From assembly GCA_950097015.1 (NCBI GenBank), contig CATNEN010000008.1, positions 186,001 to 250,000 of the forward strand: a stretch of 64,000 nt of DNA, in the 5' to 3' direction. This document shows, in pieces, positions 1 to 64,000 of the stretch. Source of the stretch: Macrostomum hystrix (Eukaryota > Animalia > Platyhelminthes). The translations under genes were made by a program, and so were the position numbers. The notes under the pieces were generated by a model. That model was given only the letters and a program-made list of their open reading frames with translations, ran no database searches and was not told the origin of the DNA. The first letter of the stretch is position 1. Every line of letters starts with the position of its first letter.

Positions 1-194
1 ATGGTCCCGGCCGGAGCATCAGCGTCAGACTGGGCGAGGCTGAATTCGCCACTCGAATGCGAAATGCGGCCGCGGTGGCGTCGGCTGCGGATACCGCAGC
101 GCTGGCTCATCCGCCAGGCGGTTCGCGCACCTCCGTGCTGGCCAAGTACAGACGGCTGGTCAAGCAGGCCGATGAGGGCGCCATTGTGGCCTGA
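1..194 (+). CDS. ilvD: C-terminal fragment of an IlvD/Edd-family (dihydroxy-acid dehydratase-like) enzyme; 5'-truncated by window edge
   Basis: Not in the ORF track. The frame starting at nt 3 reads (D)GPGRSISVRLGEAEFATRMRNAAAVASAADTAALAHPPGGSRTSVLAKYRRLVKQADEGAIVA* (TGA 192-194). This matches the family C-terminal pattern IDxxxRx(I/L)x(V/L)...EE(L/F)xxR...xLAKYxxLVxxAxxGA. An AATAAA lies near 889. Confidence 0.72.
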   Translation, partial: GPGRSISVRLGEAEFATRMRNAAAVASAADTAALAHPPGGSRTSVLAKYRRLVKQADEGAIVA

Positions 195-252
195 TCTGCA
201 GACTCCGAGGGACTTTCGGGCTAATGGCCAACTCGAGTGGATTATTGACCGA

Positions 253-660
253 GTCGAGTACTTTTCGGGTAATGACCGACTCGTGTACTTTTGGGCGAAT
301 GACCGACACGTGTACTTTTGGAGTAATGACCGACTCGTGTACTTTTGGAGTAATGACCGACTCGTGTACTTTTGAAGTAATGACCGACTCGTGTACCTTT
401 GGGCTAATGACCGACTCGTGTACCTTTGGGCTAATGACCGACTCGTGTACCTTTGGGCTAATGACCGACTCGTGTACTTTTGGGGCAATGACCGACTCGT
501 GTACTTTTGGGGCAATGACCGACTCGTGTACCTTTTGGCTAATGACCGACTCGTGTACTTTTGGGGCAATGACCGACTCGTGTACTTTTGGGGCAATGAC
601 CGACTCGTGTACCTTTGGGCTAATGACCGACTCGTGCACTTTTGGGGATATGACAGACTC
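253..660. repeat. 27-bp tandem repeat (~15 copies)
   Basis: Unit ~TTTTGGGCTAATGACCGACTCGTGTAC; 9-aa periodicity in spurious ORFs 160..639 and 224..685. Confidence 0.95.
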
Positions 661-1213
661 GGTTAGATCATTTCTGACTAAATAATTTCTGGTATTTACT
701 CCAAATTGAGAACTAACTAAGCTACCGGCTAACTTAAAGTCAATTTTCGAATCGACTAAGTTTTATGTAACTATTTTCAATTTTCTTAGCTCCAATACAC
801 TACTTAGATTCACTATGAGTAGTGAGAGTGTGCAATCTATTGTTACTTTCATAATTTCCGCTAGCTAACGAATAAGAAGTGTGATTTTAAATAAAAAAAA
901 TTTTTGTGACACAAGGAATCAAATGAAAACAATGTTACCTTTCACAGGTTAGTACAAATATACTAAAGCAAAACTTTCCATGCTTTCTACTTTTTTTTCA
1001 ATTAAGTCACATTTATCATTCAAATGTGAATGTGAATGTTTTACAATTAGCTACAGCAATACCAAACCCATAATACAGCCACCCACCTGCCGACTTCCTA
1101 ATGAAATTTATTCGATCCAAAATTAAAACTTTTTTTTGCTCGCAACAAAATTGCCGACAAAAAGGACAGCACAGACTGCCGATTTCATTGTGTTCTCCCT
1201 TCTAGCCCCGTTT

Positions 1214-1246
1214 TCTGATTGGCCGCCGATACCGCCAGCCAATTGG
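1214..1246 (+). promoter_or_regulatory. CCAAT-box cluster, likely Dbx proximal promoter
   Basis: CTGATTGG at ~1215-1222 and GCCAATTGG at ~1238-1246, 110-140 bp upstream of ATG 1358. Confidence 0.35.
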
Positions 1247-1357
1247 ACGGATCGATTTCTTTATTAACCATTTAGCGGCCCTACAAACGGAACTGGGACA
1301 GTTGGAATTTATATAGTCTCACATATTCCATTGCTTTACAACTCGAACTCTTGAAAA

Positions 1358-1864
1358 ATGGATTTGTCACCAATCGCTTTATCTCCCGCTTCCGCCCCCG
1401 TTGGATTTGCGGTACCAGCATCAGGTCCAGCTTCACCGTCAGCCTCATCAGTTCCAAGCGACTGCCGACATTCAAATCAGCGGCGTCAGCAGCGGACGCG
1501 TTGTCAACAGCGGCGTCCTGCGCCGCGCCGTGTTCAGCGACGCCCATCGACGCGGCCTTGAGAAGGCCTTCCAGCGCCAGAAGTACATCGGCAAGCCGGA
1601 CCGCAGGCTTCTGGCCGATCGTCTGGGTTTAGGCGACTCTCAGGTAAGCTGATGTCGCCTGGGCTTGTGAGACCGGTCTGGAACTGCTCTCCGGTCCAAA
1701 ATTGCTTTCCAGATAAGTGCCAAATTGATGCCGTTTAGCGCCACTCTAATCTGCAGGTGAAAATTTGGTTTCAGAACCGTCGCATGAAATGGCGCAACTC
1801 CAAGGCGGCGGAGGCGGACTCGATGAACAACGATGCGAGCCGGACTAGCCAGGTGCAATCTTGA
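1358..1864 (+). CDS. Dbx: Dbx (developing brain homeobox) family homeodomain protein; homeobox exons ..1643 and 1757-1864
   Basis: GVLRRAVFSDAHRRGLEKAFQRQKYIGKPDRRLLADRLGLGDSQ | [16 protein letters not shown] is the diagnostic Dbx homeodomain (LRRAVFSD, QKYI-KPDR, WRNSK). Phase-0 intron 1644(GTAAG)-1756(CTGCAG); stop TGA 1862-1864. The only nearby ATG (1358, aaaaATGg) is +1 out of frame with the homeobox. Confidence 0.93.
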
Positions 1865-2280
1865 GAACAGAGAACTGCTAGGAATAAGTCTTCTTCTTCA
1901 GCTACTGCCGCTGCTGCTGCCGCTGCCGCTGCTGCTGCCTCTTCTGTTGCCACTGCTGCTGCCTGTTCTGCTACTCATAATTCTACTGTTGCTGCTCCTG
2001 CATTGTGACTATCAAACACATTGTTGTTTTCTCATTTATTGTCAGCCTTTTTTGAAATTAAATAAATGCGAGAATTCTCTAAACCGATATTGCGCACTAA
2101 ATGTGAAGACGTGTGGCTCTCACTCTAGTCACGAATTCTTACATTTTTTTGTTTAGATCTCATATATATGTCTAAGGAAGTAAATACGCATGCTCACTAC
2201 TTATAGTACAATATGATGCATATTTTACTTTTTTTCTAGACTATTTTAAACTTGATTGATCTATTCACACCCCGATCATC

Positions 2281-2836
2281 TACTGACATCCCTGCTGACA
2301 CACTAGTTGACCCACTACTGACATCCCTGCTGACACACTAGTTGACCCACTACTGACATCCCTGCTGACACACTAGTTGACCCACTACTGACATCCCTGC
2401 TGACACACTAGTTGACCCACTACTGACATCCCTGCTGACACACTAGTTGACCCACTACTGACATCCCTGCTGACACACTAGTTGACCCACTACTGACATC
2501 CCTACTGACACACTAGTTGACCCACTACTGACATCCCTACTGACACACTAGTTGACCCACTACTGACATCCCTGCTGACACACTAGTTGACCCACTACTG
2601 ACATCCCTGCTGACACACTAGTTGACCCACTACTGACATCCCTGCTGACACACTAGTTGACCCACTACTGACATCCCTGCGGACACACTAGTTGACCCAC
2701 TACTGACATCCCTGCTGACACACTAGTTGACCCACTACTGACATCCCTGCTGACACACTAGTTGACCCACTACTGACATCCCTGCTGACACACTAGTTGA
2801 CCCACTACTGACATCCCTGCTGACACACTAGTTGAC
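2281..2836. repeat. 35-bp tandem repeat (~16 near-identical copies)
   Basis: Unit TACTGACATCCCTGCTGACACACTAGTTGACCCAC; starts at 2281, 2316, etc. Confidence 0.97.
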
Positions 2837-3019
2837 GCCGTAAATAATCCAGTGTCGGGAAAAATCATGAAATCATGCATAATAAATATGAAACGTGATA
2901 ACCTAGCTAATGGTTGTATTATGATGCCGCGAAACCAATATTCATCCCTAGTAATTAAGTAGAAATGCATTTACTCAGCATTATAAAATACATTTCCATC
3001 TAATCTTTTCTTTTATCTT

Positions 3020-4707
3020 TTCACTCTAATCCAACTCTCCCATCTCTAGTCTGTTCACTCTAATCCAACTCTCCCATCTCTAGTATGTTCACTCTAATCC
3101 AGCTCTCCCATATCTAGTCTCTTCACTCTAATCCAGCTCTCCCATCTCTAGTCTGTTCACTCTAATCCAACTCTCCCATCTCTAGTCTGTTCACTCTAAT
3201 CCAACTCTCCTATCTCTAGTCTGTTCACTCTAATCCAGCTCTCCCATATCTAGTCTGTTCACTCTAATCCAGCTCTCCCATCTCTAGTCTGTTCACTCTA
3301 ATCCAACTCTCCCATCTCTAGTCTCTTCACTCTAATCCAACTCTCCTATCTCTAGTCTGTTCACTCTAATCCAACTCTCCCATCTCTAGTATGTTCACTC
3401 TAATCCAGCTCTCCCATATCTAGTCTGTTCACTCTAATCCAGCTCTCCCATATCTAGTCTCTTCACTCTAATCCAACTCTCCCATCTCTAGTCTCTTCAC
3501 TCTAATCCAACTCTCCTATCTCTAGTCTGTTCACTCTAATCCAACTCTCCCATCTCTAGTATGTTCACTCTAATCCAGCTCTCCCATATCTAGTCTGTTC
3601 ACTCTAATCCAGCTCTCCCATATCTAGTCTCTTCACTCTAATCCAACTCTCCCATCTCTAGTCTCTTCACTCTAATCCAACTCTCCTATCTCTAGTCTGT
3701 TCACTCTAATCCAGCTCTCCCATATCTAGTCTCTTCACTTTAATCCAACTCTGTAATCTCTAGTCTGTTCACTCTAATCCAACTCTCCTATCTCTAGTCT
3801 GTTCACTCTAATCCAACTCTCCCATCTCTAGTATGTTCACTCTAATCCAACTCTGTAATCTCTAGTCTGTTCACTCTAATCCAGCTCTCCCATCTCTAGT
3901 CTCTTCACTCTAATCCAACTCTCCTATCTCTAGTCTGTTCACTCTAATCCAACTCTCCCATCTCTAGTATGTTCACTCTAATCCAGCTCTCCCATATCTA
4001 GTCTGTTCACTCTAATCCAGCTCTCCCATATCTAGTCTCTTCACTCTAATCCAACTCTCCCATCTCTAGTCTCTTCACTCTAATCCAACTCTCCTATCTC
4101 TAGTCTGTTCACTCTAATCCAGCTCTCCCATATCTAGTCTCTTCACTTTAATCCAACTCTGTAATCTCTAGTCTGTTCACTCTAATCCAACTCTCCTATC
4201 TCTAGTCTGTTCACTCTAATCCAACTCTCCCATCTCTAGTCTGTTCACTCTAATCCAGCTCTCCCATATCTAGTCTCTTCACTCTAATCCAACTCTCCTA
4301 TCTCTAGTCTGTTCACTCTAATCCAACTCTCCTATCTCTAGTCTGTTCACTCTAATCCAGCTCTCCCATATCTAGTCTCTTCACTTTAATCCAACTCTGT
4401 AATCTCTAGTCTGTTCACTCTAATCCAACTCTCCTATCTCTAGTCTGTTCACTCTAATCCAACTCTCCCATCTCTAGTATGTTCACTCTAATCCAGCTCT
4501 CCCATATCTAGTCTCTTCACTCTAATCCAACTCTCCTATCTCTAGTCTGTTCACTCTAATCCAACTCTCCTATCTCTAGTCTGTTCACTCTAATCCAACT
4601 CTCCCATCTCTAGTATGTTCACTCTAATCCAGCTCTCCCATATCTAGTCTGTTCACTCTAATCCAACTCTCCCATCTCTAGTCTGTTCACTCTAATCCAA
4701 CTCTCCC
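3020..4707. repeat. 34-bp tandem repeat (~50 copies, variant units with higher-order blocks)
   Basis: Unit TTCACTCTAATCCAACTCTCCCATCTCTAGTCTG; period 34 (3021, 3055...). Confidence 0.97.
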
Positions 4708-4800
4708 AGCCCTGCCCCTGGCCCTGCCCCTGGCCCTGCCCCTGGCCCTGCCCCTGCCCTGGCCCTGGCTCTGGCCCTGCCCCTGGCCCTGCCCCTGGCT
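4708..4800. repeat. GC-rich 12/6-bp repeat (GGCCCTGCCCCT)n
   Basis: Directly visible tandem units abutting the 34-bp array. Confidence 0.85.
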
Positions 4801-4834
4801 CTGTCCCTCACTCTGCCGATGACTGACTCACTCA

Positions 4835-5155
4835 GTCGGTGGCTGAGTGGTCTAACCCGTGTGCCTCTCGCACCAAGGTCCCTAAGCTCGATTCCACGGC
4901 GAGGCCACATTTATTTTGGGGCGCAGCCGCAGAGAGAAGACTTGGGAGCTTGTCGTACAATTTACGCCCTTGAAAGCCAACCCCAAAGGCACAGTGAAGT
5001 GTACATTGCCTGACGATGAGAAAGTCAGGGCAGATGTACACACCTGTGTGAGCGTATGCCTGCGTACAGTATCTGTGTGCTCAGGAGTCAGCGGAATGAG
5101 CAGAACTGCCTCCTCGCTGGCTGCGGGTCTACTGTCACTAAAGGATGTGCCATTG
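4835..5155 (+). mobile_element. tRNA-derived SINE, copy 1
   Basis: Head with Pol III A box (TGGCTGAGTGG) and B box-like GCTCGATTCC. The ~300-bp body is shared with copies at ~9608, ~31484 (minus) and ~49044. Confidence 0.8.
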
Positions 5156-5189
5156 CCCGCAGCCCTCCTGCAATTATTATTATACTAAA

Positions 5190-5540
5190 ACCACTCCTCC
5201 TCTACCCACTGCTCCTCTACCCACTGCTCCTCTACCCACTGCTCCTCTACCCACTCCTCCTCTACCCACTGCTCCTTTACCCACTACTCCTCTACCCACT
5301 GCTCCTCTACCCACTCCTCCTCTACCCACTCCTCCTCTACCCACTGCTCCTCTACCCACTCCTCCTCTACCCACTCCTCCTCTACCCACTGCTCCTCTAC
5401 CCACTCCTCCTCTACCCACTCCTCCTCTACCCACTCCTCCTCTACCCACTCCTCCTCTACCCACTGCTCCTCTACCCACTCCTCCTCTACCCACTGCTCC
5501 TTTACCCACTACTCCTCTACCCACTGCTCGTCTACCCACT
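5190..5540. repeat. 15-bp minisatellite (CCCACTGCTCCTCTA)n
   Basis: ~23 copies; same family as 23585-24665. Confidence 0.97.
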
Positions 5541-6016
5541 TATCTTGCCATAGGGTTCTCATGCTGCAGGATTCTTCTCATCCACTGTATCTTGGGCTGA
5601 AGCAAAACTTTCGTCACTACTCTGCTCGCTAATTTCTTCGTCTGCCGTATCTATGTTTGTCGAATGAAATCTGTTATTTTCTATGGTCTAAGTTTTGCAC
5701 AACTGTGGCGATTAATAGTGCGCCCAAATTCTCAAATTGATTGCTCCATAGACCCCCTTTCAGGCAATAGACAATGAAAAACAAGTCTTTAATAGCTTGA
5801 TTTTTCCACTAAGGATTAATTAATTTCCACTAATTAGCTTGAAAATGCTATATTTACTCTTTCTGTCTGACTTCACTCGGCTTCTTCATTAAACACAGTT
5901 TTACAACTCGATTTTACCATAGACAAAAGTGCCGGGTGTGAATGAGTTGGAGCGGACGGAGCCCGCTACTTTCGTCTATGTTTCGCCCGCAAAATCAGAG
6001 AGAACACAGCTCTATC

Positions 6017-9000
6017 CACAGATTCTATATTACCTAGATTGGTCACTCCAAGAGAAATCGTTCGTTCATCGAAAACCCAGTGTTTTTGCCACAGACGCGA
6101 GTTAAATACTGCCGCATTAATATATCTTTTTAGGAAACTATATGTTATTTGCCTTTAACGCTATAGGCGAGCCAATATTGAGAAATGACTTTTAATTGGA
6201 GAAAACGCGAGTAATTTCTGAGCCGAATATTTCTTGAATGCGCGGAACAATAAAAACAAATAAAGATAACATGGTGATTAAACAAGCAAGTATGACAGGC
6301 AAGCATGACAGATAAGCATGACAAGCAAACACAGATTCAAGAAAGCGTGTCAAATAAGTAAAAAAATGAAGCACAGTGAGTACCCTAACCATGCATCATG
6401 TCACAACTTTTTGAGCTTGCGGTTAGCAATAGCGCGATCTCTTTCCTTCCGCACAGTCTCCATCTTCTCTCGGCACCACTGATGCAATCGCATGTGCACA
6501 AAAAGCCTTGCCGCTTGTGCATTGCTTTCGGCTCGATGTTCGATACAAAATGGAAGCTGCACACTAAATCGCTCAAATCTGCCGAGGATTCTTGCCCCAA
6601 TGGCATCAGCAGCAGCTGCTGTTGACATTTCTCGACGAAAAATCTCCTCCATCTTGCAGAATATCGCAACACACGCGCTCGACGGCTGAGTAAGGCCGTA
6701 TCGAGAGTCTTCAAAGTTTTTGTGGGTGAAGATTCGAGCAGGTGACTCGTCTGTTACCAACTGATCCTTACAGGTGTCGCATGCAAAAATTTGCAGCTTC
6801 CGAAAAATCCATCCTCCGATGTAAGGGATTACTTCAGTAGCCTCCACATTGTCGAATGTAATTTCTGTTGCAACGTCTCCATCTGCAGAAACTGCCCGAT
6901 GCTGCTGGGGCTGCTCTGCAGCTGAAGTTGATGCAGGCGTGACTTTCTCACGTAAGTCACGAATCTCAACTGCCATGGCATCACCATCGTCCTCACAGTT
7001 TGTGCCATTCGCAAGCTTGCGTTCCATTTTGCCAGCACTGATGGATCGAAGTGCACCGAGAAACGCATGCAGTTCCGGCTTCTCGTTGAAGCCATTGCGG
7101 CCTCTCACGATGGAGAAAAAATTCTGCAGCAGAAACAAGAAGGCATTAACACCATATGTAACAACTGAAAAGCATTTTCAGGCAGATACTCACCTCGACA
7201 TGATCCTGGGAAAGGCGTCGAAGGCACAAATACGACACACCAGCTTCCGTTAGGCCAAAGTGAATGATGCGCTTCGCTGACTCGATAGAAAGCAGCCAGC
7301 CTTCTTTAAACGGCATGGTTGCCTTACTCCTTCCACCCCCCACAGGCGAGAATCGCCATGTCAAAATGAATTCTTGCGCTGCTGACAGCTGGCTCAGTAC
7401 CATCTCAGCGGACTCTTCGGTAACTGCACCTTTTCCATGCTTGCCGAATAAACTAGCAGAGTTGAGAATGTCAAACATCTCGTTTACTTTCTCCACAAAC
7501 TCAGCTGTCTGCAGAGCGGACTTCTCCATTCGATCATGATCAACCAGAACTCGCATGCCGCTCGCAACGGAATGGCTGAAAACCTGCGCCGCCAGCGAGA
7601 CTTTCATTTTCTGCGCGATACCGGGACAGAAATGCGCATCTGTCAGTTTTACCGCCAGCTTCAGCTCTCGTCTGCGCTCAGACTCGTAGAATTCACGCAG
7701 GTGTCGCCAGGTGGCCCGCTTGTTGCCACCATACTCGATGTCGTGCTTAAGTAGGCAGTTTCTCGTATTTTTCAAGCAGTGAGGAACGTCCAGTATGAAG
7801 TACACGGGCTCGCCTGTAGATGGATGTGGGAAGCTTGGCTGCGGCAAGGAGACCGTCTTCTTGATGTAAGCCCACTGTGTAGGCTCTTGATCAGTCACCA
7901 CTGCCTTCACACAAATTTCTGCTTCATTGGCGGCCTTCAGGCATTCGTTGATGGCAGCCTTGAATTCCGGTTGTTTTTGGCCGTGGTTGACAAAGTAGCA
8001 GGCGATGGGCTGTTTCCACGGGGCCGCGATGCCTCGCAGTTGTGCAACAATGGCCTGATTCACCGGCTTTGCATTTTCCAACGCCTCGAATCCTGAAGCC
8101 AGTCCAATAATTGCATCGCTATTCTTGTCAAACCTGACTGATGGAGAGATGCGCATTCCGTCCAGGCAGAGCGTAGCGATCTTCTCCTCCCTGGACTTTC
8201 GTGAAAAGTAGGTCTTCAGTTCAGCAATGGTGAAGCTGCAGACTCCGGTATCCGAAAAAAATAATCGAATTCTGCGCTTCAGAACTGTTTCGGATGGAAG
8301 CAGAAGGCCTGATTGCTTGCGTAAGAACCGATAAGCAGCAGGACTCAAGTGGTGAATCACAATGGCTTCTCGCACCTGCTTGCGATTCCAGCGCATACCG
8401 CGATTTCGAATTCGGTGTGTTGCAACTTTCTGTTGTTCAGAAGTGGCAGTTGAAGCTCTTTGAAGCTTCTGCTTTAATCTCTTGATGACTCCATCTCGAT
8501 ATCGAGCTCTATCCCGCTGTTTCTTCCGCTCCTTTCGAACTTCGTTGCGGTTGTTTGTTGCCCTATCTTCTGAACCAGTTTTATCCTGAGCGTCGGCTGG
8601 CATTGCGTGTAGCTCAGGCATCTCGACAGCGTACGTGTCTTCACGATGCAGTACTGGTGGATACATGTTGTCAGCAATGTGGTCTGGTCGCGGCTCGACT
8701 TCAACCGATTCCTTCTCCAAGCGTGGTGGAAAAGTGTAGGGATTTGGAAGGGCATCTTTTCTAAGTCGAGCTGAACGTCGTTCGTGTAGTGGGCAGGAGT
8801 AATCGGTTTCTTTAAAATGCAGACTGCACACTTTCAACCTCCGCTGCCGCACAAAATTCAAGTCAATATCGCGTAATTCAAGTATCTCTATCCAACGAAC
8901 TGCTACCTGGTCATCGCTTGGAAATTTGTGTAGATGGATTGCAAATCCATGCACTGAAGCTGGAGTGTCCTCTGTAGTATAGCAGGCAGCTGCACAACAA

Positions 9001-9220
9001 GCGTGGCTACTAAGACGGTTGATGATCAGCTCCATGGCTAACGTGCGAAGCAGAAGCTCACAGCCAGCGAGTTTTGAGCGAGCGATAGACCATCAAATAA
9101 ATTTTCTATCTGTCTAACTGTCTATGGGCAAAACTCTGGGTTTTCGCGGCAGACGGCTGGCGGACGCCGTTTCTATTGCAAATTCGATGAGTGACCAATC
9201 TAGGTAATATAGAATCTGTG
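6017..9220 (-). mobile_element. Apparently intact P-element/THAP9-like DNA transposon (3204 bp)
   Basis: 32-bp perfect TIRs CACAGATTCTATATTACCTAGATTGGTCACTC (6017-6048 / 9189-9220). 8-bp TSD GCTCTATC (6009-6016, 9221-9228). Subterminal inverted repeat ~6071-6096 / 9120-9146. A single GCTCTATC (empty site) is in copy B near 31865-31872. Confidence 0.95.
6401..9035 (-). CDS. THAP-domain P-element transposase, 2 exons (9035-7194, 7123-6401), ~854 aa
   Basis: N-terminal THAP C2CH (CAAACY...HKFP...W...VCSLHF). Catalytic-type motifs LCLDGM, VVTDQ, DVPHCLKNTRN, KMKVSLAAQVFS. A 70-bp intron (GTGAGT...CTGCAG) joins SQDHVE to NFFSIVRGRNG, restoring the conserved QDxxENFFS motif in frame. Confidence 0.93.
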
Positions 9221-9499
9221 GCTCTATCTATCGATTTTCGGGCTCGCTGCCCTCAAATCCATAGACAGAACTATAATTTGTCTCACGATTTCGCGGGCAA
9301 GACGGCCTAGGAGTGATGCTTACAGATTTTGTCTATGGCATGAACTTAAACGTTCATATAACACTGATAAGTAGCTTCAACGTTTGGTCTAGGTTGTGAT
9401 CATCAGCGACAATAAAAGTGAGCTAAAAAAATTCGTGATTTCCATTAAAAAAACAAAATCTATCTAACGACGACGATATAGTTATCAACACCCTAGAAA

Positions 9500-10194
9500 A
9501 TGCTGCCATTGGTTCGATTCGCACTTCTAGTCTGCGTTTTTGCTGTTCTTGCTCGCAGAGGTAGGTCTCATTGTGCCCATTCCGCTGAGCCTTAGACTAA
9601 ATCACTAGGGGGTGAGTGGCAGAGCGGTCTAACGCATTTGCCTCTCGCACCAAGGTCCCTGAGCTCGATTCCGTGGAGAGGCTACATCCATTTGTACTCA
9701 GTCGCTGCAGCGGAGAGAAGGCTTGGGGAGAAAGTCAGGGCAGGTGTATACACCTGTGAGTGTGCGCCTGAGTATGGTATCTGTGTGCGTGTGTGCTCAG
9801 GAGTCAGCAGAATGGGCGGAATTGCCTCTTCGCTGGCTGCGGTTCTAGCGTCACCAAATGATTTGCCATTTGCTCACAGCCATTTGCAAACAAAACTCAC
9901 TAAATCACTAATTTATTCTTCTCAGTTTCAAACAGCTGCCTGACCACAACTTTGTCAAATTGCGTGGCGAACGGAGATGCGTGCGACTTTGGAAAACCCT
10001 GCTGCAAGGGACTTTTCTGCGGCAGGTGTCGAATGAGCTGCTGTACACGTAATAACTGGAACCAGCCACCGCAGAAGTCCACGCCGACCTGCTTCGGAGA
10101 CTCGGAGGGATGCGGCTACAATAATCGGAATTGCTGCCCGGGCCTGTTCTGCGGCAGATGTCGCATGAGTTGCTGCACACCTTTCGGACGCTAA
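9500..10194 (+). CDS. Secreted tandem double cystine-knot (ICK-like) toxin-like peptide precursor, copy A; exons 9500-9560 and 9926-10194
   Basis: Exon 1 encodes the signal-like MLPLVRFALLVCVFAVLARR, followed by a phase-1 intron (GTAGGT...TTCTTCTCAG). Exon 2 has two 8-Cys domains, C-x6-C-x5/6-CC-x4-C-x2-C-x3-CC, joined by a 15-aa Pro-rich linker and ending PFGR* (amidation signal). Confidence 0.85.
9608..9873 (+). mobile_element. tRNA-derived SINE, copy 2 (internally deleted), inside peptide-gene intron
   Basis: A box TGGCAGAGCGG and B box-like GCTCGATTCC. Homologous to 4835-5155 but lacks ~75 bp of the body. Confidence 0.78.
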
Positions 10195-10799
10195 TACTAC
10201 AGCACATAATCAGCTGCCGACTGAGACTTTATTATTAGCTAGTTAATTCCTGTTAGCAAGCAGATTGCTTCGTTGTTTAGTTAATTTCCCTGGTTGGGAG
10301 GTCTGAAGTTCGAAATACAGCGAAAGAGAAATAATGCGTGCCTTTATACAGCCAATCTAAACAGATTGGTTGGGTAATTGGTCTTTTACATTATACTTTT
10401 CTCTGTACTTAACTCTGCTCGTCTCTATAATTCCAATGCACTAGATGAGTACTAGTAACATACACACGATACGATAGTTGCAGTCTCCCAATGACTTTCA
10501 AGTCAATCTAAATGATAGTTTAGACATTCAAAACAATTAATGTCTATGGATTTAACTATCCTCTAAGTAAACCTCGCCGCTAGAGACCATAGACGTTTGG
10601 ACAACCAAAACGAGAAAGGGGCATTCAAAACGAGAAGGAATTCAGACACTCGGAAGAAAATTCACCCTTTCGACCATAGACTAGAGACAACCAAAATGAT
10701 TAAACTTGGAAGGGAACGCTGAAAAACTCCATTGCCTTGTTCTCCGCCGGTTTGGCTTTCTCTCGATTCTTTCTTTGCTATTTCTTGTTGCTGTTTTTC

Positions 10800-11330
10800 G
10801 AATACCCCACCAATATCCTCAGTCGACAGGCAACGCTCGGTGTCTGCTATTATAGAGCAAGGGGCAACACTAAATGCCGCAGCAGCCATCCTGCAAGAGC
10901 CGATTGCAACTGCGTATAGAATTATGCGAGCATGTACGCAGGAAGGAAGGATTCAGGCGCTACCAAGAGGTGCATGGTAAAAAGAAGAGCAAATGCAAAG
11001 TGGACGAGGAGATGAAGGCCAGCCTTCAGAACAAGCTGGAGCAAAACCCGCTTTCCACCTTAAGTGACCTGCGCCGACTGCAACTAACACTGATGAAAAC
11101 CTGCAGGCCCGGAGAGAGTACGCGGATTTTATGCTACATCTGGATCCTGCAGTTCACATTGTCTACCTTGATGAGACGGGATTCAACCTTTGGCTCAGGC
11201 GCTCCCAAGGCCGCTCAATCAAGGGACAGCCAGTGAGGCGAATCGTAACCACTCAAAGGGGCCTAGCATCACCGTCTGCATGGCCATCTCTGCCGATTTT
11301 GGGCTCGTCCACTCAACTGCTTGATGGTTA
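10800..11330 (+). pseudogene. Decayed IS630/Tc1-mariner (DDE_3-type) transposase fragment, copy A
   Basis: Frameshifted pieces: HTH (SVDRQRSVSAIIEQGATLNAAAAIL...TAYRIM...GRIQALPRG), KVDEEMKASLQNKLEQNPLSTL, and HIVYLDETGFNLWLRRSQGRSIKGQ...QRG then (+frameshift) SITVCMAIS. Flanked by inverted subterminal ACATTCAAAACGAGAA-like motifs. Confidence 0.8.
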
Positions 11331-12249
11331 GATAGTTTTGCCTTCCTAATTCTCGTTTTGATTGCCGCTTTCTCATTTTGAATGTCCTTAACTCTATGGC
11401 CGAATAGCTGAGACCACAGACATTGTCGTTCTGAATGTCCAAATTATGATTTAGATTGACGAAACCGATACTTATAGCAACAACATCGAAGAGAAGAGGC
11501 CAAGAGAAAATGAGAAAGGAGAGGGATGAGTCGGGGAGAGATTAGACAATGAAAAGATGAGACCGAGAAGAGACGAGACACAGGAGAGGATAAGAGAGGA
11601 GACACTGTTCTTATTAGTAGTTCTAGATACTTTATGCGAGGTAGTTAATAACATGAACAAATAAAACAACTTTTCATGTTATTCTTACGGTGTAACGTAA
11701 TGTATTTAGACGAAACGATATTATTGATTTTAATGACCTCCTTGTTTATTTCAGACAACTTTATAATAAGTTGGTGAAAAAAATGGTGCCCGCTGTTTTA
11801 TATTTGAAATTTCAGCTGTTATTTAGTATAAACAAAAAATTGAACGAAAAAACATCTATGTAAAAAGTTAATTTAATACAGCAACTGTAACAGGACCCTG
11901 AAGATGATAAAAGCGATCATTAGTACATCGATTTTAAATAGTTAAGTATGTAAAAAATATCTGAATAAAGCAAATGTCAAGCTAGTAGCTTGATATATTG
12001 TAAATTTTTTTAGTAAAATCCAATCAAATATGGACTGAAGTAAAGTTAGAAGCAAAAAACAACTTGAAATTAAACGGGTGCCACCAAAAAATAATCACAA
12101 CTTGACAATTCGAATCAGATCTTTGTGACATAATTCTGAGAATAAGCTACTGATAATACTACTTGTTAGTAGCGTCGATTATAAGAGACGGCAGAGATAT
12201 TCGTAAGAGAAAAAACGGGCAAAAGGAGGACAAAATACTTTTACGGAAA

Positions 12250-12306
12250 AATTAACTCTGATATCTCGATTAGGAATTTAAAAAACTGAGATCATTAAAC
12301 TTGATT
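12250..12306 (+). other. Hairpin whose 3' arm resembles bantam miRNA; alternatively a bantam target site on the minus strand
   Basis: TGAGATCATTAAACTTGATT at 12287-12306 pairs by eye (17 of 19 positions incl. G:U, one bulge) with 12250-12268 around an 18-nt loop. Confidence 0.3.
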
Positions 12307-12509
12307 TCTAAGAAATACAGGCTACAACAGGAATGTATAAGCAGATGGCGCATAGGCCATGATGGCGATGGCGATGGCGCAGTAGCGGGGAATGCAAGCA
12401 GAATAAGTGAAAAATTGCTGACCACTCAATTCAAAGCTACACAGAATAAGGAGCTTTTCTAGTACTAATATACGCTCGCAGCATAATTCCCGACTATCCT
12501 TTAGCTGCT

Positions 12510-12770
12510 GATGTGCTCAAAATTTCATGCCTTAGGAAGCTTAAAGAGCATTCGAAATCTTATACCTTATAATCGGCATTAATGCACAAAATCTCATCCC
12601 TCATTATCGAAATTCGTGCTCAAAATCTCATCGCTCAGCATCTGCATTCATGCTCAAAATTTCATCATTAAGAATCTGCATGTACTGAAAATCTCATATC
12701 TTTGAATCAAGCGTATATGCTCAAAATCGTATCCCTAAGCTGCAGATGTTCTCAAATTTTCATTCCAAAT
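12510..12770. repeat. Degenerate ~30-35-bp tandem repeat
   Basis: Recurring TGCTCAAAAT(T/C)TCAT core ~8 times. Confidence 0.55.
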
Positions 12771-12868
12771 AAGCGGAGGGTTCGATTAGTTTTTTGTACA
12801 AGTGCAATTTTACAACCGACAAACGCCAAAGCAACAGAGACTAAATCTGGGAAATATCGCCTGTACCC

Positions 12869-15800
12869 CTACAGGCTAGTCTCGTACACAAGATTAGCCG
12901 CCGATAAATATACCGGCAGCCGATTGCGCTTCTGACGACGACGTCGGCGGCGCCTCTGAGGCCACAGAGTCGATGAAGTGTCGACATTCGCAGTGCCCTC
13001 AGCGTCGTCGTCTTCTAGCGGCCCGGGAATGGGCATCGAGCGAGCCCGGCGCTGCAGCTGCTGCGAAGCGCTTTCGCTCTTGTTGCGCTCTCTTGGATGA
13101 TAATAGGACTGCTGATGATAGTAACTATAATCTTCATCGTAGTCGTAAAATTCGTCATCGTCCTGACCGACTTCTTCGATTTCGCCTTCGTCCGTGTCCT
13201 CAGCGTAGCGCACGTAGCTTCTTGATCGTCGCGTTGGAGATGGTGTGTCACGACGGCGCCGGATAGAGAGCGCCAACGCCAGGTAGGATGGCTCACGCAG
13301 CAGGGACAGGGCAGACGAACTGTGCCGATAGTAGGACCCACCACCTAGCTTGTGCCGTCGGCGACGAACCCGACGACGATGACGCTGCTGCTGTTGTTTG
13401 GTGTCGACGCGCTTAGTAAAGAAGCCGGCAGTCATAGTGTGTCGCAGATCGTCCATGGATGCTGACGGTTGATTAGATGACAGAGCGGCCGCTGCAGGCT
13501 TCAGGCTCAGGTAGGGATTCGATCGGGCCGTGTAAGCGGTCGGTTGCGGCAGCTGGCGTCGGTTCAGACAGGCCAGGAGGAATTCGATTGCGCCGGTACC
13601 GAACGGGTCGGTTGGCGGCAGAGGCTGCGGCAGCGAGTGAGAAGTGTCCTCAGCTGCAGCTAACGGCAATTTCGGATTGCTGGCGGCTTCCGTCATCGAA
13701 CTCCTGTTCGCCGCTAGATTCGCTTCCTTCATCTCCAGGCGTGTCATTTTCTGAGTCTGAAAGACAAAAAATGGAGCTATGCGTAGATTAAATCAATCGA
13801 CCTTAATTTACTATACCAGTTATTACATCACATAAAATTAAATTTACCTTCCGAAGATGCCCAACGAGGATTGTTCACAATTCGAACAAAACCAGTTGGC
13901 GAAGGCGAAGGCGAAGGCGACGGCGACTGAGACGACAGCGGCGTGATTGCAGCACCAATGGCTGATGAGCCAGCCTCATCATCCGCACCAATATAGGCGC
14001 CACTTTTCTCACTTTCGACGCCCGACTCAGGCAGGGAAAATGCCTCCGTTTCTTGACGCTGATAGCCTGGCAGCTGCGGTGTATTATCAGACTCAAACGA
14101 CGTCTGAGATTCCGAGTTATGTTTGGGTGAACTTGAAACTGGCAAAGATGGCGAAGGTGGCTCTTTTGTCGATTTTGATGATTGCATAGACAATGATGAC
14201 CTTGCGGATAAAAACGAATCTTTTGGCGATGTTGACGAAGGCTTTGACAGTGGAGGAGACGATAATGGTGGCTTGGCGGTCTTCTTTTCACGCAGACGGC
14301 TGTTTTTACGTTGACTGAATTTGGACTTGCGAACTTCTTGAGGCGAACTGACTGCAGCAGTCTCTGGCGAAGCCGACGGTGGCAAGCTAGTGGACATATG
14401 ACTGCATAGACGCTGAGGCCTTACTAGTGTCAATGAGGCAGCTTCAACACAACCTATTTTTACGGCCAATACATCCTGGCAGCCGGTATCTCTCACACCG
14501 CTTTGCTTTGCTACAATTGCTGAAGTTCTGAAAGCAACTAGCTGCGGCTGTGCGAACGCAGTTGTGAAAGGATCATTAAGACTACTGGCTGTGCCTGGTG
14601 CTCGATGCAGAGAAGGCTGCTGTTGTTGTGGTTCGACTTCAGTCAGAAAAGTTTCATTCAAACGGTCAGTGCATGATTTTAACATTCGACTAGCGTACTC
14701 TGAGAAGCTCAGCGTTGGAATGTTGTCCTCTATGGGCACAATTGGTTCGACTGATAACGGGATCTCACTCTTTTTGTTATTGTTATATGGTATCGACGTC
14801 TTGGCTTTCGGCTTCTTTGTTCTAAATGACGACTTTATGGTTCGCTGGCTACCACGCTCTGTTGCTGGTTTTTCGATTTCTCGTTCCTTGTCTGTACTTG
14901 TAAGAGTTAATGGCGCGTCACTAGCTATGAGCTCCTTTGAATCGGGCAAAGAAGTCATCTTCTGTACTTGTTCAGTGGCTGCTAACCGACTAGTAGCAAT
15001 ACTATCCATGATGCGCTTTCTACCACTGAAGCTGCGAGATTTCGGTTTAAGCACATCAACCTTTGGTAACTGCGCTTGTTTTACGCTTTTAGAATCTGGT
15101 ACCTTTCTTCTAATGCTGCTGTGAGAATAGACACTACGTGCTGTGGCTGATCGTTGGAGATTCTCTGTGTCTTTAACCAGCAAATTTTTACTAGTGGAAT
15201 CGCTGACCAGTTTTCGACTATGAAGAGAAGCAGACGAGGTCATAGAAAAGCTTTCTTCTGCGTATTCGCTACTAGACCCGGAGTCAGACTGCGAGCCAAC
15301 GCTAGAGCAAGCCAGGTCTTTATCTACTAGCTTTGAAACTGCAGGAGTAACTGGCTTGACCAGCACAGGTGGCTCCTTAGACAAATCAGAGTGACGCCCA
15401 ACGATGATTACCCCAGACTTATAGGCTTCCGTTTTCTGTGCGCTCATATTCTCTGGCCGAGGTGTCACTTCTTCGGAAATGGTTTCAAGCGCCTTGCTTG
15501 GTTGACTGGGAAAAACTGACTGCGGCTCTTCGTCATAGGCGTGTAACTCCTCATCGATATCCATATCGCTATCTGAAGTTGATGAGCTCGAACTGCTAGC
15601 TGTCCGCTGCTTGGCTGCAGCAGGATAAGGGCGGACCGAAGATGGCAAGCTCGAGGAGCTAAAGTTTTCACCATTGTTGCCCGGCTCAATATTTTGCTGT
15701 TTAGAGCCCGATTCACCTGCAGAGATTCGAAGCGCTCGATCTTCTTGTCCACGATGCTCGGGTATAGACAATGTGGTAGCAGTAGAAACTTGAGGACTAG

Positions 15801-18800
15801 CCCGAACTGCCGATGTAGATGCACGGCTAAATTTGCCATCATCTGCTTCTTGGCTGCCCTTCAACACGGAAATTTCCATTTCAATATTCAGATTTAAGCG
15901 TCCATGCTCAGAAGCTACATTAAGTAAAATGTCCGGCCGCAAATAAACGGACGACGGCAAACTAGGACTTAATTGCTCTGCCTCAGTCGACACGTCACAT
16001 TCTTTAAGCTTATCTTCGATGCAGGTTGTTGCGGGCAGCTGCAACGTCAGGTCCTCTTGGCCCCGCGGCTCCTGAGGTCCTTGATCTATGGCGGATGGTG
16101 CTAAACCAACTGAAACGGAGAGTGTGTCTAAAAGCGTAGGATAAAAAAGTTCCGAAACTGACAAGCCAGGACTAAACTGCTGCTCCTCAACCGTCTCCGA
16201 GTCAATCAGCTTTGAAATCTCGCCTTTGATTACTGGCTCGCCGACCGCAGCAGGCAGAAGCAGTATCAGATCTTCTTGTCCGCGATGTTCTGACGAAGAA
16301 ACCGAAAGGGTATCTCCATTTTTTAAGTGAGGAGGAGCCGAAACTGCTGGCAATTTAGGTCTAACGTGCTGTTTCTGAAACGACTGGTTTGTACTTGCAA
16401 CGGAAGCAATTTTTTCTTCCATATTTCCGATACTTCTTTCTACCGATCCTGATGCATTCATGGCCGCATCTTCTTGCTTGCAGTTTTTTGAAATAGTAGG
16501 ACAAATAAGTGTCACCGATGGTAACAAGCTGGGACTCAACTGTTCACTCTTAACAATTGAGTTATCATTGGCTGTGGAAGTCTCCCCCTCAATTATGTGA
16601 TCTCCAGTTAAGTTAGCTGGTAAAAGCAATGTTAAATCCTCTTGTCCTCGGTGTTCGCTTGAAGTGTTAGAAATTGAGTCCTCTTCAGCAGCAATAGGGC
16701 ACGCCAAACTAGAAGTCAAAGCGCTTGACTGGACTTGTTCTTTCTCAGCCGACTTTTGGCTAGTCCTTATAAACAGATCTTCACTTTCAATATTCATTCG
16801 ATTGCGGCTAAGATGCTCCATTTTGTCAACCTTTCCTTCGCTCTCTGCATTAAGCTGCCGCTGGTAAACAAATCGCTCTTGTAACTCAGCGTCTACGTCA
16901 AGATAAAACTGACCAGGAGCTGGCTGCATAGCGTGTTGTTTAATGTGCGCCTCATGCAGCTGAGCTGCTTGCGTCACCGCGCCTGTGTCCTGCATCTCCT
17001 GGTAGGAGCGCCTTTCTTCAACTGTCCGTGAACTGTAACGGGGCGTGGAGTTTTCGAATTGCCTGGCGCGCTGGCGCACAATCGCACCGTAGCCTTCACT
17101 GCTGCCACCATCAACCTGCTCGACTGAGGGAGCAGTATATGCAGTGAGCTCGGCAATATTTGTTATTTTTGAGGCAGCAGACGGAGTAACTATTCGATCA
17201 GTTTCTCTAACTACCCGAGTATAGAATGGTGCCGTCTCACCATTTGCCGAAACCAAATTCAACTGCTCCAATAAAAAAGCTTCAGAAGAAATCATCTCGG
17301 TGGCATCGACCTCCGGCTCCATCAGTGGAGCTTCATAAGAAATCATATCTGTGGCATCGACCTCTGGCTTCACCAGTGGAGTTTCAGAAGGAATCATCTT
17401 GGTGGCATCGACCTCCGGCTTCACCAGTGAAGGGTCAGAAGAAATCATCTCTGTTGTATAGAACTCCGGCTCAACCAATGGAGCATAAGAAGGAATCATC
17501 TCGGTGGCATCGACCTCCGGCTCCACCAGTGGAGCTTCAGAAGGAACCATCTCTGTGGCATCGTCTTCCGGCTCCACCAATGGAGCTTCAGAAGGAATCG
17601 TGTCAGCCGCAATGTCCGGATCCACCCCTGAAGCTTCCGTTTGAATCGTGTCCGTGGCATTGTCCTCCTGCTCCACAACTGGAGCTTCAGAAGGAACCAT
17701 CTCTGTGGCATCGTCTTCCGGCTCCACCAATGGAGCTTCAGAAGGAATCGTGTCAGCGGCAATGTCCGGCTCCACCCATGAAGCTTCCGTTTGAATCGTG
17801 TCCGTGGCATTGTCCTCCTGCTCCACAACTGGAGCTTCAGAAGGAACCATCACTGTGGCATCGTCTTCCGGCTCCACCAATGGAGCTTCAGAAGGAATCG
17901 TGTCAGCGGCATCGTCCGGCTCCACCCCTGAAGCTTCTGTTTGAATCATGTCTGTGGCATTGTCCTCCTGCTCCACCACTGGAGCTTCAGATAAAGTCAT
18001 CGCTGCGACACTATCAACCTGCTCTATCAACGGGACACCAGAAGGGGTCTCTGAAGCCAGATCAGCTGTGTGAACCTGCTCAACAGCAGGGGCATCAGGT
18101 AAATTTTTTTCTGTAGCTTGATCCATCCGCTCAAATATGACATCGGTAACACTGTTCTCTGCAGTACTTTTAACCTGCTCGACAGATGCATCGGACGTAG
18201 TGACCTCAGCTACACTAGCCCGAGACAATGATGGACGGCGAGCGTAAATCGCAGTAGAAAACGAAGCGTCTAAATTTGTATCGACTGTGTCGCGTACCAT
18301 CGCAGAGTTAGAATTACTTTCGAAGCTGTCCATGCTAAGAGTCTCTGCCCGAGATAATCGCCTAAGTTGTTCCTGGTGGTTCTGATGCTGATTTTGATTC
18401 AAATTTTGGTGATGCTGTTTCCTAGAATTTTGAGGTTCATCGACCAAAGCACAAAACGAGAATGCTGGAGGCGTTGCGAATTTTTTAATTCGGCGCGGAT
18501 GCCGACCCGTCAGTATATCGTCGTGATCGTTGTCTTCCGCATCACTAACTAATTGACTTTCGTCGCTGAGTACCTCGAGGTAAACACGGTCTGACATTGA
18601 CAATTTCCTTGAGACCCGACTAATTGAACTATAAACAGATGAGTGAGAGTCGTAGCCAAGACTTGAGCTAGAAGGTTGTGACAATTTGCAGGTGCTTGTG
18701 GAAACCTTTTCTACAACCATAGCTGCCGCCGCCGCTACCAAGTTCGAATCCGACTCCGTCAGTTGACTAGACCGCTCCGACGACGATGCGAGGGTGCGAC

Positions 18801-20783
18801 GCCTAGACCGAGTCTCTGTGACTGCCAAATGATCAAGCGACGCCGACATAACGCGTGCATGCTCGCCAACGTTGCCAACCGCAAAGTCTCCAATTTTGAC
18901 GCCGCTGTTACCCACGACAGGGCGGCCTACAGCTGGATCAGGCAGTTTAGAGTCACAAGTGTCACACCTATATGAGGCGTCAATATCAGCTAGGATTCTT
19001 TTAACGAGGGCTTCTCCATCGCCATCTTCTTCGTCGCGCTTTTTGGCACCACTCTCGCTGTACATTGACTGGTACTCAAACGAGCGCGGCAGGCCTACCT
19101 CTGAGGCAAGGCTGGTGTCAACAACGCGTGACCCAGTTTGAGCTTCAAGCACGTTGGCATTTAACTCCGTAGACTCGTGTTGATGCAGCGAGCCAGACCG
19201 ACGGGAACCTAGCAGCATCATACACAACTGGTCGTCATGGTAACCATTGCTAGACAGCATTAGGCCAGCCCATCGATTTTCTTTAGCCAGATCAGCAACA
19301 GTTACGTTTGTACTAGACTTAACATGGGCCTCGTTGTCAGCTGGCAATGCTTGTGATAGCGTAACAATGACCTCTAACTCGGGATCTGTGCTGTGATACA
19401 CTTCGCGATGCGTCACGGCCACAATGGTAGCATTAGGCAGCTGGAAGCTCGACCGATAAGTATGCTCAACTCGACGGCGTACAATGCCCAATGAAGATAC
19501 CTCCTCCTGGCGGCGTACTTTTGCGCCGCCTTCTCGCCTGCGACGCAGTATGGCCTCCTTGAGCAGCAAGCCGCCTCTGCTGCCAGATGCAGCGCCGCTT
19601 AGTTGCGCATACTCGTCCAGGTTCAAGCTCGATTCGAATTCAAGCGTCTCCGAACGGACCAACGACTTGGATTCGTTTGGCTTCGCCTTTGAGTCCACCT
19701 CTGCAATGTCGCTGAAGGTTAAATGGCGTCGATCATCAACGACTTCGATGGTAGATGATTGTGTGGCCATGCTCGCCTCAACAAAGTGCTCGTCTAGTGG
19801 TTTCAAAGGAAAGGAAAAAGGAAGTTCGAGTTGAATAGTCGAATAGATACTTATAGTACAGAATTCTGCACTAAAGCTTCAATGCAGAATATGTAAATCA
19901 TTATAGACAGACATTTTCTCTCCTTAGAAGCTGAGCTCAGTGGAAATTTCACTATATAGTTATTAACATATCCAACCAAGAAAATATAAAAATGACCTGT
20001 ATGCATGCTTAGAAAGCACATTTGCAAACCTACTTAAGAAAGGAAGCTCAGCTAGTAAGGCCTCACGGCAAATGACACAGCAAAAGACTATTGTGCCACT
20101 GTGAGCAACGGAAATATTTGCTCCGAATAGAAATGCGCTTTCAACTAGTTGGTATATTCGACATTGGGCTTTTCAAACCTGAGCAACAGTAAGTTTGTAC
20201 TTCGCCTTTGCATACCATGTATAGCTAGTTCCTGGCTATACATGGTTTCGACTAATTAATTTGGTCGTGAAATTATAGACTGCAGGCTTTTACCAGCCAG
20301 GGGAGAACTTAGTGGTCATGTAGCGATACACAGTGTGCATACCAATGCTGTCAATGGCTGGTTCCGTGTCTAGTGGCGCTTGCTCAGGTGTCAAAGCGAC
20401 AGTCCGCGCTGTGGGCCGAGAGTCTTCCATGTGGCGCTGACGAGCCTAAAATATTTGTTTTCTCATGTATAATAAAAACCTCGCTTAGTGGCCATGCAAG
20501 CTGCATAATGCAAAACGCGAATGCATTCCCTGTCACGACCTTGCGCTAGTGTTGGTTTACCAATTATGCAACATTCCATTCTAGGTGTGCGCGAACAGAA
20601 TGAAAAGAATGCACAAAATTGAAAATAAAACTGTTTGGTTTAAGCCAAATGAAGCAAGTCTTTAGAAACGTTTTATTGCTTTCATGTCATCAAAATACCG
20701 CAGACGCAGATGCACCCTCTACAATCCTATTCACAAGGGTGGGAAGGAGAGTAAACAATTGCTTGTCCTCTGACTTGACAAAC
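12869..20783 (-). CDS. Large, mostly disordered Ser/Glu/Pro-rich protein (>2000 aa) with internal repeats; 5' end unresolved
   Basis: Phase-compatible exon chain: 20783-20699 (phase 2 to 0), 20445-20343 (0 to 1), giant exon 19793-13848 (5946 bp, no stop, 1 to 1), then a terminal exon from acceptor 13756 or 13776 to stop 13650 or 12869. No family recognised. Confidence 0.75.
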
Positions 20784-23584
20784 CTGCCAGAAACAAGACA
20801 CAAGAAAATACGAGCGTCAACAGATACTTGCTTTCTGGCAAAGCTATTTTTAGAATGTCTATGCCAAGAAAAAGACACAAAAAACTTGCAATCCCTGTCT
20901 ACATCTTTGAGTCACATAATTCAACTTCAACTAATTGTCTGTACAATTAGCCACATTGACACACCCAACTCAACCTAAACCGAACATTTATTGTCTTTAA
21001 CGATCATGCCTGAGAACTCACAGTGACAAACTGGGTCAAACAAATTTAAGACATAAATTCAAATTTACCAATGTGATCATTTTTAGGTTTATTGTGTTTA
21101 TGGTAAATATTCTGATTGAAAGTCAGAAGCGTATCTGTTTCAATATTATTGCAGTTTTTTAATTTGCATTTCCTTCCATTGGCTCCAACATTGTAAAATG
21201 TAAATCAGCGAAATGAAAAACTGAAGATATAAATAATTGTAAAACTGGAGTCAATGGAGACCTCTTCCATTCGTTTCTCATCTCTCCTAAGAAACATTTC
21301 ATCGGAGTAGTTAATAACCTCTGAGCTAACTTTAAAATTTAACTATTCTGTCTAATACATTTGTAATAAAGAACTCACAAATCACAAGGTCACAACCAGA
21401 TCTCGGGAAGCAGAGGAAAAAACAATCAAAAATGGAACCAGTTGTCCTAAGGATACTGAGTTCCAACCAAGTTGCCCACTGTTATCAAATAAAGTTTAAA
21501 GAATTTTAAATGTCAGTTTCCCAAAATTGCATCAATGTTACTATATTTTCTATAGTAAAAGCAATTTTCTCTGAATGGCATCTGTTATTTTATTAAATAC
21601 ACTTACATGAATATTCCTGAAATCAACAGGTTTGAAAGTGCAAAATAGCTTGTAGAATGAAATCATATATTATATACACATAGGAGCATACATACATATT
21701 ATTTTGTTTGCACTTGCCTTTACACTTTCAAAAATAAATTTCAAGCGTGATTAATAACACTTCCAGATAAAAAATAAATTAGAAAGCAATAGCTTTGAAG
21801 CAAAAATACAAAATTAAAGAATGAAATTGTGCATTTATAATTTGTTTTAATTATAGAAAAATTATTATAAAAAATCATACATAATACATTTAGATCAGAC
21901 TGATTTCTGTCAACTTGACAAACTTTAAATATATATAATTAATGAGTGCTACAGAAATTACTTAATACTTACATACTTTCTATACTGTTGCAAAGACACA
22001 ACAAGTATAATTATTAAGAGAGCTACAGCCTGTGATAGCCTATTTGTGAATAGAAAATAGACCTTCTTTAAATAATTCAAAGTGAGAAATGAGATAATGA
22101 AATAACAATTTTCTCAAAAACCATACCTTCAGAAAGGTAGTGTCTTCAGTCATTCCATTATCAGTCATTATAAGCTTATGTTGACCATTGTCTGAAAAAC
22201 AAATGGATTTTTTCGTTAAAAGTACAAATATCAAAGATATAAGTGATTTTTCATTATATTTTATATTACAACTTCAATTGCTTAGATACAGATGTACAAT
22301 TAGAATATGAAACATATTTATTGTTTTAAATAGACAGATATCGGCACTAATTTGCTATTGATTAGCTGGTGAGAACTTAAAAAATGACTATTGTTAGTAT
22401 TGTACTCCCTTAGTAGCAGCATTTGGAAATTTATTATAAAAACTAAGGGCCTATTTATTAATAAATGCTTTGTGTGATTCAGAAAGCATTGTAATTAATA
22501 TATCTATAATGATGACAAGACAGTCTGCATAACATTAGTTAGCTATATCAATGACAGTATATATTTGCACTCTTTAGTTTTTAATTTTTCTATAAAGAAA
22601 GAAAAATCTGTGGCTTTGTCTCTTGTTGTTTAGTAAAGATTTGGTCAATAAGTACTAGGACATTCTTGTACTGCATTTCTAAAGCCATAGGAGGCTTTCA
22701 TGTGAAGTGAAACTCAATAAATAAAGTAAAAGAGTGAACTTGTGAATATCAACATGTAAGAACAAAGAAAATCTGTAGCAATTAAAAAGTTTATTCTATC
22801 ACTATAAAAAAGTCAGAGACTAAAGGTTATGTCCCTTGTAAAATATAATAAACGATAAACGCCAACCTTATGAAAAGTGAATATATGTGGCAGCTAGTTT
22901 TTAACACTTATAGGTTAAGATAAAAAAATTGATGTGTATATACCAAAAAGTTAGTGATATATGTAGTACAGCACAATATAGCATTATACTGTTTCAGCCT
23001 TAATTACAAAAGTAGCACCGAAAAGTTCCACTAACTGATTTAAAATACTGAGTAATATACGTGGTAATGCAAGATAAAGAAAATGAAAAGTGTGATGACG
23101 GTTCTGTCAATAGATTGAAAAAAGTTGAATTCTAGATCCGCAAACTAAATATTCAAATTTAGCGCTCGTAGTTTTCAATCATGTATCTTAACAAATTTTC
23201 AATCGTTTTGATGCTCAGAAATAAAAATAATACGACTTGAAGACACCAAATGATTCTTTCAATAGCCTAGATTTATTCGTTGCGCAATGTTATTTTAATA
23301 AAAATGACTCATTTGTCCCTGTAAATACTCAGTCGTGAATTCCTACTCCCCGGCCCTGTCTTTTGCGTACGCGCGGGCTTGCGTTGCCTGTGAAGCTGAA
23401 TCTGTGTCAACAATGGCTCATATATATATTATTTTTATCTATGGCTTTTGTATGCTATAGGAGGCTTTCAGATAAAGAGGAATCACTGCATTTCGCGTGA
23501 TTGTGCTGAAAATAGATGTCAATGTGATTATACATTTATTGCAAGCGTCAATATAGATAGAAACAGACTGATGCATAACTGCTT

Positions 23585-24665
23585 TCTACCCACTGCTCCT
23601 CTACCCACTGCTCCTCTACCCACTGCTCCTCTACCTGCACTGCTCCTCTACCCACTGCTCCTCTACCCACTGCTCCTCTACCCACTGCTCCTCTACCCAC
23701 TGTTCCTCTACCCACTGCTCCTCTACCTACTGCTCCTCTACCCACTCCTCCTCCACCCACTGCTCCTCTACCCACTGCTCCTCTACCCACTGCTCCTCTA
23801 CCCACTCCTCCTCCACCCACTGCTCCTCTACCCACTGCTCCTCTACCCACTGCTCCTCTACCCACTGCTCCTCTACCCACTGCTCCTCTACCCACTCCTC
23901 CTCCACCCACTGTTCCTCTACCCACTGCTCCTCTACCCACTGCTCCTCTACCCACTGCTCCTCTACCCACTGCTCCTCTACCCACTGCTCCTCTACCCAC
24001 TCCTCCTCCACCCACTGCTCCTCTACCCACTGCTCCTCTACCCACTGCTCCTCTACCCACTGCTCCTCTACCCACTCCTCCTCTACCCACTGCTCCTCTA
24101 CCCACCCTTCTCTACCCACTCCTCCTCTACCCACTGCTCCTCTACCCACTGGATCCTCTACCCACTGCTCCTCTACCCACTGCTCCTCTACCCACTGCTC
24201 CTCTACCCACTGCTCCTCTACCCACTGCTACTCTACCCACTCCTCCTCTACCTGCACTGCTCCTCTACCCACTGCTCCTCTACCCACTCCTCCTCCACCC
24301 ACTGCTCCTCTACCCACTCCTCCTCTACCCACTGCTCCTCTACCCACCCTTCTCTACCCACTCCTCCTCTACCCACTGCTCCTCTACCCACTGCTCCTCT
24401 ACCCACTGCTCCTCTACCTGCACTGCTCCTCTACCCACTGCTCCTCTACCCACTGCTCCTCTACCCACTCCTCCTCTACCCACTCCTCCTCTACCCACTG
24501 CTCCTCTACCCACTGCTCCTCTACCCACTGCTCCTCTACCCACTGCTCCTCTACCCACTGCTCCTCTACCTGCACTGCTCCTCTACCCACTGCTCCTCTA
24601 CCCACTCCTCCTCCACCCACTGCTCCTCTAACCACTGCTCCTCTACCCTGCACTGCTCCTCTCTA
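23585..24665. repeat. 15-bp minisatellite (CCCACTGCTCCTCTA)n, ~70 copies
   Basis: Same unit as 5190-5540; it generates the spurious LLYP ORF 23448..24770. Confidence 0.97.
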
Positions 24666-25668
24666 CCCTATATTCTTTCCATTTCTTTCCTCCTTTTTCT
24701 CTCTTCCCTTTCTCCCTTTCTTTCTATTCCCTTGTTACGCACCTTTTTTCGCTTTGCTTCCTTGTCATAGCTACCTTTTTCCTCTTTTACAGTCGATTCC
24801 CCTCCTTTTTAACCTTTCCTTTCTACTTTCTGTTGCGCCAATTTTTTTCCAAGCCTCCTAATAACCGAAATATCCAGTTCTATCAGCACCACTCCTACTC
24901 ACTCAACTCAACACTGAAGACTGACTACCTGGCCTGCATCCACGGCCCTTTTTCTTGCAGCCATGCACTTTCCGTAATCCTGCTTTTGTAGACTGTTTTT
25001 ATCTAAATTATATAATTATTAATGGTAGACAATCCTATTACCTTCTTCTTCTTTCAGGAACATGTGACTGTCGTTGGAAGCTTCTTTTACCACACCGGCC
25101 AGTTCGACACTTGTCCTGAGTCAATTTCCCGTGATGCGCATTTTCGGAGCCCTTGATCCTGTGCCCTGACGGATGTTCCTGAATCCTACAGATCTTGAAA
25201 AAAGCTATCTTGCCATTCGATGGTATTTTACGCGATTTAAATAGCATACACCTTAAGCATTGGCAGTTTGAATTGTCATATAGTATATTTTTTAAGCTAA
25301 ATATATTTGAAAGCCATAAAACGATACTAATGCTTGTATTATTATCGAGTAAGTTGCACGTTTCAGCTAAATTCTAAAAAAAACTTCTCACCTTTTATTG
25401 CTAGTTGAACTCCTAAGCGGTTCAGTTGAATTTTTCAAATAGCTTGGTTCGTTTATGCATTTATTGAACTAATGTCTCTACATGAAATGGGAATTTCTAT
25501 GAAGTCAGTGTTGATGTAAAAAAACAATTCTCTGCATTTATAATACTCGTACGTGACCGGACACTATAATATCCATTCTGACTGGAGGGTCACTACACCT
25601 TCTCCCGGTCAAATTCAACGTTTTACCAATCAGCTTAGCCAAGTTTCATTATCATCTCGCCTAGCTGC

Positions 25669-27169
25669 GGTATAATATACCATTAATACCCATGCTTTAA
25701 GGGCGTTGATGGAAAATCAGAGGGCGCCGTTAGGCGCCCGAGGATTTTTCATTGACGCCCGCAAAGCTTGGGTATCAATTTTATTGTACCATAGACGTTT
25801 TTGCCTTCGGGGTGTGGGGGCGAAGCCCCCACCCACTACCATAGACTATTTTACTATAAAGTCAAATCGTACGCTGAGCCTTGTTTTTCTCTCCTTTTCA
25901 CCACTCAGCGGACCTTTATTCTATCTACAGTATCTCTCTCTCATTTCTTTCTCTCCCTCTTGGTGCGTGATAAGCAATGCCATAGACTAAAACTGCACGA
26001 AGTCTGAACAAGTTGATGAGGGAAAGGAAAACTAAGGCTAGCTCAGAAATTTCTTTCCTTCAAATCTCCACTGAGCCATGATCAAGATCTACGACGGAAT
26101 AGTGGAAGGCGAGATTGTAGGCTTGTCCACTGATGAGTTGCGCTTCGTCACTGATGAATCGGTCAACCGCTCCGGAGATACTGCGATATCTCAATTCACC
26201 GGACTCGTGACTCTCGAAGCAAGCTTCGTCGAGCAGTTTATGCTGGGATTGTCAGATTATCCGGAGTTAAGCGAGAGCGAGGTACAAGAGATGTCCTCGT
26301 ACAAGAGATAAGGCCGTATGCCCCGTTGAGGCATTCACTCTCTACCTAGAGAAGCTTCCTAGCGACAACCCGAACCTGTTCCCAAGACCGAGGGCCAACT
26401 GGACGGGCGGCGACTGGTTCTGCAGGAAGGAGGTCTTGGGTAAGAACACGCTCGCCGGATTTATGAAGGTTCTCTCCCAGGAAGCTGGTCTCGGTCGGTC
26501 GTACACAAATCACTGCATTCGTGCGACTACAATCACTACTCTGTCGGAGCAAGGCTTCAGTGCGGAACAAATTCAGGCCGTCTCGGGGCACAAGAGACTG
26601 GAGAACGTGATCCGGTACACCAAGCGAGTGTCAATGGATCAAAAGCGTCTACTGTCAACGTCCATGACTTCTGGCTTGCACGGAAGCACCAGCACGCTAG
26701 AAGAAGCAACTCCCGCTAAGCGGATCACTGCAGAGCAGGATGAGACATTGCAGGCAAGCGACATAGCGGCCAGAGAACCCACGATTGTCCTGGAGAAAAA
26801 CGTGGTAAAGTGTTCGATCTACTTGTAACGTGCTTTGAGCCATGACTGCGACATTGACGGCTTTGATTTACCGATTGTTTTTTACCAATTTACCGATTTA
26901 CCGAAGTACCGAAAGTACTACGCTTGTTCGTAATTTTTTTTGTTGAAAGCCTAAATGTCTATCATTGTTGAACTCCAAAGCTACCTGCTTTACAATGCAC
27001 TATTGTTTCACGATTTCTGTCTGGAAAAAATTTGCGGGCAGTTAATGACGTTTGCACCATAGAGTAGACTTCGACGCATATTTATTGAAAGCGGGCTTTA
27101 ATGTAGTCTATGATATTATCGGGCAGGATTAAGTGCCCGCCGGGCAAAAAGGTCATGGTACAATATACC
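25669..27169 (+). mobile_element. Internally deleted Crypton-type tyrosine-recombinase DNA transposon
   Basis: Bounded by direct repeats GGTATAATATACC (25669-25681) and GGTACAATATACC (27157-27169); contains a YR C-terminal ORF. Confidence 0.65.
26316..26828 (+). pseudogene. C-terminal half of Crypton/KCTD1-DUF3504-like tyrosine recombinase
   Basis: The frame extends upstream of ORF 26436: VCPVEAFTLYLEKLPSDNPNLFPRPRANW...WFCRKEVLGKNTLAGFMK...YTNHCIRAT...SGHK...IRY. The HxxR, GH and catalytic Y motifs are present. The N-terminal catalytic Arg region is absent, and the upstream ORF 26078..26311 is in another frame. Confidence 0.85.
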
Positions 27170-27188
27170 TTTTTGCAATTGAATTCGT

Positions 27189-27844
27189 CGAAACCGCAAA
27201 ACAATTCCCCATAGAAGCCAATGTGGTCTAAAAATAGTAAGCCCATAGAAATTAAGCTAAAATTCCAGATTGAATTCGCCGAAATTTCATTTGAATTCGC
27301 GTTACGCGCCAATGGCTTGTATTCATTTGACAGGACAAAAAGCTTCGAAGGGGAAACAATCAAAGAGGAAAGAAAGTTTGCGAACTGATGTACGAGTAGA
27401 ATGAAGTCAACCGAACGATCAAAGAAAAGAGCAATCAATTATGCCAAAATGTCTTCATGATTCAGGCAGCGATTCAAATAGGTTGCCGTGTGATTAGCCC
27501 ACTGCAAGCACTTCTGCTGTGTGATCTGCTGTAGGGCGACCGTCACCTCACGTCTCAGAATTCCCATTCTCCAGGTGTGAAATGTGATGCCAAGGTTTGC
27601 TGCTGCAGCCGTATTGAGCAGTTCCGCACGAACTGGCATGGCAAGTCCTCTCAGCATTTTGAAAACAGGATAGAGAAGGACTGTCGAATTTAAATTGCTG
27701 CGATTTTAGCAACATATAGACACCTCACCAGTGCGAATTCAAATGCAATTTCGGCGAATTCAATCTCGAATTTTAGCTTAATTTCTATGGGCTTACTATT
27801 TTTAGACCACATTGGCTTCTATGGGGAATTGTTTTGCAGTTTCG
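27189..27844. mobile_element. Fold-back MITE with ~112-bp inverted arms enclosing an IS630-like transposase C-terminal remnant
   Basis: Arms 27189-27300 and 27733-27844 are reverse complements with few mismatches. The internal minus ORF 27439..27657 ends CLQWANHTATYLNRCLNHEDI, resembling the CxxWxxHxxxYxxRCLxxExI tail of DDE_3/IS630-like proteins. Confidence 0.75.
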
Positions 27845-28519
27845 GCGCAAAACTTTTTAGCCTGCGGTAATGACAAATGTCTATGGTGATTTCGTATGCT
27901 TTGGACTTAAGAGAAGTCCAAAAAGCGTGCGGTAATGGCGGTGGCATTACCGCACGCCTTTTCAAACTGTAGGAAACGATAGGAGACATAGGCGAATGAA
28001 TTTATGTCTATGGCAAGAAGGGGTAACAAGCTCAAAAACGATTTTCAAACTAGCTCAAATAGGATCAAATTCCACTATATGTAGTAAAAAATTCAAAATT
28101 AAGTACAGGTGTTTTAATGCTATACGAAATTATTGTCTTGATTTAAGGATCTATAATTTTATTGGCAACATTTACTCTGCTTCCTACACAGCAGCTTGAT
28201 TCGACGTAGCTTGCACAAATGCATTGAAAAACATGCTATTTTTTAACCTCAAAAAAACTGTTTTCCGGCTTTAAATAAAAATAAATAAAACATCATTTTA
28301 AAAAATCAGTATCATATTATGCTAGGGTATAAATTCCGGCCTTATCTGGTATAGAGCATTAGGCGACACCATATTGTCAATCCTTATTTTTGAGATTAAA
28401 GTTTTCAAAAGTTAAGAGAAAAACGCAGTTTTTTGTTGCCATAGCAACAAAAAATAACAACAATAGCAACACAACCATATTTAGACCCCTTGGGGTAGAG
28501 GGCAAGCTACGCTAGGGTA

Positions 28520-28778
28520 AAGGACAAGCTGCACTGGGGCAGAGGACAAGCTGCACTGGGGCAGAGGACAAGCTGCACTGGGGCAGAGGACAAGCTGCAC
28601 TGGGGCAGAGGACAAGCTGCACTGGGGCAGAGGACAAGCTGCACTGGGGCAGAGGACAAGCTGCACTGGGGCAGAGGACAAGCTGCACTGGGGCAGAGGA
28701 CAAGCTGCACTGGGGCAGAGGACAAGCTGCACTGGGGCAGAGGACAAGCTGCACTGGGGCAGAGGACAAGCTGCACTC
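28520..28778. repeat. 22-bp tandem repeat (~12 copies)
   Basis: Unit GCACTGGGGCAGAGGACAAGCT. Confidence 0.97.
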
Positions 28779-29723
28779 GGGTAGGGGTTTATCTAGAGCG
28801 AAGTTCGCATGACATTTCTTCGACCAATGGGTGTTTTTTAGTATAAATCCCATGACAAGTTCCCGCAGATCATATTCTGAAAGCAATTTGTAAGCATCTG
28901 CATGCACTTTATGTAACCTATTCGTAATCAACTATGCGGGTTAGCTAGTCAATCTCTCTTTTCTCTAACTTCCTATATCATTATATCGATTACTGCCTGG
29001 CCGTATCACAACCAACATGTATCTAAATCCTTTATCTTGCATACCATTTCACAATCGCTTGTGGCATTTTTACCGAGTGAGGCTGCAGTTAGACCCATTA
29101 ATCAGTAGCGCCACTGCAATGTCTCCAATCTGTACTGTATTGATTCTCACTTTCTCAATTTCATAATTAGTTTATCGTGCATTAGCCAGGCAGTTATTAA
29201 TATAATTAACTTATTATGACATGCGCTCGAACGAATAAAAAATCGAAATTATTTGCGAATAACTAGGCCAGTGTTGAAAAAGAATTCTTTCCTTACTTCT
29301 TCTTCTTCTTCTTCCTAATTCTTTACGTAAGATTCGTATCTGCATAGAGTCACGCAAGGTACTCACGCATGATACTTGTCTACTTTCAAGTATCAATGAC
29401 CTTTGATTAACTTGTTTCTCTGTCATCTCTCTCATTTCTTTCCGGTCTCATCTACTCTTGTCTAATCTCTCCTGTGCCTCTTCTCTTCTCCGTCTCATCT
29501 TTTGATTGTCTAATCTCTCCCCGTCTCATCCCTCTCCTTTCTCATTTTCTCTTGGCCTCTTCTCTTCGATGTTGTTCCTATAAGTATCGGTTTCGTCAAT
29601 CTAAATCATAATTTGGACATTCAGAACGACAATGTCTGTGGTCTCAGCTATTCGGCCATAGAGTTAAGGACATTCAAAATGAGAAAGCGGCAATCAAAAC
29701 GAGAATTAGGAAGGCAAAACAAT

Positions 29724-30270
29724 CTAACCATCAAGCAGTTGAGTGGACGAGCCCAAAATCTGCAGAGATGGCCATGCAGACGGTGATGCTAGGCCCCTTT
29801 GAGTGGTTACGATTCGCCTCACTGGCTGTCCCTTGACTGAGCGGCCTTGGGAGCGCCTGAGCCAAAGGTTGAATCCCGTCTCATCAAGGTAGACGGTGTG
29901 AACTGCAGGATCCAGATGTAGCATAAAATCCGCGTACTCTCTCCGGGCCTGCAGGTTTTCATCAGTGTTAGTTGCAGTCGGCGCAGGTCACTTAAGGTGG
30001 AAAGCGGGTTTTGCTCCAGCTTGTTCTGAAGGCTGGCCTTCATCTCCTCGTCCACTTTGCATTTGCTCTTCTTTTTACCATGCACCTCTTGGTAGCGCCT
30101 GAATCCTTCCTTCCTGCGTACATGCTCGCATAATTCTATACGCAGTTGCAATCGGCTCTTGCAGGATGGCTGCTGCGGCATTTAGTGTTGCCCCTTGCTC
30201 TATAATAGCAGACACCGAGCGTTGCCTGTCGACTGAGGATATTGGTGGGGTATTCGAAAAACAGCAACAA
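29724..30270 (-). pseudogene. Decayed IS630/Tc1-like transposase fragment, copy B
   Basis: Same pieces and same lesions as 10800-11330, so the decay predates the duplication. Confidence 0.8.
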
Positions 30271-30429
30271 GAAATAGCAAAGAAAGAATGGAGAGAAAGC
30301 CAGACCGGCGGAGAACAAGGCAAGGGATTTTTCAGCATTCCCTTCCAAGTTTTATCATTTTGGTTGTCTCTAGTCTATGGTCGAAAGGGTGAATTTTCTT
30401 CCGAGTGTCTGAATTCATTCTCGTTTTGA

Positions 30430-30570
30430 ATGTCTAAAACATTAGACATTCTAGTCTAAAACATAGAAATTCTAGTCTAAAACGTTAGACATTCTAGTCT
30501 AAAACATAGACATTCTAGTCTAAAACATTAGACATTCTAGTCTAAAACATAGACATTCTAGTCTAAAAAA
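30430..30570. repeat. ~20-21-bp tandem repeat of a mini-hairpin (TAGACATTCTAGTCTAAAACA)
   Basis: ~7 copies; each has TAGAC...GTCTA inverted halves; absent from copy A. Confidence 0.85.
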
Positions 30571-30909
30571 TGCACAATCATTTATATTGACAAAAGCTAT
30601 ACTTAAAAGTCATTGGGAGACTGCAACTATCGTATCGTGTGTATGTTACTAGTACTCATCTAGTGCATTGGAATTATAGAGACGAGCAGAGTTAAGTACA
30701 GAGAAAAGTATAATGTAAAAGACCAATTACCCAACCAATCTGTTTAGATTGGCTGTATAAAGGCACGCATTATTTCTCTTTCGCTGTATTTCGAACTTCA
30801 GACCTCCCAATCAGGGAAATTAACTAAACAACGAAGCAATCTGCTTGCTAACAGGAATTAACTAGCTAACAATAAAGTCTCAGTCGGCAGCTGATTATGT
30901 GCTGTAGTA

Positions 30910-31591
30910 TTAGCGTCCGAAAGGTGTGCAGCAACTCATGCGACATCTGCCGCAGAACAGGCCCGGGCAGCAATTCCGATTATTGTAGCCGCATCCCTCC
31001 GAGTCTCCGAAGCAGGTCGGCGTGGACTTCTGCGGTGGCTGGTTCCAGTTTTTACGTGTACAGCAGTTCATTCGACACCTGCCGCAGAAAAGTCCCTTGC
31101 AGCAGGGTTTTCCAAAGTCGCACGCATCTCCGTTCGCCACGCAATTCGACAAAGTTGTGGTCAGGCAGCTGTTTGAAACTGAGATGAATAAATTAGTGAT
31201 TTAGTGAGTTTTGTTTGCAAATGGCAAATCATTCGGTGACGCTAGAACCGCAGCCAGCGAAGAGGCAATTCCGCCCATTCTGCTGACTCCTGAGCACACG
31301 CGCACACAGATACCATACTCAGGCGCACACTCACAGGTGTGTGTACACCTGCCCTGACTTTCTCCCCAAGCCTTCTCTCCGCTGCAGCGACTGAGTACAA
31401 ATGGATGTAGCCTCTCCACGGAATCGAGCTCAGGGACCTTGGTGCGAGAGGCAAATGCGTTAGACCGCTCTGCCACTCACCCCCTAGTGATTTAGCTAAG
31501 GCTCAGCGGAATGGGCACAATGAGACCTACCTCTGCGAGCAAGAACAGCAAAAACGCAGACTAGAAGTGCGAATCGAACCAATGGCAGCAT
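30910..31591 (-). CDS. Secreted double cystine-knot peptide precursor, copy B; exons 31591-31531 and 31178-30910
   Basis: Intact splice sites and ORF; differs from copy A at two residues seen (RMS to RMN, TRNN to TRKN). Confidence 0.85.
31220..31484 (-). mobile_element. tRNA-derived SINE, copy 3 (duplicate of copy 2)
   Basis: Reverse complement of 9608-9873. Confidence 0.78.
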
Positions 31592-32027
31592 TTTCTAGGG
31601 TGTTGATAACTATAGCGTCGTCGTTAGATAAACTTTGTTTTTTTAACGGAAATCACGAAAGTTTCTTAGCTCACTTGTATTGTCGCTGATGATCACAACC
31701 TAGACCAAACGTTGAAGCTAATTATCAGCGTTATACGAACGTTTAAGTTCATGCCATAGACAAAATCTGTAAGCATCACTCCTAGGCCGTCTTGCCCGCG
31801 AAATCGTGAGACAAATTATAGTTCTGTCTATGGATTTGAGGGCAGCGGGCCCGAAAATCGATAGATAGAGCTGTGTTCTCTCTGATTTTGCGGGCGAAAC
31901 ATAGACGAAAGTAGCGGGCTCCGTCCGCTCCAACTCATTCACACCCGGCATATTTGTCTATGGTAAAATCGAGTTGTCAAACTGCGTTTAATGAAGAAGC
32001 CGAGTGAAGTCAGACAGAAAGAGTATA

Positions 32028-33393
32028 CACTCAGCAACATTGAAAAGTTTCCACCCTCGCGCAAGTTGTATATTTAGAGTTTCAAAACCGGTTTTTGTCG
32101 CCAGACTTGTGCCATAGACGATTGATGATTTCGTCAACACGCACTTGGGCCATAGACGCCAGACAAGTCGAAGGAAACATTCACATGTAGCAGTCAGCTT
32201 ACAGGAGTCTATGATCCACGTTCGCAACCAAACGGAATGGTTCGCCAAATGACCGACCTGGAACGAGCGCGCGCCGTTGGCATGCTGGACGCTGGGGTGT
32301 CCATCCGAGCTATTACTCGCCAAATTGGTCTCGCACAGCAATCCGCAAACTGCAGATCAAGTGCAGAGAAACTGGCAGCGTGGCGCTAGCGTGGCGTGGC
32401 GCTAGCGTGGCGCTAGCGCAGCGCGGCGCTAGCGTGGCGTGGCGCTGGCGCGGCCGGCGGCTCAATTTGCGCAGTACAACTAGGAGGGCGGACCGGCGAT
32501 CGCTGCGAATGTCGAAGGGAAGCCCCACATTGCCAGCCACCCTGCTACGGCTGATGTGGGCTGAAAGAAGCAGGCGAGGGGATATTCTGAGCGCCCAAAC
32601 CATCCGACGACAATAGCGGGAGTCGGGGCTCTGATCCCGTAAGATGCGCAAGCGGCCACGCCTGACCCCAACCCATGTGGCCAGCCGGCAACAATGGGCA
32701 ATGCAAAGGGTCCAGTGGAGGCAGCAGCAGTGGCGGCGAGTGATTTTCTCGGATGATAGCCGCTTTCGATTGTTCCGTGCCGACGGCCGCATTCGCGTGT
32801 GGCGCCAGCCACGCCAGGAGATGCTGCCGCAGCACGTGCAAAACTCAGAGAGCCAGTCAGCTTCTATTCACGTGTGGGCAGGCATCAAAATGCACGCAAA
32901 GACGGAGCTTGTGTTCCTGGATGCGACTGTGACTGCCGAGTCGTATTTGCCAATTTTTTTGCCAAGCCAACCTTCTACAGACGCTGCTGCCCTTCATTGA
33001 TGCTTCATGTGGTGGCGTGGGGAACAGCGTCCTCCAAGACGACAACGCCCCACCGCATCGCGCAGCCGCTGTGGTGCATCTGAAGGACTGACTACTTCGG
33101 AATCACTGTCTACCGCGAATCACTGTCTACTGCATGGCAACAGCTACCGAAAGATTTTCTGCGACGCCTGGTTGTGGGTATGCCCGGAGAGTGTGCGCTC
33201 TGCTGCTATACGCGTTACTGACCCTGTTCTGGGCCAGTTGGCACCAGATGCTCGCGTAATTTCTTTGCTGTTCGTTTGCTTCGTTCGAATCCGGATTTTA
33301 TATTTGTCTATGGCTCAAACCACTAATATCTCCACCCACCAAAACGTTGACGCTTCGCGCGCTAGGGTGGAAACTTTTCAATGTTGCTGAGTG
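32028..33393 (+). mobile_element. Tc1-family DNA transposon, defective (frameshifted transposase)
   Basis: 30-bp TIR CACTCAGCAACATTGAAAAGTTTCCACCCT at both ends; TA TSD (32026-27, 33394-95). Transposase pieces MVRQMTDLERARAVGMLDAG, RKRPRLT...WRRVIFSDDSRFRL...VWAGI, LQDDNAPPHR. The empty site is in copy A at ~5845-5860. Confidence 0.93.
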
Positions 33394-33643
33394 TATATAG
33401 CATTTTTCAAGCCAAGCTATAGGAGTATTTTTCAATAGCTCCTTATTGCTGTCGATTTGCGCAGTGAAATAAATTTTCCATTTTAAAGCAAACTTCTGGT
33501 TATGTTTACCGTTCTTTAGTTGGAATTTATTTTATATTAAAGCATTGAAATAGAATAGCAATTAGAATTTTACCTTCGTCCACAGGCTGCAATACGTACA
33601 GGACGGACTGGATAGGGTTTAGAGGGCCCCTAATACTTTCTGC

Positions 33644-33905
33644 ACCCCTTCCTCAGTCTGTCTTCTACCCCTTCCTCAGACTGTCTTCTACCCCTTCCTC
33701 AGACTGTCTTCTACCCCTTCCTCAGACTGTCTTCTACCCCTTCCTCAGACTGTCTTCTACCCCTTCCTGAGACTGTCTACCCCTTCCTCAGACTGTCTAC
33801 CCCTTCCTCAAACTGTCTTCTACCCCTTCCTCAGACTGTCTACCCCTTCCTCAGTCTGTCTACCCCTTCCTCAGTCTGTCTACCCCTTCCTCAGACTGTT
33901 TACCC
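33644..33905. repeat. 23/20-bp tandem repeat
   Basis: Unit CTTCTACCCCTTCCTCAGACTGT. Confidence 0.92.
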
Positions 33906-34605
33906 CTTTTCTGAGTGTGTTCTAACTTATTAATTGTTGAAAAACTTTTTTTTCTAACTTATTTTTTGTCGGCTTTAGACCTCATTGGTGACCCAAAAGT
34001 AGAAAGCGTCAATATTTAAGTTGACACGGGTTAAATAACACAGCTGACAGCTTGTGTATTATGTGTGAGTTGGCGACCAATTTTTGGACTTGTAAAATCA
34101 TCTGGAAATGGTAAACCGAGAGGCAGAGCTGGCACTGAGTCTGATTGGAAGCTCAGCCAAAGGGAAGTCGCAGCCTCCAGTCTCCGCCTCTTTACTCATC
34201 CCTCCCGTCCCTCTCCGTCTCTCTGAGCGGTTCGTATTTAAATCTATAGGCTCTGTTGGGGCGGGAGCTGTGCTAGCCGAGCTATACAGAGGTCACAGTT
34301 CTGCCAACCCCAATCTCTCCTCTCAGCTGGTTCTCCCCTTCCGAAGCTTCCTTCCTAGCCGGCCGCATCCTCGGCTCCGTCGTTCTTCAAAATCCTCACC
34401 GAAATATCCCCCCAATAGCTTCCCTAAAACCGCCTCCCCTTAGTGCCAGAGAGACGAGGACAGAAAAACAAGGCCAGAGAATTGAGCTTAGACCCATAAA
34501 AATATATCGCCGTTTGCACCGTCCCTAGAGCAGCACTTTGGCTCCAGTTTGGCCATACCCGATTCTCAAATCCCAGAGCGATTGGAAGCAGAGTCCCTGG
34601 CAACG

Positions 34606-35044
34606 ATGGAGCCGCCTATTCGCATTGAACTGCAGCCTCCAGCCGAGGAGAAACTCCTGCGTGACTGTCATTTCGCCGCCCGTTGTCATGGTAACGGCGT
34701 CCTCCTGCGCAGCAACGGACGCTGAGCAGACCGGCCAGGAGCCCGTTCTTCGTCGTCGCCAACTGTCGCCACCGTCTCGATCTAGACGCTCCCGCTCGCT
34801 GCCGTCGGTGCACGAGGAGCCGGCCGATTCGGCTGCCACCGGAGCCGGCGGCGCTGCATCGTCGGGCGCCACCGCCGGCGCCGCGCCTTCACCCGGCAGT
34901 CGGCGGAAATTGTCGGACTCGGCGCGTCGGCTGGCTCTGGACACCATGCCGGCACCTGTGGACCCCACAGCTAAGCAGCGGCGCAGATCCTTTGATGTCT
35001 CAGCGTTGCAGAAGAATTTGGGAGCCATTCAGGAGAACGACTGA
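34606..35044 (+). CDS. Hypothetical disordered protein with several RRxS/RRxxS basic phospho-motifs
   Basis: GC-rich ORF 34538..35044 with coding-like composition and TATA-like elements upstream (~34236, ~34495). The best ATG (34606) is +1 out of frame; an in-frame ATG is at ~34688. Confidence 0.45.
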
Positions 35045-35215
35045 TGGAATAACTAGCTGATGGGACTTTTCTTTATCCGTTTCTTACGAAAACCGGAATA
35101 TTTTTCTCCTAGAGATCAAATTTTCTGTGTTTAAAGCTTGGAATCTACGAGTACTTGTCAGCGTCTATTTTATTTTAAAAGTTCACAGGTCCATGAACTT
35201 TGCTGTCCAGAACAT

Positions 35216-35645
35216 GCAATCTAGATAAGTTGCAGTCGATACGATTGCAATCTAGATAAGTTGCAGTCGATACGATTGCAATCTAGATAAGTTGCAGTCG
35301 ATACGATTGCAATCTAGATAAGATGCAGTCAATACGATTGCAATCTAGCTAAGTTGCAGTCAATACGATTGCAATCTGGATAAGTTTCAGTCGATACGAT
35401 TGCAATCTGGATAAGTTTCAGTCGATACGATTGCAATCCAGATAAGTTTCAGTCGATACGATTGCAATCTGGATAAGTTTCAGTCGATACGATTGCAATC
35501 CAGATAAGTTGCAGTCGATACGATTGCAATCTGGATAAGTTTCAGTCGATACGATTGCAATCTAGATAAGTTTCAGTCGATACGATTGCAATCTAGATAA
35601 GTTTCAGTCGATACGATTGCAATCTAGATCAGTTGCAGTCAATAT
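35216..35645. repeat. 31-bp tandem repeat (~14 copies)
   Basis: Unit GATTGCAATCTAGATAAGTTGCAGTCGATAC. Confidence 0.96.
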
Positions 35646-36319
35646 GATACGTTAGCAGCGGCGAATTAATGGTTTACGATGATCTGTGTGCTATAGGCGA
35701 GCAATTTCTTTATATTTTTTATGGACTGTTTGCCAGTATTTAGAATTATCAACAGGTAATCCTTTTTTGATAGCATACAGAAATTATTGGATAGAAATTT
35801 AATGAGTAATTAAACATATTTTATGACCTTTTGTGCTGGATATTCGAGTGTACACTTTTCATTAGAATCTAGAAATCTACCTTAATTCTTAAAAAATTTT
35901 CTCACAACGGTCATATTTTACTAATCATTTCTTTCTGAATGCATTCCTGAAGTACTACAAGCTAGAATATATCAATAAATGTTATTACATAAAATGTTCT
36001 GTGCGTACTTGAATCGGTTCAATCACTGCACTAAATGGAAGTAGAGTTTAGCACCATTGCGAGCTCTAGCCTAAGATCCCACTAAATGTTACTCTCTCTT
36101 CATCTCTTAATATTTCCGCCCCAGCATTGAGGCTAATATGTTCAAATGTGAGTCATTGTATCCTACCTCTTCTGCTGTTAACACAAGACCTATGATATGA
36201 TAAGACTGTGACAGGTTTACAAGGTTTATACTCTTTGCACTCGCCTGCACCGACACCGCGAACACTTTATAAGTCTGCTTAATGCTTTGCTACAGCCTCA
36301 TCAGAACCATTCTTCCTCA

Positions 36320-36780
36320 ACCTCTCCCTTCCACTCAATCTCTTCCTCCTCCTCCTCTACCTTCCTCAACCACTCCCTTCTTCTCCCTCCCTTCTTCTCC
36401 CTTCCTCTCCCTCCCTTCTTCTCCCTCCCTCTCCCTCCCTGCTTCTCCCTCCCTGCTTCTCCCTCCCTTCTTCTCCCTCCCTCCCTCTCCCTCCCTTCTT
36501 CTCCCTCCCTTCTTCTCTCTCCCTTCTTCTCCCTCCCTTCTTCTCCCTCCCTTCTTCTCTCTTCTTCTCCCTCCATTCTTCTCCCTCCCTCTCCCTCCCT
36601 TCTTCCCCCTCCCTCTCCCTCCCTTATTCTCCCTCCCTCTCCCTCCCTTCTTCCCCCTCCCTCTCCCTCCCTTATTCTCCCTCCCTCTCCCTCCCTTCTT
36701 CTCCCTCCCTCCCTCTCCCTCCCTTCTTCTCCCTCTCTTCTTCTCCCTACATTCCTCTCTCTCTTCCTTCCACTCTAGTT
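36320..36780. repeat. Polypyrimidine CT-rich low-complexity repeat
   Basis: (CTTCTCCCTCC)-like units. Confidence 0.9.
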
Positions 36781-37267
36781 TTTTTCGCCCTCTCTCCCTG
36801 TCCTCCTATCGTCCCGTCCTACATACTCGTATTTTCCTTCCCATTTCCTTTCTTCCATAATTCTATCGCGTTCGCTTCTTGATTGCCTCATCAGAATTTA
36901 CGATTCTCAATCCTTCATCGCCTGTGTCTCTTTCAACCTTTGACTCTTCAGCTCTGATCGCACGGTCGAAAAATCTCGTCTAGTTGTGAAATGCCTGTCA
37001 CTTTCACGGCCAGGGCTTTCTCCTTCAATAATCCTCAATCCGATTTCTCCCTTTTACACTTAGACTAGTCCGCTACTACTCACGTCCTCAAGAAACTCTT
37101 CCCTATTCAATTTCTCGAATCCCCAATGACCCATTTACCTTCCGAAGTGTTTTATTCGCAAATACATTTCTCAGACAGTCTATCGCAAAATGATCTATAT
37201 TATTTTAAGTCGCTCACCTTGACGGCTGACTGACAGAGAGAAGTGGAGATGCAGAGTAGGAGGAGAA

Positions 37268-37925
37268 GGAGAAGGAGGCGAGATAGTGGAGTAGACTAGA
37301 GACAGATGGAGAGAAGGAGGTGAGATAGTGGAGTAGACTAGAGAGAGATGGAGAGAAGGAGGTGAGATAGTGGAGTAGACGCGATAGAAATGAAGAGAAG
37401 GAGGGGAGATAGTGGAGTAGACTAGAGAGAGATGGAGAGAAGGAGGTGAGATAGTGGAGTAGACGCGATAGAAATGGAGAGAAGGAGGGGAGATAGTGGA
37501 GTAGACTAGAGAGAGATGGAGAGAAGGAGGTGAGATAGTGGAGTAGACGCGATAGAAATGGAGAGAAGGAGGGGAGATAGTGGAGTAGACTAGAGAGATG
37601 GAGAGAAGGAGGCGAGATAGTGGAGTAGACTAGAGAGAGATGGAGAGAAGTAGGTGATAGTGGAGTAGACTAGAGAGAGATGGAGAGAAGGAGGTGAGAT
37701 AGTGGAGTAGACTAGAGAGGATGGAGAGAAGGAGGGGAGATAGTGGAGTAGACTAGAGAGAGATGGAGAGAAGGAGGCGAGATAGTGGAGTAGACTAGAG
37801 AGAGACGGAGAGATGGAGGGGAGATAGTGGAGTAGACTAGAGAGAGACGGAGAGAAGGAGGGGAGATAGTGGAGTAGACACGAGAGAGACGGAGAGAAGG
37901 AGGGGCGATAGTGGAGTAGACGAGA
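37268..37925. repeat. ~42-bp purine-rich tandem repeat (~16 copies)
   Basis: Unit GGAGAGAAGGAGGTGAGATAGTGGAGTAGACTAGAGAGAGAT. Confidence 0.93.
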
Positions 37926-38464
37926 GAGACGCATACCACCGCAGCTACATAGGCTGAGTAAGTATGTATTAAAGGCCGAGTGTTTAGTGATTCAATGGAG
38001 GCGGAGTCTGCTCAGATAAGCATCGGGTAATGGAATGAGCAGAAAGTGAGTGTAGAGGAGTCAATTCAGGATAGGAAGGCAATTTTGTCGGAGAAAAAAA
38101 CGGCACGAGTCGTGTCAAGCATAGGGCTGATCTACCATGGCATGGCACAATGGGCATAGGAGACAGTGAGCACACAGTTCTATAAAAGCTGCTATACTCA
38201 GCTGCCGGATGGCTTGCGGCAAAAGCTGGCATGCTGAAGAGGGAATGGAGGATCGTTAGCTGTTTGCCAAGAGAAGATCCCCCTAGTTTAGCTCTCACAG
38301 CCAACTCATTGATCCAGTACTAGATTAGAAATTACCCATATATATGCGTTCAATTAGGCCATTTTTTGTTTTAAAAGTGCGCTTATCGCTTCCTCTCCGT
38401 CTGTTTCTCGCTCTCTCTTTCTCTCTCCTGCTTCTATAGCTGATAATGTTGCTAGCTGAGTGAG

Positions 38465-39310
38465 TATGGAAGGGTAGACGGAGTGGGAATAGGGTAGTGG
38501 GAGTGGGAATGGGGTAGGAGGGGTGGGAATGGGGTAGGAGGGGTGGGAATGGGGAAGAGGGAGTGGGAATGGGGAAGAGGGAGTGGTAATGGAGGTAGAG
38601 GGAGTGGTAATGGAGGTAACGGGAGTGGGAATGGGTAGAGGGATTAAGAATGGAGGTAGAGGGAGGGGTGGGAATGGGGAAGAGGGAGTGGGAATGGAGG
38701 TAGAGGGAGTGGGAATGGAGGTAGAGGGAGTGGTAATGGAGGTAGAGGCAGTGGGAATGGGGTAGAGGAAGTGGTAATGGAGGTAGAGGCAGTGGGAATG
38801 GAGGTAGAGGGAGTGATAAAGGAGGTGGAGGGAGTGGGAATGGGGTAGAGGGATTAAGAATGGAGGTAGAGGGAGTGGGGGAATGGGGTTAAGGAGTGGT
38901 AATGGAGGTAGAGGGAGTGGGAATGGGGTAGAGGGAGTTGGAATGGAGTAGAGGGAGTGGTAATGAAGGTAGAGGCAGTGGGAATGGGGTAGAGGAAGTG
39001 GTAATGAAAGTAGAGGGAGTGGTAATGGAGGTAGAGGCAGTGGGAATGGGGTAGAGGAAGTGGTAATGGAAGTAGAGGGAGTGGTAATGGAGGTAGAGGC
39101 AGTGGGAATGGGGTAGAGGAAGTGGTAATGGAAGTAGAGGGAGTGGTAATGGAGGTAGAGGCAGTGGGAATGGGGTAGAGGAAGTGGTAATGGAGGTAGA
39201 GGCAGTGGGAATGGGGTAGAGGAAGTGGTAATGGAGGTAGAGGCAGTGGGAATGGAGGTAGAGGGAGTGATAAAGGAGGTGGAGGGAGTGGGAATGGGGT
39301 AGAGGAAGGA
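38465..39310. repeat. ~21-bp G-rich minisatellite
   Basis: Unit ~GGAGGTAGAGGGAGTGGGAAT; reverse complement of the 44200-45165 array. Confidence 0.92.
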
Positions 39311-39889
39311 GGCTGGATCATAGTTGAAGGCAAGCGTGCTGAAGGAGCGATGGGTAGAAAGCCGAAAGCCTTCTAGTGGTGGAGAATTCAGGCCTGCAAG
39401 TTGGTTTCAAGTTTCTTTGCTTTCCGCGGAAAAAATGCAATTTCAACTGACAATTGTTGCTTCGTTTCTTAATTTGGCTGCTGCCTCCATCATGCTGTGT
39501 CTGATTTCCAGCTTCTGCTTTATTCTGTTTCTGATTTTGTAACAATATCCCGGGCTCCTAAATCACATCACAAAATGCTAATGTGCTATTTCTATCATTT
39601 TTCCATACTCCTGTTCTCCTCGTTGTTAGCGCTTCGTATCTTTTATTCAGAATGAATTTCTGGCCGATATTAAAATTTGCTTTCTTTGTGATTTATAAAT
39701 AGTTTTCTTTCTAACTGACACTTCCAACTACTGGCTAAGTAGCAAGTAACGTAAATTTTACCTGGGTGAATAAATTTGTGGTTTTTATTCTAATTTTGGA
39801 GATAGGGAAATGAAGACGGAGATATGTAGGGCTGAGAGTATGAGAAGTTGATAAGAGCGGGGGAAACCAGTAGAGAGGGAGTGAAAGAA

Positions 39890-40210
39890 CTTAGGAGAGT
39901 AGAGACGGAGAGGGAGAGTAGAGTGGGTGTGTGAGATGGAGAGTACAGTAGGAGGGAGTGAGAGCAGAGTGGAGGAGAAGGAGAGGCAGAGAGGGAGAGG
40001 GAGAGAGAGGTAGAAAGGATAGATTAAGAGATAGAGACGGAGAGAAGGTGAGGTAGAGATGGAGGGAGAGAAGGAGAGGGGTAGAGGGAGGGAGAGAAGG
40101 CGAGGTAGAGAGGGAGGGAGAGAGGAGGAGAGGTAGAGAGGGAGAGAAGGAGAGGTAGAGAGGGAGGGGGAGAAGGAGAGAATGTGATGTAGAGAGGTAT
40201 TGAGAGAGTG
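39890..40210. repeat. GA-rich low-complexity tract
   Basis: AGAGGGAGAG-type degenerate repeats. Confidence 0.8.
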
Positions 40211-41324
40211 TATTGAGGGCGATAATGAGAGTTGAGAATTAGACGGGAGCGATCCAGAGTTGATAGAGAGATGCATTAAGAAAATGGCAAACGAAAGCGA
40301 AACGTTTAAAAGCCTTTCCCCAACTAGAAATTGGCAGTTTTCCGTGAAAAAAAGTGAGTTAGATTTTTAAATCCCAGAAAATTGTTGAAGCAAACCTTAA
40401 TTTTTGCGAGTTGCGTTAAAATCAGACAGGGCACTATTGACCCCACAGATCAAGTTAATGATTGCAAACAGCTAATATTGGACCTCATATTTAAATGGTA
40501 ATTATATACCTGATATCGATGCTCAAAATGTTGCGTTCAGGAATCCCTTTAGGGTGGGGCAAACACGCAAGCGCAAACCGCATAGAAGTTTTTGCGTAAC
40601 AAGTCGAGCTGGCTCAATTTTCAGTTGCGTCACAACCTATACAGCCAATAAGCATCGGAATTTGTGAAAAACTCAAACTTTTCCTGTACTGATCTGTCTG
40701 CCGTGTATACTGCATATGACGCAATGTGGCAGCTGAATGAGTGATGCAAGACTTTGCGCAGATTCTGCCAACTCCTGGACTGTGATCGATTGGTGATGAT
40801 GAAGCTGGGTTGATGAGAAAGCACAATGACCATCTAGTTTCGCGCGCTCCCTTTCAAAGAGAGAGATTTATGTTCCGTCTCATTGTTACAAACGATGGTA
40901 ATAAGTTTTGGATGGATATTTTCGGGCCACGGGGTCTATACTCGTAAATGGTGCATGGGACAGCCGCACACTGATCCCAGTTACAGATCTCCGGGTCTGT
41001 TTACATGTGTGCGTGTGCGTGTGTGTGTGTGTGCGTGTGTGTGCACAAGATTGATGGCCTCACTGACCAGTGGAACACACAATACCGCAAGGTAAAGCAG
41101 CTGCTATTTCCATTGACTTTGTCGGCGCGTCAAAGTCAGCAGCAAATCTCTATGCCTGTGCCCACCCTCTCTAGGTAATGCGATTCTCTCTTTTTTGTAA
41201 AGTTAAGAAACTTTTGTCAGCCAAATATTTTCATTCGATAGCAATCGGTGACCCATCGATTGATTTGAAATCAAAATGAATCAAAAGAGTGACCTAGTAC
41301 GACGTAATTAATTTCGGATCGGAA

Positions 41325-42178
41325 GAGTGACCCATCGATAGATCTGGGTTCTGAAGAGTGACCCATCGATAGATCTGGGTTCTGAAGAGTGACCCATCGA
41401 TAGATCTGGGTTCTGAAGAGTGACCCATCGCTAGATCTAGGTTCTGAAGAGTGACCCATCGATAGATCTGGGTTCTGAAGAGTGACCCATCGATAGATCT
41501 GGGTTCTGAAGAGTGACCCATCGATAGATCTGGGTTCTGAAGAGTGACCCATCGATAGATCTGGGTTCTGAAGAGTGACCCATCGATAGATCTGGGTTCT
41601 GAAGAGTGACCCATCGATAGATCTGGGTCCTGAAGAGTGACCCATCGATTGATCTGGGTCCTGAAGAGTGACCCATCGATTGATCTGGGTTCTGAAGAGT
41701 GACCCATCGATTGATCTGGGTTCTGAAGAGTGACCCATCGATTGATCTGGGTTCTGAAGAGTGACCCATCGATTGATCTGGGTTCTGAAGAGTGACCCAT
41801 CGATTGATCTGGGTCCTGAAGAGTGACCCATCGATAGATCCGGGTTCTGAAGAGTGACCCATCGATAGATCCGGGTTCTGAAGAGTGACCCATCGATAGA
41901 TCCGGGTTCTGAAGAGTGACCCATCGCTAGATCTGGGTTCTGAAGAGTGACCCATCGATAGATCTGGGTTCTGAAGAGTGACCCATCGATAGATCCGGGT
42001 TCTGAAGAGTGACCCATCGATAGATCTGGGTTCTGAAGAGTGACCCATCGAAAGATCTGGGTTCTGAAGAGTGACCCATCGATTGATCTGGGTCCTGAAG
42101 AGTGACCCATCGATAGATCTGGGTTCTGAAGAGTGACCCATCGATAGATCCGGGTTCTGAAGAGTGACCCATCGATCG
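41325..42178. repeat. 31-bp tandem repeat (~27 copies)
   Basis: Unit GATAGATCTGGGTTCTGAAGAGTGACCCATC; the 31-aa ORF periodicity equals 3 units. Confidence 0.97.
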
Positions 42179-44199
42179 ATTGGTTGCCAGAAGCTGTACT
42201 ATCAGTGAATCTCAGATCAAAGCGTCACACACAAAGAAGATCAGAAAGTTCAGAAGTAGCCAGTTAAACGCAAACGCAGCTTTCTCTGTCTTTGGCTTTC
42301 TTCCTGGCTCCATCACAGAACTGGATATTTGACGAATTGAAAAGTGAATGCAGTGAATTAGCAGCTATACTCAATAGATCGATCACCCGGCAAAGAACAG
42401 GCAGAGAGGTGGAATGCTTCGCTGCTATATTAGTTGCTATGCGTCAAGCGGCTTTTAGCTGAATAAAAGAGCAATGCCATTCGCAACCTCTTCGGCTAAT
42501 CTATGTCGCATCGAAAATCCGTTCGAATTTAAGCTTCTTGTATTTTCAGTCCAAACTTCAGTGCAGAATGTTGCTTGAAAAAAAGGAAGACAAATGAGAA
42601 GAATTCATGGGTCCTAAATGCAGGAGGAGCACATCTTTATACACTGTCGCGGTCTTGCAGGCATTGTCGGCCTCTTAAAAAGGCAGTCCAGCACCCGTCT
42701 GAGGATAAGGATTGATTGCTAACAGGCACCGCTTGTGTCCTGTCGGCCTCTAATATCTCATTGGGATAAGGGCGGCAACTTCAATCCCCCATCACCAATG
42801 TGTGCCGCCTGTCAACCGACGGTAAAATTTGGAACCCGGATAGATCGCTTAAGACTGTGAGAGAGAATGAGGGACAGACACTTATAGTAAAAGTGAGAGT
42901 TGAATTTTTGATGGGTTAGTTATTCTATATTACCTGCGACTTTTAGCTAGACGCGGAGAAATATAAGAGAGGGGTTTGGCGCAAAACAGAAGCTGCGGGA
43001 GCGCAGATCAGGAGCTGCGATCTGCATGGGATCTGCTTGCGGATGTTGAAGAGAAAGAGCCAGTGCACGGCTAGAAGAGGGCCGCCGGAGACTTATTAGA
43101 AAACAAGAAATAAGAAAAAGAAGAAACGAACCAGGAGCCGCCGCCCCAGTAGCTGCCCTCAGCTCCCAGCTCCTCGGGTGATGGATGAGCCCGCCGAGTG
43201 ACTGATCGCCGCCTGCCCGGCTTTGAACGTGTCACCAAGGGCCCTGGGAGATGGGAGAAATCAGGGTTCAGGGGAGAGAGAGAAAGGAGAGGGGTTGGAT
43301 GAGAGGAAGCGCGCGAGCGAGCGAAAATTAGGCAACGAAGAGGTTTGCAAAGATTGCCAAAAAAACTAGAAGAAGTTATCCCCTAAATCAAAAAAGACTT
43401 TCCTCTCCGGCTTCTGGGGTTATTTTCCAAGAAAAACTTTCGTTTTCGTTGGATATAATCCGTCAATTCACTGCAGGCTAAGTAGGTCGGCCTGGCAAGT
43501 GTGAATTTCGACTCAAAGTTTTAATTTTTCACTTGACGCGTCATAGGGGCGACCTTTTAATTAATTCCGGGTTTCTGTCACGCTAAAGCTCTGCTGGTGC
43601 CTGGGACCGGTATAAACCGAATAATTAAAACTGCTTCAACAAAAACTGATGCTGCATGCGATTTTGGGAGGGGGAATTTAGCAAACAGACGCCGGTCAAG
43701 CAGAGGGTCGGGCATGAAATCTCCCCTTTTTTCTCTGTGAGCTGACGTTACTGTTGTTGACACTTTTTAGGCTGTGACCCTACCGATAGATATTTATGTG
43801 GGATCAGAGATTCATACAGGATGCGGGAGAGTCAAAGTGACATTTCAGCAAAGATCTGACTTTACGCAGCCTCAAACAATGGAATTATCCATTGTTTGTC
43901 CCTTGGGAACTCGCTGCTAAATTGTCAACCTGACATGCAGGACACACACGATGACTGTGACCAGTCCCAGACACAACAGCCATTTGACAAACTAACGAAT
44001 ATTTTTGAGACTAAAAACCAAACACGAAAGTTTCTAAAAATATGCTACCCCATCGATATTTTCAAATGGCACAGTTTTATAACACTGGCACCAATTTGAA
44101 GGATACAAACAATAATGCAACAGCGAGGCCGTTTAATTAACGTTAAGCAAATATCAATACAAAATATAGAAAAATAGCTAACGCTTTCGTATATTCCTA

Positions 44200-45165
44200 A
44201 CTCCATTCCCACTCCCTCTATCTCCATTCCCACTCCCTCTATCGCCATTCCCACTCCCTCTACTCCATTTCTACTCCCTCTACTCCATTTCTACTCCCTC
44301 TACTCCATTTCCACTCCCTCTACTCCATTTCCACTCCCTCTACTCCATTTCCACTCCCTCTACTCCATTTCCACTCCCTCTACTCCATTTCTACTCCCTC
44401 TACTCCATTTCTACTCCCTCTACTCCATTTCTACTCCCTCTACTCCATTTCCACTCCCTCTACTCCATTTCCACTCCCTCTACTCCATTTCTACTCCCTC
44501 TACTCCATTTCCACTCCCTCTACTCCATTTCCACTCCCTCTACTCCATTTCCACTCCCTCTACTCCATTTCCACTCCCTCTATCTCTATTCCCACTCCCT
44601 CTATCACCATTCCCAATCCCTCTATCACCATTCCCACTCCCTCTATCTCTATTCCCACTCCCTCTATCATCATTCCCACTCCCTCTATCTCTATTCCCAC
44701 TCCCTCTATCACCATTCCCAATCCCTCTATCACCATTCCCACTCCCTCTATCACCATTCCCAATCCCTCTATCTCTATTCCCACTCCCTCTATCACCATT
44801 CCCAATCCCTCTATCACCATTCCCACTCCCTCTATCACCATTCCCAATCCCTCTATCACCATTCCCAATCCCTCTATCTCTATTCCCACTCCCTCTATCA
44901 CCATTCCCAATCCCTCTATCACCATTCCCACTCCCTCTACTCCATTTCTACTCCCTCTACTCCATTTCCACTCCCTCTACTCCATTCCCACTCTCTCTAC
45001 TCCATTTCTACTCCCTCTACTCCATTTCTACTCACTCTACTCCATTTCCACTCCCTCTACTCCATTCCCACTCTCTACTCCATTTCTACTCCCTCTACTC
45101 CATTTCTACTCCCTCTACCCCATTCCCACTCCCTCTACCCCATTCCCACTCCCTCTATCTCCCTC
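44200..45165. repeat. ~21-bp C-rich minisatellite
   Basis: Unit ~CTCCATTCCCACTCCCTCTA(C/T); inverse orientation of 38465-39310. Confidence 0.93.
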
Positions 45166-45852
45166 TACCAATTTATGAATTATTAGGAAAATAAGCCACA
45201 ATAATTAAACAAAGTTTAACTTCGCGAATCACGCTGGCAAAATGTCTGAGTTTATTGTTCAGTCTAACAACTGCGTATTTCGCACAGTTTCTATGAACAA
45301 TAATAGAAATGGCATTTCTCGTACAATATGTGCAATTCTCACAAACAACATACACGCCTCAGACCAATGAGTAGAACATTTTTTGATAACTTTTTTCATC
45401 GATAGCGATAATATAAATGGGAATTTTCAAATTTATATCTACATAATTGAAGAAGCTGAATAGAATATGCAGAATTGAATGAAAAATGTGATTGTTAAAC
45501 ATTATTTTCGATTTGTTATGATTTGCGATTCGATGTTCAGAACATTTGATAATTTGTTTACACGTCAATTAAATTAGGTTGTGTGGCTTAAGCATTAAGT
45601 TTGAGTAGAACGTCGAGCAAAATATATATATATATATATTTGTAAATATCATTTGTTTTAATTCGCACGAAAATCTACTAAGGAAGGACTTTTAAAATAC
45701 ACTACATATATTGTTGATTCATTAATGCAAAGTATCCGACGTAGCTCGTATCTAGAGATGATTCCAGTTTGACATTCAAAAAATGATGCAAGTAAACATG
45801 TGATTATAGCTCGTACAACAGATTGGGTGCATAATTATCGTCAGTTTAAACT

Positions 45853-46291
45853 TCAAGACGAAGCCACTAGCTGTTGCAGCTTCTCCTCCGAGCAGTCGCT
45901 GAGCTGTTCGGCTGTTGCGGCCGACTGCAACTGCAGGCCGCTCTTCATCAGGAAGCTGGACTCCTTCTGGCGCTTCTTCTGCTTCATGCGCCTGTTCTGG
46001 AACCAGATCTTCACCTGGGTCTCGTTCAGCGCCAAACTGCTGGCTATCTCTATTCGGCGTGCCCTGGTCAGGTACTTGTTGAAGTGGAACTCCTTCTCAA
46101 GCTCCGTCAGCTGCTTGTTGGTGAAGTTGGTCCGTCCGTTGCCCGGCACCATCAGGCAGCTCGGCGGAGAAGTCTGCTGGCCGTCTAGCGACATCGGGTG
46201 GCAATGCAGGACAGGTGGCTGCTGCTGTTGCTGCTGCAGTTGAAGCTGCAGTTGCTGCTGCTGCTGCTGTTGCTGTTGCAGTTGAAGCTGC

Positions 46292-46323
<32 letters not shown>

Positions 46324-47927
46324 CTGTTGCTTCTTGCTCTCTGTTAAAGTAAAACAAGATTAACAATTTTCTGACGCAGAAACAACGCCACGACAAGTCT
46401 CGCTCACCAAGAAACCGCCGCATTTTTTGTTTAAGTAAACTGAAACTTGTAAGTGAATCCAGAAAATCTTTACTGGTTTGGCTACCGCTATTAGCAGGCT
46501 TAACCAAATTGTCAAAAATGGCGAGTGGATCATCGATCAAGGCTGGCCCTCGCTGGCGGTGTTACACTTTCGCTTTTTCCTTTGTGCCTTGCTGACTGCC
46601 CGGCTTATGTTTGATGTCGCCACCTTGACTCCGACTGTGTTTACACTCTCCGCGGGGTCCCCACCTGGCTGAGCCCCTATTTCGTTAGTTGCTAGGCGGG
46701 GGGTCGCGTTGGTTTGCGAGTTGACGCAATTTTATATTTACACCGGGTTTAAACAAAGATGAGAAGCACAGTTGACAATTTGTTAACTTCCTAAAGGTGG
46801 GTGTCCACTTTCCCTGCAATCGCTTGTATCCGCGCGCCCTACAGGAAAACTGATTTTTTTTCAGAATCTTAAACTAAAAAGAGGGAAAGGTTCGTAAACA
46901 ACCAAGCGGCGTTGTCAGTGCTTTGGCAGCTGACGAAGGCAATGAATGGCATATAGGCACAGCCAACAAGCACAGTTCTCTTGGCAACAGAAGGGAGATA
47001 TCATTGTTTGAACGGGAGAGAACGAAAGAGAATGGGAGAGAACGAAAGAGAACGGGAGAGAGGGAGAGAGAGAGAGCGGGAGAAAGGAAAGAGAACGAAA
47101 GAGAACGAGAGAGAACGGGAGAGAACGGGAGAGAACGGGAGCGAGAGAGAACGGAAGAGAACGGGAGCGAGAGAGAACGGGAGAGAGAGAGAACGGGAGC
47201 GAGAGAGAACGGGAGCGAGAGAGAACGGGAGCGAGAGAGAACGGGAGAGAGAGAGAACGGGAGCGAGAGAGAACGGGAGAGAGAGAGCGGGAGAAAGGAA
47301 AGAGAACGAAAGAGAACGAGAGAGAACGGGAGAGAACGGGAGAGAACGGGAGCGAGAGAGAACGGAAGAGAACGGGAGCGAGAGAGAACGGGAGCGAGAG
47401 AGAACGTGAGCGAGAGAGAACGGAAGAGAACGGGAGCGAGAGAGAACGGGAGCGAGAGAGAACGTGAGCGAGAGAGAACGGAAGAGAACGGGAGCGAGAG
47501 AGAACGGGAGCGAGAGAGAACGGGAGCGAGAGAGAACGGGAGAGAGAGAGAACGGGAGAGAGAGAGAACGGGAGCGAGAGAGAACGGGAGCGGGAGAGAA
47601 CGGGAGAGAACGGGAGAGAATTTTTCGAACAGGGATTCGATAAATTGTTGGTCCTATAGCATTGGTTCTACTTCTATCACCAATTTAGTCTAATTAGTCG
47701 TATTAGTCTAAAAATATTTTTCTACCTATAAACGAAAGATAATTTGACAGATTAGCATAAAACAAGATCAGATAAATAATGAGTAGTGAAGTTTCAAAAC
47801 TTGCAAACCGAATTATAGTTACATTTGCTTGAGCACATCGTGAGACCTCGAATATTTTGCATTTTTATGTAAACTTTTGGATGCCAGATATTTCTAGACT
47901 TTAAATTGTTGTTTACTATGTGTTTGT

Positions 47928-47978
<51 letters not shown>

Positions 47979-50900
47979 TTTCGCATACTGACCAGCGCAA
48001 CATCACTGGCCATTTTAATTCGATTGCGAATGCCACATTTTACTTCCTAACCCACGCCATGTACTTTTTTATAGTTTTCCCATATTAGATTTAGCAGCAG
48101 TAGATTCGCTTTCATGTTCTGAATAGTTGTTTGCATCAGAAAAGCAGGAAAAATTACATCTAGCCGCAGCTATTGTACGGCACATCCAAAGATTGTGTAC
48201 AGCTGTTCAGTCCATGGACTGGGGAGGTCGTCACACCCAGTTTAATAAATATGCAATATATCTATGGCTGTGATCGAATAATAAAGCATTGGAAAATGAG
48301 AAACTAATGAGTTCATATCGAAAGGGATGATATTTAACGGGAAAGAAATCCCATACAGATGGGGATCAGGGATAAGCTGTCAGGTGTGGGCCCACACTGA
48401 AATCACAGTGCCCCAAATTCTCTCTCCGGCGACCTTCTCAAATTGACTGAGTCAACTTTCGCTCTCAAGAACGGGCCCCCCATCTCCTCATCCTTGGAAT
48501 AGCCAGTACAAGTGCGTGGACAAACACTGCCATGTACACACTCCGTCTGCTCTCAGTTCCGAGCTCATATATGCATAAGGAGGGAGAATTGAGAATTGAG
48601 GCCAAACTGATTAATTCTGAAGGATCTGCTGATCCCCCAGCTCCACAGTTCCCTGAGAAATAAGCAATTGTCTGATCCTAATCCTCAATACTTTCTGCTG
48701 GAGGGGGCACCTGAGGCAGCAGATTTCCCGCCGGGCAAACAGAACCGCTCAACTTCCACCCAACCCAGGCTCACTCTGCTCATGCAGGTAAGGAGGCCAA
48801 ACACTAGAAATGGGATCTAAAGCTTTTGCGGTGGGGATATTTTATCGGGGATTTTTCCAGAAATTTTCTTCTATCCTACAGTCCAACTGCCAACATTTGT
48901 TTCTTAATTTAGCTGTGAGATTGCGACAACGGCTTAGGATTTCGACATTTCTAATATTACAAAGGTCACCTTACGGTCTCGGCCATACATATAAGAATTT
49001 CTATTTACGTTTGTTATTAAATTTTTATAACTGTGTTACGATTGGGGGTCGGTGGCAGAGCGGTCAACGCGTTTGCCTTTCGCACCGAGGTCCCTGAGCT
49101 CGATTCCGCGGCGAGGCCACATTCATTTGGGGCGCAGCCGCGGAGAGAAGGCATTGGGGGCTTGTCGTGCAATTTACGCCCTTGAGGGCCAACCTCCAAG
49201 GCACAGTGAGAGTGTACTCTGCCTGACGATGAGAAAGTCAGGGCAGATGTACACACCTGTACGTGTGGGTATTTGTGTGTGTGCGCGTGTGCTCAGGAGT
49301 CAGCGAAATGGGCAGAATAGCCTCCTAGCTGGCTGTGGGTCTAGTGCAGGGGTAGGCAAACTTATTTGCTGGCGGGCCAAAGAGAGAACCTAAAAGACGA
49401 CAGTGGGCCGCATTGACTGTATAAATATGAGATAGGGGAGAGATGAGACACGGGAGAGATTAGACACGGGAGAGATAAGACACGAGAGCGATGAGACACG
49501 GGAGAGATTAGACACGAGAGCGATGAGACACAGGAGAGATTAGACACGGGAGAGATAAGACACGGGAGAGATGAGACACGAGAGCGATGAGACACAGGAG
49601 AGATGAGACACGGGAGAGATTAGACAGGAGAGAGATGAAACAGGACACTGTAGATGTCAGAAGGGGCAACGGGCCGGATTTGGGAGCTTCAAGGGCCGCA
49701 TCTTGCCCGCGGGCCGGAGTTTGCCGACCCCTGGTCTAGTGTCACTAAATTCTATACCATTGTCCACAGCGCTCCTGCAGTTATTATTAATATGATTAAT
49801 ATTTTTATTGTTCACTTACGATTCTGTCTGGCTGACTGGTACCATTTTACTATGCTACTAGCACTTACCAGTTTCTCTTGTTGATTAAGAACTGCAGAAA
49901 AGCTAATTTATTGCTTCTATTTACAGCCCAATCAAATTGGTTTCCCATAGCAGACCTGAAAACTCAGATTCCGATGCTGTTGTCCACCTGTCTGATGTCC
50001 TTATCACCCCGCTCCATAATTTATTGGCGCCATTATTAACATACACCTGATATACAAGAGAGTCTTTGTTCCCACCCACCTCCACTTATCTATGGCTTAC
50101 AGCTGATTAATTTGGTGCCACACCGGTAAAATGCATTTTATTATAACAAAGGAACATTTTCCTGAACAGCTATATGCGCAGTTTTTATAACACTTGGAAC
50201 ACTGCTGATGACCAACAGGAAGTGGAAGGAGACATTTCTTCAAAAGATTTATAGCCGCGCGATTGTACAAGATTGTAAAACTTGCTTGAAATTGTTTCGC
50301 GGCCTGTATATTTATATGAAAACTGCAAGCATAGGGCCAATTCTAGTCTGCATATTTTCTTACCAAGAACTGCAGAATAAGATGCCAAAGCAAGACAGAA
50401 TGTTTCTAAACTGCCTCATGATCCCATATCCCATATATTAGTTAGCCTTATCAAATAGCTAACACCTGTCAGTGGGCTATAAATCAAAACTTGCGAATAT
50501 TATAACGGCGGAAGGAACGCGGAGAAGGGCAGAATAATTACAGTGGGATCATTCTTTTACTTCTTCCCTCACCTATATTCCGAAGTCAAGAGAATCTGTT
50601 CCCACAATTATCTAAAATTCTCTGAAACCGTTAAAACAGGTAATAATTACTTGGGGAGCCGATATTAAAAAATCGGGAATATTTTATGCCAGCCATTCGC
50701 ATTGTCTGTTCTGACCATTGATCATCGCACAAAATTTCACTAATAAGTTATTAGGCTTGGTGCCGGGATGAAAATCCCAATTGAGCAGTTGGTTTCTGTT
50801 GAGTTCTGTTCTATAATACGAGTCGTGCCGAATTTTTCGTTACCCGCGTGACAACTGCTAAGTTTACCCTCGGTGTGTGATTTAGAAATGATGAATTATG

Positions 50901-53900
50901 CCAATCAAATTGGGATTTTAGTTTTGCGAATAACCCTAAAATATCCCCTGTAAATAGAAAGGGAGTTGCGAGTTTTGGCTAGTGGGGGAAATTAAATTTT
51001 TTTGCCTAAGGATAATTTCTGTCACTCTGGTTTGTGTCATATTGGTCCATTTTGAGTTCGGAGCTCGGCATGTTTGAGCAGCTGGTTTTGCGTGAGTTTT
51101 GGTTTGAGTCTAAAGTCTTTTGTCCCACTCAAATGCAGGGCCAGAACTAATTGAAAAAACAAAGGAATGAATGAAAAATGCAACGAGAATCAGCTGATCA
51201 AAGGGAATCCGCCCAAGGAATCAGCTAATATAACAAAGGGAATCCGCCCAAGGAATCAGCTGATATAACAAAGGGAATCCGCCCAAGGAATCAGCTGATA
51301 TAACAAAGGGAATCCGCCCAAGGAATCAGCTGATATAACAAATGGAATCCGCCTAAGGAATCAGCTAATATAACAAAGGGAATCCGCCCAAGGAATCAGC
51401 TGATATAACAAAGGGAATCCGCCCAAGGAATCAGCTAATATAACAAAGGGAATCCGCCCAAGGAATCAGCTGATATAACAAAGGGAATCCGCCCAAGGAA
51501 TCAGTTGATATAGCAAAGGGAATCCGCCCAAGGAATCAGCTAATATAACAAAGGGAATCCGCCCAAGGAATCAGCTGATATAACAAAGGGAATCCGCCAA
51601 AACAATTAAAGGCTTAGGAACGGAAAAATGAACAAGTTCAGAAGAAAAACTTGTTAAGGAATGCAAAAAAGTAATGTTCTAATTGGCTGTTCGTAATTCT
51701 TAGTTTTAGGCCTACTACAAACAGTTTGGCTTCTGCAGTGCTAGTGGCTGGTATCCGTGTATCTGTCCGAAGTCTTGTCCGTTCGTCCTGCAGACTTAGG
51801 CAATACTGTGAAGTGTTCTAAAATACAATTAGGCTATGACCGCCACTTATAGAATTCCTGTAGTAAGGATCAATTTGGTGGTTGCCATGGCCAGACACGA
51901 AGAAGAGGGGCTTCGCTCGAATTTCGGACAATCGAAAATGTTTAGTCGCAAGTGCACAATGAATAATGAATGGGATGTTAATTGCAAATTCCATTTTCTG
52001 TGCGCACGGGTGAAACTGTTTTTTCGACATTTTTGGGATAATAACTTTTGGGTAACTGCCAGAGATATGTATATATAGATAAATTAACCCGCTGTGTGTG
52101 TGTATCTAGCTGTGTTTACAACATACTGCATAACCCCTCCAATCTTGAGAAATCAGCAATATAGGAAATTTATTTTTCTATTGCTTATTAAGCTTCCATT
52201 TGTGTATTTATCGTCATGTCCAAAACGGTCAATAGATAGCTAATAGCCTAAGACATGGTAGGTCCACTCGCCTAGTGACTAACCATCAGCTATACATATC
52301 GGCCATTCGCTTTGTAGGCTGACCAGTGTGTATACACACTATACTATAGATAATTGTTATACAATATACAAACCTGCCTAGTTCAAGCTTTTTAGGGTTT
52401 GTCAAAGATGACGCAATCTTAGAAATCTGCAGTTTCCATGCGCGGCCCTTAATTGTCGGACGAAACGATACGAGAAGTTTTTTGTTGGTCCGCTGCGCCA
52501 GTTTATAACTACCTGCCTGTTCAAAGCCGATATTAGGGGGCCTAGAGACAATATCTGGCGCCTAAGCTACAATTATAACACCTTTCAGGCGTACAGTTTT
52601 TCTTATACTAGTCGCTACTTAATTTCGTTTCCATGTTTAGTCTATGGCACCAAATTGTCTTCATTCGTCTATGGTCGGACAGCTCGGTGATTCGGAATTT
52701 TCTAAAAAGCACTAATCAATCATTTTTTATTAGTTGCCTTTCTTATCTCAAATGGTTGCACAAGTTAACAAATAAAGAATGAAATAAAAGGGGTAGAGTG
52801 AGATGAAGGGGTGGAGTGAGATGAAGGGGTAGAGTGAGATGAAGGGGTAGAGTGAGATGAAGGGGTGGAGTGAGATGAAGGGGTAGAGTGTGATGAAGGG
52901 GTAGAGTGAGATGAAGGGGTGGAGTGAGATGAAGGGGTAGAGTGAGATGAAGGGGTAGAGTGAGATGAAGGGGTAGACTGAGATGAAGGGGTAGAGTGAG
53001 ATGAAGGGGTAGAGTGAGATGAAGGGGTAGAGTGAGATGAAGGGGTAGAGAGAGATGAAGGGGTGGAGTGAGATGAAGGGGTAGACTGAGATGAAGGGGT
53101 AGAGTGTGATGAAGGGGTAGAGTGAGATGAAGGGGTAGAGTGAGATGAAGGGGTAGAGTGTGATGAAGGGGTAGAGTGAGATGAAGGGGTAGAGTGAGAT
53201 GAAGGGGTGGAGTGAGATGAAGGGGTAGAGTGAGATGAAGGGGTAGAGTGAGATGAAGGGGTAGAGTGAGATGAAGGGGTAGACTGAGATGAAGGGGTGG
53301 AGTGAGATGAAGGGGTAGAGTGAGATGAAGGGGTAGAGTGAGATGAAGGGGTGGAGTGAGATGAAGGGGTAGACTGAGATGAAGGGGTAGACTGAGATGA
53401 AGGGGTAGAGTGAGATGAAGGGGTAGACTGAGATGAAGGGGTGGAGTGAGATGAAGGGGTAGAGTGAGATGAAGGGGTAGAGTGAGATGAAGGGGTGGAG
53501 TGAGATGAAGGGGTAGACTGAGATGAAGGGGTAGAGTGAGATGAAGGGGTAGAGTGAAATGAAGGGGTAGAGTCAGATGATGAGAGGCATAGATTGGGAT
53601 GAATTCAGTGAGAGTGGGATCAGGAGCTAGCGTGAGTAGAGAATCTAAAGCCTGCATCTCCAGATCCCCAGCCTGTCGCATAGCAACCGTGATGCGTCAG
53701 TGCACGCGAACCCGAAGATAAGTTCTGCATAGTGAAACTGCATTGTCATATGCCTGTGATATCCTGTGTGCCAAAGCAAGCCAGTGACCGCTCATGGGTA
53801 AGTGTGATCTCAGCCAAGCCATTCCCCATGGCTGCTGTATATATTTAGTGCTCAACGAAGCGCAACTCGAACTCCCTACGGAGCAGGAATTAATTGCTGA

Positions 53901-56900
53901 GCAAACAGTTTTTTAGTTTGAGCTCTCCCGCCAACGGGGGCCTCCTTATCGCCGTGTTTGCATCTGGATTCAATTCCCATAGGGTGAGATGAGGGGGATG
54001 TGGCAGCTTTCCCTTGTTTAATCCCGAAAAAAATCTGCACACGAGGTTCAACAATCGGGCTTGAGTTATCCACTTAGCCAGCTTAGATTTCAGCCAGGTT
54101 TTTATAGGATGAGATGAGATGAGAATAAAGTAACTGAGTTTGAGTATGGTTCACTGCTCAACCGATTTAATGAGTTCTTAGAGTATTCATAATATTATTC
54201 AATACGAGTAAAAAAATCTGAACAGATTTTTTCAATAATTAGGTTCTTTTTAAATTGTGATTATAATGTGAGGGCAAAAGTTGGGTCAATTTTTTTACTT
54301 GTGGACGATTTTTTTCGGTATAATTGCTCAAAAAATAAAAAGCTGCACCAAGCAGGACTTCGTGCCAATGTTTTTTCAATTTAATTGCCCTAATATTTTC
54401 CACTTTGAGTTGGTTCAGTCCTTGATATAAGTTTCCTGTTATCTGTCTGATATTTAATATGAGAACCATGATAGTTGTATGAGAATGAGAACCATGAGAA
54501 CTGAATGAGAATGAGAACCATGATTGTTGTATGAGAATGAGAACCATGATAGTTGTATGAGAATGAGAACCATGATTAGTTGTATGAGAATGAGAACCAT
54601 GATAGTTGTATGAGAATGAGAACCATGATAGTTGTATGAGAATGAGAATCATGATTAGTTGTATGAGAATGAGAACCATGATAGTTGTATGAGAATGAGA
54701 ACCATGATTAGTTGTATGAGAATGAGAACCATGATTGCTGTATGAGAATGAGAACCATGATAGTTGTATGAGAATGAGAACCATGATTAGTTGAATGAGA
54801 ATGAGAACCATGATTGCTGTATGAGAATGAGAACCATGATTAGTTGTATGAGAATGAGAACCATGATAGTTGTATGAGAATGAGAACCATGATTAGTTGA
54901 ATGAGAATGAGAACCATGATTGCTGTATGAGAATGAGAACCATGATTAGTTGTATGAGAATGAGAACCATGATTAGTTGTATGAGAATGAGAACCGTGAT
55001 TAGTTGTATGAGAATGAGAACCATGATTAGTTGTATGAGAATGAGAACCATTATTAGTTGTATGAGAATGAGAACCATGATAGTTGTATGAGAATGAGAA
55101 CCATGATAGTTGTATGAGAATGAGAACCATGATTAGTTGTATGAGAATGAGAACCATGATTGCTGTATGAGAATGAGAACCATGATTAGTTGTATGAGAA
55201 TGAGAACCATGATAGTTGTATGAGAATGAGAACCATGATAGTTGTATGAGAATGAGAACCATGATAGTTGTATGAGAATGAGAACCATGATTAGTTGTAT
55301 GAGAATGAGAACCATGATAGTTGTATGAGAATGAGAACCATGATTAGTTGTATGAGAATGAGAACCATGATAGTTGTATGAGAATGAGAACCATGATTAG
55401 TTGTATGAGAATGAGAACCATGATTAGTTGTATGAGAATGAGAACCATGATTAGTTGTATGAGAATGAGAACCATGATTAGTTGTATGAGAATGAGAACC
55501 ATGATTAGTTGTATGAGAATGAGAACCATGAGAACTGAATGAGAATGAGAACCATGATTGCTGTATGAGAATGAGAACCATGATTAGTTGTATGAGAATG
55601 AGAACCATTATTAGTTGTATGAGAATGAGAACCATGATTAGTTGTATGAGAATGAGAACCATGATTAGTTGTATGAGAATGAGAACCATTATTAGTTGTA
55701 TGAGAATGAGAACCATGATTAGTTGTATGAGAATGAGAACCATTATTAGTTGTATGAGAATGAGAACCATGATTAGTTGTATGAGAATGAGAACCATGAT
55801 TAGTTGTATGAGAATGAGAACCATTATTAGTTGTATGAGAATGAGAACCATGATAGTTGTATGAGAATGAGAACCATGATTAGTTGTATGAGAATGAGAA
55901 CCATGATTAGTTGTATGAGAATGAGAACCATGATTAGTTGTATGAGAATGAGAACCATGATAGTTGTATGAGAATGAAAACCATGATTAGTTGTATGAGA
56001 ATGAGAACCATGATTAGTTGTATGAGAATGAGAACCATGATTGCTGTATGAGAATGAGAACCATGATTAGTTGTATGAGAATGAGAACCATGAGAACTGA
56101 ATGAGAATGAGAACCATGATTAGTTGTATGAGAATGAGAACCATGATAGTTGTATGAGAATGAAAACCATGATTAGTTGTATGAGAATGAGAACCATGAT
56201 TGCTGTATGAGAATGAGAACCATGATTAGTTGTATGAGAATGAGAACCATGAGAACTGAATGAGAATGAGAACCATGATTAGTTGTATGAGAATGAGAAC
56301 CATGAGAACTGAATGAGAATGAGAACCATTATTAGTTGTATGAGAATGAGAACCATGATTGCTGTATGAGAATGAGAACCATGAGAACTGTATGAGAATG
56401 ATAATCATGAGACCTGCATGGTTAAAAAATTAAACAATTTTGAATTATGACAGAGAGAACAGAATGAGAAGGAGAAGCGGACGCGGTATACTTCAATACT
56501 CCAATGACAACACTGACCTCTAGTTGCAGCCTTGGGCTGGTGTCTCTTGATTTCCATCCATTTGAAAGGCGGCGAGCCACCGTTGCAGGCGCCTTCGAGG
56601 CCACCGCCGCCGCCGCCGCCGCTGCCTCCGCCGCCGCCGCTGCTGCTGCTGCTAGTGCTAGTGTTGTTGTTGCTACTGCCACTGCTGCTTGTTGAGGCAA
56701 GCGGTGCTGCGGAGCTCACGTTGACGGCGATGGCGTTGGTCGGTGACGGACTGACGCTGAGCTCGCTGCTGCTTCCGCCGCTGGGGCTAATGGGGCACGG
56801 ATGGAGATGACGGTGCAGTGGCTGCTGCTGCTGCTGCTGTTGCTGATGTCCAATGTAGTCAATCCCGCCGATATCGCCGCCCCACAGGGATGCGGAGGCC

Positions 56901-57363
56901 AGGGCAGCTGTCGTGCCAGGTGTGGCTTCTTGTTTGATGTACGTGACTGCTGCGGCGGCGGCCGCTACTGCCGCATTTGAGTACTGCTGATGGCACTGGG
57001 AATAGTACTGCTGCTGCTGCTGCTGATGATGATGATGCTGCTGATGCAGTTGTTGCTGCTGATGCTGCAGATGATGCTGGTGATGTTGAAGCTGCTGCTC
57101 GTGATTCTGAAGGTACAAATCGTACGGCGAGCTGATGTGATGATGCGTCTGCTGCTGCTGCAGCTGATGCTGCTGCTGGGTGGGTAATTGCTGATGATGC
57201 TGAAAGGCGGCAGCTGTCTGGTATGACTTCGCAGCCTCCATAAGCGACGGATGCTGCTGATAAGACAGGCCGTCCAGATTGCACAGAGTATAGCCACCGC
57301 TACCTGCAGAATTGATCATTCTCAATGCAGCAGTGGCCTTGCCTTCACTGCTACTCAGTAGCC

Positions 57364-57394
<31 letters not shown>

Positions 57395-57433
57395 GTTGTT
57401 GTTATTTTGACTGCGACTCAAAACTCCGGCCAT
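45853..57433 (-). CDS. lab: labial/Hox1 homeodomain protein, 2 exons (57433-56518, 46340-45853), ~467 aa
   Basis: Exon 2 carries [56 protein letters not shown], the diagnostic PG1 homeodomain. Exon 1 ends with the hexapeptide [13 protein letters not shown]. Phase-1 donor (AG/GTCAGT at 56517) and acceptor (TTTAACAG at 46341) join in frame; the intron is 10177 bp. Confidence 0.96.
47015..47620. repeat. GA-rich ~16-bp repeat (GAGAGAACGGGAGCGA)
   Basis: Directly visible; in labial intron. Confidence 0.92.
47930..47978. repeat. (CAG)n microsatellite, ~16 units
   Basis: Directly visible; intronic. Confidence 0.95.
49044..49780 (+). mobile_element. tRNA-derived SINE, copy 4, interrupted by a hAT MITE
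   Basis: Homologous to 4835-5155 from 49044 to 49346; resumes with (GTCTAGTG)TCACTAAA at 49734. Confidence 0.8.
49347..49733. mobile_element. hAT-superfamily MITE (387 bp) containing a GA-rich minisatellite
   Basis: TIRs CAGGGGTAGGCAAAC / GTTTGCCGACCCCTG; 8-bp TSD GTCTAGTG (49339-49346, 49734-49741); internal GAGATGAGACACGGGA-type repeat ~49430-49640. Confidence 0.92.
51200..51600. repeat. 35-bp tandem repeat (~11 copies)
   Basis: Unit AAAGGGAATCCGCCCAAGGAATCAGCTGATATAAC. Confidence 0.96.
52790..53577. repeat. 18-bp tandem repeat (~43 copies)
   Basis: Unit GAAGGGGTAGAGTGAGAT. Confidence 0.97.
54459..56408. repeat. 26/27-bp tandem repeat (~70 copies) ending ~110 bp from the labial exon-1 donor
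   Basis: Unit ATGAGAATGAGAACCATGATTAGTTGT. Confidence 0.97.
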
Positions 57434-57540
57434 TGATTATTTTGAAAGTTTGAGAATCGTTGAAATGTTTGAAGTCTCTCCTTTTCAAACCGAGGATTGC
57501 TTTTTAGCTTAGACAATTTTGCTTTGGTCGCCTAGCCTAG

Positions 57541-57900
57541 CCCCATTGGTGGGCGCAATCCCGGCCAATCAGGGCTGGAAGAAATTTCTAGACAGTCCCC
57601 CATCCAATTATTGGGAAACTCTGAGGGATGCGGGAGAGGCAGAGAGGCAGAGAGGTAGAGAGAGTAAAATCAAGAAGAAGAAAAAAAGAATTCGCAACCC
57701 CCGCCACCAAAAAAACGGGTGGCGGCCGCGGCTGTGGCGGCTGGCGCGGCGGCGGCGCCCTTTGATTTATGACTCTCCGCTCGCTCCCTCCCGCTGCCTC
57801 CAACAACAATGCGATCTAGCCCCAGCCGGTCCATGCAGCGGTGGCTGGGGCGGCGCCTACTGCTGGTGAAAAAGCTTCACTATCAAACTGATTTATGGCG
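57541..57900 (-). promoter_or_regulatory. labial proximal upstream region with CCAAT boxes and two Pbx/Exd-Hox composite-like sites
   Basis: CCATTGG/GGCCAATCA at ~57543-57572; TGATTTATGA 57763-57772 (overlapping CCTTTGAT TCF-like site); TGATTTATGG 57889-57898. Confidence 0.4.
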
Positions 57901-58289
57901 CAGCAGATCCCGCCCCTCTTCAGTACCCACCAGCCAGCTTCTATATATCCTTCCGTATACCTTTGCCGGCTGCCTTATGCTAAACTGATGATAAAAATGT
58001 AATAGTAAATTAGCTCCATTGACAATAGCCTCAATAAACAGAAAGGAGAGAGAGTTAACATGCTATTGAACAATAATATTGACTAAATTAAAATAAATCG
58101 CTTTGGTCTTTTGCAATAGACGAGCTCATTACTCACTGCTTGCTTGGGCACCGCTAGAATTTTAGAGGCTTGGGTTGCTGTGGGTCATAAATCTATTAGT
58201 GCCCGCCTGCCAGTGCTGCTTGTCAGACTTTTTCCATTGGCATTGGCCAAGTGCGAACGCCCGAACTGCACCCATTTAACCGAACTAAC

Positions 58290-58298
58290 TATCTATCC

Positions 58299-58383
<85 letters not shown>

Positions 58384-58395
58384 CCTATCTATCTA
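58290..58395. repeat. (ATCT)n microsatellite
   Basis: Directly visible. Confidence 0.95.
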
Positions 58396-59204
58396 TGAGG
58401 AGGCATGGATTGTGCAGCTAGCAGATGACTCTGTGGCCGAGATCAAAGGCCGCCGCCACCGTGTCAATGTCATTGGCGGTGTTTCACACGCAAACTACTC
58501 GCGCAGCAGCTTCAACTTCTCATCCGATTGGCCCTGTCTGCCCGGCTTCCTCTTTTTTTGAATTGTTGTTTGCGGCTTAATATCCCCATGGCCGTTGCAC
58601 ACCTCAAAGAGTTAACCCACTCTCCTCTCTCTCTCTCCATGAATTAGCCAGATCAAACTGGGAAGTTTGCCACAATGCCCTAATTCAAGAATTAATCCCT
58701 TCATGAGCAATGATGATGGCGCAGATTATACCAGAAAGTCAGGGGGCTGGCGGTATGAAGCAGCGAAATGGCGCCAAAGAGCTGACAGGGGGGTCCGTAG
58801 AAGAAAGAGATGAGGAAGGGAATAAATGGTTGTGGGATCAAATCCTCAACCGCATTAGCAGTCAGCGCATCGTTGTTGTATGCCCAGATAAATAATTTTC
58901 TATCCACAATGGTATCGATGTACACTGCATTATTTGTTGATCGGATGAGATCCATAGCGGACCTGGGTGGGGTGGGGGGTGAGGCGGCATCTACTGAAGT
59001 CAGAAGTCACGCAGTTTTGACGATGCATTGTAGAGGGGTAAGGTTTGAGAGTGACTGTATTTTTCTCACGGCTTAGCGCTAAATAAATAACCTACGATGC
59101 GATACATTCACACAAACTGTGATACATCTCAGTTTGTGTATCTATTTTTGTTTTCTAATCAACCTTTCACTACTCTATTAGCACTGCCTTTTTTGCTGCT
59201 TGTA

Positions 59205-60418
59205 GCTGCGGTTCTGTAGTGGCGGATTCTAGACGGGCGGATTCTGGAGGGGCGGATTCTGTAGGGGCGGATTCTAGACGGGCGGATTCTGGAGGGGCGG
59301 ATTCTGGAGGGCCGGATTCTTGAGCTGCGGTTCTGTAGGGGCGGATTCTGGAGGGGCGGATTCTGGAGGGGCGGATTCTGGAGGGGCGGATTCTGAAGGG
59401 CCGGATTCTGTAGGAGCGGATTCTGTAGGGGCGGATTCTTGAGCTGCGGTTCTGTAGGGGCGGATTCTGGAGGGGCGGATTCTGTAGGAGCGGATTCTTG
59501 AGCTGCGGTTCTGTAGGGGCGGATTCTGGAAGGGCGGATTCTGTAGGGGCGGATTCTGTAGGGGCGGATTCTGGAGGGGCGGATTCTGGAGGGGCGGATT
59601 CTGGAGGGTCGGATTCTGAAGGGCCGGATTCTGTAGGGGCGGATTCTTGAGCTGCGGTTCTGTAGTGGCGGATTCTGTAGGGGCGGATTCTGGAGGGGCG
59701 GATTCTGGAGGGGCGGATTCTGGAGGGGCGGATTCTTGAGCTGCGGTTCTGTAGGGGCGGATTCTGGAGGGGCGGATTCTGGAGGGGCGGATTCTGGAGG
59801 GCGGATTCTGGAGGGGCGGATTCTGGAGGGGCGGATTCTATAGGGGCGGATTTTGGAGGGCCGGATTCTGGAGGGCCGGATTCTGAAGGGCCGGATTCTG
59901 TAGGAGCGGATTCTGTAGGGGCGGATTCTTGAGCTACGGTTCTATAGGGGCGGATTCTGTAGGGGCGGATTCTGTAGGAGCGGATTCTTGAGCTGCGGTT
60001 CTGTAGGGGCGGATTCTGGAAGGGCGGATTCTGTAGGGGCGGATTCTGTAGGGGCGGATTCTGGAGGGGCGGATTCTGGAGGGGCGGATTCTGGAGGGTC
60101 GGATTCTGAAGGGCCGGATTCTGTAGGAGCGGATTCTGTAGGGGCGGATTCTTGAGCTGCGGTTCTATCGGGGCGGATTCTGTAGGGGCGGATTCTGTAG
60201 GGGCGGATTCTTGAGCTGCGGTTCTATAGGGGCGGATTCTGGAGGGGCGGATTCTGTAGGGGCGGATTCTTGAGCTGCGGTTCTGTAGGGGCGGATTCTG
60301 GAAGGGCGGATTCTGTAGGGGCGGATTCTGTAGGGGCGGATTCTGGAGGGGCGGATTCTGGAGGGGCGGATTCTGTAGGGGTGGATTCTGGAGGTGCGGA
60401 TTCTGTAGGGGCGGATTT
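59205..60418. repeat. 15-bp GC-box-containing minisatellite (~80 copies)
   Basis: Unit ~GGGGCGGATTCTG(T/G)A. Confidence 0.97.
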
Positions 60419-61226
60419 ATCAGTGGCAGGTTTCGGCGCGGAATGCATCGTATCTCCTAGTTTCTTATCTTCTTTTTTTCAAAATGTTTTACATCCATAG
60501 TCACGTGACCGGACTTGATTCATAGAAACAGATCAACGACTTAACGCATTGCGATAAGGCCAAAGTCCCCTATAATACATCTATTCGCATCTGCCTGCAG
60601 TAAAATAGCTTCTAAATGTTCCTGACTGGTTTCTAAAGCCAAACTTTGGGCAATCAGCCTATTCTAAGAATCGCAGTCACGCATCTCAGTTGTCAGATTT
60701 TGCCCTGTTGGATTCTTTGATCCCAATTTCCTGCCGCTGCTTTTTTATCCCAGCAAAAAGGAAGAAGAAGAAGAAGATAGGCTGGGGATCTGCTTATCAC
60801 CTTCCGGTGTCAAATTGAGCAGCTGGGCCGGTTGAGAAGTCGCTGCTTTCAAAACTAATCTATAATCGGAATCTCGGACGCGAAAAAAAGCAACAACAAA
60901 ATAGGAAAATCCCTAAATGAGAGGAAAAAATACGTTTAGGAAAGGATTATCCTGTTATCTGCTCAGTCTGAGCGTAAGAAGATACAGACAGGGCAGATAC
61001 CCAAATAGCTCGTAGTCAAGTCTAGTCAAGTCATCAATCTATTTCGTGTGTAGTTATGAGTGTCTTGCTGGAAGGGCTGTCAGCGAGTGCCGATACCAGC
61101 AGAGCTGCAGTAACCCCGCAGTAGCTCTTTAGGGCTGCAACTTTGTCAGGGATCTGTGTCGAGGGCCGGGTCTCGCGTGCGTTCTGCGGCCTTAAATGCT
61201 GTGATTTCAAAAAGTGTTGTCACGCG

Positions 61227-61261
61227 ATAGATAGATAGATAGATGGATAGATAGATAGATG

Positions 61262-61304
<43 letters not shown>

Positions 61305-61321
61305 GGATAGATAGATAGATG

Positions 61322-61400
<79 letters not shown>

Positions 61401-61417
61401 GGATAGATAGATAGATG

Positions 61418-61512
<95 letters not shown>
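61227..61512. repeat. (GATA)n microsatellite, ~70 units
   Basis: Directly visible. Confidence 0.97.
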
Positions 61513-63078
61513 TTCGCAAAAATGTTGCAACTGGTCACAAACTGCTACTTATTAAATGGCTAGTAGTATCGTTCAGAATTTTTTTCTTTCTCGAGGCTTC
61601 TATACATTCTATAGCTTCAAAATAGTAGTAAAACAACTAACGTCTACTTTGAGTAGGATACTATGAAATCTATAGTTTTCATTATGGAGACAGAAGTATC
61701 GAAATTGCTGCTTTTAGCTCGCAAGTAACAACATTTTGCTCTTCAGCAATTTTTCTCTGTTTCAATTTTATTATTATGGAAATTCAGCCATTTTCAAATG
61801 GCGTGATCATTCCTTCAGAGACCCTGAGTCATGCTTGCTTTGAAAACTGCTTCAGCTAAGGGCACATATTTGCGCGAAGCAGCTATCACCTAAAAAAAGC
61901 GAAAATATGGCCGAATCACTGGATCTCAAAACGGCAAAACCCTTTAAAAGTGGGACTACCAAGTCTACAGCGTTTGGCGGTGGCTGATTGGTTGACAGAC
62001 TAGTCGATGGTGTTCTGTGCTTGAGCTGCTCCTAATATTTAGGCTTGATCAGTGAAATTGGAGAAATTCGCGTCAGGGTGTCCATAGTGGCCTAGTTCCA
62101 CCTGTTGTAGCCCTTGAAGGTCCAGCAGTCCGTCTAGATAAAAATAGGTGACCACCGAAGACGGAGATGATGCAGGCACATGCGGGTGACATGCTGGTCA
62201 ATTATGAAGGCCTGGCAAGGCCGCACAGAGGCGCAGTGCTAATTTGTGTATATGGGTGTATGAAATACACTAGCGCTTATGGGAAAAATCTAACCTTCGT
62301 CCAGAACCATTGAATATCTCGACGATGGAAAGAGCTGGCGATTTGATTCTTGTTTCAGAAGATGCGCAACAAAAAGTTGGCCCGTGTTCTTGAGTTTCGT
62401 GTGCCTGCGTTGCTCCGTTAAGGTGCAGCACAAAAATGGTCAAATCAGGGAAATTCACACTTAGGTCGACAATTCCCAAATTCCAAACATGTGGACGAAC
62501 CAAAGTTAAATTTCGCCACAATATTCAGCCAGGTCGATCAGTCAAAAAGAACATTTTCAAAGCGGTTCTTTCTCCATTGTAAACTCAATGCGGATGCACT
62601 GTAAACAGTGCGATTAGAAAGAAGGGACTTATTTAAACAAGAAATTGTAAGCCATATTTCTTCAATAGGTGACAGATTGCTTTTTAGTCGACTGTTTTGG
62701 AAAGGTCGAGGATTACACAAATGCCCTTTGTGCAACAGTTAAGATAAATTGTTCCTAAATTTCTACCCCCTGGCCAATATAAAAGTTTCCCAGGGGGAAA
62801 AAGGATGCCGGCAATATTCTCTGTGTTAGACTACTTGGCCTCCTCATCCTTCCCCTAGACTAGACCCCACCCCTCCTCCACTCCAATCTTTCAGCACACG
62901 CACATCAGCAGATTCAACAGCCAATGAAATTTGACCAACCAGAAACGCACAGAGAGGTAGGGCTGGACTGAGTTTTAGTGGACGCATTCTCTGCAGTTGA
63001 TCACAGACCGAAGCCTGATGACAGAGCGCACCGATTTCCACTGCACCACTCAACAGGCGCCGCCAAGCAACATCGCCG

Positions 63079-64000
63079 ATGAACAGTCGTCGTTATCCTT
63101 ATGCTTCGTCGATATCGTCCGCTGAGTCGCGCGATTATCGGCGACACAGGCGACGCCACACCAGGCAGCCGCATCAGCTGCCGGCGCTGCCACAGCCAGG
63201 CTGTCAGCAGCAACAGCCAAGCGGCTGCTCAATCGAAGAAGTGCACGTCAACTTTGGCGATCGATTGTACCGGCTGACTGGCCTGGAACAGGAGGCCACA
63301 TGCCAGGACCTGATCTTTGCGCTACTCTGGTTTCGCAGCCTGCATCAGCGGCGCCGTCGGGAGCATCGTCAGCAGCAGAAGGAGCACCAGGAAGCCGAGC
63401 TGATGTCGGAGGCTGCCAGGCACGAGCTGGTTATCGATTTTCCCGGCCGGGTGAAGCGCGTACGCGGCCACCTGCCCGTGCTGCGGCTGCTCGCCCACCT
63501 GCGAAAACGCTCCAACCGAGGTAAGAGCTTCCAGCTGCGCGTGCGACAGCGACGCTCAATCGTCACGAGGACAACAACAGCCGAGGAGGAGGAGAACTCT
63601 TTGGAGCTGCGTATCTTCGACTGGGGACCCGGTGATGAGCGCTGCCAGCGCCATCGTCGCCGAGAGGAAGCCGCGGCCGCTGCTGCGATTATCAATGGAA
63701 CATCAGACTTGACATCGGCGGGCAAGAATTCGTTGTCGAATTGCGCCAACGGCGGGTTGGATCCGGCCGACAAGAACCTCATGCTGGAGTGGATGCGTCG
63801 TCTGAACCTCAAAGTCGACACCGACGGCTCGGGCTGCCAGAAGAGCCTGCAGGTCAGCTTCCGACACCAGACAAGGCGGCGAGTGTTCAAAACTTCTCGG
63901 GCGGACGACTTTGACGGCGAAGACTACGTTGACGTTATTGAAGCGGATGAAGATGAGATCGATGACGATGAAGGAGATTTTGACGACGATGATGAGCGAG
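63079..64000 (+). CDS. N-terminal RASSF (RASSF7-10-like) Ras-association-domain protein; 3'-truncated by window edge
   Basis: Not in the ORF track (no stop in window). It is open for 307 codons from ATG 63079. EVHVNFGDRLYRLTGLEQEATCQDLIFALL...HELVIDFPGRVKRV...PVLRLL...FQLRVR resembles the N-RASSF RA fold (xxxVWVxxxxxxVCGxxxxTTCxDVxxAL...), followed by an acidic tail. Confidence 0.6.
   Translation, partial: MNSRRYPYASSISSAESRDYRRHRRRHTRQPHQLPALPQPGCQQQQPSGCSIEEVHVNFGDRLYRLTGLEQEATCQDLIFALLWFRSLHQRRRREHRQQQKEHQEAELMSEAARHELVIDFPGRVKRVRGHLPVLRLLAHLRKRSNRGKSFQLRVRQRRSIVTRTTTAEEEENSLELRIFDWGPGDERCQRHRRREEAAAAAAIINGTSDLTSAGKNSLSNCANGGLDPADKNLMLEWMRRLNLKVDTDGSGCQKSLQVSFRHQTRRRVFKTSRADDFDGEDYVDVIEADEDEIDDDEGDFDDDDER

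Follow-up and report, generated by a model that had tools for sequence, protein, structure and literature searches.

A young inverted duplication of a peptide gene in Macrostomum hystrix, probably local in origin and later invaded by transposons

How did a peptide gene of the flatworm Macrostomum hystrix come to stand twice on one contig, in opposite orientations and amid transposon sequence? An earlier inspection of the window (the whole analysed stretch of 64,000 nucleotides of contig 8), referred to here as the sequence-only reading, placed a duplicated unit of ~2.6 kb at 5837-11589 and, inverted, at 29468-33412, around an 18-kb segment, and interpreted it as a cassette built by transposons that may be mobile and multiply a toxin gene. 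Our data point instead to a young, local inverted segmental duplication, probably made by transposase-free break repair and later invaded by transposons. We give this reading a probability of about 0.75.

The duplication itself is real, and its coordinates had been given nearly exactly. An ancestral unit of ~2.59 kb occurs twice, head-to-head, around a spacer of 17,853 bp:

5834 to 11601, plus strand: left arm (derived), including the later P-element insertion
11602 to 29454, no strand: spacer, 17,853 bp
29455 to 33415, minus strand: right arm (parental), including the later Tc1-like insertion

The inverted repeat blocks shared by the arms are 97-99% identical; homology is unbroken in the right arm (29455-32025) and split in the left (5855-6016 and 9221-11601). 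Beyond the Tc1-like insertion of the right arm some 20 more arm bases match (left 5834-5854, right 33415-33396), and the true arms are therefore taken as 5834-11601 and 29455-33415; this short match was non-significant in a free local search and is accepted solely because it exactly adjoins the insertion site. Self-BLAST of the whole window detected no arm homology past 5834/33415 or 11601/29455. Over 2380 aligned sites the arms show 45 substitutions (1.89%, or 98.1% identity, excluding one remodelled patch of 118/170 bp), which corresponds to ~0.95% per arm. The arms form a segmental inverted duplication, being two copies of more than 1 kb and more than 90% identity that contain non-repeat host sequence and face opposite ways on one chromosome. 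Both inner flanks of the arms are unique in the genome. The spacer contains a single-copy open frame of 1992 amino acids (13828-19806, minus strand), whose one distant paralogue, on contig 11, is unlinked to the peptide family, as well as a 15-bp minisatellite and a decayed fragment of a tyrosine recombinase (Crypton-like).

Each arm carries the same intact two-exon peptide gene, consisting of a signal-peptide exon, a phase-1 intron and an exon with two 8-Cys knots:

9500 to 9560, plus strand: left exon 1, with start codon, signal peptide and phase-1 end, read from the sequence
9561 to 9925, plus strand: left intron, GT..AG, with a SINE-like repeat inside
9926 to 10194, plus strand: left exon 2, two tandem 8-Cys knots and stop codon
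31531 to 31591, minus strand: right exon 1, its position mapped via the arm alignment
30910 to 31178, minus strand: right exon 2, open frame

Exon 1 is identical between the arms and has a homologous exon in the paralogues on contig 24. Exon 2 differs at three positions, S/N, N/K and one silent, so that the earlier description of two intact frames with two amino-acid differences holds; with so few changes, two of them replacements and one silent, dN/dS between the arm copies is powerless. The family comprises five loci in two clusters in the 220-Mb genome. Its paralogues share the signal exon, the intron and the 3'UTR, and the mature-peptide exon is unalignable at the DNA level. Knottins (inhibitor cystine knot peptides) are defined by a C-C-CC-C-C framework with a knotted three-disulfide core, and its classic spacing, C-x6-C-x5-CC-x4-C-x10-C, is present in the contig-24 paralogues. 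Each knot of the left exon 2 reads C-x6/7-C-x5/6-CC-x4-C-x2-C-x3-CC, and the peptide of the window retains the first five cysteine positions in each half.

For the peptide precursor and the P transposase, both spliced products, the searches used the single exons. The peptide had no Pfam family and no match in the word search; its atlas neighbours are knottin-like and all below threshold, and its best PDB matches are to the spider double-knot toxin DkTx (E 0.002-0.01, weak and cysteine-driven). The product is a putative lineage-specific secreted peptide of a knottin-like, "double-knot" type. It resembles DkTx, and knottin gene families with a conserved signal and a variable mature peptide, in having two tandem cystine-rich knots behind a signal peptide; in contrast to the 6-Cys framework, each knot here has 8 Cys and a terminal CC. 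The word "toxin" would denote no more than a resemblance, by way of the weak PDB matches to DkTx. M. hystrix is not known as venomous.

Transposon sequence makes up much of the unit. The intron repeat, the CCATAGAC motifs and the 3' element, called IS630-like in the sequence-only reading, are indeed in it:

9259 to 9338, plus strand: 80-bp element with CCATAGAC at one boundary and its reverse complement at the other; right-arm copy 31754-31833
10492 to 11472, plus strand: non-autonomous DNA element, ~980 bp with ~50-bp terminal inverted repeats (TIRs); right-arm copy 29583-30612
30433 to 30602, minus strand: array of seven 21-22-bp units, right arm only, replacing 118 bp of the ~980-bp element

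The SINE-like dispersed repeat of the left intron (~9597-9880; other genomic copies 76-80% identical) occupies the same intron position in the contig-24 paralogues and hence predates the duplication. ARAGORN and Rfam gave no call for a tRNA origin, and its A/B-box likeness is by eye only. The ~980-bp element has at least 25 genomic copies (79-92% identity) and was copied along with the unit, as arm homology runs ~125 bp past it. The left counterpart of the array (10504-10621) is subterminal in the element and matches the other genomic copies. For the label "IS630-like" given to this element, no Pfam match was obtained at E<=5, the HTH-like pattern being seen by eye only. Three more genomic copies of the 80-bp element are 78-79% identical. 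The CCATAGAC motif is found 22 times where 1.5 would be expected, and it sits subterminally in several element families of this locus.

The two large inserts do not belong to the repeated unit: they are distinct transposons, each private to one arm, and both came in once the duplication existed. The unequal size of the arms is due to them:

6017 to 9220, minus strand: P-superfamily transposon, left arm only, with perfect 32-bp TIRs
7194 to 9035, minus strand: first exon of the P transposase, an open frame of 614 codons
6401 to 7123, minus strand: P transposase exon 2, 240 codons and stop
32026 to 33395, plus strand: Tc1/mariner-like element, right arm only, core 32028-33393, ~39-bp TIRs

Each insertion has a matching empty site in the opposite arm. 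The P element is flanked by the 8-bp target-site duplication (TSD) GCTCTATC at 6009-6016 and 9221-9228, with the empty site at 31864-31871 of the right arm. Its TIRs are 100% identical to each other, and its two transposase exons, separated by a 70-nt GT-AG intron (7124-7193), encode the Pfam domains THAP, HTH, RNaseH_N, GTP-binding insertion and RNaseH_C. A TIR length close to the typical ~31 bp, the 8-bp TSD and the THAP/RNase H/GTP-binding-insertion transposase place it in the P superfamily. Other pieces in the genome match the element at 99-100% identity; the element itself is apparently intact, apparently autonomous and, judging from this identity, probably active. The P element of Drosophila, with TIRs of 31 bp against 32 bp here, has the same TSD length and the same transposase architecture with an intron. 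The many internally deleted copies and the insertion just 5' of a gene likewise recall Drosophila P and its KP-type derivatives, whereas the flatworm host and the single evident intron set the present element apart.

The Tc1-like element has TA at both sides and a decayed reading frame. It occurs in more than 40 genomic copies, with TA flanks in 15 of 15. The domain HTH_Tnp_Tc3_1 was found in a sister copy at E=6e-5, above the cut-off; no match to a DDE/D catalytic domain, the remaining hallmark of Tc1/mariner, was obtained in the copies examined, because their frames are all broken. The right-arm copy has three private substitutions in 1317 sites (0.23%, against ~0.95% per arm), and the insertion is younger than the duplication.

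Which copy is the parent is decided by the outer flanks. The right outer flank (33416-33899) matches the region upstream of a contig-24 paralogue at 84% identity, this homology stopping exactly at 33416; the left outer flank (5564-5819) is an unrelated dispersed repeat that ends at most 14 bp from the arm. The right copy is the parent, as it retains the normal upstream context of the family. The ancestral outer junction is thus kept by one copy, the right, as the staggered-break model has it. The regions downstream of the contig-24 paralogues yielded no alignment matches to either inner flank.

Taken in order, the events are as follows. A stretch of 2.59 kb, comprising the peptide gene, its intronic SINE-like repeat and the 3' non-autonomous element, was copied once from the right-hand locus and placed head-to-head ~18 kb from it. 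Two insertions upstream of the start codons followed this duplication: that of the Tc1-like element, 0.43 kb from the start codon of the right copy, and, very recently, that of the apparently intact P element, 0.28 kb from the start codon of the left copy. The structure of the locus, its copy number, the insertion order and the parenthood of the right copy are shown by the data, and the route of repair is inferred: most likely a break was mended, perhaps with an inversion of the spacer at the same time.

There are two ways in which such repair may have proceeded. One, the likelier by a small margin though somewhat short of an even chance, is a small inversion by staggered breaks, in which the sequence between the cuts would have ended up on either side of the inverted piece. 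Of 29 Drosophila inversions, 17 are described in terms of this model by Ranz et al. (2007; PMC1885836), with duplications of at most ~1.9 kb in D. yakuba. The resemblance extends to inverted copies of non-repetitive, gene-bearing sequence that exactly bound one segment, to ends free of TSD or transposon, and to an ancestral outer junction kept once (PMC1885836). However, the duplicated stretch of 2.6 kb exceeds the 1.9-kb D. yakuba maximum, and the segment is only 18 kb. Moreover, in contrast to the Drosophila inversions, the inversion here is a proposed one, at a locus known from a single genome.

The other way, nearly as probable, is copying without inversion, a break near 5833 having been repaired with 2.6 kb copied from the right locus. 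Template switching or synthesis-dependent repair may have been involved, with the break perhaps at the terminus of the neighbouring repeat and the orientation of the spacer unchanged. The ancestral outer flank kept at the right copy is consistent with this, as is the purine-rich tract at the inner end, which is longer by ~50 bp in the right copy. In addition, the left arm starts at most 14 bp from a repeat terminus, and a word of 7-8 bp, TAGCTTG(A), is present both in the neighbouring repeat and at the arm start; however, this microhomology is short and lies within AT-rich sequence, and the inverted orientation and exact placement at both ends of the segment would have to be chance.

Low-copy inverted repeats mediate inversions by non-allelic homologous recombination (NAHR), for example where they flank polymorphic inversions in humans, and flipping of the spacer through recombination between the arms is plausible on these general grounds. 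Like such repeats, the arms are of kilobase scale, 98% identical, on one chromosome and with long identical tracts; in contrast to them, they are short, each is interrupted or flanked by a different transposon, and in the single assembly they stand in one orientation. We consider it unlikely that they act as recombination substrates by which the 18-kb spacer flips, or has flipped, between orientations in the population. In its favour, the arms are homologous over 2.38 kb without interruption, the longest identical run reaching 393 bp, and the lower divergence of the centre (0.92%, against 2.57% elsewhere; Fisher p=0.003) is as expected from gene conversion between the arms. However, the divergent edges are of low complexity and may simply mutate faster, the left arm is now split by the P element, and the published assembly derives from an inbred line, with separately assembled haplotypes purged (PMC10468722). 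Just as well, an earlier inversion may have left the duplication behind as its trace, instead of having been caused by it.

Distinctly less probable is that the locus is either an active switch, which flips the 18-kb segment and homogenises the peptide genes, or a duplication made by a transposase acting at adjacent repeat termini. A transposase-made break comes into consideration because the left arm lies near a repeat terminus and because, on contig 39, a related Tc1-like TIR adjoins a copy of the first 100 bp of the arm. If the locus were a switch, individuals would differ in the orientation of the segment with the 1992-aa gene; if the transposase were responsible, this would be a one-off, transposase-driven capture of a host peptide gene.

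The mobile cassette from which the question started is highly improbable as an explanation. Transposon sequence makes up much of the unit, CCATAGAC motifs are 15-fold enriched and the outer boundary coincides with the homology breakpoint relative to the contig-24 paralogues, all as such a cassette would have it. However, a genome-wide search for dispersed copies with the same boundaries, proposed along with the cassette, found no third copy: the whole unit occurs just twice in 220 Mb, both times in the window, as do the peptide exon and its signal exon, and the other genomic matches to the unit are to its internal repeats alone. At the unit ends the best inverted match has a score of 17, against a shuffle mean of 16.5-17 (reached by 133-156 of 300 shuffles), and the longest word common to both flanks is 4 bp for either arm, in agreement with the earlier remark that no convincing TSD was found; applied to the P element, this test does return its 8-bp TSD. 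Moreover, the right copy lies in its native family context and is not inserted there. Gene-carrying transposons such as Pack-MULEs, Helitron captures and composite transposons also combine a host gene with surrounding transposon sequence in more than one copy, but this unit has neither element termini nor TSD and only two copies. Five family loci in two clusters do not amount to amplification, and the transposons of the unit, being either older residents copied with the gene or later arrivals in a single arm, are not its vehicle.

Finally, that one locus or its two haplotypes were assembled twice in opposite orientations is scarcely credible, even though separately assembled haplotypes had required purging (PMC10468722), given that the arms are set apart by 45 substitutions, by several indels, by one remodelled patch and by two different private transposons, that their four flanks are mutually unrelated, and that the 18 kb separating them is unique sequence with a gene in it.

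The finding leaves current understanding unchanged, and the idea of a transposon vehicle does not hold. As a young local duplication, the locus would be a clean and datable small example of a gene for a putative lineage-specific secreted peptide gaining a second copy, with DNA transposons of apparently active families, P and Tc1-like, then landing in the promoters of both copies. Such promoter insertions could make the two peptide copies diverge in expression. The locus is also a ready test case for inversion-coupled duplication outside insects, and its P element, apparently autonomous, comes from a genus of flatworms used for transgenesis.

The two arms, a left, derived copy of the duplicated unit and a right, inverted parental copy, were delimited by an inverted-repeat scan and BLAST of both regions, which gave blocks of 97-99% identity. 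An insert of 3204 bases interrupts the left arm, and the right arm is continuous across these blocks. Arm homology ends at 32025 because a Tc1-like element begins there; past this element about 20 bases match the left arm again (left 5834-5854, right 33415-33396) and adjoin the insertion site exactly. Removal of the Tc1-like element together with one TA restores the left-arm sequence, a single base excepted. The ancestral unit measures ~2.59 kb and the spacer 17,853 bp, and the coordinates and ~2.6-kb unit of the sequence-only reading are confirmed.

Features of the locus (positions in the window, which is contig 8:186001-250000, unless a contig is named)
5834-11601 (left) and 29455-33415 (right), inverted: full arms, block matches plus the outer ~20 bases
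5855-6016 (left) and 32025-31864 (right), inverted: arm block, 97-99% identity
9221-10503 (left) and 31871-30601 (right), inverted: arm block, 97-99% identity
10622-11601 (left) and 30432-29455 (right), inverted: arm block, 97-99% identity
6017-9220: P-superfamily transposon, apparently intact, with perfect 32-bp TIRs, 8-bp TSD and a two-exon THAP transposase of 854 codons
9259-9338: 80-bp element bounded by CCATAGAC, with three further genomic copies
9500 (start codon) to 9560 (phase 1): peptide exon 1, left copy, a 20-residue hydrophobic signal exon
to 9925: GT-AG intron, left copy, containing a dispersed SINE-like repeat
9926-10194: peptide exon 2, left copy, two tandem units of C-x6/7-C-x5/6-CC-x4-C-x2-C-x3-CC
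10492-11472: non-autonomous element of 980 bp, TIRs ~50 bp, at least 25 genomic copies
13828-19806, minus strand: uninterrupted open frame of 1992 aa, serine- and acid-rich with internal repeats
26436-26828, within 25789-28013: decayed tyrosine-recombinase (Crypton-like) fragment
contig 24, 3204290-3212760: three tandem paralogues of the peptide gene at ~4-kb spacing, each after a 20-23-bp minisatellite

The unit had been read from sequence as a transposon-built and perhaps mobile cassette, to be checked by a search for dispersed copies. Searches of the whole assembly (220,453,370 bases in 42 contigs) with the unit, the peptide exon and the signal exon found no site beyond the two in the window, the remaining matches being to internal repeats alone. 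No inverted-repeat pairing was found between the unit ends, and the longest word common to the flanks is 4 bp, with a script that retrieves the TSD of the P element. These results speak against mobility, and they bear out the earlier remark that no convincing TSD is present. A retrocopy is excluded, as the copying also took in the intron and the upstream region. The motif CCATAGAC was counted 22 times in the window, where 1.5 occurrences are expected (15-fold enrichment); it lies subterminally in several families of elements. The arms extend ~125 bp beyond the 980-bp element into a purine-rich tract, so that this element predates the copying of the unit.

The three contig-24 paralogues have in common with the window gene the signal exon, the 3'UTR and an intron with the repeat at the same place, which makes this repeat older than the family. 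In exon 2 the paralogues have one 6-Cys knot of the classic type, and its DNA does not align with exon 2 in the window; this knottin comes after the shared signal exon and the intron with the SINE in two of the three, and in the third the start codon is lost and exon 2 was not found. The window gene is therefore a doubled derivative of the single knot. Searches with the spliced products used each exon separately. The peptide gave weak, cysteine-driven matches to a spider double-knot toxin (E 0.002-0.01) and sub-threshold atlas neighbours, which makes the label "toxin" at best tentative.

The outer flank on the right (33416-33899) matches the sequence upstream of a contig-24 paralogue at 84% identity, minisatellite included, and this homology ends at 33416, the same base where the homology between the arms starts. 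The left outer flank is an unrelated dispersed repeat ending at most 14 bp from the arm. The right copy therefore lies in the native surroundings of the gene, and the left one is derived. At the left outer junction (5790-5841), an AT-rich core is surrounded by two copies each of TAGCTTGA and TTTCCACTAA in mirrored order, possibly a scar of repair or template switching. One 15-bp minisatellite family occurs in direct orientation beside the left arm (5056-5685) and in the spacer (23502-24770).

The 1992-aa frame in the spacer matches no Pfam family and is single-copy, with one paralogue (45% identity) on contig 11, open for ~1939 aa. The Crypton-like fragment is flanked by opposed CCATAGAC motifs (25789-25987 on the plus strand, 27879-28013 on the minus strand), and its region contains a 112-bp inverted repeat (27189-27300 and 27733-27844).

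The insert splitting the left arm starts with CACAGATTC, and its last 32 bases are the exact reverse complement of its first 32. GCTCTATC stands on either side (6009-6016 and 9221-9228), and this octamer is single in the right arm. Two long frames with THAP, P-element HTH, RNase H-N, GTP-binding insertion and RNase H-C domains are linked in frame by a 70-nt GT-AG intron, yielding 854 codons. The insert is a P-superfamily transposon; the left arm holds its filled site and the right arm the empty one. Its identity to other genomic pieces is 99-100%, and it is the sole uninterrupted full-length copy among 24 genomic candidates, the others being internal-deletion derivatives; the near-identity of these many derivatives (96-100%) suggests recent activity. 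The Tc1-like element has more than 40 genomic copies with a common pair of end points, TA on each side in 15 of 15 copies, and a Tc3-type HTH in a sister copy. The right-arm insertion has just 3 private substitutions over 1317 sites and is younger than the arms. On contig 39 (7731684-7731830), a copy of the first 100 bp of the arm (87% identity) adjoins a TIR belonging to a related Tc1-like element, at the same TA and oriented as in the right arm, which may reflect target-site preference or an older composite.

Between the arms, 45 substitutions in 2380 sites (1.89%) were counted, one remodelled patch excluded. In that patch (30433-30602, right arm only), seven 21-22-bp near-palindromic tandem units stand in place of 118 subterminal bp in the 980-bp element; the left 118 bp matches other copies of the element, so it is the right arm that changed, since the duplication. 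Exon 1 is identical and exon 2 has two replacement changes and one silent change, in agreement with the two amino-acid differences seen earlier; from three changes dN/dS is not estimable. Divergence is 0.92% in the gene and 3' region versus 2.57% elsewhere (p=0.003), and identical runs reach at most 393 bp. Coding constraint was rejected as the cause, the intron and element core being low as well. Inter-arm gene conversion or faster change of low-complexity edges would explain the gradient, which hints at exchange between the arms.

Inverted gene-bearing copies lie at both ends of one segment, transposon ends are absent, and one copy keeps the ancestral outer junction. Exactly such a topology is generated by staggered breaks during inversion formation (PMC1885836), an origin to which we assign a probability of about 40%. 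Nearly as likely is templated copying into a break close by, which is almost as good a fit and is slightly favoured by the purine-rich tract, ~50 bp longer in the right copy. A transposase-assisted event is improbable, and an assembly artefact even more so. The assembly was made with PacBio from an inbred line, with haplotigs purged (PMC10468722). In order, the family arose when its intron already held the SINE-like repeat; knot doubling and insertion of the 980-bp element followed on the contig-8 lineage, then the inverted duplication, whose arms are now 1.9% apart, then entry of the Tc1-like element 0.43 kb upstream of the right gene copy and, last, of the P element 0.28 kb upstream of the left one. 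Under staggered breakage, the duplication would be a by-product of a past inversion, not its substrate; inter-arm recombination could flip the spacer at present. Overall, the locus is a recent local duplication, in inverted orientation, of a lineage-specific knottin-like gene, with later entry of active transposons. The structure is real, well described and of an ordinary kind.
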